Assembly: GCF_006345805.1 (NCBI RefSeq)
Contig: NC_043001.1
Location: 51,150,001-51,214,000 of the forward strand
Length of the DNA stretch: 64,000 bases
From: Octopus sinensis
Taxonomy: Eukaryota
Direction of reading: 5' to 3'
Program-made: the position numbers and the translations under genes
Notes under the pieces: generated by a model
What the model saw: only the letters and a program-made list of their open reading frames with translations
What the model was told of the DNA's origin: nothing
Databases searched by the model: none
Shown: positions 1 through 64,000 of the stretch, piece by piece
Layout of the letters: the number at the start of each line of letters is the position of its first letter
Position numbering within the stretch: the stretch's first letter is position 1

Positions 1-1161
1 TGGTGGCATTAATAAATATGGATCCCTGCCTCTTTGGGCTTTATCAGTAGCAAATGTCCACAAATCTCTGCATGCTAAGACAAAATTACTGATGTTGCGA
101 TTAGCCAGCACTGTTTTACTATATCAGTGGTGGCTTATTTTGTCTTAGCAGTTGCTAGTAGACATTTGCAATTGATGAAGATGAAATGCTTTAAGTAGGA
201 TTAACCTAGTACTACTTCTGCTGTTCATCACAAATTGTTATAGAAATTTTTATGTAGGGGTACTTTGAATTATAGAATATATTTCAAGGAGTCTCCAAAG
301 GTAAACAGGTTGAGAAATATGTCTCTATGTGCCTGCTCAACATACTTCGGATAGTAAATAGATCTCCTTTAAATCTCACCAATCAGCTTAACCCTTTAGC
401 ATTTAAACTGGCTATATCTGGCCCAAATAATCTTACTGTTTTGTGTTCAAACGGGCCAGATCTAGCCCCTCACACCTACCCAACTTTTGTCATTCTAAAC
501 ATATACAGTCACATCATTGAACTCTGTTAGCTGTCAGATAATACATGAGTAATTCAAAATAATGTGAATATATAAGCATTACTTTTGATAGAATAATATA
601 AAATGTTAAAGAATATTATAAATGTTAAGAAAATGTTTCACAAGATATTATAGACTGAGGGACACTATGTTTGAAAAAAATGAAAGATAGACTGTTATAG
701 AGGAAATGGCTATTGTTCATAGATCTGCTCAGTCTAATCAGGGCCATCTCAACAGCCCTATAAGCAAAGCAAAGTATGGGACCTATAGTATTTATTAACT
801 GGAAGCAAGTCACAGAATGCATTAAGGTCCCATGACAACTGTCTTGAGTTGGCACCAGATCCACTTGGGGTTAAACAATAATGACGAGAACCATGTCAAC
901 ACCCTAAACATCTTTCAAACGAGCAGTGCATGTTTTAATCTTAAATTTTTAAAAGTTTTGCTTCAAAAGCCAATATTTGGACAATGATGGAACAAATTCT
1001 TTAATTACAAAACTTAAGATACGAAAAATTGAAAATAATTGAATTGGGTTGATGGCAGGAATGGAGATTATTTAGTGAGTGGGGAGATGTGTTGAATGAT
1101 GTATGCAAAAAAAATAGAAAATCTAAATCAATCGAATTTTACTTTTATTTTATCTTTTATG

Positions 1162-1545
1162 TTTTACTTGTTTCAGTCATTAGACTGCAGCCATGCTGGG
1201 GCACTGTCTTGAAGAATTTTAGTCAAATGAATCAACCCTAGTCTTTTTTTTTTTTTTTTTGTTACACTTGGTACTTATTCTATTAGTTTCTTTTGCTGAA
1301 CAGCTAAGTTATGGGGATGTAAACTCATCAACACTGGTTGTCAAGTAGTGGTAGGGACCCCCCCACACACACACATGCACATACACACACACATGCACAT
1401 ACACACACACCAGTTTCTGTCTACCAAATCCACTCACAAAGTTTTGGTTGGCCTGAGACTATAGAAGACACTTACTCAAGGTGCTACACAGTGGGGATGA
1501 ACCCACAACCATGTGGTTAGGAAGCAAACTTTTTACCACAGAGCC
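1162..1545 (-). mobile_element. SINE family A copy
   Basis: Reverse complement of the 8845-9200 family (ttacttgtttcagtcatt ... accacagagcc). Confidence 0.85.
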
Positions 1546-1994
1546 AAAAATATATAAATCTAATGATAAGTGCTAGCACCTTTCAGGAAAAAGAAAGGAA
1601 GAATTTATTTCACACAAAAAACTGACCTTACAAGCTCAGGGAAAAAACATCTTTGCTAACATTCATGCTGATAGCTTCAGATATGTTTCTGTCTTATTAG
1701 ACTTTATCAGAAAAGCATAGTCTTCTCAAACCTGCTTTAATTAGTGGACAGATTTCTTTTTCAAGTAAAAATAGCATTGGGAAGACATTTGCATCAAAAT
1801 AACTTGCATAATTGCAGAAAGAGAAATATGGGAAATAACTCAAATAGACTTCAATGGCATTAATTTTAATCAGTCATGGACAAACTGAATGGCATGCCAC
1901 ATGAAAAATTACTTTGAATCTTTTTAGCAGTGTGGACCACCTGAAGATGAGCGGTGATTCATGTTGCCTACTTCTCAGAAAAGGATGACCAAAG

Positions 1995-2360
1995 TGCACC
2001 GTGGCCGATGCTAGTGCCGCCCCAACTGGCCTCCGTGCCAGTGGCACGTAAAAAGCACCATCCGATTGTGGCCATTGCCAGCCTCGTCTGGCCCCCGTGC
2101 CAGTGGCACGTAAAAAGCACCATCCGATTGTGGCTGTTTGCCAGCCTCGTCTGGCACCTGTGCAGGTGGCACATAAAAAGCACCCACTACACTCTCGGAG
2201 TGGTTGGTGTTAGGAAGGACATCCAGCTGTAGAAACACTGCCAGATCAGACTGGGCCTGGCACAGCCTCCTGGCTTCCCAGACCCCAGTTGAACTGTCCA
2301 ACCCATTCTAGCATGGAAAACGGACGTTAAACGATGATGATGATGATGATGATGATGATG
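1995..2360 (+). mobile_element. Family C element with 3 modules
   Basis: Same 3' end and (gat)n tail. Other copies at ~28195-28432 (+), 62630-63015 (+), 24335-24560 (-), 32450-32620 (-) and 54055-54225 (-). Confidence 0.85.
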
Positions 2361-2883
2361 GTGTATGCAAAAAAAAATTGAAAATTTAATCCTTTAGTAT
2401 TGAAACTGGTCATATCAGGCTCAAATAGTCTACCTGTTAAATGCTGGTCAGATCCAGCCTCTCACACATATCCTATAATGTTATTCTTAAAATAAACAAT
2501 TACATCATTGAAATATCAAAGCTACAAGATAATAGGTGATAAATTCAAAACAATGTGAATAAATAAGTAATACATTTGACAGAATAAGCTGAATGCTAAA
2601 TGGTTTAAAACAAAAAACAAAAAAAACCTTGTGGTAATTGTTAGCCGCTAATTTTCTTAAACAAAAAGTGGAAATAATTCTCTATCATAAAGAATTGATT
2701 TCACATAAAATTGAATTTTCATACTTTGGCTAAATTTCTTAAGATTTGTTTTCTAACAAGTCTTGTTCAACAACAATATCAACGACTCAATGTTTTACAG
2801 TAGCTGTTAATACTAATAAATTCCTAATTAGCAAATAGACACATTCTAATTATGATATAGTAGCCACTTACTTAAAGTGATGT

Positions 2884-3105
2884 TTACTGAGCTGACTACT
2901 ACTACTACTACTACTACTACTACTGTTGTTCTTATTGCTGCTGCTAGTATTCTTGGGGTAACTGCTACTTTTACCCCTGCTGCTACTGCTGTTGCTGCTG
3001 CTGCTGTTGCTGCTGCTATTGCTACTGCTGCTGCTGCTGCTGCTGCTACTACTACTACTACTGTTGCTGCTGCTGTTACTATTACTTCTTTTGCTGCTGC
3101 TGCTG

Positions 3106-3146
<41 letters not shown>

Positions 3147-3265
3147 GCTACTACTTTTGCTGGTGCTGCTACTACAACAACTACTACTACTACTACAACT
3201 GTTGCTACTACTATTACTTCTTCCAGTATCTGCTACTTCTACTACTACTGCTACTGCTACTACTG

Positions 3266-3302
<37 letters not shown>

Positions 3303-3345
3303 AACTACTACTACTACTACTACTACTCTACTGCTGCTGCTTCTG
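2884..3345. repeat. Compound (ACT)n/(GCT)n trinucleotide repeat
   Basis: Explains the poly-T/A, poly-L, poly-Y, poly-S and poly-V ORFs. Confidence 0.95.
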
Positions 3346-5641
3346 CAATTAATATTTTTATGCTTTGGTTTCATATTTATATATTTTCTATCTTTTTTAT
3401 AGCTGCAGCTTGGTTTATCATATTTACATGGTTTCCATACAATGATCCAAGAGATTTTTTTATTTATATAGTTCTATAGTGGTTACTGCAGGCGCTGGGC
3501 ACTTGAATTGGTCATTCTTAATTTTAGTCATTGAAAATATCTTTGAAAATCCTTGCAATCATGGCTAAGTGGTTAAGATGTTTGTTTCGCAACCATGGGA
3601 TTCTGGATTTGATCCTCTGTGTGGCACCTACTACTAAAGTGTCCTCAACTAAAGTTTCAGGTTGACCAATGCCTCATGAGTGGAATTTTGATAGATGGAA
3701 AGTGTGCATCATCAATATTGTCATTGTTCTTTTAATGTCCACTTTTCCATGCTTCTCTGGGTCAGATGGAATTTGCTGAGGTGTTTTTTTTTTTGTCATG
3801 GCTGGATGCCCTTCCTGTTGCTAACCCTTCACTTGCCTCGAAGTGAGTGAATATTCCCTTATGACCAGACATATTTCATGGTTGATTGTAAATGGACACC
3901 ATTTACATGATTAACATTTGTGTATAACTATCATGGGATGTATGTATGTATGTATGTATGTATGTATGTATGTATGTATGTATGTATGTATGTATTTATG
4001 TATGTATGTGTGATGGATTTCTTTCAGTTTCCATCAGCTAAATCTACTCAGAAAGGCTTTGGCTAGGTACATATGTATGTTTATATTTTTTGCCAATGTA
4101 TATTGGCAAAGGATGTAAAATTTGGTGAAAAATTATTTCTCTTTGAAGAATCTTTTCTTACAATTAAGTCTTTGGCACCAGATTGTAGATGCTCCTTTCT
4201 TTGAGAAAACTACAATCAATGATGCGATTATTCATAAATTGTGATATAAATTAAATAAATAATCAATAGTTGGGATGGATACAGCCCATAGCTAATCTCT
4301 ATTTTATAGCTATTACAACCACTACAAATACATATTTAGCTACACACAAGATATACAGTCATATTAGCAGGCGTGTAGAAGGAAATATTGAGAGCTACAT
4401 GTCTGTAGATCTCATTTAGTTGTTTGTTTAGCTGACTATCTACATAACACACTATCCTCCAGTGTGTAGTTGCAAGCAAGGTCTCTTGACTTTTTGTATT
4501 TATTGGATTTTGGGTGAGTATGCAGTAGATGCAACTGAATGGAGTAAAGCAACATGAAATGGAGTATTTTGTCCAAGGTGACTGTGTTGCCTTGTGCAGG
4601 GATGACCTTATTATCATAGGTCCAATAGTTTAACCATTAAGCTGATTGATGTTTATAGTGCAGGAATTGTTACCTACTTCCAAATTCTAATCATTTTCAT
4701 GCTATAGCACTATCTGATTCAAAGTTCTGAGACTACTTGACAACAACAGCAACAAAATAAATAGTTCCAAGGACCTTATCTGTGGTTACTTTTACTTGCT
4801 TAAAAAAGTAGACTAATCTTAATCTCCTTCAAATCAGACCCGACTATCTTAAAAAAAAGAAAAGATACATTGCACTACAGAATCACAGATGTATAAAAAT
4901 ATGTTTAGACAAGGAGAAAATTAGAAATCAGAGAACTACAGAAGATTGTCAATGATATGAAAAAACTGAACAAGTTGTCAGAAATAAAAGGACTAAAGGT
5001 ACAAATACACAAATCATCTGAATCAAATTTATATCTTCAATATAATTTATTAGAAGTAAACTGAAAAATCTTGGATGCAAGTATTGATAAATTGTTAAAA
5101 AATTTCAATTCAAACCATGAGGTCTTATGTTTGATGTCATTGTGTTAACATCTTGAATAAGGGTAATTTTCAAAGTCTTGTGAGCGAAATTGGATTAATA
5201 GAAACTGTGTGGAACCCTCTCAGATGGTCTGGCATTGTCATACTGTTTTGGTTTAGAATTATTCAAAGGTTTACGTGTCTTTGGAATACTCAGCCACTTA
5301 CATATTTAACAGTTTTGGCTGTTTAGTTGACAAAACAATTGAATGCTTGGTGTTGAAAGGGACAAATGATCCATCAAACTGGATATCTAAATCAGGTATT
5401 GCTCATTGTATTCTGAATCCACAATCCTACATTTGATGTATATCGACATGGTTATTGCAACCATGTAGATATATTAAAAAGAAAATGATATGTTCACTAA
5501 TGAGTATTAGAGGAACTCATGACAAGGAAATATAATGTGAGAGATGGGGTTGAAGAGAATCATAAGAACTAATTGCATTACTGAAAATTCTTTAATTCCA
5601 TTCATCTAGTGTCAATTTCTTTGGTTAAATTTCACTTCCAG

Positions 5642-5792
5642 ATATGGCAACATTAAAATGGTGTCCTATAATCTGACAGACCTTCGTGAAAGACGGCTTG
5701 CTAACCAACGAGAAATGCTTCATCAGCTTAAGAACTCCCCCAATCCAAGAACAACAGATGACACTATCAATAACAATGCTACATCCCTATAA
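5642..5792 (+). CDS. Candidate stop-containing exon of a plus-strand gene, YGNIKMVSYNLTDLRERRLANQREMLHQLKNSPNPRTTDDTINNNATSL*
   Basis: Acceptor aaatttcacttccag| at 5641, phase 2, 49 open codons then TAA TAG; repeat-free, CpG-retaining, protein-like composition; AATAAA at 6028-6033. Family not recognised. Confidence 0.55.
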
Positions 5793-7026
5793 TAGGTGAT
5801 TCACTCTTAGCATAGCATTGTTTTCTCTTATTTCTTCTTCCCCTTAACTGTCTGTTTCTTTTTCTCCTGGTGCGGGAAATGCTTCTTTGGAATATTCAAG
5901 CCAGCTGTTTATAATTTTATTAAATTGCATGAGATTTCTGGGATTTTTATTTTCTATAATTTCATTCACAAATGTTTCTGTTTTATCCTATTACCATTTC
6001 ATTATTTTGGTACATAACACCATACTTAATAAATCACTTACAGTAATGTGCATGTTGGGTTTGGTTTGGTGAGTATATTAACAGTAAACATATTTAATCT
6101 GTTTCTATAAGTTTTGTTATGAATTTCCTTTTCATTAACTCTAAATTCAGTTTCTGTAATTTTGAATTTAAGGTGTGGTGCCATCTCTATGTTTGTTTTA
6201 GTTAGACTGTTTGTATAAAATGTTTTTAGCACTTTTGAATTTTGGTGTAAAATCCATTTTACAAACTTGAATAAGCATACTCATGAGAACATATATATAT
6301 ACTCTTACATATATACACATGCACACCCACACATTAGAAATTTGACCAGTGAAGCTATGTTCTGTTGGATGTTTGGAATCTTATCACATTTCCACAATTA
6401 AGTGGATTCAGGTTCAATCCTATTGTGTTGTACCGTAAACAAATGTCTTTTACCATATTCATTAGTCAAACAAACTTTCAGCTATCATTAAATATAAACC
6501 AAATATAATTTCATTCTAAACATGTCGTTCTTAAGGTGAGTGGTACTACTCTGGCAGGGCGATGGGTTTCTCTTAGGAAGTATATGAATATGACAGATCT
6601 TAAATCATGATGATATATGGTGCAGAATAGTTCAGGAATAAAAACACAAAAAAGAACTAGTGTGCTGCATTACAAAACTTAGCCATTTAGTAAAACTTAA
6701 TTCAGGATTTTAAAAATCTTTGATTCTAACTATGTCAGTAATAAAATAGAATGACAAAAAGATCCCTTATTAAGGTTTACCCTCATGATTTCACCCTCTG
6801 CCCTACACTTTTTTCTCCTTGTTTTCTTGATACTCTCCTCACTGTATATCAAACATTTCCTGTCAATTTTTTCTTCATTATTTCGGCTTCTGTATAGCTT
6901 CACTTTTGTGTGTGACTAGCTTACAAACAGTGTGAAGTCTTTGTACAGTTTTGGTCTTGAACCCATTTTACAAACTTGAATTCACAAAGCATATGTATAC
7001 ACATGAACACACAAAAATGCATATGT

Positions 7027-7060
<34 letters not shown>

Positions 7061-7807
7061 TTAATCAGTTTAATGTTAAATTTTCATCTTTATATCTAAA
7101 AGCAGATTTCAAATTAGATTACTGAAGCTATGTTCTGCTGAATGCTTTGAATCTTATCACATACCCACACCAAAGTGGTTCCAAGTTCAATCCCACTGTG
7201 CAGTACTTAGGCAAGTGTCGCTTATGTCATTCATTGTCAACCAAAGCAGTGTATAATTAAAATACAATAAATGGAAACTATGTTGAAACCAGGAACTGTG
7301 ATGGTGCCTGTTTCTCATTGACTGACATGGTCTGCCAACAAGTTTAAAACCATCATCAGGCCTTTGGATACCTCTAGTAAAACCCAGTCTATTTCAAGTA
7401 TTTGGGCCAGGATTTTAGCGTAAGGATAACTTCTAAGCTCTCTCTCCCAACGGCCTGGGAACCCTGAAAAGAGACTGAGAATTGCCTTCCTTCTCTGAAT
7501 AAACTACTAAAAAATACTTTCAAGAATATATTCAAAATTTCTCATATTACAAACAAATGTAAGATGTGTGTGTCTCTTTCCTTTTCACATACTTTCTCTC
7601 TATCTAGTTATCCATTTTTCTCTTTAAATGAAATCTAGCCCCATCTCTCCCTCTCTTTATACATCCATCTCTTTCCTTTCTTTCTCTAATCAATTTAATG
7701 TTAGATACAGTAGTTCTTATTGGATGTGTTGTTTTTGTATATATTTATAAACACATATATATATATGTATGCACTATGCATTTTATGAATGGTAATCCAC
7801 TTTTTGT

Positions 7808-8050
7808 GGAGGCACGTGGCTTAGTTGTTAGGGTGTCAGCATTATGATCATAAGATTGTGGTTTTGATTCCTGGACTGGGTGACACACTGTGTACTTGAG
7901 CAAAACACTTCATTTCACGTTGCTCCAGTTCACTCAGCTGGCAAAAATGAGTAATGCTGCGATGGACTGGCGTCCTGTCCAGCTGGGGAACACATATGCC
8001 ATTGAAACCGGGCCCATGAGCCTGGCTAGGCTTTAAAAGGGCGCATTTAT
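7808..8050 (+). mobile_element. tRNA-derived SINE family D
   Basis: ggcacgtggcttagttgttaggg...gttttgattcctgg head followed by cttgagcaaaacacttcatttcac. Minus copies at ~22110-22250, 34070-34380 and 48990-49115. Confidence 0.8.
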
Positions 8051-8844
8051 TTATTTTATAGTCCACTTTGTAAATTGGTTGGCATTAGGAAAGCATCCAG
8101 CCATAAAACCATGCCAGAACAGATAGTGGAGTTTGGTGCAGTCTTCTGGTTTGCAAACTCCCGTCAAACCAGCATGGACGATGGATGTCAAATGATAATG
8201 ATGATGATGATGTTCATTTTTATTAGGTGGCCAGTTGAATGGAGTTATGGTTTCAAATTTTATAGGTGCTCTTGTGTACTGTACAGTTGGAGATAGTGTT
8301 GGATATTTTTTTTATTAATGATGCAATCATCTTGAATTATATCTTTCCAAATATAACTGAAGATATATTCATAAATTTAGGTTCTTTCACTTTCATCTAT
8401 TATCATGGTACTGGATAAACCAACAAGAGAGCATCCACAAAGTCACTCCTCCTGCTAGAAATAGCAGACAATTCTCCTTCAAATAGCACCCTGCTGTTTT
8501 AAATAATGTGGTTGTAGACTTACCAGGGGATGGTTATGTCCAGAACGACTTTGATAAGTCTTAGGTCTGGTTTAATTGGAGTTGATTTGGAGCTAAATAA
8601 CAATAACAAGAAAGTACAACAAATGAATGTTATCCTTGATTACTCAATGAGGATGAACATTCCTCCTCTGCTCTGACAGTTTTTTAGTAATTACAATCAT
8701 TATCATCATCTGATTGGATAACTTGTCCAGACCAATACAAATCCTCAATGACCTGTTTTAGTGATGAAGATGAAGCATGAATGTCTGGCTTGGGATCTAG
8801 TCTCATATACTATATATATATATATATATACATAAGTCCAGATA

Positions 8845-9200
8845 GGCGCAGGAGTGGCTGTGTGGTAAGTAGCTGGCTAACCAACCACATGCTTCCGGGT
8901 TCAGTCCCACTGCGTGGCATCTTGGGCAAGTGTCTTCTGCTATAGCCCCGGGCCGACCAAAGCCTTGTGAGTGGATTTGGTAGACGGAAGCTGAAAGAAG
9001 CCTGTCGTGTATATGTATATATATATATATATATGTGTATGTGTGTGTTTGTCCCTCTAGCATTGCTTGACAACCGATGCTGGTGTGTTTACATCCCCGT
9101 CACTTAGCGGTTCAGCAAAAGAGACCGATAGAATAAGTACTGGGCTTACAAAGTATGGCCGCAGTCAAATGACTGAAACAAGTAAACGAGTAAACGAGTA
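8845..9200 (+). mobile_element. tRNA-derived SINE family A (~350-400 bp, internal TA/TG microsatellite)
   Basis: Head ggcgcaggagtggctgtgtggtaag...gggttcagtccc, CORE-like cttgggcaagtgtcttct, tail ccgcagtcaaatgactgaaacaagtaaacgag. Confidence 0.9.
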
Positions 9201-9699
9201 ATATACAAACAAGTGGGGGAGGCACAGGCCTAAATACCTTTGTTTATAGGTTTGTTCAATCAAGTTTAATATGATGTTTAGAACAACAACATAACATAAA
9301 GATAATTGATTTGCTATAAATAGGAACCAAGTTTCTTTATAATTCCTTTACGTTCTTGAGAAATAAAAGTTCACATTGGATAATGTTGTCCAAGCAACAC
9401 TATGCCTGAAAAGATGAGATGCTCACAGCTTGAATATCATTAATCACAGCTCTATCTGCTAGGTCAGGCCAAATTGAAGTTACATCATTTTACATATAAT
9501 AAAACACAATGTGTGTGTCTTGTTGGTCATGATTGTGGGGAAAGAAGAGTAAAACAGCAAACAGAGTGGGGGTGGGTAACAGTGACAGATGCTAAAGCAG
9601 GTGACAGCATTTAAAGGATTTGCTCTGAAGACACTGATATTTTAATCAAAATAAACTCCAAATTTTTATCATAAATTGAATTTACTTCATCAGTCCCTC

Positions 9700-9767
<68 letters not shown>

Positions 9768-10189
9768 ACACAATTATATATGAAGTTAAATATTTTGTTT
9801 TCAAAATATTATTGTTCACATTACATATATATAGGCACATGGGTGGCTGTGTAGTAAGTAGCTTGCTTAACAGCCACATGGTTCTGGGTTCAGTCCTATT
9901 GTGTGGCACCTTGGGCATGTGTTTTCTACTATAGCTTTGGGCTGACCAAAGCCTTGTGAGTGGATTTGGCAGATGTATCAGATTCTTTAAGTGCTTCAAT
10001 TCTGTGTATGTATGTTTATTTACTAGATTGTTGACATTTATTAATTGTTTTCTCCATTCTGTTGATGCACCATTTTCTATTATTAATAAAACTGTTGGAA
10101 TTTTTGACAACACATGTATTCTAGTAACAAATATAATAATCTTTTTCACTATCAGAACAAGGTCTGATATTTTGGATGAGGGGCACTAG

Positions 10190-11200
10190 TGCTTGATTGG
10201 TACTTATTTAATCCTAAAAGAATGAAAGGTAAAGTGGATCTTTGTGGAATTTGAACTCAGAATGCAAAGACTGACAAAATGCAACTAAGCATTTGCAAAT
10301 GATTCTACTAACTCACCATCCTAAAAACTATAATAATAGTTTCAAATTTTGCCACAAGGACAGCAATTTTGAGGAAGAGGATGAGTCGATTACATCAACT
10401 CCAGTGTTCATCATCATCATCATCATCATCATCCAGTGTTTTAAGTTTGAATTTTGTCCCTGTTAATGGTAGTGACCAGATTTACCTCAATGCCATAGCA
10501 ACTGAGGTAGGCAGGTGCAGTCCATTCTAACCTTTGGGTTGGCTGGTGCCCATTCTCCTTTCCTATCACGAGGCTTTTTTTTTGGAGCTGGATTTTCTGC
10601 AGGGAGCATGCACTTGCTTACCCCCAACTTCAGTTTCTAGACATGAGTGGTCCTGAGACCAAGGACTTTACCATGATTTTTAAGATATGTGGTGGAAAAC
10701 TAGCTCAGGAAGGCAGAGATACTACTCCCTGAGACCCCTTTTGGAGTCCTGCCTTCTGGTACTTATTTTACTGACCCTGAAAGGATGAAAGGCAAAGTCA
10801 GCCTCAGTGGAATTTGAACTCAGAATATGGGCGAAATACTGCTCAGCATTTTATCCAGCCCACTAACGATTCTGCCAGCTCACCACCTTAAAAACAACTA
10901 TAATAATAAAACATTAACATAAACAAATCCCCCTCTTCCTTTTCTTTTCCTCCTTGTCATCATTAGCATCATCATCAATAATATCGGTTTCAGATTTTTG
11001 CTCAAGGCCAGCAACTTTCAAGGAAGGTGTCAGTCACTTACATCGACCCCAGTGCACAACTGGTACTTATTTTATTGACTTTAGAAGGATGAAAGCTGAA
11101 GTCGACCCCAGTGGCATTTGAACTCTGAATGTAAAGTTGGAAAATATGCTGCTAATCACTTTGTCAGGAATAGTCATAACTCTGCCAGCCCACCACCTTA
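10190..11200 (-). mobile_element. Three decayed family-B SINE copies (~10190-10320, 10750-10890, 11030-11200)
   Basis: Each carries the reverse-strand motif ggtacttattt..gacccc.aaaggatgaaagg..aagtc.acctcag.ggaatttgaactc. Confidence 0.85.
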
Positions 11201-11337
11201 ATAACAACTAACATCATTAATATCACCATCATCAACATCACCATCATCAATAACATTGATTATATTGTTTGTTTTTCCAGTTTCAGCTCTTGAGCTGTGG
11301 CCATGCTGGGGCACCGCCATTGTGGTGAAAGAGTACA

Positions 11338-11484
11338 GCAGGGATCACCACCATCCCCTGCCGGAGCCTCGTAGAGCTTTTAGGTGTTTTCGCTCAATAA
11401 ACACACACAACGCCCGGTCTGAGAATCGAAACCGCGATCCTGCGACCGCGAGTCCGCTGCCCTAACCACTAGGCCATTGCGCCT
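11338..11484 (-). mobile_element. CpG-rich young tRNA-headed SINE
   Basis: ggcgcaatggcctagtggttaggg (A box) ...ggtttcgattc (B box), continuing into a non-tRNA body. Confidence 0.75.
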
Positions 11485-11603
11485 CTATATATATATATAA
11501 TTTAAAATGAGGGTGTGAAATTTGATATTAATTTAATTAACATCGATTTCACACCAGTGGTCCAGCATATAAAAAAATCTGAAGGTTCAGTAAAATTATA
11601 TTA

Positions 11604-12010
11604 TATACAAATGAGAGGGATGACCACTATGTGGACAACCCTTATGCTAGAAGGAGATCTGCTATGGTCTTACCACTAAGAAATGTTCTCTAGAAAAATT
11701 TAGCAAGCAACCAAAACGTAATCAAGCAAGACAAAAGAAAAGCAATAAAAATATGGATTATTCACATACATGTTTCACTATTAACATATTACTTAATTTT
11801 ACTTATATAAATGTCCGTAAATCTTCAGTGTGACGGTTCAAAATAAATATAATTTGCAGGACTATATACTAGGACGTCTGCACAAAGTCAGACTTGTTTG
11901 ATTATGTCTTGGTTACTTGCTAAATTTTTCTTGAGAAAATTTCTTAGTGGTAAGACCATAGCGGATCTACTTCTAGCATAAAGGTTGTCCACATAGTGGT
12001 CATCCCTCTC

Positions 12011-12017
<7 letters not shown>
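11604..12017. mobile_element. MITE-like element with ~125-bp inverted arms
   Basis: atgagagggatgaccactatgtggacaacc...aatcaagcaagac (11611-11732) mirrored at 11891-12012; flanked by TA repeats. Confidence 0.85.
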
Positions 12018-12083
<66 letters not shown>

Positions 12084-12264
12084 TATATGTATATATGATA
12101 GATCGCTAGCCACTACACACATTTTTTTCTCTCCTTGTTTCTTTCTGTGGAAGAGCATAGGCTCGAAATGTTAAAGACTTTTTCAATTCCCGAGCGTTAT
12201 ACTAATACAACTGTTTGTTTTCTACACCACCTGTCTTTGTCTTTTGTTTTTTTGCGAATTCTCT

Positions 12265-12307
<43 letters not shown>

Positions 12308-12335
12308 TATTACAATATATATTTTTCTTTTTCAG

Positions 12336-12567
12336 TGAAGTTATCATCCTTCCCGCTAAAGTAATTAACAGCCCAGCAAAATCTACAGAAGATTATTCAC
12401 CAAGAATCTATAACCTGCAGGATTCATCCGAACATAATGTATATCATCCAGTTGTATGGCCAAAGTCAAATGAAAGTGAAAGAACGGTTCAAAAAATACA
12501 TTTGGCAAATTATCATGACAATAGCCAAAAGATAATGGTTGATTCAGATGAAGAAGATATGCGATAA
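12336..12567 (+). CDS. Candidate terminal exon of a plus-strand gene, EVIILPAKVINSPAKSTEDYSPRIYNLQDSSEHNVYHPVVWP...DSDEEDMR*
   Basis: Acceptor atttttctttttcag| at 12335, phase 2, 76 open codons to TAA; hydrophilic, Tyr-motif-containing, not repeat-derived. Confidence 0.55.
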
Positions 12568-12834
12568 CAACTATCATTTTATCAACTTTGGTAATTTTAT
12601 CAACCTATTCTGTATGCTATATTCAAGAATATATTTATATTTCAGGAATATATAAATATATATATATATCCTTCAGCTAATATCAAGAAACACTCTCACA
12701 CATACATTTAAAAAGACACACACACACTTGTCTGTTCTTCATGTTTCTGTTTTCATGTATATATACATACATACATCTATATAATTACCCATCTACCTGC
12801 CTATCTATCTATCTATTCTTTATTCTTTTACACT

Positions 12835-13210
12835 TTTACTTGTTTCAGTCATTTGACTGTGGCCATGCTGGAGCACCGCCTTTTAGTTAAAGAAATCAAC
12901 CCCTAGACTTATTCTTTGTAAGCCTGGTGCTTATTCTATTGGTCTTTTCTGCTGAACTGCTAAGTTATGGGGATGTAAGAACATCAACATTGGTTGTCAA
13001 GCGATGGTGGGAGGAGACTAACACAGACACAAACACACACACACACATGAATATATGCATGTATTTGACGGGCTTCTTTCAGTTTCTGTCTACCAAATCC
13101 ACTCACAAAGCTTTTCTATAGTAGAAAAGACTTGTCCAAGATGCCATGCTGCGGGACTGAACCTGGAACCATGTGGTTGGGAAGCAAGCCTCTTACCACA
13201 CAGCCATGCC
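12835..13210 (-). mobile_element. SINE family A copy
   Basis: Same tail-to-head motifs as 1162-1545. Confidence 0.85.
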
Positions 13211-15107
13211 TAACTTATATATATATGTGTATATATATATATATGATATATATACATTTATATATGTGTGCATATGTGTAGATCTCTGTGAATCTTTGCA
13301 CTCTGCACTTTTGGTTGAAAAAGTGCAATGCTTAAAAATGATGCATGTTTACAGATAGAAAGAAAAATATTCACAAACTTTGCAGAAAATTAAATATTCT
13401 ACTGGAAAAACAGGTAAGGGATAGCAATGAAAAAAACATTTGGCTGCAAAATAATATCTCAAAAAATGTATTTGTTTCATCCACACCAGCATGAGAAAAC
13501 AGATTTAAAAGAAATAAATAAATATTCAGGCAAAGATGTGGCTGCTTTGATATAGAATTCACGTGGTAACCACACAGTCTTGAATTCTATCTGCATAGTA
13601 CCTTGGGCAGGTCTTCTACTCTAACCTTTAGCCAACTAATGCCCTATGAGTGAAATTGGTAGAGAGAAACTGTATAAAGCCCTGTTGTTATGTGTATGTG
13701 TGTGTGTGCATGTGTGCATTTTGTATATGTATTTGTGTGTGAGTGCTTGTGTACATATATATATATACATACACACACATACATAAATACACTCACACAT
13801 GCATATATATATAAATATATATATGTATATACAAAAGTCATTCTAGTTTCATCAAAAAGGAATGTTTTTTATATTTTTGAGGTCCCAAATGTACAATGCG
13901 AGTGGAGTAGATCTTCATCTGGCATATCTAAAAGAAAAGGTGTGTCAGTCATACCTGATTTTGAATAGATTAGCATGTGTTTGCTTAGTTGGCATTTATA
14001 TTTTACCCTGATATACTGTATCTTTACGTAAGTAGTTTGAATGTAAAGGGTGTAAAGAGAGGTTGATATATTTGCAATTATTAGGAGTAGAACTGGGTCA
14101 CTTTTGTTAAGTTTAGAAAGGTTAAAAGATTGGTTGAAGTTGGGAGTTAAGAATATGTAAGATTTTTATAGTTCTCTTATTGGATGTCTTATAATATGTA
14201 TGTTGCAGTGGGAAGTGTCTTTTACATATCTATATACATACATATGTGTGTGTATGCACATTTGTTTGTTTGTCTGTATTTCTGCCTTATTCCACTAAGA
14301 TCTAACTCAAGTCCAATTGTTGCAGTCCAAAGAGGTTGTGTTGGTCTGTGGCATATATGAGATACTTTTTTTTTTCATAAAACAGATTGAACTGGAATAT
14401 GTTGATATGCTATGAGGAAATGGAAGATGATAAATTTCAGATAAACACTCTTCAAAATCCTTTCTATGAAAGATTTTGTTATTGTCATCACACAAAAGCT
14501 ACTGACTTCACTTAACTTTCTTAGAACATTGTTTGATGAAGAACACAATCTAAAAAATTAGATACCTGCTTTTCACAGAACAATTACATACACTGCTTTA
14601 TGTATCTCTCAGGTTTTTCTTTTTAAACTCTGTTTGATAAACAAATTATAACCAATGTTGCTATCCCTTTGAATTCATTTTGATTTCTCCATTCATATCC
14701 ATTATGAAAGGCAACCACGCCAGTTGTAAATGTTATAAATTATAAATGAATCACCAAGACATATATGACCTAGTGTCATTCATTTGCCTTGTATTTAACA
14801 TATTATTCATCTTGCTTTACAATAAGAAACAATTTAAAGATATTTTTTCAATTAAATGAGGGATCAACCCTGTGGGCACCATATCTATTTTTAATATTGT
14901 TTATCATAGTTCCTATTTTAGTGTTTTATAAGTGGATGTCCTTCTTACTGTTAATCCTTTTAAGTGATCTTTTACAACATGTAGGGATATAAAATACCTG
15001 TTTTATATTAGCAGCAGAAAAGGCATCCATCTATAAACACAATGATTCAATTTCTTTTAAAATAAAAATATGTACAATAATATATCCAATGCAATTATAA
15101 ATTTATA

Positions 15108-15152
<45 letters not shown>

Positions 15153-15207
15153 ATACACATATACATATACACACACATATATCTTTATATATATATATAT
15201 AATATAT

Positions 15208-15294
<87 letters not shown>

Positions 15295-15610
15295 CATATT
15301 TTCTAATCCAGAATTTATAAGTTTTACAGATACAATTGAACGTTTTTTTCTGAAATGATAATTATACTGCATAATTCCTAAATTTTCTACACAAACATAA
15401 TTTATGCTTCAATAAATGTTTACCATAGCAATATATGCATACACTGCCAATAGTAAGTATATATTGTTACTGTATAAAAGAGAGGTTACAGCTTTGAAAT
15501 GAATACTTGAAACATGAAAAAAAAAAAACCATCTGATACACAATTTTGGGATTCGTTTCAGTTTCTAATTTTTACTAAGCTATTTGTTTCTTTTTATTCA
15601 TTATTTTTAC

Positions 15611-15646
<36 letters not shown>

Positions 15647-15866
15647 GACGAAGAGCATGATGTGACTGCAATAGATATTTTATTGGTTGAGCAATATTCT
15701 GATAGCAAGCCTGTCTTTGTTGAGTTCAAAATAAAAAGTGATAAAAAATCATAATTATAGAATTGTGAATTTCTATCACTTTTTATTTTGAACTCAACTT
15801 GGCAAGCTTGCTGTTGAAATATCGTTCAACCAATAAAGTATCTATTGCAATCACATCATGCTTGTC
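15647..15866. repeat. ~220-bp palindrome (foldback/MITE)
   Basis: agcatgatgtgactgcaatagata...gttgagttcaaaataaaaagtgata mirrored about 15758. Confidence 0.9.
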
Positions 15867-16544
15867 ATCTTGTCTGTTTACCTTTGTGAAGAGTTATGTC
15901 AATCCTTTTAAAATATTATCATTATTATTATTATCCTTATTATAATTATTATCATTGTCACCATCATCAGAAAAATCTTACTCAAATAAATTCTTCAGAA
16001 ATAAAAAAATTATCAGAAAAGTGCCTTAAACCACTTTGTTGTCAGTGTTATTTCATTATATATTTACTAACAGTAAGCATGGAAATTGCACAGTTATTTT
16101 AATAACTATGAAATACCTGAAAATTTATTGAGAACCATGCAATCCATAATTTCACTTGAAATTGTATTTTCTTCTGAAGCATTTGACTTTTGAGATGGTG
16201 AAAGTTCTCAAAGGTAGCATGGAAAGTACAGTCTTAGAAAAGAACATCGTCAGAAATTATATTATTTGTTTTGCACTTGGCAACTCTTCTACTTTCAGAA
16301 ATCATTATCCATTATTGTTATTTTACTGCAAAACTGAATATGTTCTACAAAGATTTTTAACCAATAGTCCACTAGTGTTGATGTATTTATGTCCCAATAA
16401 CTTAGTAGTTCAGCAATAGAGACCAACAGAATAAGTACCAGGCTTAATTCACCTGACTAAAAATTCTTCAAAGCAGTGCCCCAGCATGGCCACAGTCTAA
16501 TGACTGAAACAAGTAAAAGATAAAAGATATTTACATATTCTTTT

Positions 16545-17445
16545 CTACTCTAGGAACAAGGCCCAAAACTGTGGGGGAGGGGGCAGTCAATTAGATCGAC
16601 CCCAGTATGCAATTGGTACTTAATTTATCGACCCCGAAAGGATGAAAGGCAAAGTTGACCTCAGCAGAATTTGAACTCAAAACGTAAAGACAGATGAAAA
16701 TATGTTTGCATATCATTAATTCTTCATCTTCCTCATGTGCCATTCCTACAGACATCAGCAATCATGAACCTTGAAATCCTCTTATTCCTATACATCTTAG
16801 CATGTTATTAAACCATCTTTTTCAAACCCCTTGGTAAGGCTTCTTCAGTGTCCTCTCCCTTTCAGTTTCTTGTGTTGCCCATTGAGTGTTCATAACTTTT
16901 TTCTTCTCATACGATGTCCAATGACCTGTTATCTCTTTATATTGTCAAGAAGATGTCTGCCAGACTTTGTTCATTTAAGGACATTAATGTATGACATTCT
17001 ACATCAAACAATTTCAACATTTATCTAATAAACCACATACTAACAAAATATTAGTCTAAAATTTTGGCACAAGGTTTGCAATTTCAGGTGAGGGGGTAAG
17101 TTAATTACATTGACCCCAGTGCACAACTGCTATTTATTTTATCAACCTCCAAAAGATAAAAAGGCAAAGTCAACCTCAGCAGAATTTAAACTCAGAACAT
17201 AAAGATGGACGAAATGCCACATACTAATGATTCTGCCAGCTCACCACCTCGCATACTAACAAATATTGATTTCAAATTTTGGGATGGAGTTAAGTTGGTT
17301 AAATTGACCCTGGTACTTATTTTATCGACACCTGTAAGGATGAAAGGTAAGTTGACCTCAACAGAATTTGAACTCAGAACTCAGACAAAATGCTGTTAAG
17401 CATTTTGCCCTGAGTGCTCACGATTCTGCCATTTTGCCACCTGGT
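16545..17445 (-). mobile_element. Three family-B SINE copies (~16545-16700, 17060-17230, 17280-17445) around the RTE remnant
   Basis: Same motif. Further copies at ~19090-19180, 26560-26750, 55200-55425, 57780-57950 (minus) and 41040-41200 (plus). Confidence 0.85.
16710..17020 (-). mobile_element. RTE-like LINE 3' end remnant
   Basis: Reverse strand shows GHRMRRKKL and RFMIADVCRNGT* followed by a GAA-rich tail. Confidence 0.5.
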
Positions 17446-17861
17446 CACATACTAACAAATATTAACAGTTTTGCTGTAACTTGTCATTTTTTAATATATA
17501 CATAAGATACAATTCCATACCATTCCAAGTACCAGTAATACATGAATTTGCATGGCTTGTTCTTTTGATACTATAGTTATGAATTTGAAACAGGTTTTGG
17601 TTTTTAAACTTTGTTTTTGTTTTTCACCCATTTATAAGCATATCAAGGTATTTAAGAATGTAATATATTTTATAAAATGTTAAAATTATCTCTGTAATGG
17701 TATTTAGCACAAGCTGAGAATAACAACTCTTGTTTGAGAGCACTATTTAACCCTTTAGAAACCAACCCACCTCAGATCATCCCTGTTTTTATGACACAAA
17801 ATTTATTATTTTAAAATTATCCAAATTAAAACCTCCCATCAAAATTAAGTGATTGCAATAC

Positions 17862-18063
17862 TCTTTTACTTGTTTCAGTCATTTGACCATGGCCATGCTG
17901 GAGCACTGCCTTTAGTCAAGCAAGTCGACCTCAGGACTTATTCTTTGTAAGCCTAGTACTTATTGTATTGGCTCTTTTTTGCCGAACCACTAAGTTACGG
18001 GGATGTAAAAACACCAGCATCAGTTGTCAAGCGATGTTAGAGGGGGCAAACACAGACACACAA

Positions 18064-18130
<67 letters not shown>

Positions 18131-18290
18131 TACGACGGGCTTCTTTCAGTTTCCGTCTACTAAATCCACTCATAAGGCTTTGGTCAGCCTGAGGCTATAG
18201 TAGAAGACACTTGCCCAAGGTGCCACAAAGTGGGACTGAACCCAGAACCATGTGGGTCGTAAGCAAGCTACTTACCACACAGCTACTCCT
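17862..18290 (-). mobile_element. SINE family A copy
   Basis: Same motifs; internal (CA)n(TA)n. Confidence 0.85.
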
Positions 18291-19322
18291 CTGCAATGAG
18301 AAAATTATTTTACTAAATCCTTCATTAATTAGAATTCTTTTATATGATATATAGATAATACAAAACCACATTAAAATACAAATCTGAAACTGAAGAAAAC
18401 ACAAACAGTAGCAAAAGAAAAAGAAAGAAAACAAGAAGAAAAGGGGGGAAAAAAAAGAAAAAATGGGTAAATGAATTTTAAAATGAATTGAAATAAAGGC
18501 AATGTATTTCAAGACAAAAATATGGTAACTAAGCTAAGAAAGGGGTTAGAAAGGTTTCAGTTAGGTTTTTAGCTTGAATTAAATTTTTTTAACAACTAAT
18601 TTGTAACAGTGAAATCTAATGGTAAAAATAGTTTTTGAAATGTTCATAATTAAAAATAAAGAAAAATTTTGATTATTTAAAATATCTTTTTATTAAAATA
18701 AACATACAACATAATGCTCTATTCAAGCATAATGAATTTAATCAACAAATATTCACCATGTGGTGGAAATAGTACAAATTAAAAGTGTCACTGATGTAAT
18801 ATTGTATTAAGGAGCTGTCTTACAAAAGAAAAAGACACATTGGTTAATGTAGTCTGAAAAGAAAGGTGTGAGTTAGTACCCTTATTGTAATGTTATCTGC
18901 AACTAGCAGAGTCTTCTTTTCTTTGTTTATTCTAAAGATTAACGGTGGATTCTATGTCAATCTCAATAATGAGCACTCAGTTGTTTGAGCAACTGAATTC
19001 CTCAAGCATTAATGCAATTCTCAAATTCAGTCAATGATACATAAATAAAAAAAGGCTGGGCCAGTTCAGAGACAAAGAAAAAGAGAAGAATCAACCTTGC
19101 ACTGGATTGGTTGGTATTTTATTTACCAACCTCGAAAAGATGAAAGGTAATATTGACTTTGGTGGGATTTGAACTCAAAGAACTGGAATAGAAACTACAA
19201 AATATTCTATCCATCTCTTTTGTGACTCAATCAATCTACTACCTTTCTAAAGAGAGTACAAGGGTACAAAAATAAATAGAATCATTAAGTAAACAATATT
19301 GCAAATATCTTTTCTTAACAAG

Positions 19323-19480
19323 AATTGCAGTGTGGAAGGTGTTTAAGAAACACACAAAATCTGTTAGATTCACTTTGAGACCACGACCTGTTCACTGACA
19401 AAATTCCGTGTTGTTGAAGTGAGTCTAACAGATTTTGTGTGTTTCTTAAATGACTTATAAACACCTCCCACGCTGCAATT
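19323..19480. repeat. Hairpin repeat with ~55-65-bp arms
   Basis: aagaaacacacaaaatctgttagattcactt / aagtgagtctaacagattttgtgtgtttctt plus outer aattgcag..gtgg..ggtgttt arms. Confidence 0.85.
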
Positions 19481-19989
19481 GTTTTTGTTCCAGCACACGA
19501 TCTCAGATCAGGTCACTTGCTATGCAAGTACATTTCTGTAAAACTTTTCTTAACAGTTTTCTGCATACCTTATTTACTGGTGCATGATGACATGCTTTTA
19601 ATATTTTTAAATGCATCAAAATATTATTCTACTGTGTCTATATTGTTTTATTGTGATGGGAGACCAAGCATCATAGGATAGGAAGCCTAGTGAGCCTAAC
19701 TCACTATGTACAAAAATTATTTCTTATAACAAAATATTGAAAACAAGCCAAGCTATCACAGTCTCTTAGCACAAGTTAACAAAAATATTGCTTTTCTATT
19801 TATATAACATGTAACATCAGCAGTTATATAGGGAGGTCACATCACAGTGCTACACCTTCTTCCCCAGTATACATAACCCACACCTGATATATGCCTAATA
19901 TTATTTAATGAAATATTCTGTATGTGAGAAGACCAGGCAGGACAAGTGAGCCCAGCCCACTTATGAATGCCTTTCCTCCCTTGGACACA

Positions 19990-20650
19990 AAGACCTGTTG
20001 AGGCAAGCGAAGTCGATATAGAACCTCATCCGACGACAGGCACCCATGCCAACCCCCTTTGCTTGCGAAGACATGTTGGGGCAAGCGAAAGCGAAATCGA
20101 AATCGAATTGAACCAGCCAGGATCCCTGGTCTGGTGGTACGTAAAAAGCACTATACGACTCGTGGCCGATGCCAGCGCCGCCTCCACTGGCTTCCGTGCC
20201 GGTGGCACGTAAAATACACCGATCCGACCGTACGACAGGCACCCATGCCAACCCCCTTTGCTTGCGAAGACATGTTGGGGCAAGCGAAATCGAAATCGAA
20301 TTGAACCAGCCAGGATCCCTGGTCTGGTGGTACGTAAAAAGCACTATCCGACTCGTGGCCGATGCCAGCACCGTCTCGACTGGCTTCCGTGCCGGTGGCA
20401 CATAAAATACACCAATCTGACCGTGGCCGTTGCCAGCCTCGCCTGGCACCTGTGCAGGTGGCACGTAAAAAGCACCCACTACACTCACGGAGTGGTTGGC
20501 GTTAGGAAGGGCATCCAGCTATAGAAACATTGCCAGATAAGACTGGAGCCTGGTGCAGCCTTCTGGCTTCCCAGATCCCCGGTCGAACCGTCCAACCCAT
20601 GCTAGCATGGAGAACGGACGTTAAACGATAATGATGATGATGATGATGAT
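19990..20650 (+). mobile_element. Non-autonomous RTE-tailed element (family C) with tandem hairpin modules
   Basis: 3' part gagtggttggcgttaggaagggcatccagct...aacccatgctagcatgg..acggacgttaaacga(tga)n; 5' part built from repeated ~62-nt modules plus a ~190-bp internal duplication. Confidence 0.85.
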
Positions 20651-20679
20651 GTTACCTTTAAGAAGCATTTCTATTCTTT

Positions 20680-20897
20680 TTCTCTTACTTGTTTCAGTCA
20701 TTTGACTGCAGCCATGCTGGAGCACCACCTTGAGGTGTTTTAGTTGAACAAATTGACCCCAAAACTTATTTTTAAAGCTTAATACTTATTCTATAATTCT
20801 ATTTTACTGAACTGCTAAGTTATGAGGATGTAAACTGGTTGTCAAGCGGTGATGGGGGGACAAATACAGACACAAAAACACAGGCACATATACATAC

Positions 20898-20930
<33 letters not shown>

Positions 20931-21090
20931 ATATATATATTAAGCTTCTTTCTGTTTCCATCTACCAAATCCACTCTCAAGGCTTTGGTCAGCCTGAGAC
21001 TATAGTAGAAGACACTTGCCCATAGTGCCACACAGTGGTACTGAACTTGGAACCATGTGATTGAGAAGCAAGCTTCCTACCATACAACCA
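20680..21090 (-). mobile_element. SINE family A copy
   Basis: Same motifs. Confidence 0.85.
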
Positions 21091-23022
21091 CACCTGTTAA
21101 ATCTACCTGAAAATATTCACCCAGAAAGATGAAATGCATGTTAAATTTTCATCTACCTGTTAGCTATTTGCTATGAGTTGATGACAACAAAATCATAGTA
21201 GTGGTGTGCTACTCTGGTGAGTGATCATGATAATACAGAACATCACAATCAGGAATATGAGCTTTACATCCTGTATGGCAGTTTCCTTGTTTAAATTATG
21301 AACAACAATAGAGTTGACCTGAAAGAGGATTAAGCTAAGATACAGTACTCCCATAATGTAGTTTATCTATAATAAATTTATGGTTTTATACTTTATTCTA
21401 ATGAACTGCCATAATATAGTATTTATATGCACAAAATTATACATTTTTCTCCCACACAACCATGCCAAAATATCTTTCAATAACATAAGTTTATGATGAA
21501 ACAAACTAAATATATTTTATTTTTCTTAAAATATCTCTGTAAAATAGGGGTGCATCTTATGCAACACTGGCAAATATAATAATCTTGATCAAAAATTTTG
21601 TTCATATCTTCATTATAAATTAAATAGAGAAATTTCTGATTTGCCAATTTTTAACACAAGCAGCTAAAATGCTAGAAATATCAGTCAGTTATTCATGATA
21701 TTACTCTATTGCTTTAAAGAAAGGAATTATACACTGGGTAATGTCTTCCTTGATAAACTATGATGGAAGTACTCAATTAGGGCTGACTTGTTGCTAAGCA
21801 ACAACAGAGCAACAGCAATAATAATAGCAACAACTTGTAACTTGTAGAACATGTTTTTAGATGAGAAGCTGTTCTGGGTAATTTAAGAAATAAGTGACTT
21901 GGTTATGGAAATAACCCCATGCCAGCCAAGCCAAGGAGGGAATTTCTACACAGTTTCTCAGCCTGTTAGAAATAGTAGCTAAGTTATCCTAATTTACATA
22001 CTACCAGTGTATGATAAAGGATAAAGGGCCTTCCCAAGTCATATAGACTCATAGGGTTGGTTTCCTGGTTTCTGATGGGACCCTAGTCTGTCACGGGATT
22101 ACTTACTTATGTCAGCTGAGAGGACTGGAGCGATGTGAAATGAAGTGTTTTGCTCAAGAATACAACTTGTTGTCTAGTCCAGGAATCGAAACCATAATAA
22201 CATGACCATGAGTCAAACACCCTAACCACTAAGCTATGTGCCTCCCCATATGTAAATCTAAGAAGATAGAGAAGTTATGGATGGAGCACCTCAGATCAAG
22301 CACTTCTGTGTCTGCTTTGTCAGGGTAGATTTGAGGCTGAAAAACTGCATGAAACACAAGTCAGTAAGGGAGCAAGCCTCTTCATGATTGCTTGGATGGC
22401 TGAAAATGGTGAGAAATAGTGGCCAAGTATCCTTTAGGTTATGGTTTGTCACTAAAGAGGAGCAGGAGGAGGAGGAGGACATTGAATAATTTGGTTCTGG
22501 ATAAAAGAATAAAGGATGGGCTGATAGTAATTGGAATGCCTTTGAGCATAGTTCTGTTTATTAAGGGTTGCTGACCTGAAGCTATAGAAGAACACAAACA
22601 GTAGCAATCTAGTGCCAATGAGTAAATGAAAATCTATCAAGGCAACTACTGCTTCTGCTAGAAATAACAGTGACTAAAGAATTCTCTATGAAAGAAAGTT
22701 TAATAATATGCAGGAGGGTGATATGTCAGAAAAAAAAAACCATCCCTGTATAGATATTTACAGGTAACTTTATTTCTATGATTCACAAAAAAAATTATTG
22801 TGAGCGTCCTTCAAATTACATCAAACATTCTTTAAAAACAAAATGAAGAACACATTAGATAATATAGTCTTTGAATATATTACAAAATGATGCTCTATGT
22901 TCACAGCTTGAATGCTTTTGATCATAATTTTGTTCAATTAGAACTTAACTTGAGATAAACAACAACAACAACAAGTATATAAAATATTTTCCATTAGCTG
23001 AATAAAAGAAATGTGATAATTA

Positions 23023-23240
23023 TTGGGTTGGTGCATAATTATTGCGGCCTTTTTTTCTCAACAAAAACATCCTTAAATGACAGTCTGACCATCTGCCAAG
23101 CAAATGGGAAGCAGTAATTGAAGTAGATGGTGAATATGCTCCGGAATAATCATTTAAAGATGTTTTTGTTACATGTTTTTATTGTTTTTGTTGAATAAAA
23201 TTTGTTGAAAAAAAGCTGCAATAATTATTCACCAACCCAA
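23023..23240 (+). mobile_element. 218-bp mariner-derived MITE (Hsmar1/MADE1-like TIR)
   Basis: TIRs ttgggttggtgcataattattgc / gcaataattattcaccaacccaa with TA on both sides; internal remnant encodes LPSKWEAVIEVDGEYAPE* (mariner C-terminus). Confidence 0.9.
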
Positions 23241-23489
23241 TAGAAATAATTAATTATATCTTCTGTAGTAACAGAGTAACAGAACATGCATGACTAAGTT
23301 AACATATTTTTTAATGTGCAATAAATGCATTTTTCGTGAAAAAAAAAAAGACGATTATTTGATTTCCACAACATCATTAAAGTTCAAACATCATTAAAGT
23401 TCAAAAGGTCACTTTCAAATTTGCTTTTTATTTTGTGTAAAGATGTGCGAATTTTTTCTGTATATCAAACCATCCTTAGACAGAAATTC

Positions 23490-24215
23490 CATACAGTCTT
23501 GTCAGTGTAAACAATGCATAAACAAATGGTATGGTGGGGTCACAAGCAGAATAACAGAGAAATTAGACTTCATATGTGGTAGGTGCACTGAGGGAATAAG
23601 CACTAAGGGTACACATAAAATAGCCTCTCTCAAATGCCTGGGTGGTTCTCTAGGAGTAGTTGATATCTTCTATAACCTAAATGACCCAATTAACAGCAAT
23701 GGGTGTTTTGAAAGCATTATACCCAGAGCAGGAACAGATAAGAAAATGTACAAGGAGCTATATCTCTACTCTCAAAAAAGGTTGTTTTTAGAATGGAAAG
23801 CAAGTTGTATGGTGTTCGTGCACAAACTGTAATGTTGCATGGCATGAAACAGAGGTCCTGGATGCAAATGATTTGCAAAGAGAAGAAAGGAGTGAAGTGG
23901 ATATACTCACTAGATGTGTAGCATTTGTATGTGTGCATGATGGAAATATAAATGAGCTATGATAATGATTGAATATGAAGAGTATCAGATGCAGTATGTG
24001 AGAATGAAGACAGTATCGGTATGGACATGTGATGCATATGGATGGTGACAGCTGAGTGACACAAAATAGATGGGACTTGCGATAGAGAGAGAGATACAGG
24101 ACAACTTTGGAGGAAGTGGTGAAAACTGATCTCAAGTTGTTGCATGTCACAAAAGATATGACACAGGACCAAGTTCAGTGTTGGAGAAGAGTTGACCAAC
24201 CATGCAACCATGGCA
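23490..24215 (+). mobile_element. RTE/RTEX-like LINE 3' fragment
   Basis: Degenerate NSIQ.CQCKQC..K..GG...DFICGRC Cys finger, then LGVVD.F..L.D.I and WEEVVKTDLKLLHVTKDMTQD, with many frameshifts. Confidence 0.75.
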
Positions 24216-24253
24216 AAATCTATATTAAAATGGGGGCAGTGATGAAAGCTAGA

Positions 24254-24306
<53 letters not shown>

Positions 24307-25425
24307 TGTTATTCTGATATATATATATATATATATATCATCATCATCATCATTTAACATCCGCTTTCCATGCTGGTATAGATTGGACAATTTGACAGAG
24401 GTCTGGCAAGCCAGTAGGCTGCATCAGGCTCTAATGCAATCTGGCAATGTTTCTACAGCTGGATGCACTTCCTGACACCAACCACTCCGAGAGTGTAGTG
24501 GGTGCATTTTATGTGCCACCAGCATGGGAGCCAGTCAGGCGGCACTGGCATCAGCTACATTTGGATGGTCCTCCTATCTGTCTTGAAGGACAGTAACTCT
24601 CTGAAGAACAAACTTGGAACATGACAATCCATCTAATCCATGCCAGCATGGAAAATGGACATAAAAAAAATGATAATTATAACAATGATCATTTATATGA
24701 CAATTACAAATCTGAGTGACCATTTCTTTTTTACAAATCATAGACACTAAAAAAAGTTTATATATATTGTATGTGACTGATATTTGTTTTAGGAGTTTCA
24801 TTGCTTATAATGATAGATGTGCATTATACAAGAGTGAAAAATTATACACAAATAATTGTGGTTAACTTCCAATTGAAAATAAAGGAAAGGAATAGGACAA
24901 ACACCGGGTGACATGATCGATGGCCAAAGTGGATGAAATTTGAATGAACAAAATGAAGCAATTGTTTGTTCTCCAAATACGTGGCAAGAATTAGCATGTG
25001 GAGAATTCCAGTATTAAACCCATCATCATAAGGCATTGTTTTCACTTAGAGTTTTCTCACTGAAAATACTGCCTCATACTTGAGACCTTATAAATTCTCT
25101 TCTTTATGTCAATGTTGTTTTAATTTTCAGGGATTGGAATCATTCAGCATTCTGTATTCTCATAAGTTCTGCTGTCATATACACAGGAGAATGTTATTAA
25201 AATAAAAACATCTGGATGACGGTGCTTTTGATTAATGCTTCACATTTTGCTATGATTTAGCTCAAAATTGATCAAGGCTTTTTTTTTCTTTTGGTGCAGG
25301 GATGGCATTGTTCAAAATATTAAGGGACATTAGCAAAATATATCATTTGTATACAGGACATATACTTTCATTGTACAATAATGTTAAGACTGGTCTTTTG
25401 CTTCTCTTTTAAAGGAGCATTTTTG

Positions 25426-25460
25426 TTAATGGAAATCATAATTTCCATCAGTTTTGTATC
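25426..25460 (-). CDS. Candidate terminal coding exon, GYKTDGNYDFH*
   Basis: Acceptor catttatttcctacag|, correct phase 1, two tyrosines, TAA at 25428-25426, followed by AT-rich UTR-like sequence. Confidence 0.6.
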
Positions 25461-26782
25461 CTGTAGGAAATAAATGGTGATGTTTTGCTTTGGAAAAACT
25501 AAAAGAAAAGAAATAAAAACAAAAACATAAACAGGGTAAGAAGTATATGAATATTGGTCTAATTTTTTTTTCCTGTAAAGAATCCTCAGTAAACTCGTTC
25601 CTTTGTGGTTGTAGAACTTCATCCAATTAGTGCTGCAATAGGAAAAAATAAACATTATTATTAATTTCAGAGCTGTTTGTCTCAAATAACTTAATGAAAT
25701 CTAATTTCGAATGACATAACTCAGTTTCATGAAATGTTTATAAATGTTCTAAAAATACCAATATTTAGCTACAGTTCTATGAAATTATGTTAGTAAGGAA
25801 TTGATACATCTCTCACAGAGTGCTCTTCTATACCAAAAAACATTCACAAAAAATCTGGTATCTAATTCTTCATAGCTGAAATGATTATATTACAGAATTT
25901 AATAGTCAGTAGACACAAAAGAAAGTGTGTGCAATGGGTTAAAATTCAGGACCTTAAGTTGTCTTGTGGTATCTGTTCAACCTTATTATGTTCTTATATT
26001 AATGCCTGTAATGAGACTGGAGCCAAGCTCTACTTATTCAAAATGGCTGCTTTTCACTTGGATAAAAGGACTTTGCTTTTTCCTTGGATAACATCGGTGG
26101 CATAAAGAGGGGAGACTGGTATGCATGGGTGACTGCTGGTCTTTCACATATGACCTTGCCTGGACTTGTGCCTTGGAGGATAACCTAGTTGCAATCCTAT
26201 GGTCATTCATGACAGAAAGGGGTCTTTACTCTTTATATATATATATCTATGTAAATCTGTGTCTGTCTCTCTGTGTCTGTGTTTGTCCCCTCCATCACTA
26301 CTTGACAACTGGTGTTAGTGTGTTTACATCCCCCCATAACTTGATGGTTTAGCAAAAGAGACCAATAAGTACTAGGCTTTAAAAAATAAGTCTTGGAGTC
26401 AATGAGTTTGCCCAAAACCCTTCAAGGTAGTACTCCAGCATGGCCACATTCAAATGATTGAAACAAGTAAAAGAAAAGATTAAAGATAAAGATTCCACTA
26501 TCATCTCTCCTGCATAATCTTCTTATTTCTACATGATTACCATGATTCTAATAAAAACACAAAGCCTGAAATTTGTGGGGAAGGAACTAGTTGATTACAT
26601 CAACCCCAATGGTACTTAATTTATTGACCCCAAAAGGATGAAAGGCAAAGTTAATCTCAGTGGAATTTGAACTCAGAACACGAAGATAGATGAAATGCTG
26701 CTAAGCATTTTGCCTGGCATGCTAACAATTCTGCCAGCTTGCTGCCTTGCCATTAAATTTAGAAAATAATGAAAAATCTCAC

Positions 26783-26832
26783 CTTCATTTTGAGCGTGCT
26801 TCAGGGAATTTACTGACAATGGGTTTAAATAT
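26783..26832 (-). CDS. Cytoplasmic microexon 10 (50 nt, phase 2-1), VYLNPLSVNSLKHAQNE
   Basis: Acceptor catttatcttccag|, donor GAAG|gtgaga; paralog of 30761-30810. Confidence 0.9.
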
Positions 26833-27562
26833 CTGGAAGATAAATGAATCACACACTTAACAACAATGAAATTAACTGTAAAAAGATGAATTATACCTAC
26901 CTACCTATCCACATACATACATATATAATCCCTCTCACACACATACACAAACACACACACACACACACACACACAGACAGACATATTTCTACATATGTAT
27001 ATACATGCATACATACATATATATATTTATATAACAAGAAAAAGGAATTAAACTAATGGAATTTAACTAATCTTGGATTGCCTTGATAACATTGTTTTAA
27101 CATGTATATTCAGCTATATTAATTTGATTGATATTCGCTGTATCTAAATATGTTGCTACAACAGAAATGATCAATGGTATTATATGGTAGAATCACCAAT
27201 TAAAGATCACGCCTCTGCTCACGAATAAATCGTGCTTTATATATATCTTAGTTAAAAGCTATAAATATTTTTTTATCTTTGTTTTTAACTCTTTACATGT
27301 TTTAACTCTTCATATGCATTATCTGTCTGTGTATACATGTATGTGTGTGTGTGAATGTGTGTGAATGTGTGTATGTGTGTGCATGTGCTTGTTTGTACGT
27401 GTGTGTACATGTGTGTATGTTTGTGCATGCATATGCATGTGCATGCTTTTGTTTGTTTACATGTGTATTATTTGTGTGTGTGTGTGAAAAACCACCACTT
27501 CCATAGTTTCCTCACTCGATGAAGAAGGGATTGGGCCATTGCCGAGCAGTGGTTCATTATCT

Positions 27563-27601
<39 letters not shown>

Positions 27602-28010
27602 TGTGTGTGTGTGCATGAGTGTGTGTGTGTGCATGTGTGCATGTGTGTGTGTTTGGCTTTAAACTCATTTTTGCCCAGGAGATAAACTTCAACCTACTCC
27701 CAGGGTCTGACGTCGTTCTCTTAAGGCTTCTTACAAATACTCTCATCAGAAACTGTTGTAGTTCAGATTTAGATAAGTGCCCACCACATTCCATACTCAG
27801 CTGATTCAGCCAAGCAGTGTGATTGTATCTGCAATGATGTGAATGCTATACAAATTCTTTGACCACACAAACAACCATTATCAATTTTTCCCAAAACTAT
27901 CAAATATAAAGATATTTTTCTCTTTTTAAATTTCCAGGTAGATGGATTCAAATGAAAAAAATATATATAAGGAAAGTGTGTGAAGATATATTTTAATTTT
28001 GCATACTTAC

Positions 28011-28041
28011 ACATTCTCAGTAGATTTGCGGTCAATTGTCC
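28011..28041 (-). CDS. Cytoplasmic microexon 9 (31 nt, phase 1-2), GTIDRKSTEN
   Basis: Acceptor ctatttatttacag|, donor |gtaagt; paralog of 31368-31398. Confidence 0.85.
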
Positions 28042-28435
28042 CTGTAAATAAATAGATTTGTTAAATGTAAAGAGAAAAAATGAATTGAGAGAGAAAAAAA
28101 CAAACTCATCACAATTGATGGCCACCTACATATTAGCAGGCATGGTTTTATGGTAAGAAGGTTGATTATCAATCACGTGATCGATGCCAGGGCCCCTTGA
28201 CTGGTTCCCATGCTGCTGGCATGTAAAAAGCACCATCTGAACATGGCTGATGCCAGTGCCCCTGTCTGGCTCCTGTGCTGGTGGAATGTAAAACGTACCA
28301 ACTACACTCTCAGAGTGGTTGGCATTAGGAAGGGCATCCAGCTGGAGAAACATTGCCAGATTAGATTGGAGCCTGGCTCTCCAGTCCACAGTCAAACTGT
28401 GCAACCCATGCCAGCATGGAAAACAGACATTAAAT

Positions 28436-29400
28436 TTCGTTGGTCTCACTCATTTCCTCCTATACTTCAGACTTGATTTCAGTAAAAGTGACCCTGCTTC
28501 TCTCTGAGTTCTGTAGACGTTGCTGGTGCAGGCATTGCTTTTTGTCTAGCAGCTTCTGAATGTCCTCTTTGTGCTCCTAGGACAAATGTATGTCAGGGAG
28601 CCGCTTTTTGCATATGACTTAGTGCATGTGGCCAGCAGCATTGGGGACATACGATGCATTGTGGACCAATTTTCTTGGGCAGCACACGTGTTTGATTTCA
28701 AGATCAACACTTCAAAGACTAAGCTACTCTACGAGACCCCACCAAGATGTCCTATTAGATTGAGATTACCTGAGAAAGTGATAGTACTTGGAGAGCTCCT
28801 AAAGTACACTCTGTGGCCTTTACCTCTCTCAAGAGCACAGTGACTTGTACTAATTCTTCTGACTTCAAAGTTGACTGGCAAATACACTCTCCCACAAAGG
28901 CTTTTGATACTCTTGAGAAGCATCTATGGAGCTGCTATGATTCTTCCCACAACACAAAGATTAAGTTGTGCAGTGCTCCAGTACTCTCTTACCTCCTCTA
29001 TGCCATAGATTGCATGGTCCTCAACTGCAGACACATCAAGAGCCAGACATGAGTCCAATTTTGTCGTCGGCACTCCATCTTACATATAAGATGGTGGGAT
29101 TGCATTTCTAATGTAGAGGTCCTACACTGCTCTGGTGCAGTTAATGTGGAGGCCCTTATTAATCTCACTGCAGCAGCACTGGGCAGAACATGTTTCCAGG
29201 TTAGAAGGCAGCAGGCTCCCAAAAGCAGTTTTCTATGCTGAACTGCATCAGAACAGGAGAAGCCATGGTGGCCATGGTTGCAATACAGGGATGTGCTAAA
29301 GGACTTCAGTGTTTGTCCAGACAACTGGGAGGAGAAGGCCCTCCAGTACATTAAATGGCACTGATTACTGATGTTCATAATTCTAGTTATTGAGGAGAAC
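28436..29400 (+). mobile_element. RTE (BovB-like) LINE 3' fragment with an inverted 5' segment
   Basis: 28577-29400 sense: RE.LFAYD, FDFKINTSKT, KSTVT..NSSD.KVDWQI, LWS...S.NTKIK, VL..LLYA. 28436-28576 antisense: EHKEDIQKLLDKKQCLHQQRL...FTEIKSEV*EEMSE, resembling the RTE ORF2 region upstream of RT. Confidence 0.75.
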
Positions 29401-30760
29401 AACAGAGAGAATATGAAATAGCTCATGGAAGGTATCACTTCTCAATTGTGTCAAGTAACTTAACCTGCAGTAGATCAAGAGCAGGTCTTGTAGTCCACAC
29501 GGGAGCCCGCCAGAGGTGATTCCTTAACAGACTAGTCAACATTGACCTACAACGGACAGCTGCCATCACCAACATTACATAGTGTTTATATGAAATTACG
29601 TGATGTTTGTGTTGTCACTTCCTGTTTTTATTGCAAAAAATTTCCTTTTTTAAGGACAATTTACTTTCACTATTTTACAATGGTAAACTGCATGTTAACC
29701 ATGTGTACATGTATGTGTGTGTAGTTTTCTTATGTAGAATCATGCTGTTCCAGACTTGAGCTGATCATCTCTGTTGATTATTTAGACTTATGACTGTGTA
29801 ATAAATCTAAATAAATAAATGGATATGGCCAGTGAATAAACTCAGAGTACTTTGATGGGATTAATTCAATGAATTAAAAACAAACTGTGTAAAAGATAAC
29901 TTATTTTGATACAAAATTGCTATGTACATCTCTGTTGGCAATTATGTGTCTTTTCTCAGATGTATGTGCATATGCACACACATGCACATTCACCATACCC
30001 ACATGCAGATGCCCAGAGAGAGAGAGAGAGGAGGGGAGGTTTGTTGCAGATCAAGATAGTTCAATGCAATTGTGGGTAATTTCAGTATGAATTATTTACA
30101 AGAAACATAAATAATTTATGGCTTGGCATCAAAATTGAGATTTATAAAGAAAATAAAATAATAGAAATCTTCATTTGCTGAGTGCACACCCAAAATTATA
30201 GCTCAACTCCAATGGAAATTATAATCAACTTTTTATTTTGCAAATTGTAATGAGTGGATTTAAAAATCTACCAGGGTTTTACTCTCATTCAATACAGTAG
30301 CTGCAGGCTAGAAGTGGCCTTGTGGCAGGCCCTGCATCAGATGGCTGGGCATGATTGGGGAAGATCTCTACAGTCTTGACATCACTTTGGAGGATGCAGA
30401 GGGGCTGCCCCCGATGAAGAGCACTGGTTGACCTGATCAGCTCTACACATAATGATGTCTTTGGGGCCACTAACCTGGGATGACCCCAGCCCCATCAAAA
30501 AAAAGCATGAAGCAAAACCAAGCCAAGATCAAATAAATAAATGTAAGCATGCTTTGCAGGATGGGAATATTTATGAGATGGATGATTTGTCTGTAGGTGG
30601 TTGTCAGACAGATGGGTGGAATATGAGGGCATTTTGGCCATTCCACAATCATCTCTCCTGCATAATCTTCTTATTCTTCATGATTACCATGATTCTATCA
30701 TTTAAGCAGTTAAACTAATTAATGTTATTAAATTTAGAGAATAATGAAGAAAAATCTCAC

Positions 30761-30810
30761 CTTCATTTTGAATGCGCTTCAGAGAATTTACAGACTTCGG
30801 GCTTAAATAC
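30761..30810 (-). CDS. Cytoplasmic microexon 8 (50 nt, phase 2-1), EYLSPKSVNSLKRIQNE
   Basis: Acceptor gtttgttttccag|, donor GAAG|gtgaga; paralog of 26783-26832 with synonymous differences (CCG/CCA, TCT/TCA, TCT/TCC). Confidence 0.9.
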
Positions 30811-30984
30811 CTGGAAAACAAACGTATCAAATACTTATCAATGAAGGTGACTAAGAAAACAAATTATATAATTTGACATATAAGTAAAAAATAATAATTG
30901 AAGCCATTTCATGTAACATAAGAGACAATACCAAATATGAAGTGAAAACTTTGAGAGAGAGAGTGTGTGTGTGTGTGTGTGTGT

Positions 30985-31028
<44 letters not shown>

Positions 31029-31367
31029 GCTTTAAAACCATTCTTGTTCTGGTCATAAGCTTCACCTACTCCCTGGATCTGATGTTGTTTTTTATGTAAA
31101 ATTACCTTTAAATGCTCTCATCAGGAGCTGTTGTAGACTAAGATAAGTGCCCTCTACATGGCATGCTCAGCTGACTTGGCCATGCAGTGTGATATTGTAT
31201 CTGGAATGATGTGATTGCAACACAAATTCCTTAACCACATAAACTATCATTAATTTCACCCAAACCATCAGATTCTTTCTCTTTGTAAATTTCAAAGTAG
31301 ATTTCTTAAAGTAGAAAAAAAAAAAAGACAAAGAATTGTAAAGATTTTTTAAAATTTATATACTTAC

Positions 31368-31398
31368 TCATTCTGGGTAGCTTTGAGCGCTTTTGCCC
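31368..31398 (-). CDS. Cytoplasmic microexon 7 (31 nt, phase 1-2), RAKALKATQN
   Basis: Acceptor ctttatttacag|, donor |gtaagt; paralog of 28011-28041 with identical length and splice sites. Confidence 0.85.
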
Positions 31399-31498
31399 CT
31401 GTAAATAAAGTGATTTGTAAAATATTAATATCATTATATAATTACATATTTTTCTCTGTATAGATACATTAGTATATCAACATATATTTAAATATATA

Positions 31499-31835
31499 CA
31501 CGAAGAGTTGTTAAACAAATTCAGACATTCTTTTATTCCATTCATTTTAATCCTTATTTTTCATCAATATTTTTAACAAATAAATCAATAACATATTCTC
31601 TTTCATTGTTAACAACTTCTTGTCAATGTTCCACCAGCTTGTTAATGTTTTGACAGTAAAAAAAAACATTGGATTTTGATTCGAATTCGTCTAGCCACAT
31701 TTTTCAGCTTTACATTGTTGAATAAAACACATTGCAGGCTGTTAGGGAGTGATGAAAATGTGATAATCCGAAGGCACTACACCAGGAGAATACGGTGGGT
31801 ATGGTAGTACTTCTCAAATGAGCAACTGAGTAGCA
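31499..31835 (-). pseudogene. Decayed mariner 3' fragment
   Basis: Reverse strand gives PYPPYSPGVVPSDYHIF (degenerate HPPYSPDLAPSDYHLF); TIR-like cgaagagttgttaaacaaattc near 31501. Confidence 0.75.
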
Positions 31836-32104
31836 TTTTTGGTCAAATTAATGAGGTGGTAGTGGTAGTGGTGGTGATGGTGGTTTGGGAGTGTTGTCAG
31901 GTTGAAGAAGCAAATTGTGTTAGCCATTAGGTTTGTTTCAGCTGAATTGCTCTTTTGAGTGGGTGTGATGCTCTGCATTGACCATGTGGTATCTGAGCAT
32001 GAAACTTATAGTAGGCCACATTGCTCATATCTAAATCCTGAGTGTGTTTGTCTGTATCTGTGTACAGATATATATATATTATAATAATAATATATATAAA
32101 ATAT

Positions 32105-32195
32105 ATATTAGAGGTAAAACCACTGTTATGCAATTTAAACAATGATAGACACAAACCACTGAATTGCATAATAGTGGTTTTATCTCTAATTTATA
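32105..32195. repeat. Hairpin element with ~30-bp arms
   Basis: ttagaggtaaaaccactgttatgcaatt / aattgcataatagtggttttatctctaa; a half copy lies at ~34498-34526. Confidence 0.75.
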
Positions 32196-32429
32196 TTTCA
32201 TATATATATATAATAAGGATAAACACAAGTTTATACTATAGTTCCTATGCACTTTCCACCCTTGTGGTTGATTGGGGCCCTGCAATAAATGTTCTAAGTA
32301 CTTTTCTCAACTACAATGGATTATCAGGTAACACTTTTTCTCATTAAGTTACAAATAACCATGTCTACACATATGTGTGTGGGGGGTGCATGTGTCTGTG
32401 TATGAACAGAGAGTACTGAGCAAAATGGC

Positions 32430-32476
<47 letters not shown>

Positions 32477-33179
32477 TTAACGTCTACATTCCATGCTGGC
32501 ATGGGTTGGATGGTTTGACAGGAACAAATGTGTCCATTGACTGCATTGTTTCAGTGTCTGCTTTGGCATGGTTTATATGGCTGGATGCCAACCACTTTAC
32601 AGTGTGTCCTGAGTACTTTGTTCAATCCACCAGCCCTATTGATGTTGCCATACATCCTGCATGGCTAGTAACTCCAAGGGGCAACTTTATACAAGGAAAT
32701 GAAGGGTTAATGTATGAGAGAAGAACAGATTTTCTGCTGTAGAAGATCAACATGCCAACTTACATTTTAGAAGAGGAGATGGAAGTGATCGATAGGGAAA
32801 GTAGGAGGTAGCTGACAATGCAATAAAAGTGGAGTGGGAGAACAGCAGAATAGTAATAAGGACTAAGTAGACAGGAGAGGGACAAGAGAGAAATGACATA
32901 TAGTTGGCTACCCATATTTTAGAAGAGAGGATGAAAGTGATCAGGTGGAGCTGGAAAGAGATAAAAATAGTAACAATGAGGTGTCAGGGTAGACTGTCAG
33001 TGTAGGAAATGAGAAGTGAGTGGAACAGAGGAATTTGAATGTGAGTGAATGGAAGTTGTAAGAGTGAGAAATGGGGAATAAATGAGAAGGGAGGTAAGTG
33101 ACAATTGTAAAGATTCCGTATGGTTGAAGGGTGGATGTAGAGAATGGGGCATAAAGGTTGGGGATGAACAATAAGGCAT

Positions 33180-33472
33180 GAGTTAGAGGAGACAGGGGAA
33201 GTAGGAGGTAACTGAAATTGTTGTAAAAGTGGAGTGGGAGAAAGCAACAGAGTAATAATGAAGATTTAGTAGACAGGAGAGTGACAAGCGAGAGATGACA
33301 TGGAGTTGGATAAGTTGCAACATTGTAGAAAGAGGAGAGCATAATAAAATATAGTCCTTTCAAGGAATATGTTAAAATCAATCCTAAAAAGGCTTATATC
33401 TTTATTGTGTAGAAGAGTAGAGGCTAGTGTTTTATTAGTAGAATGGTACAAAAGTGTTTGGTGTATGTATTT
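33180..33472 (+). repeat. 293-bp segment duplicated identically at 35535-35827
   Basis: No difference seen by eye; ORFs 33266-33451 and 35621-35806 give identical 61-aa peptides at an offset of 2355 bp. Confidence 0.92.
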
Positions 33473-33523
33473 GTTGGATTTAATGGACTTGCTTGTTACA
33501 ATGAAGAGAGAACAGAAACTTAC

Positions 33524-33561
33524 TGTCCATATCTATGTAGCCAATTTCTGCATATATAGGT
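33524..33561 (-). CDS. Cytoplasmic microexon 6 (38 nt, phase 2-1), EPIYAEIGYIDMD
   Basis: Acceptor attttctttctttttcag|, donor |gtaagt; encodes a YxxI motif preceded by acidic residues. Confidence 0.8.
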
Positions 33562-33785
33562 CTGAAAAAGAAAGAAAATAGTATTTAGTAAGTGTTGGAT
33601 GTGCACATGTGTGTGTGTATGTATGCACATGTGTTTCAACCTCTATCACCATAATTCTCATCATCATCTCTTCATTATTATTTTCTCTCTTTCTCCCTCT
33701 CTGCACTAATATACATAAATACGCACACTCATACACACATGTTATTTCATGTGCAAAATATTTAAATAAGAGCTATTAATAGCTT

Positions 33786-33935
33786 CATACCATAGTGACA
33801 TGATAATTCAACAGATTTATATAATGTGCCTTGTGCCTGCAAGCAATCTTTCAGCCTAAGTGATTGCTTGGAGGGATAGACAAGGCACGTTATATAAATC
33901 TGCCAAAGTATCATGTCTCTGTGGCATGATACTAT
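33786..33935. repeat. Small palindromic element
   Basis: catagtgacatgata..cagatttatataatgtgccttgt mirrored by acaaggcacgttatataaatctg..tatcatgtctctgtg. Confidence 0.75.
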
Positions 33936-34542
33936 TGGTAGTTCTTATTTAAATTTTGCATACGTTAAAAGACATTAATCTTTCATTTGATAGAGTACAT
34001 GTTTTGTTGATCCTATGAATAATGAAATAGTAAACTATACATATATACATACATACATGTAAAAGTGAAGACCTCCTTTGGTAATGAATGACCATGGGAT
34101 TGGACCTAGCAAGTTCCCTTCTGAGGCACAAGTCTGGGTAAGGTTGTTTATGGAAGTTTCCCATGCATACCACCCTCCCCTCTCCATGACACCGATGTTA
34201 TCCAAGGGAAAGGGACTAGTGAGGCTAGTGACATCGCAACTCATTTCTACAGCTGAGTGAACTGGAGCAATGTGAAATAAAGTGTCTTGCACAAGAACAA
34301 AACACACAGCCTGGTCCAGGAATTGAACTCACTACTTCATGATTGTGATCCAATGCCCTAACCACTGAACCATGTATCTTCACACATACATAGATACATA
34401 TATATGTATGTACATACATAATAATAATAATATAATAATAATAATAATAATAATAATTATAATAATAATAATAATATTAGGGAGTATAGCTGTTTGAGTT
34501 GCATAATAGTGGTTTTATCTCTAATTCATATTATATATATAT

Positions 34543-34577
<35 letters not shown>

Positions 34578-35425
34578 CCATAATATATATATATATACCA
34601 TAGTAAGCAAATAAATGTGAAACAAGGTGGAGAAAAATAATACTAGAATACCATTGAATACCAGAGGTAGAGTAATATGCTTTATTATTAAAGCTGCAAA
34701 AATATCACAAAACTATCACAAAAAAACTGCTACTCAGAGTTTCACATTCCCATTTGTTGGGCAGATGTGATCTAGAATGGAAATAGTATTAAAGTCGTAT
34801 GTCTAATATATTATGATACAATTCACATTGACAGATACATATTTGAGTTTGATTGGTTGTTTTAACTAATGATTTTTTTGAAAAAATGCAATGATATGAA
34901 CAATAAAATAAAATAATTAAGTCATAAAAATCGTGTTATATAAAATTGAAGAAAACCTTAAATCAAAAAAACTTAAGTTTTAAAAAAGAAAACATTCATG
35001 CCTAGAGTAAATTAATTAATGGTAAATAAGTTTAATTAATATAAGTACTATAAATATAAATCTGAGATATTAAATTTCTAAATGTCTCAAAGAGACATGA
35101 GCAGTGCTGGAGCGATTGAGTGATTGTATACTGTCAACTTAAAATGACAGACCCGTATGGGAATTACACCACCGCTGTTTAGCCCTAGGAAGTATCGAAT
35201 GCTTCCTGTCGGCTTTGACATATTTTTTGTGTTTTTTAAAAAATATTCACTTACAAAAATCTTTATACATAGCTACATAGACACACATTATTCACATACA
35301 TACAAATGCATACACACATCATTTGCACACACTCAAACATTCTATTTTATTAGCATTATTACACATTTGAGAATAAATTATTTCTGTATCTTTATATATT
35401 CATATGTATATATGTGTGCGTGTGC

Positions 35426-35504
<79 letters not shown>

Positions 35505-35824
35505 TATGTAAGAAGTACATGTAAGAGTATGTAAGAGTTAGAGGAGACAGGGGAAGTAGGAGGTAACTGAAATTGTTGTAAAAGTGGAGTGGGAGAAAGC
35601 AACAGAGTAATAATGAAGATTTAGTAGACAGGAGAGTGACAAGCGAGAGATGACATGGAGTTGGATAAGTTGCAACATTGTAGAAAGAGGAGAGCATAAT
35701 AAAATATAGTCCTTTCAAGGAATATGTTAAAATCAATCCTAAAAAGGCTTATATCTTTATTGTGTAGAAGAGTAGAGGCTAGTGTTTTATTAGTAGAATG
35801 GTACAAAAGTGTTTGGTGTATGTA

Positions 35825-36092
35825 TTTTTTGAAAAAAATTTTTCATTTCTTCATTATTATTAGTGCTTTTGTTTGTTTTTCAAACTTGTCAAATAGGATT
35901 TCCAATGCCCAAACAGATTACTCATTTATATAAAGCAGATTTTTGTTTTGTTTAGAAGAGAGGCACTTTGCTTCTTTTTTTTGTTTTTTTTAGGTGAGGT
36001 TCCAGGATAATATAGATAGTTAGATAGCTAGAGAGAGAGAGCGAGAGGGAGAGAGAGAGAGACAGACAAACAAATAGATAGATAAATAGATG

Positions 36093-36150
<58 letters not shown>

Positions 36151-36628
36151 TACAGATGGATAGATAGAGAGAGGGAGGAGGGAGGGATGCCACTTCAATA
36201 TTACATGTATTCACAATTTATTTATTTATTTATTTATTTAGTCATTTACCATTGTATTGACATGGGTTCAAGCATGGTGACCTCTCCAAGATATCAGTTC
36301 TAGGATGGGGAAAATAATGAGAAAAGAATGAAGTGTGGTCATCACTAAAAGCATTTTTGCTTTGTTCTTTTTCTTCTGGCACCTTAAGAAAAACACAAAA
36401 AACAAAAATGCTTTCATTGATGACCATGCCTCATCCTTTTCTCATTATTTTCTCCATCCTAGAACTGATATCTTGGAGGGGTCACCATGCTTGAGTCCAT
36501 GTCAATGCAATGGTAAATGGCTAAATAAATAAATGGTGAATAGAAGTCAAATTGAAGTGGCATCCCTCCCTCCTCCCTCTCTCTACCTATCTTACTGTCC
36601 ATCCATCCATCCATCCATCCATCCATCC

Positions 36629-36668
<40 letters not shown>

Positions 36669-36677
36669 GTCTATCTG

Positions 36678-36712
<35 letters not shown>

Positions 36713-36906
36713 CCATTGTCCTGGAACCTCACCCAAAGAAAACAAAAAAAAATGGAAACAATGTTCTCCACTTCTAAACAAAACAAAACAAAAACGTTTT
36801 ATATAAATGAACATTCAGTTTGCACATTCACAATCTTATTTCACAAGTTTGAAAAATGAATGAAAGTGTTAATAATAATGAATAAATAAAAAATTTTTTC
36901 ACAAAA
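35825..36906. repeat. ~1.08-kb diverged palindrome
   Basis: Arms of about 540 bp around a ~10-nt loop at 36376-36385. Mirror ORFs 36242-36427(-) and 36335-36532(+) both encode SFSHYF.HPRTDILE.SPCL.PCQ.NGK. Confidence 0.92.
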
Positions 36907-37553
36907 TTCTGGAGACCTTTTTTATCAATATATGTGTGTGTGTGTGTGTGTGTGTGCATTATATATTCCCCCTACCCCACTAACTTCAGCCTACTAGCTT
37001 TTTGCTTTAATACATTCAAATATATCTAAACTGAATTCCTCAAAATGAGGATGGGTTTCTGCTTTTGACAATTGTACTACCTACCCCTTCCTCTATCTAT
37101 AAATAGAAAAAATTCTTGTTTGTCTCCATTCAACCAAGAATAAAAAAAACCCCTCCCCACTGATAGATCTAAATAACAAAGTGAACTCAATGATAAAATC
37201 TACAGGAACATACTACTATCATGTTCTATATATCTACCCTCTTTATAATGTTGGCAAATGAAATAGGGATAAGAATATGCATTGTCCCTTTAATTGGAAA
37301 ATTCTATATGTGGCTGAAGATTGCTCAGCATATTAAAACTGATGTAATACTTACAGTGTTTAATAAAATGAAGCAGCATGAAACAATTGTACTACTCTAC
37401 CTTGGATATCCTTATTGCTTATTTTGATTATAGTCACCCCATTTGATTTATATGAATAATACCATACAAAATTCTGGTGCCTTTAACTTAAGTACCATAT
37501 TCATCTGAATCTAAATTTTGCTGAACTAAATTTCTGAATCTAAATTTTGCTGA

Positions 37554-37594
<41 letters not shown>

Positions 37595-37769
37595 TAAATG
37601 TACATATATATTTATATTTATATGCACTAGAAAATTAAACCTTTTCATACCTACATTAGAGAAATAAATCATATAACACACACACACACACACACACAGG
37701 CATATATATATATATATATATATATATAGAGCAACAAATATAATTTACAAAATATATTTAATATCTTAC

Positions 37770-37794
37770 TCGTCATTTTCCGAGATAAATTCGT
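37770..37794 (-). CDS. Cytoplasmic microexon 5 (25 nt, phase 1-2), DEFISEND
   Basis: Acceptor atttttcttttgcag|, donor |gtaaga; three CpGs in 25 nt within a CpG-poor intron. Confidence 0.75.
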
Positions 37795-38097
37795 CTGCAA
37801 AAGAAAAATATTAGTGAGTGTTAGCATGTGTTCAAGATTAATTTGAATCAAGATTAACATAGTGAAAACATATTTGATTATTTCTACCTGTTTATATAAC
37901 TGATGTATATAATTTGGGGATGGTGCAAGGCATTGGTCATGTGATACAGGTACAGCTGTGTGATTAAGAATTACCTTTGCAGCCTGATGTATCAGTTTCA
38001 ACCCACCACATGCCATATTGAGCATGTGCCTTCTATCTCAACATAGAGTTGACTTGTGAGTGTAATTTTTTTGAAGGAAACTATACTGAAGCCCATA

Positions 38098-38138
<41 letters not shown>

Positions 38139-38140
<2 letters not shown>

Positions 38141-38442
38141 GGGTGCAGTGAATAAACTGTTGTCTAAAAAACCCAAAATAAAAATAACACTGACATTTCA
38201 TTTAGATATATATTTACTCAACAGATATATTTACCAAAATTACATAAAATATCTTGAAATTTTGTAAATAAAATCACTATCAGCTTCAACCACGGCCTCC
38301 AGTCAAGAATCTCCTACAAGTCTTCTGGACGGTCTCCGTGTTGAAACTGGTGAATGCTGCCAAAATCCTTGCTCTCAGTTCATCTTTGGTGTTACAAGGA
38401 GTTTTGTTAGTCTCTTGCTCAACCACGCCCACACGTAATAAT
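38139..38442 (-). mobile_element. 3' fragment of the same DD37D family
   Basis: TIR cagggtgcagtgaataaa; the reverse strand encodes ETNKTPCNTKDELRARILAAF, matching 61640-61790. Confidence 0.85.
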
Positions 38443-39380
38443 ACTAACGAGGCCTTAAGCCAAAAGGTTTTGGGATCTGATGATATGCTATAAAGTTAAA
38501 CAATTTATGGACGTGAAACCCTGGGTAATCCCATAAACCAGCCTTATCTAACTTTATTTATATTATAAATAAAGTTAGATAAGGCTTAGATAAATAAAAA
38601 CTGCACTCTTCAAAAGAATAAGTATAAGGTAAAATTACTACCTGCTTTTATAGGAAGTTGATGCAGGCAGCTTATTCTGTTCCCCTCCGACTTTATTTAA
38701 TGCAATTGAAAAAAACCACATTATTTATAAGATGACCCAATATATGTCACTTGTTAAGGTTATGTCTATAGATTTTTCCATAGAAATTATACCAATTACT
38801 GATTCTGTTATGACATTTCATATCCAAGATGCCTGATGTAAACACCAGTAAGATTGAAGATGAAAAATGGGTAATGGATGTATTTGCCATATTTAACCAC
38901 TTTAACAAGTGATGTAATAGCACTGTGGCCATAATAGTTTTGACTCATAAAAATGTTTAACATGCTTTGTAGCATATAATGGTTGCATAATGAAATACAG
39001 GTCATTAATATGTGTGTGCATGTGCACATGTGTATGTATGTACATATTTATGTATGTACGTGTCTGAATAATGGCTAAGAATACTCTTCCCTTTGGAAAA
39101 TGCCCTCTGAGAACCAAAGGAGTTTATTTCTCACAGAAGGAAGAATACTGCCATTTATGTCATTATATCAATAAAGAAAACTGATCCAACAAGCATGACA
39201 TGCCTATTATTGTACTATTTCTCAGTCAAATAACTCCACTTATTTTATTTTATTGGACTCTACAAACAAACCACATTCCACTCCTACTTCCTGACATAAT
39301 ATGCCCTATTATTAATTGGTGCACAATATCAATGATAAGCTTTTGATGAGAATTCTTTTATCATTTTTAGTTTTTAACTA

Positions 39381-40672
39381 TGAGGGGCGTTCAAAAAGTA
39401 ATGCCCCTGACCCATTTGCAATTGTTTGATATAGCTGAAATTTTGCATGTGCAATTATCAATATCTCTATAACTTAAGTGGCAAATTACAGCTCGGAACT
39501 AATTGTGGTCTCTGATTTGCAGGTGTTTGTACTGAGTCAAGTGTGAAATGGAGCCTGTTGAATGTCGAGCAATGATCCGGTTTTTGTATTTGAAAGGACG
39601 CACACCACGGGAGACTTTTGATGAAATGAAAGTAATTTGTGGTGATGATGCCCCAACATATGACCTTGTAAAACGCTGGCATCATGAATTCAAACATGGT
39701 CGGAACTCTGTGGAAACAGCTCCCAGATCTGGTCGCCCCACTTCTGCTATTGATGAGGCATCTGTCCATCAAGTTGAGGCTGCCATTTTGGAAGATCGAC
39801 GCATAACTATTCACCAAATAGCCCATGAGGTCAAGATTAGTACCGGGTCTGTGGAAACTATCATTCATGACCAATTGCATATGCAAAAGGTGCCTGCCAG
39901 ATGGATTCCCACGTTGCTCACACCTTTCCAGAAGCAAGAACGTGTCGAGTGCTCGAGGATGAATTTGGAGATGTGCCAAGAAGATGAGTCAAAATTTTTC
40001 AAAAGACTGATTACACAGGATGAAACCTGGGTCCATCACTATGATCCAGAGACCAAAGCCCAGTCAATGCAGTGGAAGCACCACGACTCACCTCCTCCAA
40101 AGAAGGCAAGGGTGCAGGCCTCCACTGGCAAGGTCATGCTCACAGTCTTCTGGGACCAGGACGGAGTAGTGATGACAGATTTCCTGACAAAGGGTACCAC
40201 AATTACAGGAGCCTATTATGCTTCACTTTTGAGGAAATTAAGAGAAGCTATCAAAATCAAGAGGCGGGGCAAGATCAGCAAAGGCATCCTCCTCCTGCAG
40301 GACAATGCTCCGGTCCACAACTCGCGTGTCGCCAGATCAGAAGCACAGGCGTGCGGCTATGAACTCTCCCCCATCCCCCCTACTCTCCTGACCTTGCACC
40401 CTCTGATTTTCACCTCTTCCCAGCCATGAAGTTGTTTTTGAAAGGAAAACGTTTCCCAGATGATGCAGCCTTGATTTCTGAAGTCACGTCGTGGTAGGTA
40501 GACCAGGCTGGGGTCTTCTACAAAAATGGTCTCCAGAGCTGCATCAAACAATGGGAGAAATGTGTAACTCTGGGTGGTTCCTATGTAGAAAAAGACTAAT
40601 AACTACGCCAAGTTTTGTTGCTCTACTGCTATGGGAAGTGGGTCAGGGGCATTAGTTATTGAACGCCCCTCA
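39381..40672 (+). mobile_element. Full-length mariner DNA transposon (DD34D, irritans-like), inactivated
   Basis: 1292 bp; 34-bp TIRs (tgaggggcgttcaaaaagtaatgcccctgaccca, 2 mismatches); TA at 39379-80 and 40673-74. Transposase starts at 39548 with WIPTLL, TQDETW, QDNA and, after a 1-bp deletion near 40366, YSPDLAPSD (34 residues between the last two Asp). Premature TAG at 40495; natural stop at 40597-99. Confidence 0.95.
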
Positions 40673-41304
40673 TAGTTTTCCACATTTGTCTATGGCCATA
40701 TTAGGATACTGCCTGTGAGAGTATTCCATTTACTTTTAAGATTCATTAACTCTTTAGTATTTGGCTTCTTCAGTCAAATATAATGTTTATTTATTCACAT
40801 TGCTTCAAATTAATTATGCATTATCTCATGGATTTGAAATTTCAGTGATATAATCATTAATTTTGCACTGATATCATAGGGTAAATGTGAGAAGTAGAGC
40901 ATGATCTGTTTGAACATAAAGCAAGTAGGTTATTTGGGTTGGATATAGCCAGATTAAATGTTAAAGAGTTAAATAAATCAATTCAATGTGATGAGCCAGC
41001 AGAATAATTAGCATGCTGGATAAAATTCTTAATAACATTTTTTATGGGTTTATATTCCGAGTTCAAATACTACCGAGGTTGACTTTGCCGTTCGTCCTTT
41101 TGGGTTTAATAAAATATTATTCCAGTCAAGCACTGGGGGCGATGTAGTTCACTAACCATCCCATTAAAATTACAGGCCTTGAGTCCACAGCAGAAAGCAT
41201 TAAAATAAAATTGACTCTAGTACTCATGCTTTATTTTTTTGACCACAGAAATGTTAAATCTCAGCGAAATTGGAACTCAAACTATAAAGAACCTTAACTA
41301 AATA

Positions 41305-42020
41305 TCACTGGCACAAAAAAAAAGCACCCAGCCTTTTGTTTGGAAGTGTCATTCAATTATTTTGATGGCTTGTAATTGTTGAACAAAGATGGTGCACTAG
41401 TTGACTGCTTGCTGTATTATCCTCACCAGATTGGCTAATTGTAAGATTGCACTGAGTGAAAGCCTCTAACCTCTTCTGCAAGATCACATACTCAACAGCA
41501 GAAAGACTGAAGATCGTGAAAGCATCTGTGAAAACAGGTTCTGGATAAAGGCTTACAAGCAAAGAGAATAAAATGTTGGTTAAGAAGTGGTACACAACAG
41601 GGTCAGTGAACAATGCCTCAAAAAAAGAGATCCTACAGTTTGAATGCAGGAAATTATTAAGGACATTCACCAAAGGATTATTAAAAGCCCAAAGAAAAGA
41701 ACACATAAATTGGCACAACAGTCTCACATAAGCAGATCATGCCAATAAGTGTTGAAAAGTCTAAATTTGAAGCCATGTCATTTCACATGTCTAAAGTTGA
41801 AGCTCTGCCATTTCACACATGTACAGTAATTAAAAGTGGATGACAAGAGCAAATAAGTAAATAACTGCACATGGCTTGTGGAGAGCAGTTAGAAGCAACT
41901 GAAATAACACAATAACACTTGCAAATAAAAGGTCAGGTGCTTTTTTAGGTGTGCATATATATTTCTGTATTTGCACTATGCTGCGGGACCTGGGTTACTT
42001 TTTCGTGGGCCACTCTGTAT
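41305..42020 (+). mobile_element. Decayed Tc1/mariner N-terminal fragment, probably internally deleted
   Basis: Frameshifted YSTAERLKIVKA / KMLVKKWYTTGSVNN / QEIIKDIHQRIIKSPKKRTHKLAQQ resembles transposase HTH regions; possible TIR ggttactttttcgtgggccactctgta near 41995-42020. Confidence 0.5.
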
Positions 42021-42224
42021 ATATGATGGGTTTCTTTTAGTTTCTTTCTACCAAATCCACTCACAATGCTTTGGTCAGTCAAGGGATATAGTAGAAGATT
42101 CTTGACCAAGGTGCAATGTAGTGGGATTGAAGCTTAATTATTTGATTGGGAAAAACTACAGAGTTAATTTTCATTGAAGCAGTTTACAACTGAGTCAATG
42201 ACATTATTAATCTTTCTTGAATAT

Positions 42225-42630
42225 AGCACAGGCATGGCTCTGTGGTAAGAAGCTTGTTTCCCAACCACATCATTCTGGGTTCAGTCCCACTGTGTGCACC
42301 TTGGCCAAGTGTCTTCTGCTATAGCCTTGGGGTGACCAAAGCCTTGTGAGTAGATTTGGTAGATAGAAACTGAAAGAAGCCCATCGTATGTGTGCGTGTT
42401 TGTGTGTGTGTGTCTTTGTGTCTGAGTTTATCCACCCCATGTGACAGCTAGTATTGGTGTGTTTATGTTCCCATAACATAGTGGATCAGCGAAAGAGATC
42501 GATAGAATAAGTATCGAGCTTTACTAAATAATAATAAGTACTGTGGTTGATAAGTTTTATTAAAATCCTTCAAGGTAGTGCTCTAGCATGGCCACAGTCA
42601 AATGGCCAAAACAGGTGAACGGTAAAAGAT
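42225..42630 (+). mobile_element. SINE family A copy
   Basis: Same motifs. Other plus copies at ~9834-9975 (head only), 26270-26480 (tail only), 45755-46120 and 63040-63440. Confidence 0.85.
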
Positions 42631-43070
42631 AGATAGTAAATAGAGCTTATAGATTCAGGATGTTAAACGACCGATCTACTCAATACTATTCAGGATCATA
42701 ATGGCTGCTGTGATCAAATTTGAGAAAGCTAAACCAGCTGACGTTACTCAAGAAAATTCAATATTAGTTGTTGTTGTTGTTGGTGTTGGTGACGGTAGTG
42801 GTGTTTTATTAACTTGCAGGTCTACGCAGTCAGACCTAGGATCAAAAATATTTTACTCTTAATCATCTGTTCTGTTTTTCTTTTTCTGGCATAATTTATC
42901 TAGAATTACATTTTCTAATATACAGTCCCTCCACCTTTTTTTTCCTCAAGACAATATTATATGATTTGATACAAATTTAGATGCAGTTTCTTTTAGGCCT
43001 AGTAAGCATTTAAATGCTCCCTAATTGACTCATTCAATATTTAGTTATGAATGAAGGAATGTACCCTTAC

Positions 43071-43120
43071 CTTTGTTGAAATCCCTAATGTACTTTATAC
43101 TGGATAACTTTGTACTGTCA
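43071..43120 (-). CDS. Cytoplasmic microexon 4 (50 nt, phase 2-1), YDSTKLSSIKYIRDFNK
   Basis: Acceptor cattatttctttctag|, donor AAAG|gtaagg; open frame fits both neighbours. Confidence 0.75.
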
Positions 43121-43887
43121 CTAGAAAGAAATAATGCAGAAAAATTAAATAGGCATTTTATGTACAACACAGGGTTAATCAAAAGGAGTAGAATAAATTG
43201 AAATTTTAGTAAAGCTTTTGTTGTGATAAGAAATTATAAGAACATAAATGCATACATTTTATGCTTTTGATGTGTGAGGAAAAGGGATTCGGGATACTTG
43301 ATATATCAAAATATGTTGACCACCCCCAAAGAAGATATAGTCAACTTCCTTCTACAATTAATAGTATAGAATATTCATCTGTTATATAAAGCAGTCATGC
43401 ATTAAGCTATTAGTAGGAGATAGCTTAATTTGCATAGTTATGTGTTAGAATGCTCATTATTAAATAACATATTTTAGGCACATAAGGCACAACAAAGTGT
43501 GAATCAGAAAGGCTGAAATAAATTCAAATATTAGAAAACCTGTAGTTGTCATGAAAAATTATAAGAATGTAAATACATTCCTTCTCTATTTTTGAATTGT
43601 GGGAAAAGAGATGAACAGACTTGTAATAAAGCATTTTTCGTTTTGTTGACCACTCCTTAGAAGTAACTTTCCCTCCTCAATCAACAGTAAGAATTCTCTT
43701 CTTTCACAGTTGATGGTTTTCTAATATTTAAAGTATTTCAATTTTTCAAAATTAGTTATTATAAACAAATTTAAAGCTTAATCAAGCCAAATGCAGCAGT
43801 GTTGTTAACTAAAAAGTTTTTTAGGCCATTATAAAATGCCTGAATGCATCATTTTATTAAAACAAAATATTTAATTAGTCATTCACA

Positions 43888-43957
43888 ATAATTACATAAT
43901 TACATTAAGAACATGCAACTATATATATATAATTACATAATTACATTAAGAACATGC

Positions 43958-43969
<12 letters not shown>
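43888..43969 (+). repeat. 41-bp tandem duplication
   Basis: ataattacataattacattaagaacatgcaactatatatat x2. Confidence 0.9.
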
Positions 43970-44007
<38 letters not shown>

Positions 44008-44237
44008 TCAATAACACATGCTACTTAAATACTTATACCATTTTATGTTACTTAATGACCTCTTCACATACAAACATTTAATTAAAGCATCAGGCAAGAC
44101 CGCATGATTAAAAAGTTTCTTTTGCAGCTTTGTGATATTTGGGTTTGATCTCTTTGTGTGTGGAACATTGAGAAAGTTTCACATTTAGTTGACCAACAAC
44201 TTGTGAGTGGGATTTGCTGGGTGGAAACTACAGTGAA

Positions 44238-44277
<40 letters not shown>

Positions 44278-44358
44278 AATGTAGGATAAATTTTTTCGAA
44301 AAAAATTTTATCAATGGCCAGCATATTAAAAAATACCTTTAAAGGTTAAAATTATAAA

Positions 44359-44631
44359 CAATTCATAAATAAGGGCAAACGAAAAAATTTCTAATGCCAA
44401 ATATGCCGAAAAATTGGACATATTGTCCATTAACCATATAATTTTTTCACTATATGCACACTACTCGAAAAAAGTTGGACAGAAATTTCTAAAAAATTCC
44501 ATTATTACCATATCGGACCGATTTCAGGGTTAGCTTATAACAGCCCTCCCTTAGTCAGTGATACATGTGGCAAAAGAAATAAATGAGATACTTAATGTCC
44601 AATCTTTTTGTTTGCCCTTATTTATGAATTG
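44359..44631. mobile_element. 273-bp MITE with perfect 22-bp TIR
   Basis: caattcataaataagggcaaac / gtttgcccttatttatgaattg, TA at 44632-33. Confidence 0.85.
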
Positions 44632-44677
<46 letters not shown>

Positions 44678-44929
44678 TATATACATATATATTATTTTTA
44701 TAATATTTGTATGTGTATTTCTATCTATCTATCTATACACACACATGCACACACACACACATATGTATATACAAATACATACAGTAAAAAGCTGAAATGG
44801 GTACCAGAATTGCAGGTGCTGGCACAGTAATGTGCTAGCTTCAAACTTTAATCTTCAGAAGAGAAGGGGTTGGCAAAAATACCTAACTTGTTAACTTTAA
44901 TTAGATTTTCATACCCACCCTAGTATGTG

Positions 44930-45335
44930 GTCATGAATGTTGGGTAATGGCTGAAGGAGTACTACAAGTGGCTGAAAGGCAATTCCTCTGAAAGATCTCT
45001 GGAGCAAAATTACTCAGCAGGGTGGGTAGCTCAGATATTAGGGTGTCTTTTTAGGTCAAGCCACAACTTCCCTCATTGAGAGGTCACAGCTCTGGTTCTA
45101 TGAACATCTGATTAGAATGCTACTAGAAAGAATTGTCAAATAGATTCTTCAAGCTGAGTTAACCAGGAGGAGACCTAGGAGTAGATCAAGAACAAGACAG
45201 CTGGATAATATTCGCAGTCTTAGTTGGTCATGCTAAGGAATCCAACTGGTAAATGTAATAACAGTTGCTTCAGATAGGACCCTATGGTGGAGTTGCTTGA
45301 AGACTCTATGTTCACAACCCTCCCAGGTATAGTGG
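44930..45335 (+). mobile_element. RTE (Expander/Rex3-like) LINE 3' fragment
   Basis: Frameshifted ERSQLWF.EHLIRM and RRPRSRSRTRQLDNI.SLSW...I.LV....VASDRTLW match the RTE C-terminal consensus. Confidence 0.65.
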
Positions 45336-46359
45336 CAAAGAAGATGGATGGATTGCTCAGGTGTGAGGGCATGCACAGTTGCAACATGATGCTACATTCA
45401 TCATTTGTCATTATATTCCTGGGTTCCCCTAGACGACCCATTAAGGAGAGTTCCTATCAGTCCCCATCTATATGAGACACCTGCTCATCTGCCATGACCA
45501 TATGGCATTTGGTTGACCAGCATAAGCTATCAATCCTGTTGGATCCTCAACGAAGGGAACAGCAGGGTCTAAGAAAATCAAGCAACATGGCCAAGCAGTT
45601 TGAGTTGGTGTTACTTATTCATACAAGATGGATGGATATCTATCTATCTGTCTGTCTGTCTGTCTGTCTGTCTGCCTGCCTGTCTGCCTACCTGTCTGTC
45701 TATCTATTCATCTATCTGTCTGTCGCTCCCCCCCCTCTATCTATCTATCTATTTCTGTGTGGTAAGTTTACTTCCTGGCCACATGGTTCCAAGTTCAGTC
45801 CCACTGCATGGCACTTTGGGCAAGCATCTTCTTCTATAACCTCGGGTCAACCAAAGCCTTGTGAGTGGATTTGGTAGATGGAAACTAAAAGAAGCCTGTC
45901 GTATATACATGTATCTATGTTTGTGTGTGTCTTTGTATTTGTGTTTCTCCTCCTATCACCGTTGATGTGTTTACATCCCTGTAACTTAGTGCTTCAGCAA
46001 AATGCTCCAATAAAATAAGTACTAAGCTTAAGAGATAAACCCTGGAGTTGATTTGTTTGACTAAAACCCTTCAAGGTGGTGCTCCAGCATGACTGCTGCC
46101 AAATGACTGAAACACGTAAAATACTATATATATATATGTTTATAGTGAGAGAGAGAGCTATGTTATATTTCTTTAGGAACATGGTAGAGTACAGTATAAA
46201 GGTCGTCCACCTTTAGAATTATCTAATACTATTGGTAGTATTAGTATATACTTCCAAGGTTAAATTTGGGCATTTATCATGAGTGAAATGTAAAATTGAA
46301 GAAATTGAGTCAAGAAGGAGTACAGATGGACATTTATTTATTATTCACTACAATTGTAT

Positions 46360-46436
46360 GGGAGTCGTCATGTGGGAGCCAGAATGCAAGGTTGGAGATA
46401 AGTAGACAGCATTCTGGCTCTCACATGACGACTCCC
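46360..46436. other. 77-nt near-perfect hairpin
   Basis: 28-bp arms gggagtcgtcatgtgggagccagaatgc / gcattctggctctcacatgacgactccc (one G-T pair), 21-nt loop; a third degenerate arm copy at 46437-46474. Confidence 0.9.
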
Positions 46437-47441
46437 GGAGTGATCATGTGAGAGTCAGCATGCAAGTTTGAAGAAAGAGAGATATGTATATGTGTGTGTG
46501 TGTATGTATATGTGGGTGCATGTATGTGTGTATAAGGGCATATATACATTGGTTTGTGTGGAAGAGTGTATGTCTGAGTCTCCGTGTGAGTATGTGTATA
46601 TGTATCTGACCACTGAATACTAAAGGTCAGCCTAAGAGATTCTTATATATGGCCAACCATGACAAACATACCAAGATACAAAAAATAGAAGACCAATCCC
46701 ATTTAAATGCCAGCCAGTACCAGCTACTACCATTCATAGCAGTCTGACAAACACATTCTCACAGCAAACACCATGGGTCTATCAGCCCTACTAAATTCAA
46801 ACTACGATGAACAGAGAAGATAGCCTTGAAGTTGATGATTTTAAACTAATGGAAACAACACTCATATATCACCTGAGGAAACACAACTAGATCTCATTAT
46901 GCAAACAAACAGTTGCATAATCAAATACCTGTATTCTTGGAGAACTACATTGCATTGCAACAATTGCAGCCAATAATAAATAAATCTCTAATAGTACTCC
47001 TTTTTCTTGACTCCAATTTCTTCAATATATACATTTAAAAGAGTGGATGTGTTTTTCTATCTCTCTTCTATCTTTTCTCTTTTCAAAAAAATGCTTCTCC
47101 CAGCATTCACTATTTTCCTCTTGTTCTGGTCTAATAACCTTCCATGTTTGTTTTTGTTTGGTTTCCTTTTATGTCTCCACTTTTACCTTCTATGAATCCT
47201 AAATTTATGGAAGCAATTGACTTTAAAGACTCATATTATCATTGAATGCTTGAAATAAGGAGTTGATAGACAGCTGACAACTGATGAAGAGTCCTTTTTC
47301 TATGTTTACTTGTCCTGTTTTCCATTTTATTTCTCATTGCTTATGTCTTTCACTCACTTTCCCCTTGTTTGTTTACATATTTCATGTTATTTGCATCATG
47401 GGTGATGTCCTGTACCCATATATGCTTGTGTGTGTGTGTGT

Positions 47442-47510
<69 letters not shown>

Positions 47511-48119
47511 AAAAGCAATTAAGATTCAAGTCAATTCTAATGAATTTACTTGAATACGGTACTTAACTTAGATGCACCAGAAAACTATATGGTGTTAACC
47601 ATACAGTAATGTGGGGTGATTATAAACGAGAAAGAAGCAACAAGAATGGATTAGTTTTTAGTACAATTGTTTCATACAAAGACAGGCTTTATTAAAAGTT
47701 GCAAAAATTGCAGCAGATAAAAGTGTCCCATACTCATCAGCTAAAATACATGTGAGTTCTCCAAACATCTTAGTGGGTGAGGCTATACTCATGAAGTATT
47801 GGAGATAATTTCATTAAAAGCAGATTTAGGTTGTAAACAGATTTCCAAAGTTCCTTAATGATGATGCACAGTCTTATCACAGGTTTTTAAAAAAAGCTTA
47901 TTAGCTTCACAGAGAAGGTGAATTAATCCGTAGTGTAGATGTAAATTTCCAGAGATATGAGGAGGAATTTCATACTCACAGACGATGAATTTATCCATGG
48001 TTAATCCACAATGAGGTGGGTATCATTTCATGCTATATGATAAGGTATTTGCCACATTACTGCTCTCTTCACAAGACTGCTAAGTTATGACTTCTAAAGG
48101 CTGAAGGAATTTTTTGTGG

Positions 48120-48310
48120 AGCAAAGAAAAGAAAAGAAAGGAAAGAGAAGAAAAGAGACAATGGAAAAGGAAATAGAAAAAAAGAAAAAAAGAAAAAGGA
48201 AAAAAGAAAAAAAGGAAAAGAAAAAGAAAAAAGGGGAGAAGAAAAGAAAAAAGAAAAAGAAAAGGAAAAAAAGGGAAAAGAAAAAAGGGAAAGAAGGGAG
48301 AAAAGAAAAA
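48120..48310. repeat. A/G-rich low-complexity tract
   Basis: (GAAAA)n-like; gives spurious poly-K and poly-F ORFs. Confidence 0.9.
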
Positions 48311-48368
48311 ACGCCCACATAGAGTATACTGTGATAACTTAGAGGGAAGGGGTTCTAAAGTGACTTAC

Positions 48369-48424
48369 TACACAGAAGAATTTGTAGACGGCCTGGCTGG
48401 CTTGAATTTGTAAGAATCCAGGAA
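48369..48424 (-). CDS. Cytoplasmic microexon 3 (56 nt, phase 0-2), FLDSYKFKPARPSTNSSV + split Tyr codon
   Basis: Acceptor atattctccttatag|, donor |gtaagt. Its terminal TA plus the T of the next exon gives TAT (Tyr). Confidence 0.7.
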
Positions 48425-49218
48425 CTATAAGGAGAATATTATTTTTGACCAGTAAAACAGCTATTTTATTGCCAACCTGTAGATATTGCCAACAAAGCAG
48501 ATATGAATCTAAAGAGAATCTAAAGAGATAACAAGGTCAGGGGTAGAGGGGTCAAAGGCTATCATCAAAAGGAAATACATTAAGAGAAAAAATCTAAGTG
48601 CAATCCTAACAAGAGGTCATTTAAATTTATTTATTTATTTATTCCTGTTACTGTCTTAAATTGTTGCCGTTACTATCAATACATTGACAGACTACAGGTC
48701 AAAACTTAGAAGTTAGTTATATTGAAATTTCTCATACTACTTTCAAGGGAGTAGCCTTACTTATTTAATTTTGTAATAGAATTATGAAGCCTAAGTAACT
48801 TATTTTATTAAAGTTGTGTTACCTAAATTAGATTAAATTAAAAATTAAAAATTAAAATTAAGAATTTAAAATTAAATAAAACTTCATTTAAGCAACGTAC
48901 AAGTACTATTTATTTCCTTATGCTCGAAATCAGGTGCAGTTATAAAGAAATTGCCTGAACAGGTGCACTGTGTACCATGCCAACAGGTGTTGAAGTGGCT
49001 GCAGAGCAACATGAGTTGAAGTGTTTTGCTCAAGAACACAATGGACCACCTGGTCTAGGAAATGAAACCATGATCTCGCAGTCATGAGTGCAACAGCCTA
49101 ACCACTAGACCATGTGCCCTCATACACACACACACACACATACAGAGAGAGAAAAAGCAGGAGAGAGACGGTCAGAGATATCCTCAGCCTGTATATACAC
49201 AACACACACACACACGCA

Positions 49219-49262
<44 letters not shown>

Positions 49263-51493
49263 GTGCATAAGCAATACATTAGATATAGCAGTGTTTAAAC
49301 CAAGCCCAGCTATGCCCCCAATCACATAATAACTGCAAGCCAATGAAGGAGGCTTCGGCATTGGTTGCTCTCTATAGACTACAATTAGCAACCAAATTTC
49401 TCTCATATTACATCCTGTTGTTTCAAAAAAGTCACACTGGATTATATAGTCCTTGATATGCTATGTCTTAAACAAAAGAAAAAGATACGATGGTCATTGC
49501 TGAATCATTTGCGTTCTTAAGTCAGTTTGCTTATGATTGACATAAAGCTTTAAAAAGCAACCACAAAAGCCAGCTAAAAAGAGCATAAAATAACATACTT
49601 TGCTGCATCATAAACAGCACATGACCTATACCCACAGATAAGGTGCATAATGAAATCACAAATAAAAAATATAGCAGGCATGATGTGTCATGTAATCAAT
49701 ATTATTTTTAGTTTTTATTAATGATCTTCTGGATGATATCATGTTTAAACTTGTCAATCTCTTCTTGCTTGACTGAGGAACATTTGACTTGTATGATTGA
49801 GTGAAAATGATCAGTTTTCTGAAACTTAATTTGTGTTACTTTCAGCTCAGTAAAAACTAAACTTTTTTTCCCCCATTAATCATTAAAGAATTATGATGGT
49901 ATTCCTATTTCTCTGTCTGACATCGGTTTTTTTTTGTGTGTGTGTTTTTCAGTCTTCTTGTCTTTATGTTTTAAGTTTAACTTTATCTAAAGATCTTAAC
50001 TGGAATGATTAATCCTTTAGCATTCAAATTCCTGTGAAATGTGATGCTTATTTCTTCATATTATTTCAAATTGATTATGTATTTTCTTGTAGCATCAAGA
50101 TTTTGATGATGTGATTGTTTATTTTTACAATGACACAGTAGGGCAGGTGTAAGAAGCCAGATCTAGCTTGTCTGAGCATAAAACAAGAATATTTGGATTA
50201 GATATGGCCTATTTAAATGCTAAAGGGTTACATTAGAACTAATGTTAAATCAACCATTACGAATGTTAATTCATTATATTGAGCTCATCACTTTGTTTTC
50301 TTCAAATGTACTGTTCATTGTTATGACTCTCTTATTTACTTTTGTATGGAATGCTGTTGGTACACTTAGGCTGGTGATCTTTCTCTCTTTTGTTCAAAAC
50401 CAATATTCTAACCATACAGGTTCTGTTTTGGCAGTAAAACTTCAACCCCACTCTCATAACCATTACATTGCTTCTTTATCTCTATTCTATAAATACTTCT
50501 GTGATTATTGTCCTACCAGACTTTCATTCCTTGTACCATCTCTTCTTAAGATTATTACATGAGTGACTCATCTTTCTGCTAAATCTTATCCCTTCAACAT
50601 TATCTCCTACTCTAAGAAGTGTTCCTATTCCAGTAGTTTCTTTCCTGAACTATCTGTCTTTTGAAATTCTCTTTCTTGTTTTCTAGATAAATATGATATA
50701 AAACTCTTTAAGTCCTGTGCTGATTATTTTATAATTCTTAAGACAACCCATTTTCTTTATATTTTCATACATATAGATTTTTACCGCTTTCTTTTCTAAC
50801 TTCCAAGATACTAAGTAGTTGTTTTAAACTTGTTTTGATTTATTCTTACTAGTAACTTGCCACCTTGTTAAGAATGACTTCCAATAAAATAAAAAAAAAT
50901 TTATATGCTTTAACATTCAGATTATTCTATCAAATGCAATGCTTATTTATTTCCATTGTTTTGAATTAATCATATATTATCCTGTGGCTTTGAGATTTCA
51001 CTGAAGTGATTGTTTATTTTTAGAATGACCTCATAGGGTCGGTGTAAGAGACTGAGAGATAAAATTCCAAACTTGAAGTAACTAGTGGGTTTGATATCAT
51101 CAACTAAAACCTACCAAGGCATTGCACCACATTGAATGAATGAAACATAAAAGAATAGAGAATAAAGGAATTTCTTAATATGTATACATAGACTGTCACA
51201 CATTCATATATATTATGTATGTATATATATTAACCATTATCATCATTGTTTCAACACCCACTTTTCCATGTTCACATGGAGAAAGATTCTTGACTAGTTT
51301 AAGCATAAAATAGGTAGAATATTTTGGCTGGATATGGCTGGTTTAAATGCTAAAGGGTTAAAGTGGAATTAATGTGAGATCTAAAAGTCATTAAGAGGGC
51401 CCATTCTGTGAGTGAATTAAAGACCATCTATTTCAATGGTTCTGAAATGGCATACCACAGAATTTTGGATTTCTAAAAATATAATTTAATGTA

Positions 51494-51889
51494 GACGCAG
51501 GAGTGGCTGTGTGGTAACTAGCTTGCTTACCAACCACATGGTTCCAGGTTCAGTCCCACTGTGTGGCATCTTGGGCATCTTCTACTATAGCCTTGGGCTG
51601 ACCAAAGCCTTGTGAGTGGATTTGGTAGACGGAAACTGAAAGAAGCCTGTCATATCTATGTATATAAATATATGTGTGTGTGTGTGTGTGTTCATCTCCC
51701 TAGCATTGCTTGACAACCAATGCTGGTGTGTTTATGTCCCTGTCACTTGGTGGTTCGGCAAAAGAGACCAATAGAATAAGTACTAGGCTTACAAAGAATA
51801 AGTCCCAGGCTCGATTTGCTCGACCAAAGGCGGTGCTCCAGCATGGCCACAGTCAAATGACTGAAACAAATAAAAGAGTAAAAGAGTAA
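51494..51889 (+). mobile_element. SINE family A copy
   Basis: Complete head to taaaagagtaaaagagtaa tail; partial copies follow at ~52145-52305 (+) and ~52315-52510 (-). Confidence 0.9.
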
Positions 51890-53039
51890 TGCTTTGGGAA
51901 ATCTGTACTAATGCTTGAATATCTTGAAAACCATATGTTATTTATAATTGTGTTATATAAACAAAGGTACGCAACAGTTCTGGATATTGCAGTAGCAATC
52001 TGTGCTGCATCTTTAGCAATCTTGGGTTTTTCTGGCCTTTGGAATAATAATGAATCATTGAAGTTAGGGCAGCTAAAGTTCAGTTTAAGTTTGTTTAGAT
52101 TAATAACATTAGATTAATGGATGTAGGTAGGTGTGTGTCTATACAGGCATGGCTGTGTGATTAAGAAGTTTGTTTTCCAACTTCATCCATATGGTTTCAG
52201 GTTTGTCTAACTGCATGACACTCTTGGAAAGTGTCTTCTCCCGCAGCCCTGGGCTGACCAAAGCCTTGACTAGATTTGATTGACAGAAACTGAAAGAAGC
52301 CTGTCATATCTTTTAGTTGTTTCAGTCAGTAGACTGTGGTCATGCTGGGGCACCACCTTGAATTTTTAGTCAAATGAATCGACCCCAGTACTTATTTTTT
52401 AAAGCCTGGTACTTATTCTATTGGTCTCTTTTGCTGAACTAAGTTACGGGGACGTAAACACACCAATACTGGTTGTCAAGTGGTGATGGGGGACAAACAA
52501 TACAGACACATGCATACACACCACACACACACACACACATACACAATATTAGATTAGTGAAGAACTCCAGGTATCCTTGTGGTAGGGTCCAAGTTATGGA
52601 GTTCATCACTAATCTAACTAATAGTGTCAGCCTGGTATGCCAACAGAGAGCTTATGAAGTATTCTACCTGGATTAATAATCCATCACTATTTATTTTGTT
52701 ATATATGAGTATATATATTATTCGAATTTACAGAAAACAAATGACTTAGACAGGTGAAGGAACAACAAGCAAGTGTATTAGTTTAACACTTGGGAAGAGT
52801 GGAAAAGTCTTTGATGTTTTGAGCATATGCTCTTTGACAGAAAGAATTGAGAGGAAAAAAGAGAGAGAAAAATGTGTAGGGATTAATAGTTCAACATGAT
52901 GAAATCAGACCATGCTTGTGAAAAGACCCTAAATGATGGTGCATATGCAACTGCACATTCTCTATGCTGCAGAAACACATGTTGGTCATTTATCTAACTA
53001 ATTATGTTGTATAATTAGCAATTAAAATTAAAAGAACAT

Positions 53040-54035
53040 TTCTGGCATCAGGTTGAACATTGTAGTGTCTTTGCAAAAGATGCTGTATAACAGAAGCTTC
53101 AAGACTGCATTTGAAAAAATTCCATCTAACTCCCTAGATTACAAGGTAGTTATCAGATCAGGCAAGAATCCATCTTGTCAACCTGGAAGGAGGTTTAATG
53201 CTCCAACAGCAAATGAAATAGCTATGCTTCTGGCTGGGCAAGAACATGACAAGCATGACATTGTCCTCCATCTCAGAGACAGCACACTGACAGACACAGT
53301 CCAACTACAAATGGAAGCTTCCAAAAATACCATGCTCACAGCATTCTTCAAGCTCTGTCAAGATGATGAATTTGCTACAAGACTGCTATACAATGAAGTT
53401 CCACATTTCTATACCTGGTACCAAAACAAATGGAAAAGACATGCACTTGGAGCACCCACACATCATCTGGGAATTAAAAAACCAGACACACTTGGCAGAG
53501 TCTCTGTTGCTCATCCCAACTACTAAGAGTGTTACTATCTAAGTCTTCTATTACACCATGTCAAGTAATCCACATTATTTACAGCCTTACATATGGTTAA
53601 TAACATAGTATGTCAAACATATTGCCAGGCTTGCCATCTCAGAGGTCTTCTAGAAGACGATGCACACTGGGATGCCACTCTGACAGAGGCACAAATGTGC
53701 AAGTCTCCTTTGCAGCTGAGAAACCTCTTCTCCATCATGGCAACATGATGGGTGAGAATGTCTTCATTCCAAGGATACCTCTTATCTCAAATGACCTCCC
53801 CTTTCAGTTCAAGAGACTGCAGTTTCCTGTCAAACTCAGCTTTGCAATGTCTATCAACAAAGCACAAGCTCAATCGCTAAAGGTGGTGGGGCTTAACCTC
53901 CTTCAACCTTGCTTCACACATGGTCAGCTGTATGTTGGATGTTCTAGAGTTGGAGATGAAAAGAACCTCTACATTCTCAGTGATAAACATGGCAAGAGAG
54001 AAAACACAGTATATGAAGAAGCACTTACATGAATA
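53040..54035 (+). mobile_element. Internally deleted Helitron (RepHel remnant)
   Basis: Three RepHel pieces: RRFNAPTANEIA (pre-Rep), TMLTAFFKLCQDDEFA..LLYNEVP..YTW...W (post-Rep) and the PIF1 C-terminus QFPVKLSFAMSINKAQAQSL..VGLNL..PCFTHGQLYVGCSRV. The HUH motifs and helicase core are absent. Confidence 0.9.
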
Positions 54036-54824
54036 GTAGGTCCATGTCATGTACATAATCATCCTCATCCTCATCGTTTAACGTCCGTTTTCCATGCTAG
54101 CATGGGTTGGACGGTTCGACAGGGGTCTGGGAAGCCAGGAGGCTGTGCCAGGCTCCAGTCTGATTTGGCAGTGTTTCTACAGCTGGATACCCTTCCTAAC
54201 GCCAACCACTCAGTGAGTGTAGAAGTATAAAACCATTGAGTGTTAAAGTATTACTATTACACTTTCACTTTTCAACTGATATGCGTGAATGTGTGTATAA
54301 AAATGCAACAGTAATGTGATATATTCATTGTCTGTTTGAGTGTGTGTGTGTGTGTGTGTGCACGCGCGTATGTGTGTGTGTATGTGTGTGTTTGTACTCT
54401 ATGCAGGGCATTTCATTGCTTATAATCTGTACCTGTTTTTTGGTTACGAAATAAGTTAGACAAACGTGTATTTACTTTATATACATATATGAGTTGAAAA
54501 CTTCCTTTCCACATTTCACTTAATGTCTATGTTCCATGCTGGCATGGGTTGCAGAGTTAAGTAGAAAGTTGGTATCTCAGCTACTAGCAGTTGAGACCTG
54601 TGTAATCTACATGGCAATTTTAAATTTCATTACATTCTTTAACCCAGGCAATGCTGGGTATTTCTGCTAGTATAATACAAATTAGAGTTTGGGACTGGAA
54701 GGATATCCAGTCTTAGAAAATTTGTCTCAACAAACTTTGCCCATGTGAGCATGGAAAAGTAGATGTTAAAACAACGATGATAACATTAATATATATATAT
54801 ATATATGTTATGGTCACCCCTCAC

Positions 54825-54849
54825 CATCAGAGGCTTTATATTAACCCAC
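54825..54849 (-). CDS. Candidate cytoplasmic microexon 2 (25 nt, phase 2-0), RWVNIKPLM
   Basis: Acceptor gccagttttcag|, donor GATG|gtgagg. Its only open frame is exactly the 2-0 phase needed to link 56912 to 48424. It was chosen partly for that fit, so support is weaker. Confidence 0.45.
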
Positions 54850-56911
54850 CTGAAAACTGGCACATTCACACACCCTCATAACATAAAACAAAATATTTTG
54901 AATGCTACAAATATATAAACGCATACAGAATGATATTTCAATAATGTTACCCATGCAAAAGCATAAAATGTTAAAGTTGACAAACTCAATGCTTTTCATT
55001 CCAGCAAAATAGCCATGCAAAGCATAAAATGTTAAAATTGACAACCTCAAGACTTTGTTATTCCAATAATTTTCAAGAGAAGATGTTTTTGTTGAACTAT
55101 AAGATGAAAGGAAAATCCTTAAAGTAAAAAGAAATTAATAAAAAACAAGGTATAACAAAGAAAGCAATAAACAAGCAGGAGTGAGAAAGATTTGAAATGT
55201 TCTTTTCTACTCTAGGCACAAGGCCCGAAATTTTTAGGGAGGGGGACACTTGATTAGAGTTGCAACTGGTACTTAATTAGAGTATGCAACTGGTACTTAA
55301 TTTATCGACCCCAAAAGGATGAAAGGCAAAATCGACCTCAGTGGAATTTGAACTCAAATGCAAAGACAGACAAAATACTGCTAAGCATTTCGACCAGCAT
55401 GCTAATGATTCTGCCAGCTTGCCGCTTTAAAGATCTGGGATATTGATGGAACAATTTCAGCATGGGTTATAAGAAAAGTTAGTAACTGATTCCAGCCTGA
55501 TCAGGCTCATATCCTCAGGGAAAAAGAAAGCTGATTAGTAAGAAAAATGTACAGTGCTTTTCTTTCTATCTACTAACTGACCTTCAACTCTTATATTAAG
55601 GTAGCAAGCTGTCTATGTTGTTAGAGCATCTGATAGAATGCCTCACAGAATTTGTCCTGACTCTCATTCCCACCATAACCATTCTCTCTTTCTGTATCAT
55701 TCTCCAATATGTACTGGGATTTTCTTAAAACAGTCAGATATGATATGAAGAAGTCTCACTGGTTTTACTAGCTGGCAATAACAGCAGTTGACAAAAGTAG
55801 AAGTTGGTGCTGAGATAAAGGCAAGAGTAGGTGAAGGGTAGCAACAGAGGTTGTTCAGAGAGGAATAGGAGTGCTGGCTGGCAACACAGCATAGTGAAGT
55901 TAAAGTGTATTGGATAGAGGATGATGGTAGCCAAATGCAGCTTCTTATATACTACTGAAGGGCAAGTGGGCAGTGATGAAGATGATGTGATCAGCAACAG
56001 GTGGTAAGGACATGATAGATGGAGAGCTCTTAGGCAAAAGGAAATGTAAAAGCAGAGATGATTTGGTAGAGAGGAGGTGGAGCAAGGATGCTAAGTGAAG
56101 TGAAACAAAGGCCTGGGTAGGTAGAGGGCAGCAAATGTAGGCTTAAAAGTACCACATTATGGGGTGACAATAGATTTTCATGATGGAGCACTGGAATAAC
56201 AGGTGATTACTAGACTAAGCTACCATCTTTTTCTATTTTCTATTTTTTCAGTTTCTTTTATTTTTTAGCTTATATTTTAATTCAGCACTGTACAATCTCT
56301 TCTACATCCAACATTATTAGCTCTTTATATTGAATAGTTAGGTAGAGTTAATTGGAGGGTAATGCGATTTTTGTCCTTGGATAGCAACTGTTATTTCCTA
56401 TTTGCTTACCCCTAGAAAGTATGAAAAATGGCTAATATTTTCTTCAAACTTTGCTTTTGTCATGTTTATTCAAACCCCAAAGAATCCCTCTCACACATGG
56501 CTATGATGCTCTCCAACATGATCAGAAATGCACATATTGTCAGCCCCTGAGGGACATGCTCAAGGGATTAAGGTCAAATGAACGACAAGCAAATCTGTGG
56601 TATTGAGCAGAATATTTGCTATAATGATATTTCTGCTTCAGCAACTCAGCACTGAATCTGTCTGACATGTAACGGAAAATAGGTCAGTTTCAAAGGTCAC
56701 AACATCAAAGTTTGAAGGGAACAGTAGTCATTTCCTTTGATTTCTAGATAGAAGCAAATAGGAAATAACACTTACTGACCAAAGACAAAAAAATAAAAAT
56801 AAAATAAAAATTTTGTTACATAGTGTTATACATTAAGTGTTAGAATTATTATGATAGATGTTAGAAAATGAAGAAAAGAAAAATGAATTGTTAAAAAAGA
56901 AAACAATTTAC

Positions 56912-56936
56912 CTTGAATATTCCCTTTTTTCAGTAA
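56912..56936 (-). CDS. Cytoplasmic microexon 1 (25 nt, phase 1-2), VTEKREYS
   Basis: Long pyrimidine tract ttttgttttgtttttttacag|, donor CAAG|gtaaat; open in the phase needed after the TM exon. Confidence 0.7.
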
Positions 56937-58843
56937 CTGTAAAAAAACAAAACAAAAATACAAAATAAGAATAAGATGGTAATATAACAAATGAATTTTG
57001 AAAAAAATTATGTGGAAGTATTTAAGCTGCATAAAAGTAATTAAGTGATTTTAATTGCTTTCATTTCATTCACACCTAGAGTATCTAAATCTCCCTCATA
57101 TCACTTACTACTGCCTCAAAACAATGGAAGGCTGCATTAGACAATGTAGTCTGAGGTACACTGTAGCTCAAAAAAAAAAAAAATGAATGATGAGATGGTC
57201 ACAACTGGAATGCTTATGATCATAGGTTTGCTCAATCAAGGCCATCTTGTGGCTAATCAACATCAACAGCAATAACAACAATCGAGTCTCAGAGCCTACA
57301 TGGAAAGCTCTACATTGTCACTTGACCATCTAGAAAGAGAAGCTAAGTTTCCCCCTGAATGGAAGAGCACATTGGTTAATCATTTGTGGTGGACTATGTC
57401 TAGAAAAAAATAAGTGATCTATGTGGTTGTGAGCAGGTATAGGCCTCTTTTTTGGATTTCCCACTCAGTATCCAATGGAACATGGAAAATGTAACCCCTG
57501 GACGAAGAGAGGGCTTCTCATTTTCAGCAAAGTAAACTGGAGTAGTGTCTTTCTCAAGGACACAATGCTTCACCTGATCCAAGAATTGAACCCACAACCT
57601 TGCAATTGTGAAGCAAAACCAAAAGACATCTTCACACACATGCATGTGCATACATGCACAAACACACACACACACCTATGTCTGTGTGATATCTGGTCAC
57701 AAAAGGCATATCTGCCTCATGGAATGTATATTTAATTTGGAAAAAAAAAAAGGCATAAAAAAGTAATTTTTTCTAATATTGGCACAAGACCTGAAATTTT
57801 AGTGGGGTGGTGATCGTCAATTACATCTGTACTTATTTCATTGACCCCAAAAGGAGGAAAGGCAAGGTTGACCATGACAAAATTTGAACTTAAAATGTTG
57901 TTAAACATTTTGTCCATCATTCTAATGATTCTGCCAGCTTGCCACCTTTGCAGGCATAAAAAATAATGATAATGAACACAGAACAATTAACATGATTGCT
58001 CATTACTTAATTAGATTAACAAAATAGTAAAACCAAGTGAAGTCTTTATTGTTTTTTGCTATCAAGCTTGATTAACTGAATGTCTAAATCATTCAATCAA
58101 AATGTAAGTAGCAAGGTATCCCCCAGACATCATTGTTTCATGTTATGTCCACCTGTGGCAGAATGTGCACTAACATGAGATTCTTGGCTCCACAGTTTAG
58201 TGTTGTTTGGTCATCACTCTAGTAGTAGTTTTCTCTGTATTAAATGTTAATGCAGGTGCAAGGTTAGGAATAATGAAGGAGGCATTCTTAAACTTCACAA
58301 ATAATTTAATCATAGATAAGAACCGATATGAGTTCACCAAGAATATGCTTCGAGTGAACCAGCACAGAAATGTGAAAAGTTACACACAATATTTTGCCCA
58401 GTTGTGTTCTGCATGAAAGAAATGCAATAGAAAGTGTACAAAGGCAATTCACACTACAAATGATTCGCTAGTGGCACAAGAGAAATCTGAATGCATGTGG
58501 TGTAACATAAGGGCTTGAGGCACACAGTTGCCGGTAGAGGCCATCTTCTTAGCTTAAGCCACATGTAGACAAGTATTGTTGCTCTCCATAACATGGATGT
58601 GAACAGGCTGGATTAGGAATAACAAAGAAAGAACAAATTTCTCTGTCTCATATATAGGCTGAAAGACTGCTGGCTCCTCCTAGTGAACAAAACCCTTCCA
58701 GAACAGTCAGTGCTATAGTGCAATTACTAAAAGGGACATAAATCCACTGTACTTGGAACATTCTAGAGTGGGAGGTCAGTGATGTTGAATCCCCTGGCTT
58801 CCGGAGGACCATAAATAGAACAATGACAGAATCTGTTTCAATT

Positions 58844-59079
58844 CATAAGATGGCGAGCTGGCAGAAACGTTAGCGCACCGGGTGAAATGCTTAGCGGTAT
58901 TTCGTTTGGCGTTACATTCCGAGTTCAAATTCCGCTGAGGTTGACTCTTCCTTTCATCCTTTCGGGGTAGATAAATTAAGTACCAGTTATACACTGGGGT
59001 CAATGTAATCGACTTAATCCCTTTGTCTGTTCTTGTTTGTCCCCTCTATGTTTAGCCCCTTGTGGGCAATAAAGAAATA
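58844..59079 (+). mobile_element. Young tRNA-derived SINE (family B, ~235 bp) with 16-bp TSD
   Basis: A-box tggcagaaacgttag, B-box gagttcaaattcc, central cctttcatcctttcggggtagataaattaagtaccag domain; TSD agaatctgtttcaatt at 58828-58843 and 59080-59095. Confidence 0.9.
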
Positions 59080-59502
59080 AGAATCTGTTTCAATTTACGT
59101 CACACCTACAGTAGTATGAATCTATGTTATTCGACATACCTCATGTAAGTATCATCAGCCATACTCTTCCATACTGGCATGTTGGAAGAAGGTACCAATT
59201 TTGGAGTTTTTCTTCTCCTTGATTCATTGCTTTCACCTCAGTTAAGGCACTCAATCTACACTTACAAAAATCTATTCAACTCATAGATGAGACACTGACA
59301 GATATTACTGTTCTGTGTCAAGATCAACCTGAAGTTAATGGTTATTTGAAGGTGACTCCCCACAACTTAAGAACTTCTGAACAGCTGCCTCACCACTGGA
59401 TGCAGTTTAATGTCATATCCAGGAGATTCCACAGGCAAATGTCTCCTTAATGTAAATCCAAGTCTAAATCAGCATGATAGAGAAAAATTGGCAATACTTT
59501 AC

Positions 59503-59610
59503 CTGATGGGATCTTCCTGATAGAAAAGTACCAAAAGCAGCATATGATAAGTGTAACAAGAATGAGAACTATCACAGCACACGTAATTCCAATGATCAGT
59601 ACATTATTAG
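59503..59610 (-). CDS. Transmembrane exon of the same receptor
   Basis: 108 nt, phase 1-1, acceptor gttatgtactttcag|, donor TCAG|gtaaag. Encodes ANNVLIIGITCAVIVLILVTLIICCFWYFSIRKIPS: a hydrophobic helix followed by CC, aromatic residues and an RK stop-transfer signal. Confidence 0.9.
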
Positions 59611-59699
59611 CTGAAAGTACATAACAAGTAAGGGTTACTGAGAACTAGAAGAAAGAGGATGTAAAGAGAGAGGTAAAGAGAGCTATATAAAGACAGAGA

Positions 59700-59701
59700 G
59701 A

Positions 59702-59750
<49 letters not shown>

Positions 59751-60000
59751 TTACATATATCTTAGTTGTCAATCATGGCCTGGATCTCACCTGGATATCA
59801 TCATGATGACGACCACGATATATATGTGTGTATATGCATATATATATGTGTGTGTGTATATATATATATATGTATGTATGTGTATATATATGTAAATGTG
59901 TGTGTGTGTATATATATACATATATATATATATATGTATGTATATATATATGAATATATATATATATATGTATATATATATATGTATATATATACACACA

Positions 60001-60065
<65 letters not shown>

Positions 60066-60068
60066 TAT

Positions 60069-60110
<42 letters not shown>
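59700..60110. repeat. Compound (TG)n/(TA)n/(CA)n microsatellite
   Basis: Explains the YI/HT/CV ORFs; similar tracts occur throughout the window. Confidence 0.95.
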
Positions 60111-60111
<1 letters not shown>

Positions 60112-61328
60112 CAAATAAGAAAAGGGAGAGGATAATCAATCGACAAACATCAGCCTGTAAACATTCATTTGGATCTATTTATTAATTAATTACAATCATA
60201 TGTATAAGTAATCAAAACAAATAAACAAATAAAAATAAGTAAATGAATAAGAAGTTAATGAGGGAAAAATACTAAACTCTTACAGCTATTTCTACTTTGG
60301 GGGTGTCCAACTTGTCAAGGTTTCCACATCATACCAGTAATATACAGGGATTGTACAAAGGTTGAACAAACATTGGACAGGGGTTGGACAATAATTGAGC
60401 CCCAAAGCTTCATCAGAGAGACCATAATGTTAGGAATCTAACATGTGATGAAGTAATATAAAATAATATAATAAAATAATAAAAAAAAAATAGTAAGAGA
60501 TAGCAAAAAAGTCAATTCCAAAGTAATATCCGTAAGTTATGGGATTATAGCTTATAGTAAAGAAAGTCACTCCCAGAAGTGATTTCCATTGGTTCTGAGA
60601 GTTACATCCTATTTCAATATACTGGAGGAAATAGCAATGGTAAGACATTGTGGAGTGAGGTTAATGGGATAGTCCATATCACAGGATCAAAAGTTAGAGG
60701 CTAATGGCTATGTAATAAAGTATCATAAAAATTAACAAAGTTAATGTAATGTGAACTTGCTTGGGAAATCAATACATAACTATATCAATGAAGGAATAAT
60801 TTGGGTAAAACTTGAGTGCAGGTCGTGCATGAAGACATTTGGTATTCCTCATACAAGATGAAGAAAGGGCCAATTTTTATCCCAAGCCATCAAGGACAAG
60901 AGGAAAGTCAATGCTATGAAGCTTTTGAACAAATTCAAGCATCCCCTTCAAATGAACGTTTTGGTTTATCTCAGATAAGAAAAATTTCTGTCAGAATCAA
61001 ATGGTGAACACAGAACAACCTTTGACTTACCGTGTCCCCAAAATATGTACTGAGAGTGATAAAAATCAAACACCCAGTCAACATGATGGTGTTTGGAGTG
61101 ATCATTAGTGATGGCAATGTTAGCCTCCATTCATCTTCCCACGTGGCCTCAGACTCAACACAGAGTCCTACATCAAGTGCCTGGTGAAGGTAGTGATGCC
61201 CTGGATCAAAAGGCTGGCTGCTGGAAAACCCTGTGTCTGGCAACAGAACTCTGCACCATACTACACAGGCAGGAGAAACCAGTCATGGCTGTCAGACAAT
61301 TTCTGTGACTACATCACCCCTAACATCT

Positions 61329-61561
61329 ATTTCTTTACTACCCACAAGGGGCTAAACACAGAGAGGACAAACAAGGACAGACAAATGGATTAAGTCGGTT
61401 ATATCGACCCCAGTGCATAACTGGTGCTTATTCAATCGACCCCGAAAGGATGAAAGGCAAAGTTGACCTCAGCGGAATTTGAACTCAGGACGTAGCGGTA
61501 GACGAAATACTGCAAAGCATTTCGCCCGGCGTGCTAACGTTTCTGCCAGCTTGCTGCCTTA
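61329..61561 (-). mobile_element. Young family-B SINE inserted in the maT transposase, 16-bp TSD
   Basis: TSD atcacccctaacatct at 61313-61328 and 61562-61577; removing the SINE and one TSD restores ...DYITPNIWPPNSPD. Confidence 0.95.
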
Positions 61562-61800
61562 ATCACCCCTAACATCTGGCCACCTAACTCCCCAGACTGC
61601 AACCCCCTTGATTATTATGTGTGGGGCATAATTGTGTAAGAGACCAACAAAACTCCTTGTAACACCAAAGATGAACTGAAAGCAAGGATATTGGCAACAG
61701 TCACCAACTTAAACAAGGAGACCATCCAGAAGAGTTGCAAGAGATTCTGAAGTTGTCTGGAGGCTGTGGTTGAAGCCGATGGCGATTTTATTGAATAAAT

Positions 61801-62211
61801 TTACTTGTTTCAGTCATTTGACTGTGGCCATGCTGGAGCACTGCTTTTAGTCGAGCAAATCGACCCCAGGACTTATTCTTTGTAAGCCTAGTACTTATTC
61901 TATCGGTCACTTTTGCTGAACCACTAAGTTGCGGGGAAGGAAACACACCAGCATTGATTGTCAAGTGATGTTGGGGGTGACAAACACAGACACACAAACA
62001 TATACACACATATATACATATATATGTATATATATATATATATATATGATGGGCTTCTTTTAGTTTCCATCTACCAAATCCACTCACAAGGCTTTGGTAG
62101 ACCCAAGGCTATAGTAGAAGACACTTGCCCAAGGTGCCACACAGTGGGACTGAACTGGGAACCATGTGGTTGGTAAGCAAGCTACTTACCACACAGCCAC
62201 TCCTACGCCTA
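61801..62211 (-). mobile_element. SINE family A copy inserted in the 3' UTR of the maT element
   Basis: Splits gaataaattta / ctttagtatttcaagat, a stretch that is contiguous (reverse strand) in the 38139-38442 copy. Confidence 0.85.
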
Positions 62212-63449
62212 TACACTTTAGTATTTCAAGATATTTCTTTGTAATTTTGGTAAATATATCTGTTAAAATGAGATGTCAGTGATATTTTCATGTTTGCATA
62301 ATTTAGATGACAATTTATTCACCACACCCTGTATATATATATATGTGTGTGTGAGTTTAGATGGATATATCATTCAGCTGGATACCATGGTGGTTCTCAG
62401 TTACAGCTATCACATCTATTAGTATTTGATATCTATGACTACTATTAATCATCACTGATGCTGAAAATTTCTGTGATGGGTAACTCCATATTCACTTCAC
62501 TGGATAATAATATTGCCTGGAGTGTATATTAGCAATAATTATAACAATATTGAACATGTGTGTGTGATGGGCTTCACTTACAGTTTCTGCCTACTAAATT
62601 CACTTACAAGGTATTATATATGGTAGCTGTGATACCAGTGCTGGTGGCACATAAGAGAACCATCCAAATGTGGCCATTGCTAGCGCTGCTCCGACTGGCT
62701 TCCGTGCTGATGGCACATAAAAGCACCATCTGATCGTGGCCATTGCCAGCCTTGCCTGGCCTCTGTGCCGGTGGCACATAAAAAGCACCATCTGATCATG
62801 GTCGTTTGCCAGCCTCACCTGGCACCTGTGCCGGTGGCACATAAAAATCACCCACTACGCTCATGGAGTGGTTGGCATTAGGAAGGGCATCCAGCCGTAG
62901 AAACATTGCCAGATCAGACTGGGCTTGGTGCAGCCTTCTGGCTTCCCAGACCCCAGTTGCACCGTCCAACCCATGCCAGCATGGAAAGCAGATGCTAAAC
63001 GATGATGATAATGATGATATATGTATATATAAGCACATGGATGTGGTTGTGTGGTGGGAAGCTTGCTTCCCAACCATATGACCCTGGGTTCAGTCTCACT
63101 AAATGGCACCTTGGGCAAATGCTTCCTACAAAAGTCCTGGGCGGATCAAAGCCTTGTGAGTGGATTTGGAAGATGAATCCTGTCACATATATACATGTAT
63201 GTGTGTGTGTATGTATGTCTGTATGTTTGGGCTTATCCCCCCACCACTTGACACCTGTACTGGTTTGTTTACATCTTGTAAATTAGTGGCTCAGCAAAAA
63301 AAAAAAGGCCAATAGTATTAGTAGCAGAAGCAAACTTTAAAATAAATACAGGGTTGATTTGTTCAAGTAAACCTTACAAATTGGTACCCCAGCATGGCCA
63401 CAGACCAAGAACTGAATCAAATAGAAAATAAAAGATAAATAAACCTTAC

Positions 63450-63770
63450 CTGTAACTGCATTTCTTAAAATAAATGTAGCATTTGATACACCTTCTTTAT
63501 TGTGAACATATAGCGTGTATTTTCCAAAATCTTTCTCTCTAATATTTTTTAATTCTAATTGAGCAATATATCCTGGTAACTGAACTGTTTCATTTACCAC
63601 AGTTGCTTGACGATTTGATTGGGATAAAATTACCCCTTCTTTTAGATGATTGTTATGGAGCCACTCAACATGAATTTTCTGAGAGTATGAATAAATGAAA
63701 CACTTAACAGTTTTGCTCTGTGACTCTTCAGCTTCAATGACATTTTCTAGATGATCCACAATAGGAACAC
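63450..63770 (-). CDS. Ig-like domain exon of a type-I membrane receptor (membrane-proximal domain)
   Basis: 321 nt, phase 1-1, acceptor ttttttaaatttcag| and donor ACAG|gtaagg. Translation GVPIVDHLENVIEAEESQSKTVKCFIYSYSQKIHVEW...GYIAQLELKNIREKDFGKYTLYVHNKEGVSNATFILRNAVT has the Ig hallmarks (B-strand C, C-strand W, DxGxY, NxxG). Symmetric phase-1 exons of about 100 codons are typical of IgSF domains. Confidence 0.9.
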
Positions 63771-64000
63771 CTGAAATTTAAAAAAACAAAAAAAAAAGTA
63801 AAAACTGTTAAATATGTGACTGGACATTGACTTCCATTCCTTTAGCAGTGAGAGAAATGAAAGTAATAAAATGAACATACATGCTCACACAAGCATACAT
63901 CTTTTATTTGATTCGCTCATTAGACTGTGGCCATACTGGGGCATTACACTGAGGAATATTTTTAGTCAAATGAACTGAGTCCAATACTTACTTTTTTTTT

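Follow-up and report, generated by a model that had tools for sequence, protein, structure and literature searches.

Locus and gene structure

The window analysed here, a stretch of 64,000 nt from Octopus sinensis, carries on its minus strand the 3' two-thirds of an immunoglobulin (Ig) receptor gene. This is a real, previously annotated single-pass membrane receptor of the Ig superfamily (IgSF), whose orthologues are the annotated proteins CAI9722396/7 (O. vulgaris) and XP_052823758.1 (O. bimaculoides). Counted by substitutions, the window differs from the O. vulgaris locus by 0.65% (99.3% identity); its identity to the O. bimaculoides locus is about 90%. The encoded product consists of three Ig domains, a transmembrane (TM) helix and a tail with tyrosine motifs. 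The orthologues match Pfam I-set and Ig_3, and a Pfam search of them gave no domain of any other type, hence none that is catalytic; these matches and the hydrophobic TM exon bear out a single-pass membrane protein and the non-catalytic IgSF receptor described in the first-pass annotation of this DNA. The exons for the signal peptide, Ig1 and Ig2 lie beyond position 64000, outside the window. The supported exons are listed below.

63450..63770, minus strand: Ig3 exon, 321 nt, phase 1-1; the window's first exon of the gene
59503..59610, minus strand: TM exon, 108 nt, phase 1-1; NNVLIIGITCAVIVLILVTLIICCFWYFSIRKIPS; conserved
56912..56936, minus strand: tail exon E1, 25 nt, TEKREYS, phase 1-2; in annotated proteins
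55046..55117, minus strand: tail exon E2alt, 72 nt, R-IFLSSYSSTKTSSLENYWNNKVL, phase 2-2; weak donor GTTGTC
43071..43120, minus strand: tail exon E4, 50 nt, S-DSTKLSSIKYIRDFNK, phase 2-1; in annotated proteins
37770..37794, minus strand: tail exon E5, 25 nt, D-EFISEND, phase 1-2
33524..33561, minus strand: tail exon E6, 38 nt, E-PIYAEIGYIDMD, phase 2-1
31368..31398, minus strand: tail exon E7, 31 nt, R-AKALKATQN, phase 1-2; linker exon of module A
30761..30810, minus strand: tail exon E8, 50 nt, E-YLSPKSVNSLKRIQNE, phase 2-1; motif exon of module A
28011..28041, minus strand: tail exon E9, 31 nt, G-TIDRKSTEN, phase 1-2; linker of module B, duplicate of E7
26783..26832, minus strand: tail exon E10, 50 nt, V-YLNPLSVNSLKHAQNE, phase 2-1; motif exon of module B, duplicate of E8
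25619..25632, minus strand: coding start of the terminal exon, 14 nt, CA CTA ATT GGA TGA, read as A-LIG-stop

The Ig3 exon is bordered by the acceptor ttcag/GT and the donor CAG/gtaagg, and its length and splice sites are kept in O. bimaculoides and O. vulgaris. It corresponds to orthologue residues 231-321, which match Pfam I-set, and is skipped in both annotated O. vulgaris isoforms. The TM segment is without a charged residue, and the cysteines at its cytoplasmic edge occupy columns that are invariant in an alignment of four family members. Behind it, a tail of about 110-135 aa is encoded by nine small exons (25, 72, 50, 25, 38, 31, 50, 31 and 50 nt), spread over 31.3 kb, and the 14-nt terminal coding segment. 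The annotated proteins hold the chain TM-E1-(E2alt)-E4...E10-A(L/P)IG, and the CDS, once corrected, reads through without interruption between the Ig exon and the ALIG stop. The terminal exon has a strong acceptor (tttattttttcctattgcag, at 25632/25633), and the annotated O. vulgaris and O. bimaculoides genes end in the same exon (A-L/P-I-G-stop; ...NEALIG-stop). The 3' UTR continues downstream of the ALIG stop.

Iso-Seq and RNA-seq went into the O. vulgaris annotation. The annotated models are in part homology-driven, and the Argonauta pipeline drew on Octopus proteins (PMC12682272). Whether E2alt and the Ig3 exon are included or skipped can be read from annotated models only, and these disagree between species. 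E2alt was found by tblastn with the O. bimaculoides protein and aligns with a 69-nt exon of that species, with one 3-nt in-frame indel; the O. vulgaris models skip it. E2alt can be skipped because it alone among the tail exons is frame-symmetric, and it is likely a cassette exon.

Correction of the tail

The first-pass annotation had presented the gene as hidden, with a tail of ten microexons (25, 25, 56, 50, 25, 38, 31, 50, 31 and 50 nt, 381 nt in sum) and a terminal exon ending in GYKTDGNYDFH-stop. All 11 peptide pieces lie on the minus strand where it had placed them, and the ten exons are AG/GT-bounded. Joined to the Ig (63450-63770) and TM (59503-59610) exons, they give a single open frame that contains 10 Tyr. 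Annotations of O. vulgaris, O. bimaculoides and Argonauta hians nevertheless already contain the gene, and the models include eight of the ten microexons (nos. 1 and 4-10; 25, 50, 25, 38, 31, 50, 31 and 50 nt). These eight are real and go beyond chance, being present in the annotated O. vulgaris and O. bimaculoides proteins. Three of the 11 pieces in the proposed chain are wrong, namely microexons 2 and 3 and the terminal exon, and the 72-nt exon at 55046-55117 had been overlooked. The corrected tail carries 6-8 tyrosines instead of 10. The more general proposal, that the tail is coded by a long series of very small exons, holds. The rejected pieces are as follows.

54825..54849, minus strand: microexon 2 (RWVNIKPLM), rejected
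48369..48424, minus strand: microexon 3 (FLDSYKFKPARPSTNSSV), rejected
25426..25460, minus strand: earlier terminal exon (G-YKTDGNYDFH-stop), rejected as coding

These three pieces are chance constructs. Microexon 2 has a weak acceptor and acquires a stop in O. bimaculoides (TGG to TGA). Microexon 3 has no counterpart in O. bimaculoides, whose locus is without the 8.2 kb (44275-52511) that contains it, and it is usable only together with microexon 2, because 25 + 56 = 81 nt. The polypyrimidine tracts of these two are the weakest among all exons (11/20). Under a null model, which gives no excess over chance for microexon 2, the intron between microexons 1 and 4 holds 57 candidate exons at the splice quality of microexons 2 and 3; in-frame open insertions there number 6 single and 131 double, against about 6 and about 48 after shuffling. 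The earlier terminal exon lies behind the annotated acceptor, which is the stronger, and its stop, 173 nt further downstream. In O. bimaculoides an indel of 8 nt (43 vs 35 nt) shifts the frame of this piece; 25426..25460 is most likely part of the 3' UTR. It could still be argued that a transcript exactly as first proposed is made, if only as a minor isoform in the O. vulgaris/O. sinensis lineage, since all three pieces keep AG/GT borders and frame both here and in O. vulgaris, and the donor of microexon 3 is the consensus GTAAGT. Yet they occur in no annotated model, the Iso-Seq- and RNA-seq-based annotation of O. vulgaris included, two of them would have to be used jointly to hold the frame, and equally good two-exon fillers abound in the same intron, and we regard such an isoform as extremely improbable.

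Conservation of the exon plan

In O. bimaculoides, length, phase and AG/GT borders are preserved for every supported exon. E5 has kept its length despite changes at 8 of its 25 nt, and the E6 peptide is without change. In Argonauta hians the exons measure 25 (E1), 78 (E2alt, sharing the acceptor type and a weak GTT donor), 47 (E4, an in-frame difference), 25 (E5), 38 (E6, among the few tail blocks alignable as DNA) and 31 nt (E7), followed by a terminal exon that is the counterpart of E8. The phases are identical, and outside the exons only scattered repeats align with the window. Exon lengths and phases have been preserved since the Argonauta split, and the introns have diverged past alignment.

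In Octopus, the E7 and E8 type of pair (31 + 50 = 81 nt) forms a tandem-duplicated module: 27582-28066 and 30963-31423 are 75% identical over 492 nt, intron included, and 26752-26863 and 30727-30841 are 82% identical. The Ig1 exon is tandem-copied in O. vulgaris. Between O. vulgaris-type and O. bimaculoides sequences constraint is weak: dN/dS stands at 0.92 in Ig3 and 0.53 in the tail, with a coding substitution rate close to the intronic one.

Family range

An exhaustive search among 1.84 billion representatives returned only 38 matches at E<=0.001, and those with a shared tail came from octopods and one transcript. By these matches the receptor family appears small and largely confined to octopods, in line with the lineage restriction proposed earlier. 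The best cellular matches outside cephalopods are Fc-receptor-like proteins, through one Ig domain (Xenopus FcRL4, E = 1e-20). The database name of the orthologues, 'kin of IRRE', reflects generic Ig-domain resemblance only.

Tyrosine motifs and predicted signalling

Two tail motifs, Y-x-E-I in E6 and Y-L-x-P in E8, are invariant in four family members down to 25% identity, a comparison that includes one assembled transcript (the 25% member). E6 also carries an octopod Y-x-x-M motif. The tyrosines of E1 and E2alt are not conserved, nor is that of E4 outside octopods. Short tyrosine motifs often arise by chance, and the SH2-motif assignments used below follow the established peptide-library specificities reported by Songyang et al. 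1993.

The gene most likely encodes a predicted phosphotyrosine docking receptor with a PECAM-1-like multi-exon tail. As a whole, the reading of an IgSF receptor whose nine-small-exon tail acts as a non-catalytic phosphotyrosine docking platform is given a probability of about 0.65. The fast-evolving ectodomain would bind a ligand, the conserved membrane-edge cysteines are probably palmitoylated, and the tail probably signals as a docking platform. A Src-family kinase may phosphorylate and dock on the invariant Y-(A/E)-E-I, and could next phosphorylate the Y-L-x-P sites and the octopod Y-x-x-M. The Y-L-x-P sites would suit SH2 domains of the Crk/Nck/Abl type, the Y-L-N-P copy also those of the Grb2 type, and Y-x-x-M would suit the PI3K p85 type. 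Duplication of the 81-nt module may have supplied one more docking site, and the cassette exon E2alt would alter spacing and tyrosine count.

Other functional readings were weighed against the docking platform. In a true Kirrel/IRRE (Neph) orthologue one would expect synaptic or slit-diaphragm adhesion, Ig-Ig binding and a PDZ-binding C-terminus. Two annotation pipelines gave the Kirrel name, and a single Ig domain of Kirrel3 is matched weakly (2cry, E = 0.027), but IgLON and DIP chains score equal to or above Kirrel in the PDB search and the best non-cephalopod cellular matches are of another type. Furthermore, the Kirrel family is defined by five Ig domains, against three Ig-type exons in 489 aa here, and the C-termini ALIG, APIG and TYKK are no PDZ ligands; we hold this orthology to be very unlikely. 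An immune receptor of the SIRP/Siglec/FcRL type, inhibitory or activating, would act through ITIM/ITSM-SHP recruitment or an ITAM adaptor. Rapid ectodomain evolution, as in Ig3, the tandem Ig1 copy of O. vulgaris and the nearest non-cephalopod matches all point that way. However, a motif scan found no ITIM, ITSM, ITAM or NPxY in the four family tails, so the SIRP/Siglec likeness drawn in the first-pass annotation fails at the motif level; the TM segment offers no charge for pairing with an ITAM adaptor, and the FcRL similarity extends over no more than a single Ig domain plus the TM region. A receptor of this type is judged unlikely.

It could also be that constraint on the gene is weak and that the motifs in its tail are incidental, the small-exon structure being a frozen historical accident without signalling meaning. 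The coding rate near the intronic level, dN/dS of 0.5-0.9 between Octopus species and the mutual inconsistency of the annotated models fit this explanation. Against it, the indel rate of alignable DNA is 7.9 per kb, and the 812 coding nt contain a single one, in frame, where about six are expected, and no frame-breaking indel or stop. In addition, all supported splice sites are retained, and exon lengths, phases and the two invariant motifs persist in Argonauta and in the 25%-identical transcript although the introns have decayed. We consider an accidental tail improbable.

Comparison with known systems

Like the octopus gene, vertebrate PECAM-1 (CD31) is a single-pass, non-catalytic IgSF receptor with a short-exon cytoplasmic domain. 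That domain is encoded by exons 9-16, with tyrosines on separate exons, and inclusion or skipping of the small exon 14 (19 aa) alters function (PMC2132561). PECAM-1 differs in its six Ig domains and ITIM-type tyrosines, a type absent from the octopus tail, and the exhaustive and PDB searches detected no sequence relationship; the likeness is architectural only and presumably convergent. Kirrel/IRRE/Neph proteins are likewise single-pass IgSF receptors with a tyrosine tail and share the weak Kirrel3 Ig match, whereas the octopus receptor differs in Ig number and C-terminal end, and its similarity to them does not exceed that to IgLON/DIP. The Fc-receptor-like and leukocyte immune-type receptors of amphibians and fishes are alike in Ig repeats, TM segment and tyrosine tail; some of the one-domain matches reach through the TM, but their tails carry ITIM/ITSM-like motifs, which the octopus tail lacks.

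LAT, PAG/Cbp and p130Cas are palmitoylated transmembrane adaptors or YxxP scaffolds. The octopus tail resembles them in its membrane-edge cysteines, apparent disorder, putative Src-family docking and SH2 tyrosines, but their ectodomain is near zero or they are cytosolic, and no homology to them was found. Animal microexons are delimited strictly at 3-27 nt, which takes in E1 and E5 (25 nt), or broadly at up to 51 nt, which takes in eight tail exons; a UGC near the acceptor occurs only at E4 and E5. Known microexon programmes involve mostly single, alternatively spliced, frame-preserving neural exons. In contrast, the octopus tail has eight consecutive small exons, each of which shifts the frame if skipped alone, and which would therefore have to be spliced constitutively or in pairs.

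Gene identity and relatives

The assembled peptide, used as a protein query, retrieved two clusters. One is from O. vulgaris (CAI9722396.1 and CAI9722397.1, labelled 'kin of IRRE 1') and the other from O. bimaculoides, including the 489 aa RefSeq protein XP_052823758.1 ('kin of IRRE-like protein 1'). The gene is therefore not hidden, contrary to the first-pass annotation, since both species already carry an annotation for it. It is present in public annotations but uncharacterised; literature searches on its LOC number, on the SRA run of a related transcript and on octopus IgSF/ITIM biology gave no paper about the gene and nothing else of relevance. The exons for the signal peptide and the first two Ig domains lie past coordinate 64000, outside the window. 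For comparison, the O. bimaculoides and O. vulgaris loci (L001 and L002) were retrieved via proteins P0003 and P0005, respectively. Against the O. vulgaris locus the window shows 0.65% substitutions in addition to indels; its identity to the O. bimaculoides locus is about 90%. O. vulgaris and O. sinensis split about 2.5 My ago, and their split from O. bimaculoides dates to about 34 My (PMC10700109). These distances place the window in the O. vulgaris/O. sinensis pair, probably as O. sinensis or as another haplotype of O. vulgaris.

An exhaustive search of 1.84 billion representatives with the O. vulgaris protein P0002 yielded only 38 proteins at E<=0.001, in which the non-cephalopod matches were Fc-receptor-like and similar proteins, aligned via one Ig domain. 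The same search found a more distant relative in Argonauta hians (GAB1602869.1, 41% identity). An assembled transcript (P0022, Logan SRR25158158, L004) belongs to the family as well, sharing its layout at 25% identity. A profile search with A1, the transmembrane-plus-tail alignment of four family members, returned P0046 alone, a close relative of P0022, and as it missed the known octopod members it says little on the extent of the family.

The Argonauta protein (P0006) is deposited as 'uncharacterized protein LOC115211591 isoform X1', a RefSeq gene number of another species, presumably that of the orthologue in O. sinensis, which would mean that this species has an annotation of the gene too. 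No O. sinensis protein turned up in the protein searches. In the O. vulgaris locus, the first Ig-domain exon occurs in three tandem copies (L002 51519-54683, outside the window) against one in O. bimaculoides, and the annotated O. vulgaris isoforms string these copies together and skip an intact third Ig exon.

Exon structure of the tail

All eleven peptide pieces of the first-pass annotation were located where expected, on the minus strand. The internal pieces are all bounded by AG/GT (25, 25, 56, 50, 25, 38, 31, 50, 31 and 50 nt; 381 nt in total), and in order they form one open frame to ...GYKTDGNYDFH-stop, so that borders, lengths and frame had been described accurately as sequence. The exons and proposed exons discussed here are:

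63450-63770, minus strand, Ig-domain exon, 321 nt, phase fits the first microexon
59503-59610, minus strand, transmembrane exon, 108 nt, phase fits the first microexon
55046-55117, minus strand, E2alt, 72 nt, encodes R-IFLSSYSSTKTSSLENYWNNKVL, missed in the first pass
54825-54849, minus strand, proposed exon 2, rejected
48369-48424, minus strand, proposed exon 3, rejected
25426-25460, minus strand, proposed terminal exon, rejected as coding

In the annotated proteins the tail reads TM-VTEKREYS-(optional exon)-SDSTKLSS(I/V)KYIRDFNK-DEFISEND-EPIYAEIGYIDMD-RAKALKATQN-EYLSPKSVNSLKRIQNE-GTIDRKSTEN-VYLNPLSVNSLKHAQNE-A(L/P)IG-stop. It contains exons 1 and 4-10 of the proposed ten-microexon chain (here E1 and E4-E10), and these eight keep their length, phase and AG/GT borders in O. 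bimaculoides. The flanking introns are 90-96% identical between the two Octopus species, so percent identity cannot tell exon from intron, while frame behaviour can. The exons were therefore judged on frame, stop codons, indels and presence or absence, together with the Argonauta comparison. Alignable DNA has 7.9 indel openings per kb, which predicts about 6 in 812 coding nt; a single one was observed, of 3 nt and in frame.

The tail exons of the Argonauta locus (L003) measure 25, 78, 47, 25, 38 and 31 nt, followed by a terminal exon, and their phases are those of Octopus. Beyond the exons, the alignment of the Octopus and Argonauta loci is limited to scattered repeats. Since the exon plan matches while the introns do not align, the small-exon plan is old and has been maintained.

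The corrected CDS comprises Ig3 (the third Ig-domain exon), the transmembrane exon, exons of 25, 72, 50, 25, 38, 31, 50, 31 and 50 nt, and 14 final nt. It is open through to ALIG-stop, with the tail exons spread over 31.3 kb. E1 and E5 (25 nt) are microexons under the strict limit of 27 nt or less, and E4 and E6-E10 (31-50 nt) under the broad limit of 51 nt or less; E2alt (72 nt) exceeds both limits. A neural-microexon UGC near the acceptor, checked by eye, was seen only in E4 and E5 and was rejected as a general feature of the tail exons.

Rejected exons and the true stop

The proposed chain fails at exons 2 and 3 and at its end. In O. bimaculoides, exon 2 carries a TGG to TGA change, and its conservation lies below that of its flanks. 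Exon 3 falls inside an 8.2-kb stretch (44275-52511) missing from the O. bimaculoides locus. This difference may stem from an insertion or a deletion, or else from a collapsed assembly: the O. bimaculoides junction is a microsatellite of (TG)n/(TAGA)n/(TA)n repeats, without an N-gap, though the assembly is gapped in many other places. As a collapse at the microsatellite is possible, the absence of exon 3 alone is not decisive. The 8.2-kb stretch is also present in O. vulgaris and holds SINE-like repeats and microsatellites.

Further observations bear on both exons. Neither is found in any annotated protein, including those of the O. vulgaris annotation, which was built using Iso-Seq and RNA-seq (PMC10700109). 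Their polypyrimidine tracts are the weakest among all exons. They keep the frame only jointly, and with both left out the frame from exon 1 into exon 4 is intact as well. As a null model, candidate exons with the splice quality of exons 2 and 3 were counted in the 13.8-kb intron and in shuffled sequence. The intron holds 57 such candidates; open in-frame insertions number 6 with one exon and 131 with two, against about 6 and about 48, respectively, in shuffled sequence, so that the exon 2 and 3 pair has no statistical support.

A stronger acceptor (tttattttttcctattgcag, 25633) precedes the proposed terminal exon by 173 nt; from there the frame reads A-L-I-G-stop, the annotated end in both Octopus species. 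In O. bimaculoides the 35 nt of the proposed exon are replaced by an 8-nt-longer counterpart of 43 nt, which destroys the frame. The segment 25426-25460 is most likely 3' UTR.

A probable cassette exon and a duplicated module

The O. bimaculoides RefSeq model has a 69-nt counterpart of E2alt, shorter by 3 nt in frame, and Argonauta has one of 78 nt. All three copies have a weak and unusual donor, either GTTGTC or GTTAGA. No other tail exon is frame-symmetric by itself (E2alt is phase 2-2). The gene models of O. bimaculoides and Argonauta contain E2alt, and both O. vulgaris isoforms leave it out. It is probably a cassette exon. The remaining tail exons would each cause a frameshift if skipped singly.

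Exons E7+E8 (31+50 nt) and E9+E10 (31+50 nt) are a tandem-duplicated two-exon module. The duplication extends into the intron (75% identity over 492 nt, 82% over 115 nt) and is found in both Octopus species, while Argonauta carries the module in a single copy, the motif exon of which is the terminal exon. As the module measures 81 nt and runs from phase 1 to phase 1, its duplication or joint skipping keeps the frame.

Domains and family assignment

Pfam detected only Ig domains in the O. bimaculoides orthologue P0003 (Ig_3, 3.4e-13; I-set, 4.1e-10), the tail being unmatched; the I-set match covers residues 231-321, whose equivalent in the window is the exon 63450-63770. With at least one Ig-fold domain in its ectodomain, the protein belongs to the IgSF. 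The transmembrane exon reads LIIGITCAVIVLILVTLIICCFWYF and then SIRK, a hydrophobic segment with basic residues after it, and the orthologue has a signal-like N-terminus (MMLQQSIILLLFTVISYSS) encoded outside the window. These features, read from sequence, are those of a single-pass type I IgSF receptor with one predicted transmembrane segment and a predicted signal peptide. In the comparison of the Octopus species, Ig3 has a dN/dS of 0.92 and the tail one of 0.53. The gene evolves fast, as would suit a recognition receptor, and constraint is consequently seen mainly as retention of frame, splice sites and motifs.

Two established classes were considered. The Kirrel/IRRE/Neph family, to which the database labels point, has five extracellular Ig domains and a C-terminal PDZ-binding motif. 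The octopus protein has three Ig-type exons or domains in 489 aa, and family members end in ALIG, APIG, TYKK and THLT, none a PDZ-type end. A PDB search did return Kirrel3 (0.027), through one weak domain match, and IgLON and DIP chains scored as well or better (OPCML, 5.6e-05; neurotrimin, 0.012; DIP-eta, 0.017), so Kirrel is not singled out as the closest relative. These results do not support 'kin of IRRE' as the family of this protein. The second class, ITIM/ITSM/ITAM immunoreceptors (SIRP, Siglec or FcRL type), includes the SIRP and Siglec receptors named for comparison in the first pass. A regular-expression scan of the four family tails found no ITIM, ITSM, ITAM or NPxY (patterns [SIVL]xYxx[IVL], TxYxx[VI] and YxxL/I-x6-12-YxxL/I), and the transmembrane segment has no charged residue for adaptor pairing, which does not fit this class.

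Tail motifs and a possible mechanism

Tyrosines occur on E1, E2alt, E4, E6, E8 and E10. Invariant in the four-member alignment are the cysteine columns at the membrane edge, Y-(A/E)-E-I on the 38-nt exon and Y-L-x-P on the 50-nt exon. Y-x-x-M is common to the octopods, and the duplicated Octopus module contributes Y-L-N-P. Going by established SH2 peptide preferences, Y-E/A-E-I would suit Src-family domains, Y-x-x-P those of Crk/Nck/Abl, Y-x-N that of Grb2 and Y-x-x-M that of PI3K p85. The receptor would be non-catalytic and probably palmitoylated, its tail acting as a phosphotyrosine docking platform. Such a receptor is the best-supported reading, with a mechanism that we infer from motif conservation. 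The earlier proposal of an IgSF receptor with a tyrosine-motif tail holds, given the Pfam Ig domains, the transmembrane exon and the conserved tail motifs.

E6 opens with the pentapeptide E-P-I-Y-A. EPIYA is also the name of a Src/Abl target motif in an injected effector of Helicobacter and in mammalian Pragmin. Argonauta has D-P-V-Y-E at this place, so that only the Y-x-E-I part is conserved, and the likeness was set aside.

A broader reading is more tentative; we give it about one chance in four. Octopods would carry a small, lineage-restricted IgSF family that arrived independently at the vertebrate immune-receptor design. Each tiny exon would hold one docking motif, the frame-neutral 81-nt module could be duplicated (two copies in Octopus, one in Argonauta), and inclusion or skipping of the cassette exon would tune phosphotyrosine signalling. 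The ectodomain would be fast-evolving and copy-variable, as for a self/non-self or neural recognition receptor.

Other features of the window

The remaining features are:

39548-40429, plus strand, mariner/Mos1-type transposase remnant in the E4-E5 intron, 293-aa ORF
53053-53526 and 53610-54032, plus strand, two adjacent ORFs in the E2alt-E4 intron
8895-9007, 42298-42386, 45805-45901, 51580-51651 and others, short interspersed repeat family, all matching L003 16851-16963
around 20488-20651, 28309-28435 and 62855-63018, second repeat family, matching several L003 sites
2868-3479, long simple-sequence tract, trinucleotide-type repeat with poly-S/poly-T/poly-L ORFs
59700-60150, long simple-sequence tract, TA/CA-type microsatellite in the Ig3-TM intron

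The transposase remnant matches Transposase_1 (9.9e-25) and HTH_48 (2.7e-06) in Pfam. The two adjacent ORFs have no Pfam match at E<=0.01; by eye, the end of 53610-54032 is helicase-motif-like, reminiscent of Helitron/Pif1 helicases. The first repeat family is common to the window and the Argonauta locus, in non-colinear positions. Block 12461-12570 is 85.6% identical to L003 22457-22567, above any receptor-gene exon, and lies colinearly downstream of the receptor gene in both. A plus-strand ORF ends in ...VDSDEEDMR-stop at 12567, which makes the block the likely final coding exon of a neighbouring, convergent gene; an RNA hairpin was rejected there (z-score -0.46). Scanning the window with Rfam and for tRNAs gave no match.

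Significance and comparison with known systems

This gene is a clean invertebrate case of a receptor tail encoded by many very small exons in a row. Its exon plan, conserved between Octopus and Argonauta with one module duplicated, offers a case for studying how successive tiny exons are recognised when multi-kilobase introns separate them, and also how a phosphotyrosine tail grows through exon duplication. Cephalopod biology gains a candidate non-catalytic recognition receptor with testable predicted docking sites. There is also a caution, as open AG...GT segments picked by eye gave eight true exons, two chance exons in a 13.8-kb intron and an overshot stop; two related genomes sufficed to part the real exons from the false.

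The closest architectural precedent for the multi-exon tail is vertebrate PECAM-1, in which several short exons in succession encode the cytoplasmic domain and different exons carry the tyrosines (PMC2132561). The octopus tail likewise has nine small exons and a terminal segment, with its tyrosines on separate exons; homology to PECAM-1 is undetectable, so the likeness is one of design. In relation to the size limits used for animal microexons, two of the octopus exons (25 nt) fall within the strict one and eight within the broad one. The octopus exons look like a constitutive run, whereas known animal microexons are mostly isolated, regulated cassettes.

Follow-up and report, generated by a model that had tools for sequence, protein, structure and literature searches.

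Tandem duplication of a two-exon tyrosine cassette with predicted SH2-docking motifs in the cytoplasmic tail of an Octopus immunoglobulin-superfamily receptor

The window (the whole stretch of DNA analysed, 64,000 nt) was matched from position 64000 to 23619 by the Octopus sinensis chromosome CM016863.1 of GCA_006345805.1 with 100% identity over 40,382 bp. The cassette region was located within gene LOC115211591 on the minus strand, the product of which is a single-pass type I membrane protein of the immunoglobulin (Ig) superfamily with 3–4 Ig-like domains and, in the cytoplasm, a tail of ~125–150 residues encoded by very short exons (25–72 nt each). Twelve exons of the window with canonical splice sites (Table 1) were translated exactly to residues 328–597 of RefSeq isoform X1, by which the cassette exons read earlier from the letters of the DNA (the sequence-only reading) were found to be true coding exons for the tail of a transmembrane Ig-superfamily protein; the C-terminus of the receptor is ...QNEALIG. 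RefSeq already lists the exons and isoforms, and both tail-exon skipping and the tandem duplication of exons are well known; a literature search with the gene identifier LOC115211591 returned no papers.

Table 1. Features of the receptor gene and of the duplicated region, in transcript order (window coordinates)
Feature	Position	Strand	Basis
Membrane-proximal Ig-domain exon, 321 nt, phase 1-1	63450..63770	-	Pfam I-set 24.3 bits, cut-off 23.7
Transmembrane exon, 108 nt, phase 1-1, encodes ANNVLIIGITCAVIVLILVTLIICCFWYFSIRKIPS	59503..59610	-	exon chain matching X1
Tail exon, 25 nt, encodes VTEKREYS	56912..56936	-	exon chain matching X1
Optional tail exon, 72 nt, RIFLSSYSSTKTSSLENYWNNKVL	55046..55117	-	RefSeq isoforms and exon chain
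Tail exon, 50 nt, encodes SDSTKLSSIKYIRDFNK	43071..43120	-	exon chain matching X1
Tail exon, 25 nt, encodes DEFISENDE	37770..37794	-	exon chain matching X1
Tail exon, 38 nt, encodes PIYAEIGYIDMD; tyrosine motifs YAEI and YIDM	33524..33561	-	exon chain matching X1
Duplicated unit, copy B, upstream in transcript	30640..31428	-	self-BLAST
Cassette B, first exon (B31), 31 nt, phase 1 to 2, (R)AKALKATQN and first two bases of a Glu codon	31368..31398	-	canonical ag|..|gt, RefSeq X1 match
Cassette B, second exon (B50), 50 nt, phase 2 to 1, encodes (E)YLSPKSVNSLKRIQNE	30761..30810	-	exon chain matching X1
Intron directly after B50; near-invariant element 30727-30760 and 30640-30697	30640..30760	-	paralogue identity
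Spacer between the copies, 2.6 kb	28072..30639	.	self-BLAST repeat copies
Second LINE-tail-like stretch, in spacer	~30260-30540	.	reading of translations
Degenerate LINE-tail-like stretch, in spacer	~28460-29540	+	reading of translations
Dispersed SINE-like repeat, in spacer	28176-28434	.	repeat copies in window
Duplicated unit, copy A, downstream in transcript	26492..28071	-	self-BLAST
Cassette A, first exon (A31), 31 nt, (G)TIDRKSTEN and first two bases of a Val codon	28011..28041	-	exon chain; absent from X5
Cassette A, second exon (A50), 50 nt, encodes (V)YLNPLSVNSLKHAQNE	26783..26832	-	exon chain; absent from X5
Intron directly after A50; near-invariant element 26752-26782 and 26492-26550, split by SINE-like insert	26492..26782	-	paralogue identity
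Last exon, coding part, ALIG and stop	25619..25632	-	coincides with annotated gene end

Ig-like exons numbered four in O. sinensis X1, two being duplicates of one another, and three in O. bimaculoides; Pfam gave two significant Ig stretches; the best solved-structure matches were OBCAM, titin and neurotrimin (IgLON proteins and titin; E 3e-5 to 4e-4), and no Kirrel or SYG-1 chain was present among the solved-structure matches to the receptor. The O. vulgaris and O. bimaculoides orthologues are annotated as Kirrel / NEPH / 'kin of IRRE'. The octopus receptor is, like Kirrel/NEPH, a single-pass Ig-superfamily protein with tail tyrosines; unlike these it has 3–4 Ig-like domains instead of five and ends in ALIG instead of the PDZ-binding T/S-x-V, and the name 'kin of IRRE' looks like a generic Ig match. 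Word-indexed protein searches with the cassette peptide and with the Ig and transmembrane exons gave nothing; the orthologues were found by an exhaustive HMMER search, so that those first negative results are due to the index, the homologues being present.

The cassette, which is the tail's final module, consists in each copy of a 31-nt and a 50-nt exon with intron phases 1-2-1, the same as in O. bimaculoides, and the intron splits the codon just before the tyrosine. Both exon pairs were located, with peptides as quoted in the sequence-only reading, and so were all the splice sites that it had listed (tttatttacag|, |gtaagta, ttccag|, GAAG|gtgaga); all eight cassette splice sites are canonical. 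The only frame open in both cassettes is the phase-1 frame, which is the phase of the transmembrane-exon donor; the peptide reads ...(Q/E)N(E/V)-Y-L-x-P-x-S-V-N-S-L-K-x-x-Q-N-E, and the tyrosines of YLSP (cassette B, first) and YLNP (cassette A, second) are 27 residues apart. Ten of 31 positions differ between the 31-nt exons, as counted before, and 10 of 50 between the 50-nt exons, indels being absent from both; the synonymous changes claimed for the 50-nt exons account for three of their differences, but the other seven alter the protein. No third copy of the cassette was found in the 64-kb window (tblastn).

Both copies sit between the same flanking exons of one gene in direct orientation. 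Self-BLAST gave three collinear direct blocks, introns included (window, plus-strand coordinates): B 31428-30952 aligns to A 28071-27573 at 74% identity across 506 columns (E 4.6e-89), B 30868-30727 to A 26895-26752 at 78% (E 1e-27), and B 30697-30640 to A 26550-26492 at 95% (E 3e-17); these blocks match the alignable duplicates, including intron sequence, that had been placed at ~26490-28080 and ~30640-31420. Copy A is enlarged by a SINE-like insert (26559-26748), a dispersed repeat with at least 10 copies in the window, and by microsatellite-rich sequence (~26895-27573). Insertion of SINEs and LINEs had been proposed; dispersed SINE-like repeats are indeed present in copy A and in the spacer, but the LINE assignment found no Pfam confirmation, the search of eight long transposon-looking ORFs, one LINE-tail-like spacer ORF among them, giving no matches. 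The spacer stretches, judged from their translations, read like LINE 3' ends and may be such. tRNA and Rfam scans of the region returned only sub-threshold matches, driven by microsatellites.

The gene models of O. bimaculoides (XP_052823758.1) and O. vulgaris (CAI9722396/7) likewise contain both cassettes. The orthologous exons of O. bimaculoides are identical at 30/31 (B31), 47/50 (B50), 29/31 (A31) and 48/50 (A50) positions, and 51 of the 54 cassette residues are shared with O. sinensis. Orthologous blocks are 84–91% identical and paralogous blocks 73%; intron divergence is 8.2% between orthologues and 19.8% between paralogues, which in Jukes–Cantor distances gives the duplication an age of ~2.6 times the O. 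sinensis/O. bimaculoides divergence. The closest homologue, Argonauta hians GAB1602869.1 (taken as the orthologue from being the only close relative found), has one cassette with the same split, the first exon of which is 31 nt long and ends in GAATGA|gtaagta; a search of the Argonauta locus and of the 10 kb that follow revealed no further cassette. Since two cassettes are found in three Octopus species and one in Argonauta, the duplication is probably specific to the Octopus lineage, and would have taken place after the Argonauta split and well before that of O. sinensis and O. bimaculoides; the same distribution bears out the earlier claim that the tail gained its second copy by exon-pair duplication. 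In the proposed course of events, the 31 + 50-nt unit with ~30 nt of upstream and ~125 nt of downstream intron would have been duplicated in tandem, both copies would have kept splice sites, length and reading frame, and transposable elements would then have separated them by 4.1 kb.

RefSeq isoforms X1–X4, X6 and X7 carry both cassettes and X5 lacks cassette A; removal of A31 and A50 from the exon chain of the window reproduced X5 in frame. The isoform evidence consists of annotated gene models. In-frame skipping of the cassette, as anticipated, is annotated for cassette A; none of the seven isoforms lacks B or both cassettes. The 72-nt tail exon is skipped in X4 (reproduced by the chain without this exon) and shortened via an internal 3' splice site in X2. 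To judge by the models, the usual product would contain both copies, YLSP and then YLNP, and an annotated isoform omits the second in frame.

YLSP and YLNP are encoded downstream of the transmembrane exon and are the only YxxP motifs of the tail; E-Y-L-x-P was invariant across four aligned homologues (Octopus, Argonauta and a distant transcript-derived homologue), and the other classic SH2-type motifs of the same tail, YAEI/YEEI and YIDM/YTVM, are conserved in Argonauta. Immunoreceptor motifs have the form (S/I/V/L)xYxx(I/V/L), TxYxx(V/I) or two YxxL/I spaced 6–8 residues apart; QNEYLSP and ENVYLNP, with N at −2, P at +3 and tyrosines at the distance given above, did not fit ITIM, ITSM or ITAM. 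The pYxxP motif is the consensus of Crk/CrkL SH2 domains, a specificity that predates animals (PMC5043372), and the SH2 domain of CRKL binds to membrane-spanning scaffolds that carry YxxP in the cytoplasm, once Src-family kinases or Abl have phosphorylated them (PMC6029619). From the YxxP pattern and the conservation of E-Y-L-x-P we infer, as the sequence-only reading did for SH2 domains of Nck/Crk/Abl type, tyrosine phosphorylation and binding of SH2 adaptors: Y and P(+3), both invariant, would together act as a short linear motif and, once phosphorylated, recruit a pYxxP-preferring SH2 protein (Crk, Abl, RasGAP or Nck type); Y-L-N-P of copy A is predicted to fit, in addition, the Grb2-type pYxN rule; the duplication would raise or diversify the docking capacity, and splicing would tune it. 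Taken as a whole, a duplication of a tail exon pair of LOC115211591 in the Octopus lineage, with both copies kept, copy A skippable and putative SH2 docking by the motif, is considered likely.

E-Y-L-x-P might instead be a short linear motif of another kind (sorting or endocytosis, serine phosphorylation of S-V-N-S-L-K, other binding). This is rather unlikely: the two copies share S-V-N-S-L-K..Q-N-E no less than the tyrosine, phosphorylation of which is itself a prediction here, but Y and P(+3) persist even in the most distant homologue, where, as in Argonauta, S-V-N-S-L-K is not retained; proline at +3 misfits the YxxPhi sorting rule, which is established knowledge, and the conserved SH2-type motifs elsewhere in the tail also speak for SH2 docking.

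Selection on the copies was assessed from their divergence. Paralogue dN/dS was 0.61 (p = 0.36), not significantly below 1, and copy-to-copy identity was 75% in the exons vs 80% in the alignable introns, the 31-nt exons being the most diverged at 68%; the refutation test that the sequence-only reading had set itself thus spoke against special conservation of the cassettes. Compared with O. bimaculoides, the O. sinensis exons match at 154/162 positions and the flanks at 1437/1566, a difference that is not decisive. In neutral simulations, an open frame with at least 16/27 identical residues was retained in 11%; the probability of zero indels in 81 nt was 0.106 (from 14 gap openings per 505 intron columns), and that of eight unchanged splice-site bases at 80% identity ~0.17; with a product of the three of ~0.002, a post hoc figure, neutral retention is unlikely. 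The dN/dS value indistinguishable from 1, exons no more conserved than introns, a first exon in which most of the changes are protein-altering and the existence of an isoform without cassette A would all suit a copy A in decay, still spliced into the transcript though functionless in itself, with the duplication effectively neutral and the docking sites not expanded. Such decay is nevertheless quite improbable, as cassette A has kept its length, frame and all four splice sites over ~2.6 times the O. sinensis/O. bimaculoides divergence, differs between these species at only 2 of 27 residues, has Y-L-N-P-x-S-V-N-S-L-K and Q-N-E intact, and is present in six of the seven RefSeq isoforms and in both O. 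vulgaris models.

Each 50-nt exon is followed by ~90 nt of intron with ~96% identity between the copies (86/89 in O. sinensis; 84/89 in O. bimaculoides). The block was considered as a dispersed repeat and rejected as such, for its only copies are those that follow the two 50-nt exons. No stable local fold of the segment was found (z = +1.1); its best pairing with the surrounding 8 kb of pre-mRNA was −37 kcal/mol (shuffled controls: mean −34, best −43), and the only inverted repeats in the region were CA/GT microsatellites. Four successive exon pairs of the tail (25+50, 25+38, 31+50 and 31+50 nt) share the 1-2-1 phase pattern, each with tyrosines; deeper homology of the cassette to the two earlier pairs was unsupported (best p = 0.07 vs shuffles). 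It is quite improbable that the whole tail arose from a single two-exon tyrosine module through successive tandem duplications, with the intron element enforcing joint inclusion of the micro-exons and permitting regulated skipping of the module.

Tandem exon duplication is a source of new or alternative exons (PMC9013439, PMC9741552). The octopus case is like it in that adjacent homologous exons of the same orientation, length and phase lie in one gene and the younger copy is alternatively used, and unlike it in that the unit is an exon pair with a split codon, neither exon of which is usable alone. Mutually exclusive use of the two cassettes, the usual fate of tandemly duplicated exons, is highly improbable: such duplications are often linked to exclusive choice (PMC9013439) and the hybrid B31 + A50 is also in frame, but at 81 nt each both cassettes fit in frame, they are included together, not one per transcript, in every O. 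vulgaris and O. bimaculoides model as well as in six of the seven RefSeq isoforms, no model lacks B, and no competing RNA pairing exceeded shuffled controls.

PECAM-1 (CD31) resembles the octopus receptor at the level of gene architecture: an Ig-superfamily receptor with an alternatively spliced tail, in which skipping of a small exon removes a tyrosine docking site. To our knowledge, the exons of PECAM-1 did not arise from one another by recent duplication. Its motifs are ITIMs, unlike the octopus YxxP. PECAM-1 variants without exon 14 cannot bind SHP-2 (PMC5664058). DCBLD1/DCBLD2 and p130Cas (BCAR1) likewise have repeated cytoplasmic YxxP motifs conserved across species, which bind Crk/CrkL SH2 after phosphorylation by Src-family kinases or Abl (PMC6029619, PMC5043372); they differ in the number of motifs (7–15 there, two in the octopus receptor), in their unrelated architecture (CUB/LCCL/FV-VIII, or SH3 and FAT-like) and in that SH2 binding is a prediction for the octopus receptor.

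General views are left unchanged by the duplication of the cassette, which offers a clean, datable case of multiplication of a signalling motif: a split-codon exon pair copied as a unit, both copies spliceable and the younger optional. Were the repeated-module reading true, this Ig receptor of a cephalopod would have a signalling tail that is modular and can be tuned by splicing. With YAEI, YIDM and two YLxP motifs in its tail, the receptor, an uncharacterised member of the Ig superfamily in cephalopods, is a candidate for studies of how tyrosine kinases signal in octopus.

Sensitive self-comparison of the window gave three collinear blocks in the same orientation, at the positions where the sequence-only reading had seen old duplicates; each copy holds a cassette of two exons (31 nt + 50 nt; copy B upstream and copy A downstream in the transcript), and the splice-site strings quoted by that reading were all found at these exons. 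A31 differs from B31 at 10/31 positions, the count claimed earlier, and A50 from B50 at 10/50, both with no indel; no third copy was found in the window (tblastn). Copy A is the longer one, having gained a dispersed SINE-like repeat (26559-26748; at least 10 copies in the window) and microsatellite-rich sequence. The spacer between the copies is 2.6 kb, with another dispersed repeat at 28176-28434 and stretches resembling LINE 3' ends; a Pfam scan of one LINE-like spacer ORF gave no match. The A31-A50 intron carries long CA and GT microsatellites in opposite senses (26936-26983 vs 27320-27650), and the B31-B50 intron also has a GT microsatellite (30963-31028); these are the only strong inverted repeats of the region and yield sub-threshold Rfam miRNA hits.

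Coordinates (window) of the exons, duplicated blocks and intronic element of LOC115211591
Feature	Position	Strand	Remarks
Ig-domain exon	63450-63770	minus	321 nt, phase 1-1; Pfam I-set 24.3 bits (cut-off 23.7)
Transmembrane exon	59503-59610	minus	108 nt, phase 1-1
Tail exon	56912-56936		25 nt
Optional tail exon	55046-55117	minus	72 nt
Tail exon	43071-43120		50 nt
Tail exon	37770-37794		25 nt
Tail exon	33524-33561		38 nt; encodes PIYAEIGYIDMD
B31	31368-31398	minus	31 nt, copy B, upstream in transcript
B50	30761-30810	minus	50 nt, copy B
A31	28011-28041	minus	31 nt, copy A, downstream in transcript
A50	26783-26832	minus	50 nt, copy A
Last exon, coding part	25619-25632		
Block 1	B 31428-30952 / A 28071-27573		74%, 506 columns, E 4.6e-89
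Block 2	B 30868-30727 / A 26895-26752		78%
Block 3	B 30697-30640 / A 26550-26492		95%
Element, copy B	30727-30760 + 30640-30697	minus	
Element, copy A	26752-26782 + 26492-26550	minus	

Twelve exons, all with ag/../gt borders (slash, splice site), were placed in the window; joined, they translate exactly to residues 328-597 of RefSeq isoform X1, the chain without A31 and A50 gives X5 (XP_036359323.1, 570 aa) and that without the 72-nt exon gives X4. Since the chain reproduces X1 and X5, the cassettes belong to the annotated coding exons of the cytoplasmic tail; phase 1 is the sole open frame in both. The proposed in-frame skipping thus holds for the second cassette (A), as annotated isoform X5. 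RefSeq already lists the cassette exons and the isoforms, and transcript support for the cassettes stands or falls with the annotations of RefSeq and O. vulgaris. The tail sequence is: ...IRKIPS-VTEKREYS-(RIFLSSYSSTKTSSLENYWNNKVL)-SDSTKLSSIKYIRDFNK-DEFISENDE-PIYAEIGYIDMD, then -R-AKALKATQNEYLSPKSVNSLKRIQNE-G-TIDRKSTENVYLNPLSVNSLKHAQNE-ALIG. The 72-nt exon is skipped in O. vulgaris models too and shortened by 21 nt in X2 via an internal 3' splice site; UPI00071D8416 (317 aa), an older model from O. bimaculoides, terminates inside it.

Word-indexed protein searches gave no match. With the translated Ig + transmembrane + cassette as query, HMMER run exhaustively against 1.84 billion representatives returned three close relatives, named via cluster look-ups: Octopus vulgaris CAI9722396/7 ('kin of IRRE 1'), O. 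bimaculoides XP_052823758.1 ('kin of IRRE-like protein 1') and Argonauta hians GAB1602869.1; a profile search then added O. sinensis LOC115211591 ('uncharacterized protein', isoforms X1-X7), on which no paper was found. Over 40,382 bp, window 64000-23619 matches the O. sinensis locus (GCA_006345805.1 CM016863.1) with 100% identity. Kirrel family membership was not adopted, given the 3-4 Ig-like exons (three in O. bimaculoides, four in O. sinensis X1), the ALIG end, and IgLON proteins and titin as best solved-structure matches (E 3e-5 or weaker). Upstream of the window, the first Ig-like exon is tandemly duplicated in O. sinensis (two near-identical ~107-aa units, both in X1, one each in X6 and X7; proteins P0050, P0052, P0055); it is single copy in O. 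bimaculoides.

The window and the O. bimaculoides locus are collinear (84-91% identity in orthologous blocks, 73% in cross-paralogue hits), and the latter has 4/4 cassette exons, unchanged in length and splice sites; 51/54 cassette residues are identical, and the O. vulgaris cassettes are identical to those of O. sinensis. In alignable introns the paralogues diverge by 19.8% and the orthologues by 8.2%; the duplication is ~2.6x older than the O. sinensis/O. bimaculoides split (Jukes-Cantor-corrected intron divergence). The Argonauta gene, presumably orthologous as the only close hit there, has a single cassette, KPRTLRSTQNE/YLCPVSISSQTYKK-stop, with no second within 10 kb downstream. Its first exon is exactly 31 nt, ending GAATGA/gtaagta; it follows that the two-exon unit is old and was doubled in the Octopus lineage specifically, and the earlier proposal that the tail gained a cassette by exon-pair duplication is borne out (two in Octopus species, one in Argonauta). 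The 50-nt-exon counterpart (25052-25115 of the Argonauta locus) has an in-frame stop; because donor-like AAG/gtgagaatttt, matching the Octopus donor, follows 11 nt later, the ancestral second exon was probably internal. Copy B is the more ancestral-looking (BLOSUM local alignment score vs Argonauta 58; copy A, 45). The four successive tail exon pairs of 25+50, 25+38, 31+50 and 31+50 nt (56912-26783) all have intron phases 1-2-1, a hint at earlier duplications of this type in the growth of the tail; peptide similarity of older pairs to the cassette was not significant (best p = 0.07).

Exons and splice sites were not better conserved than nearby intron, the yardstick chosen by the sequence-only reading itself: paralogue identity is 61/81 (75%) in exons vs 369/460 (80%) in alignable introns, divergence being greatest in the 31-nt exon (68% identity). 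Nei-Gojobori dN/dS between copies was 0.61 overall (p = 0.36), with 0.77 over the first eleven codons and 0.49 for the part starting at the tyrosine; against O. bimaculoides, exons (154/162 identical) and 200-nt flanks (1437/1566) are too close to discriminate. It is retention that argues for cassette function: an open frame with at least 16/27 identities arose in 11% of neutral simulations, no indel across 81 nt has P = 0.106, and eight unchanged splice-site bases a chance of ~0.17, giving a post hoc joint probability of ~0.002. The retained frame, length and splice sites are the same in three species.

The intron directly after each 50-nt exon contains a near-invariant element (first 31-34 nt + a 59-nt block, preceded by a gap of ~30 nt in copy B and by the SINE-like insert in copy A). 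Between copies it is ~96% identical (86/89 in O. sinensis, 84/89 in O. bimaculoides), against 63-80% elsewhere in the unit; at the same 50-nt exon, the 70 nt upstream are 63% and the exon itself 80% identical (Fisher p = 1.4e-5). One reading is an intronic splicing element under constraint that serves these very short exons; no stable fold of the block was found, and its pairing with nearby pre-mRNA was no better than in shuffled controls. The other is a tract of gene conversion dating from about the time of the species split, as the element's paralogue divergence (3-6%) is close to its orthologue divergence (1-4%); its few between-copy differences are common to O. sinensis and O. bimaculoides, and hence no conversion has occurred since that split. 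A dispersed repeat was ruled out by a repeat check of the 59-nt block.

Elsewhere, a 297-bp direct repeat (33180-33476 and 35535-35831; 99.7% identical) flanks the PIYAEIGYIDMD exon; O. bimaculoides has it only downstream of this exon, and no exon is duplicated. It arose either by duplication very recently in O. sinensis or as an artefact of the assembly. Open frames 53032-54029 (+) and 61124-61390 (+), which we take to resemble the C-terminal ends of a Helitron/PIF1-type helicase and a mariner/Tc1-type transposase, respectively, had no Pfam hit at E <= 0.01.

Within E-Y-L-x-P, the residues E, Y, L and P do not vary in an alignment of O. bimaculoides, O. vulgaris and Argonauta proteins with P0012, a distant homologue derived from a transcript, which ends ...EDEYLNPAIIRYS. 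The same tails keep an (I/V)-Y-(A/E)-E-I motif upstream, and octopod tails also keep G-Y-x-x-M. The latter two resemble the Src-SH2 pYEEI and PI3K-p85 pYxxM rules, respectively. YxxP is the Crk/CrkL/Abl-type rule, a specificity that predates animals (PMC5043372); DCBLD1/2 are among the transmembrane scaffolds that use it (PMC6029619). The Grb2-type pYxN rule fits copy A (Y-L-N-P), not copy B (Y-L-S-P), so X5 would be without that putative site. From these patterns we infer that the tail motifs may dock SH2 domains. ITIM, ITSM and ITAM do not fit the cassette motifs because of N at -2, P at +3 and tyrosines 27 residues apart.

Tandem exon duplication, the process seen here, is well described (PMC9013439; PMC9741552). 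Notable at this locus are that two exons sharing a split codon were duplicated as a pair and that the annotated copies occur jointly, not as mutually exclusive alternatives. The closest functional likeness is to Ig-superfamily receptors in which small tyrosine-bearing tail exons are skipped, e.g. PECAM-1 exon 14 (PMC5664058). The tandem cassette duplication is confirmed as an observation and its evolutionary and splicing interpretation is supported, with a putative phosphotyrosine/adaptor role for the cassettes.
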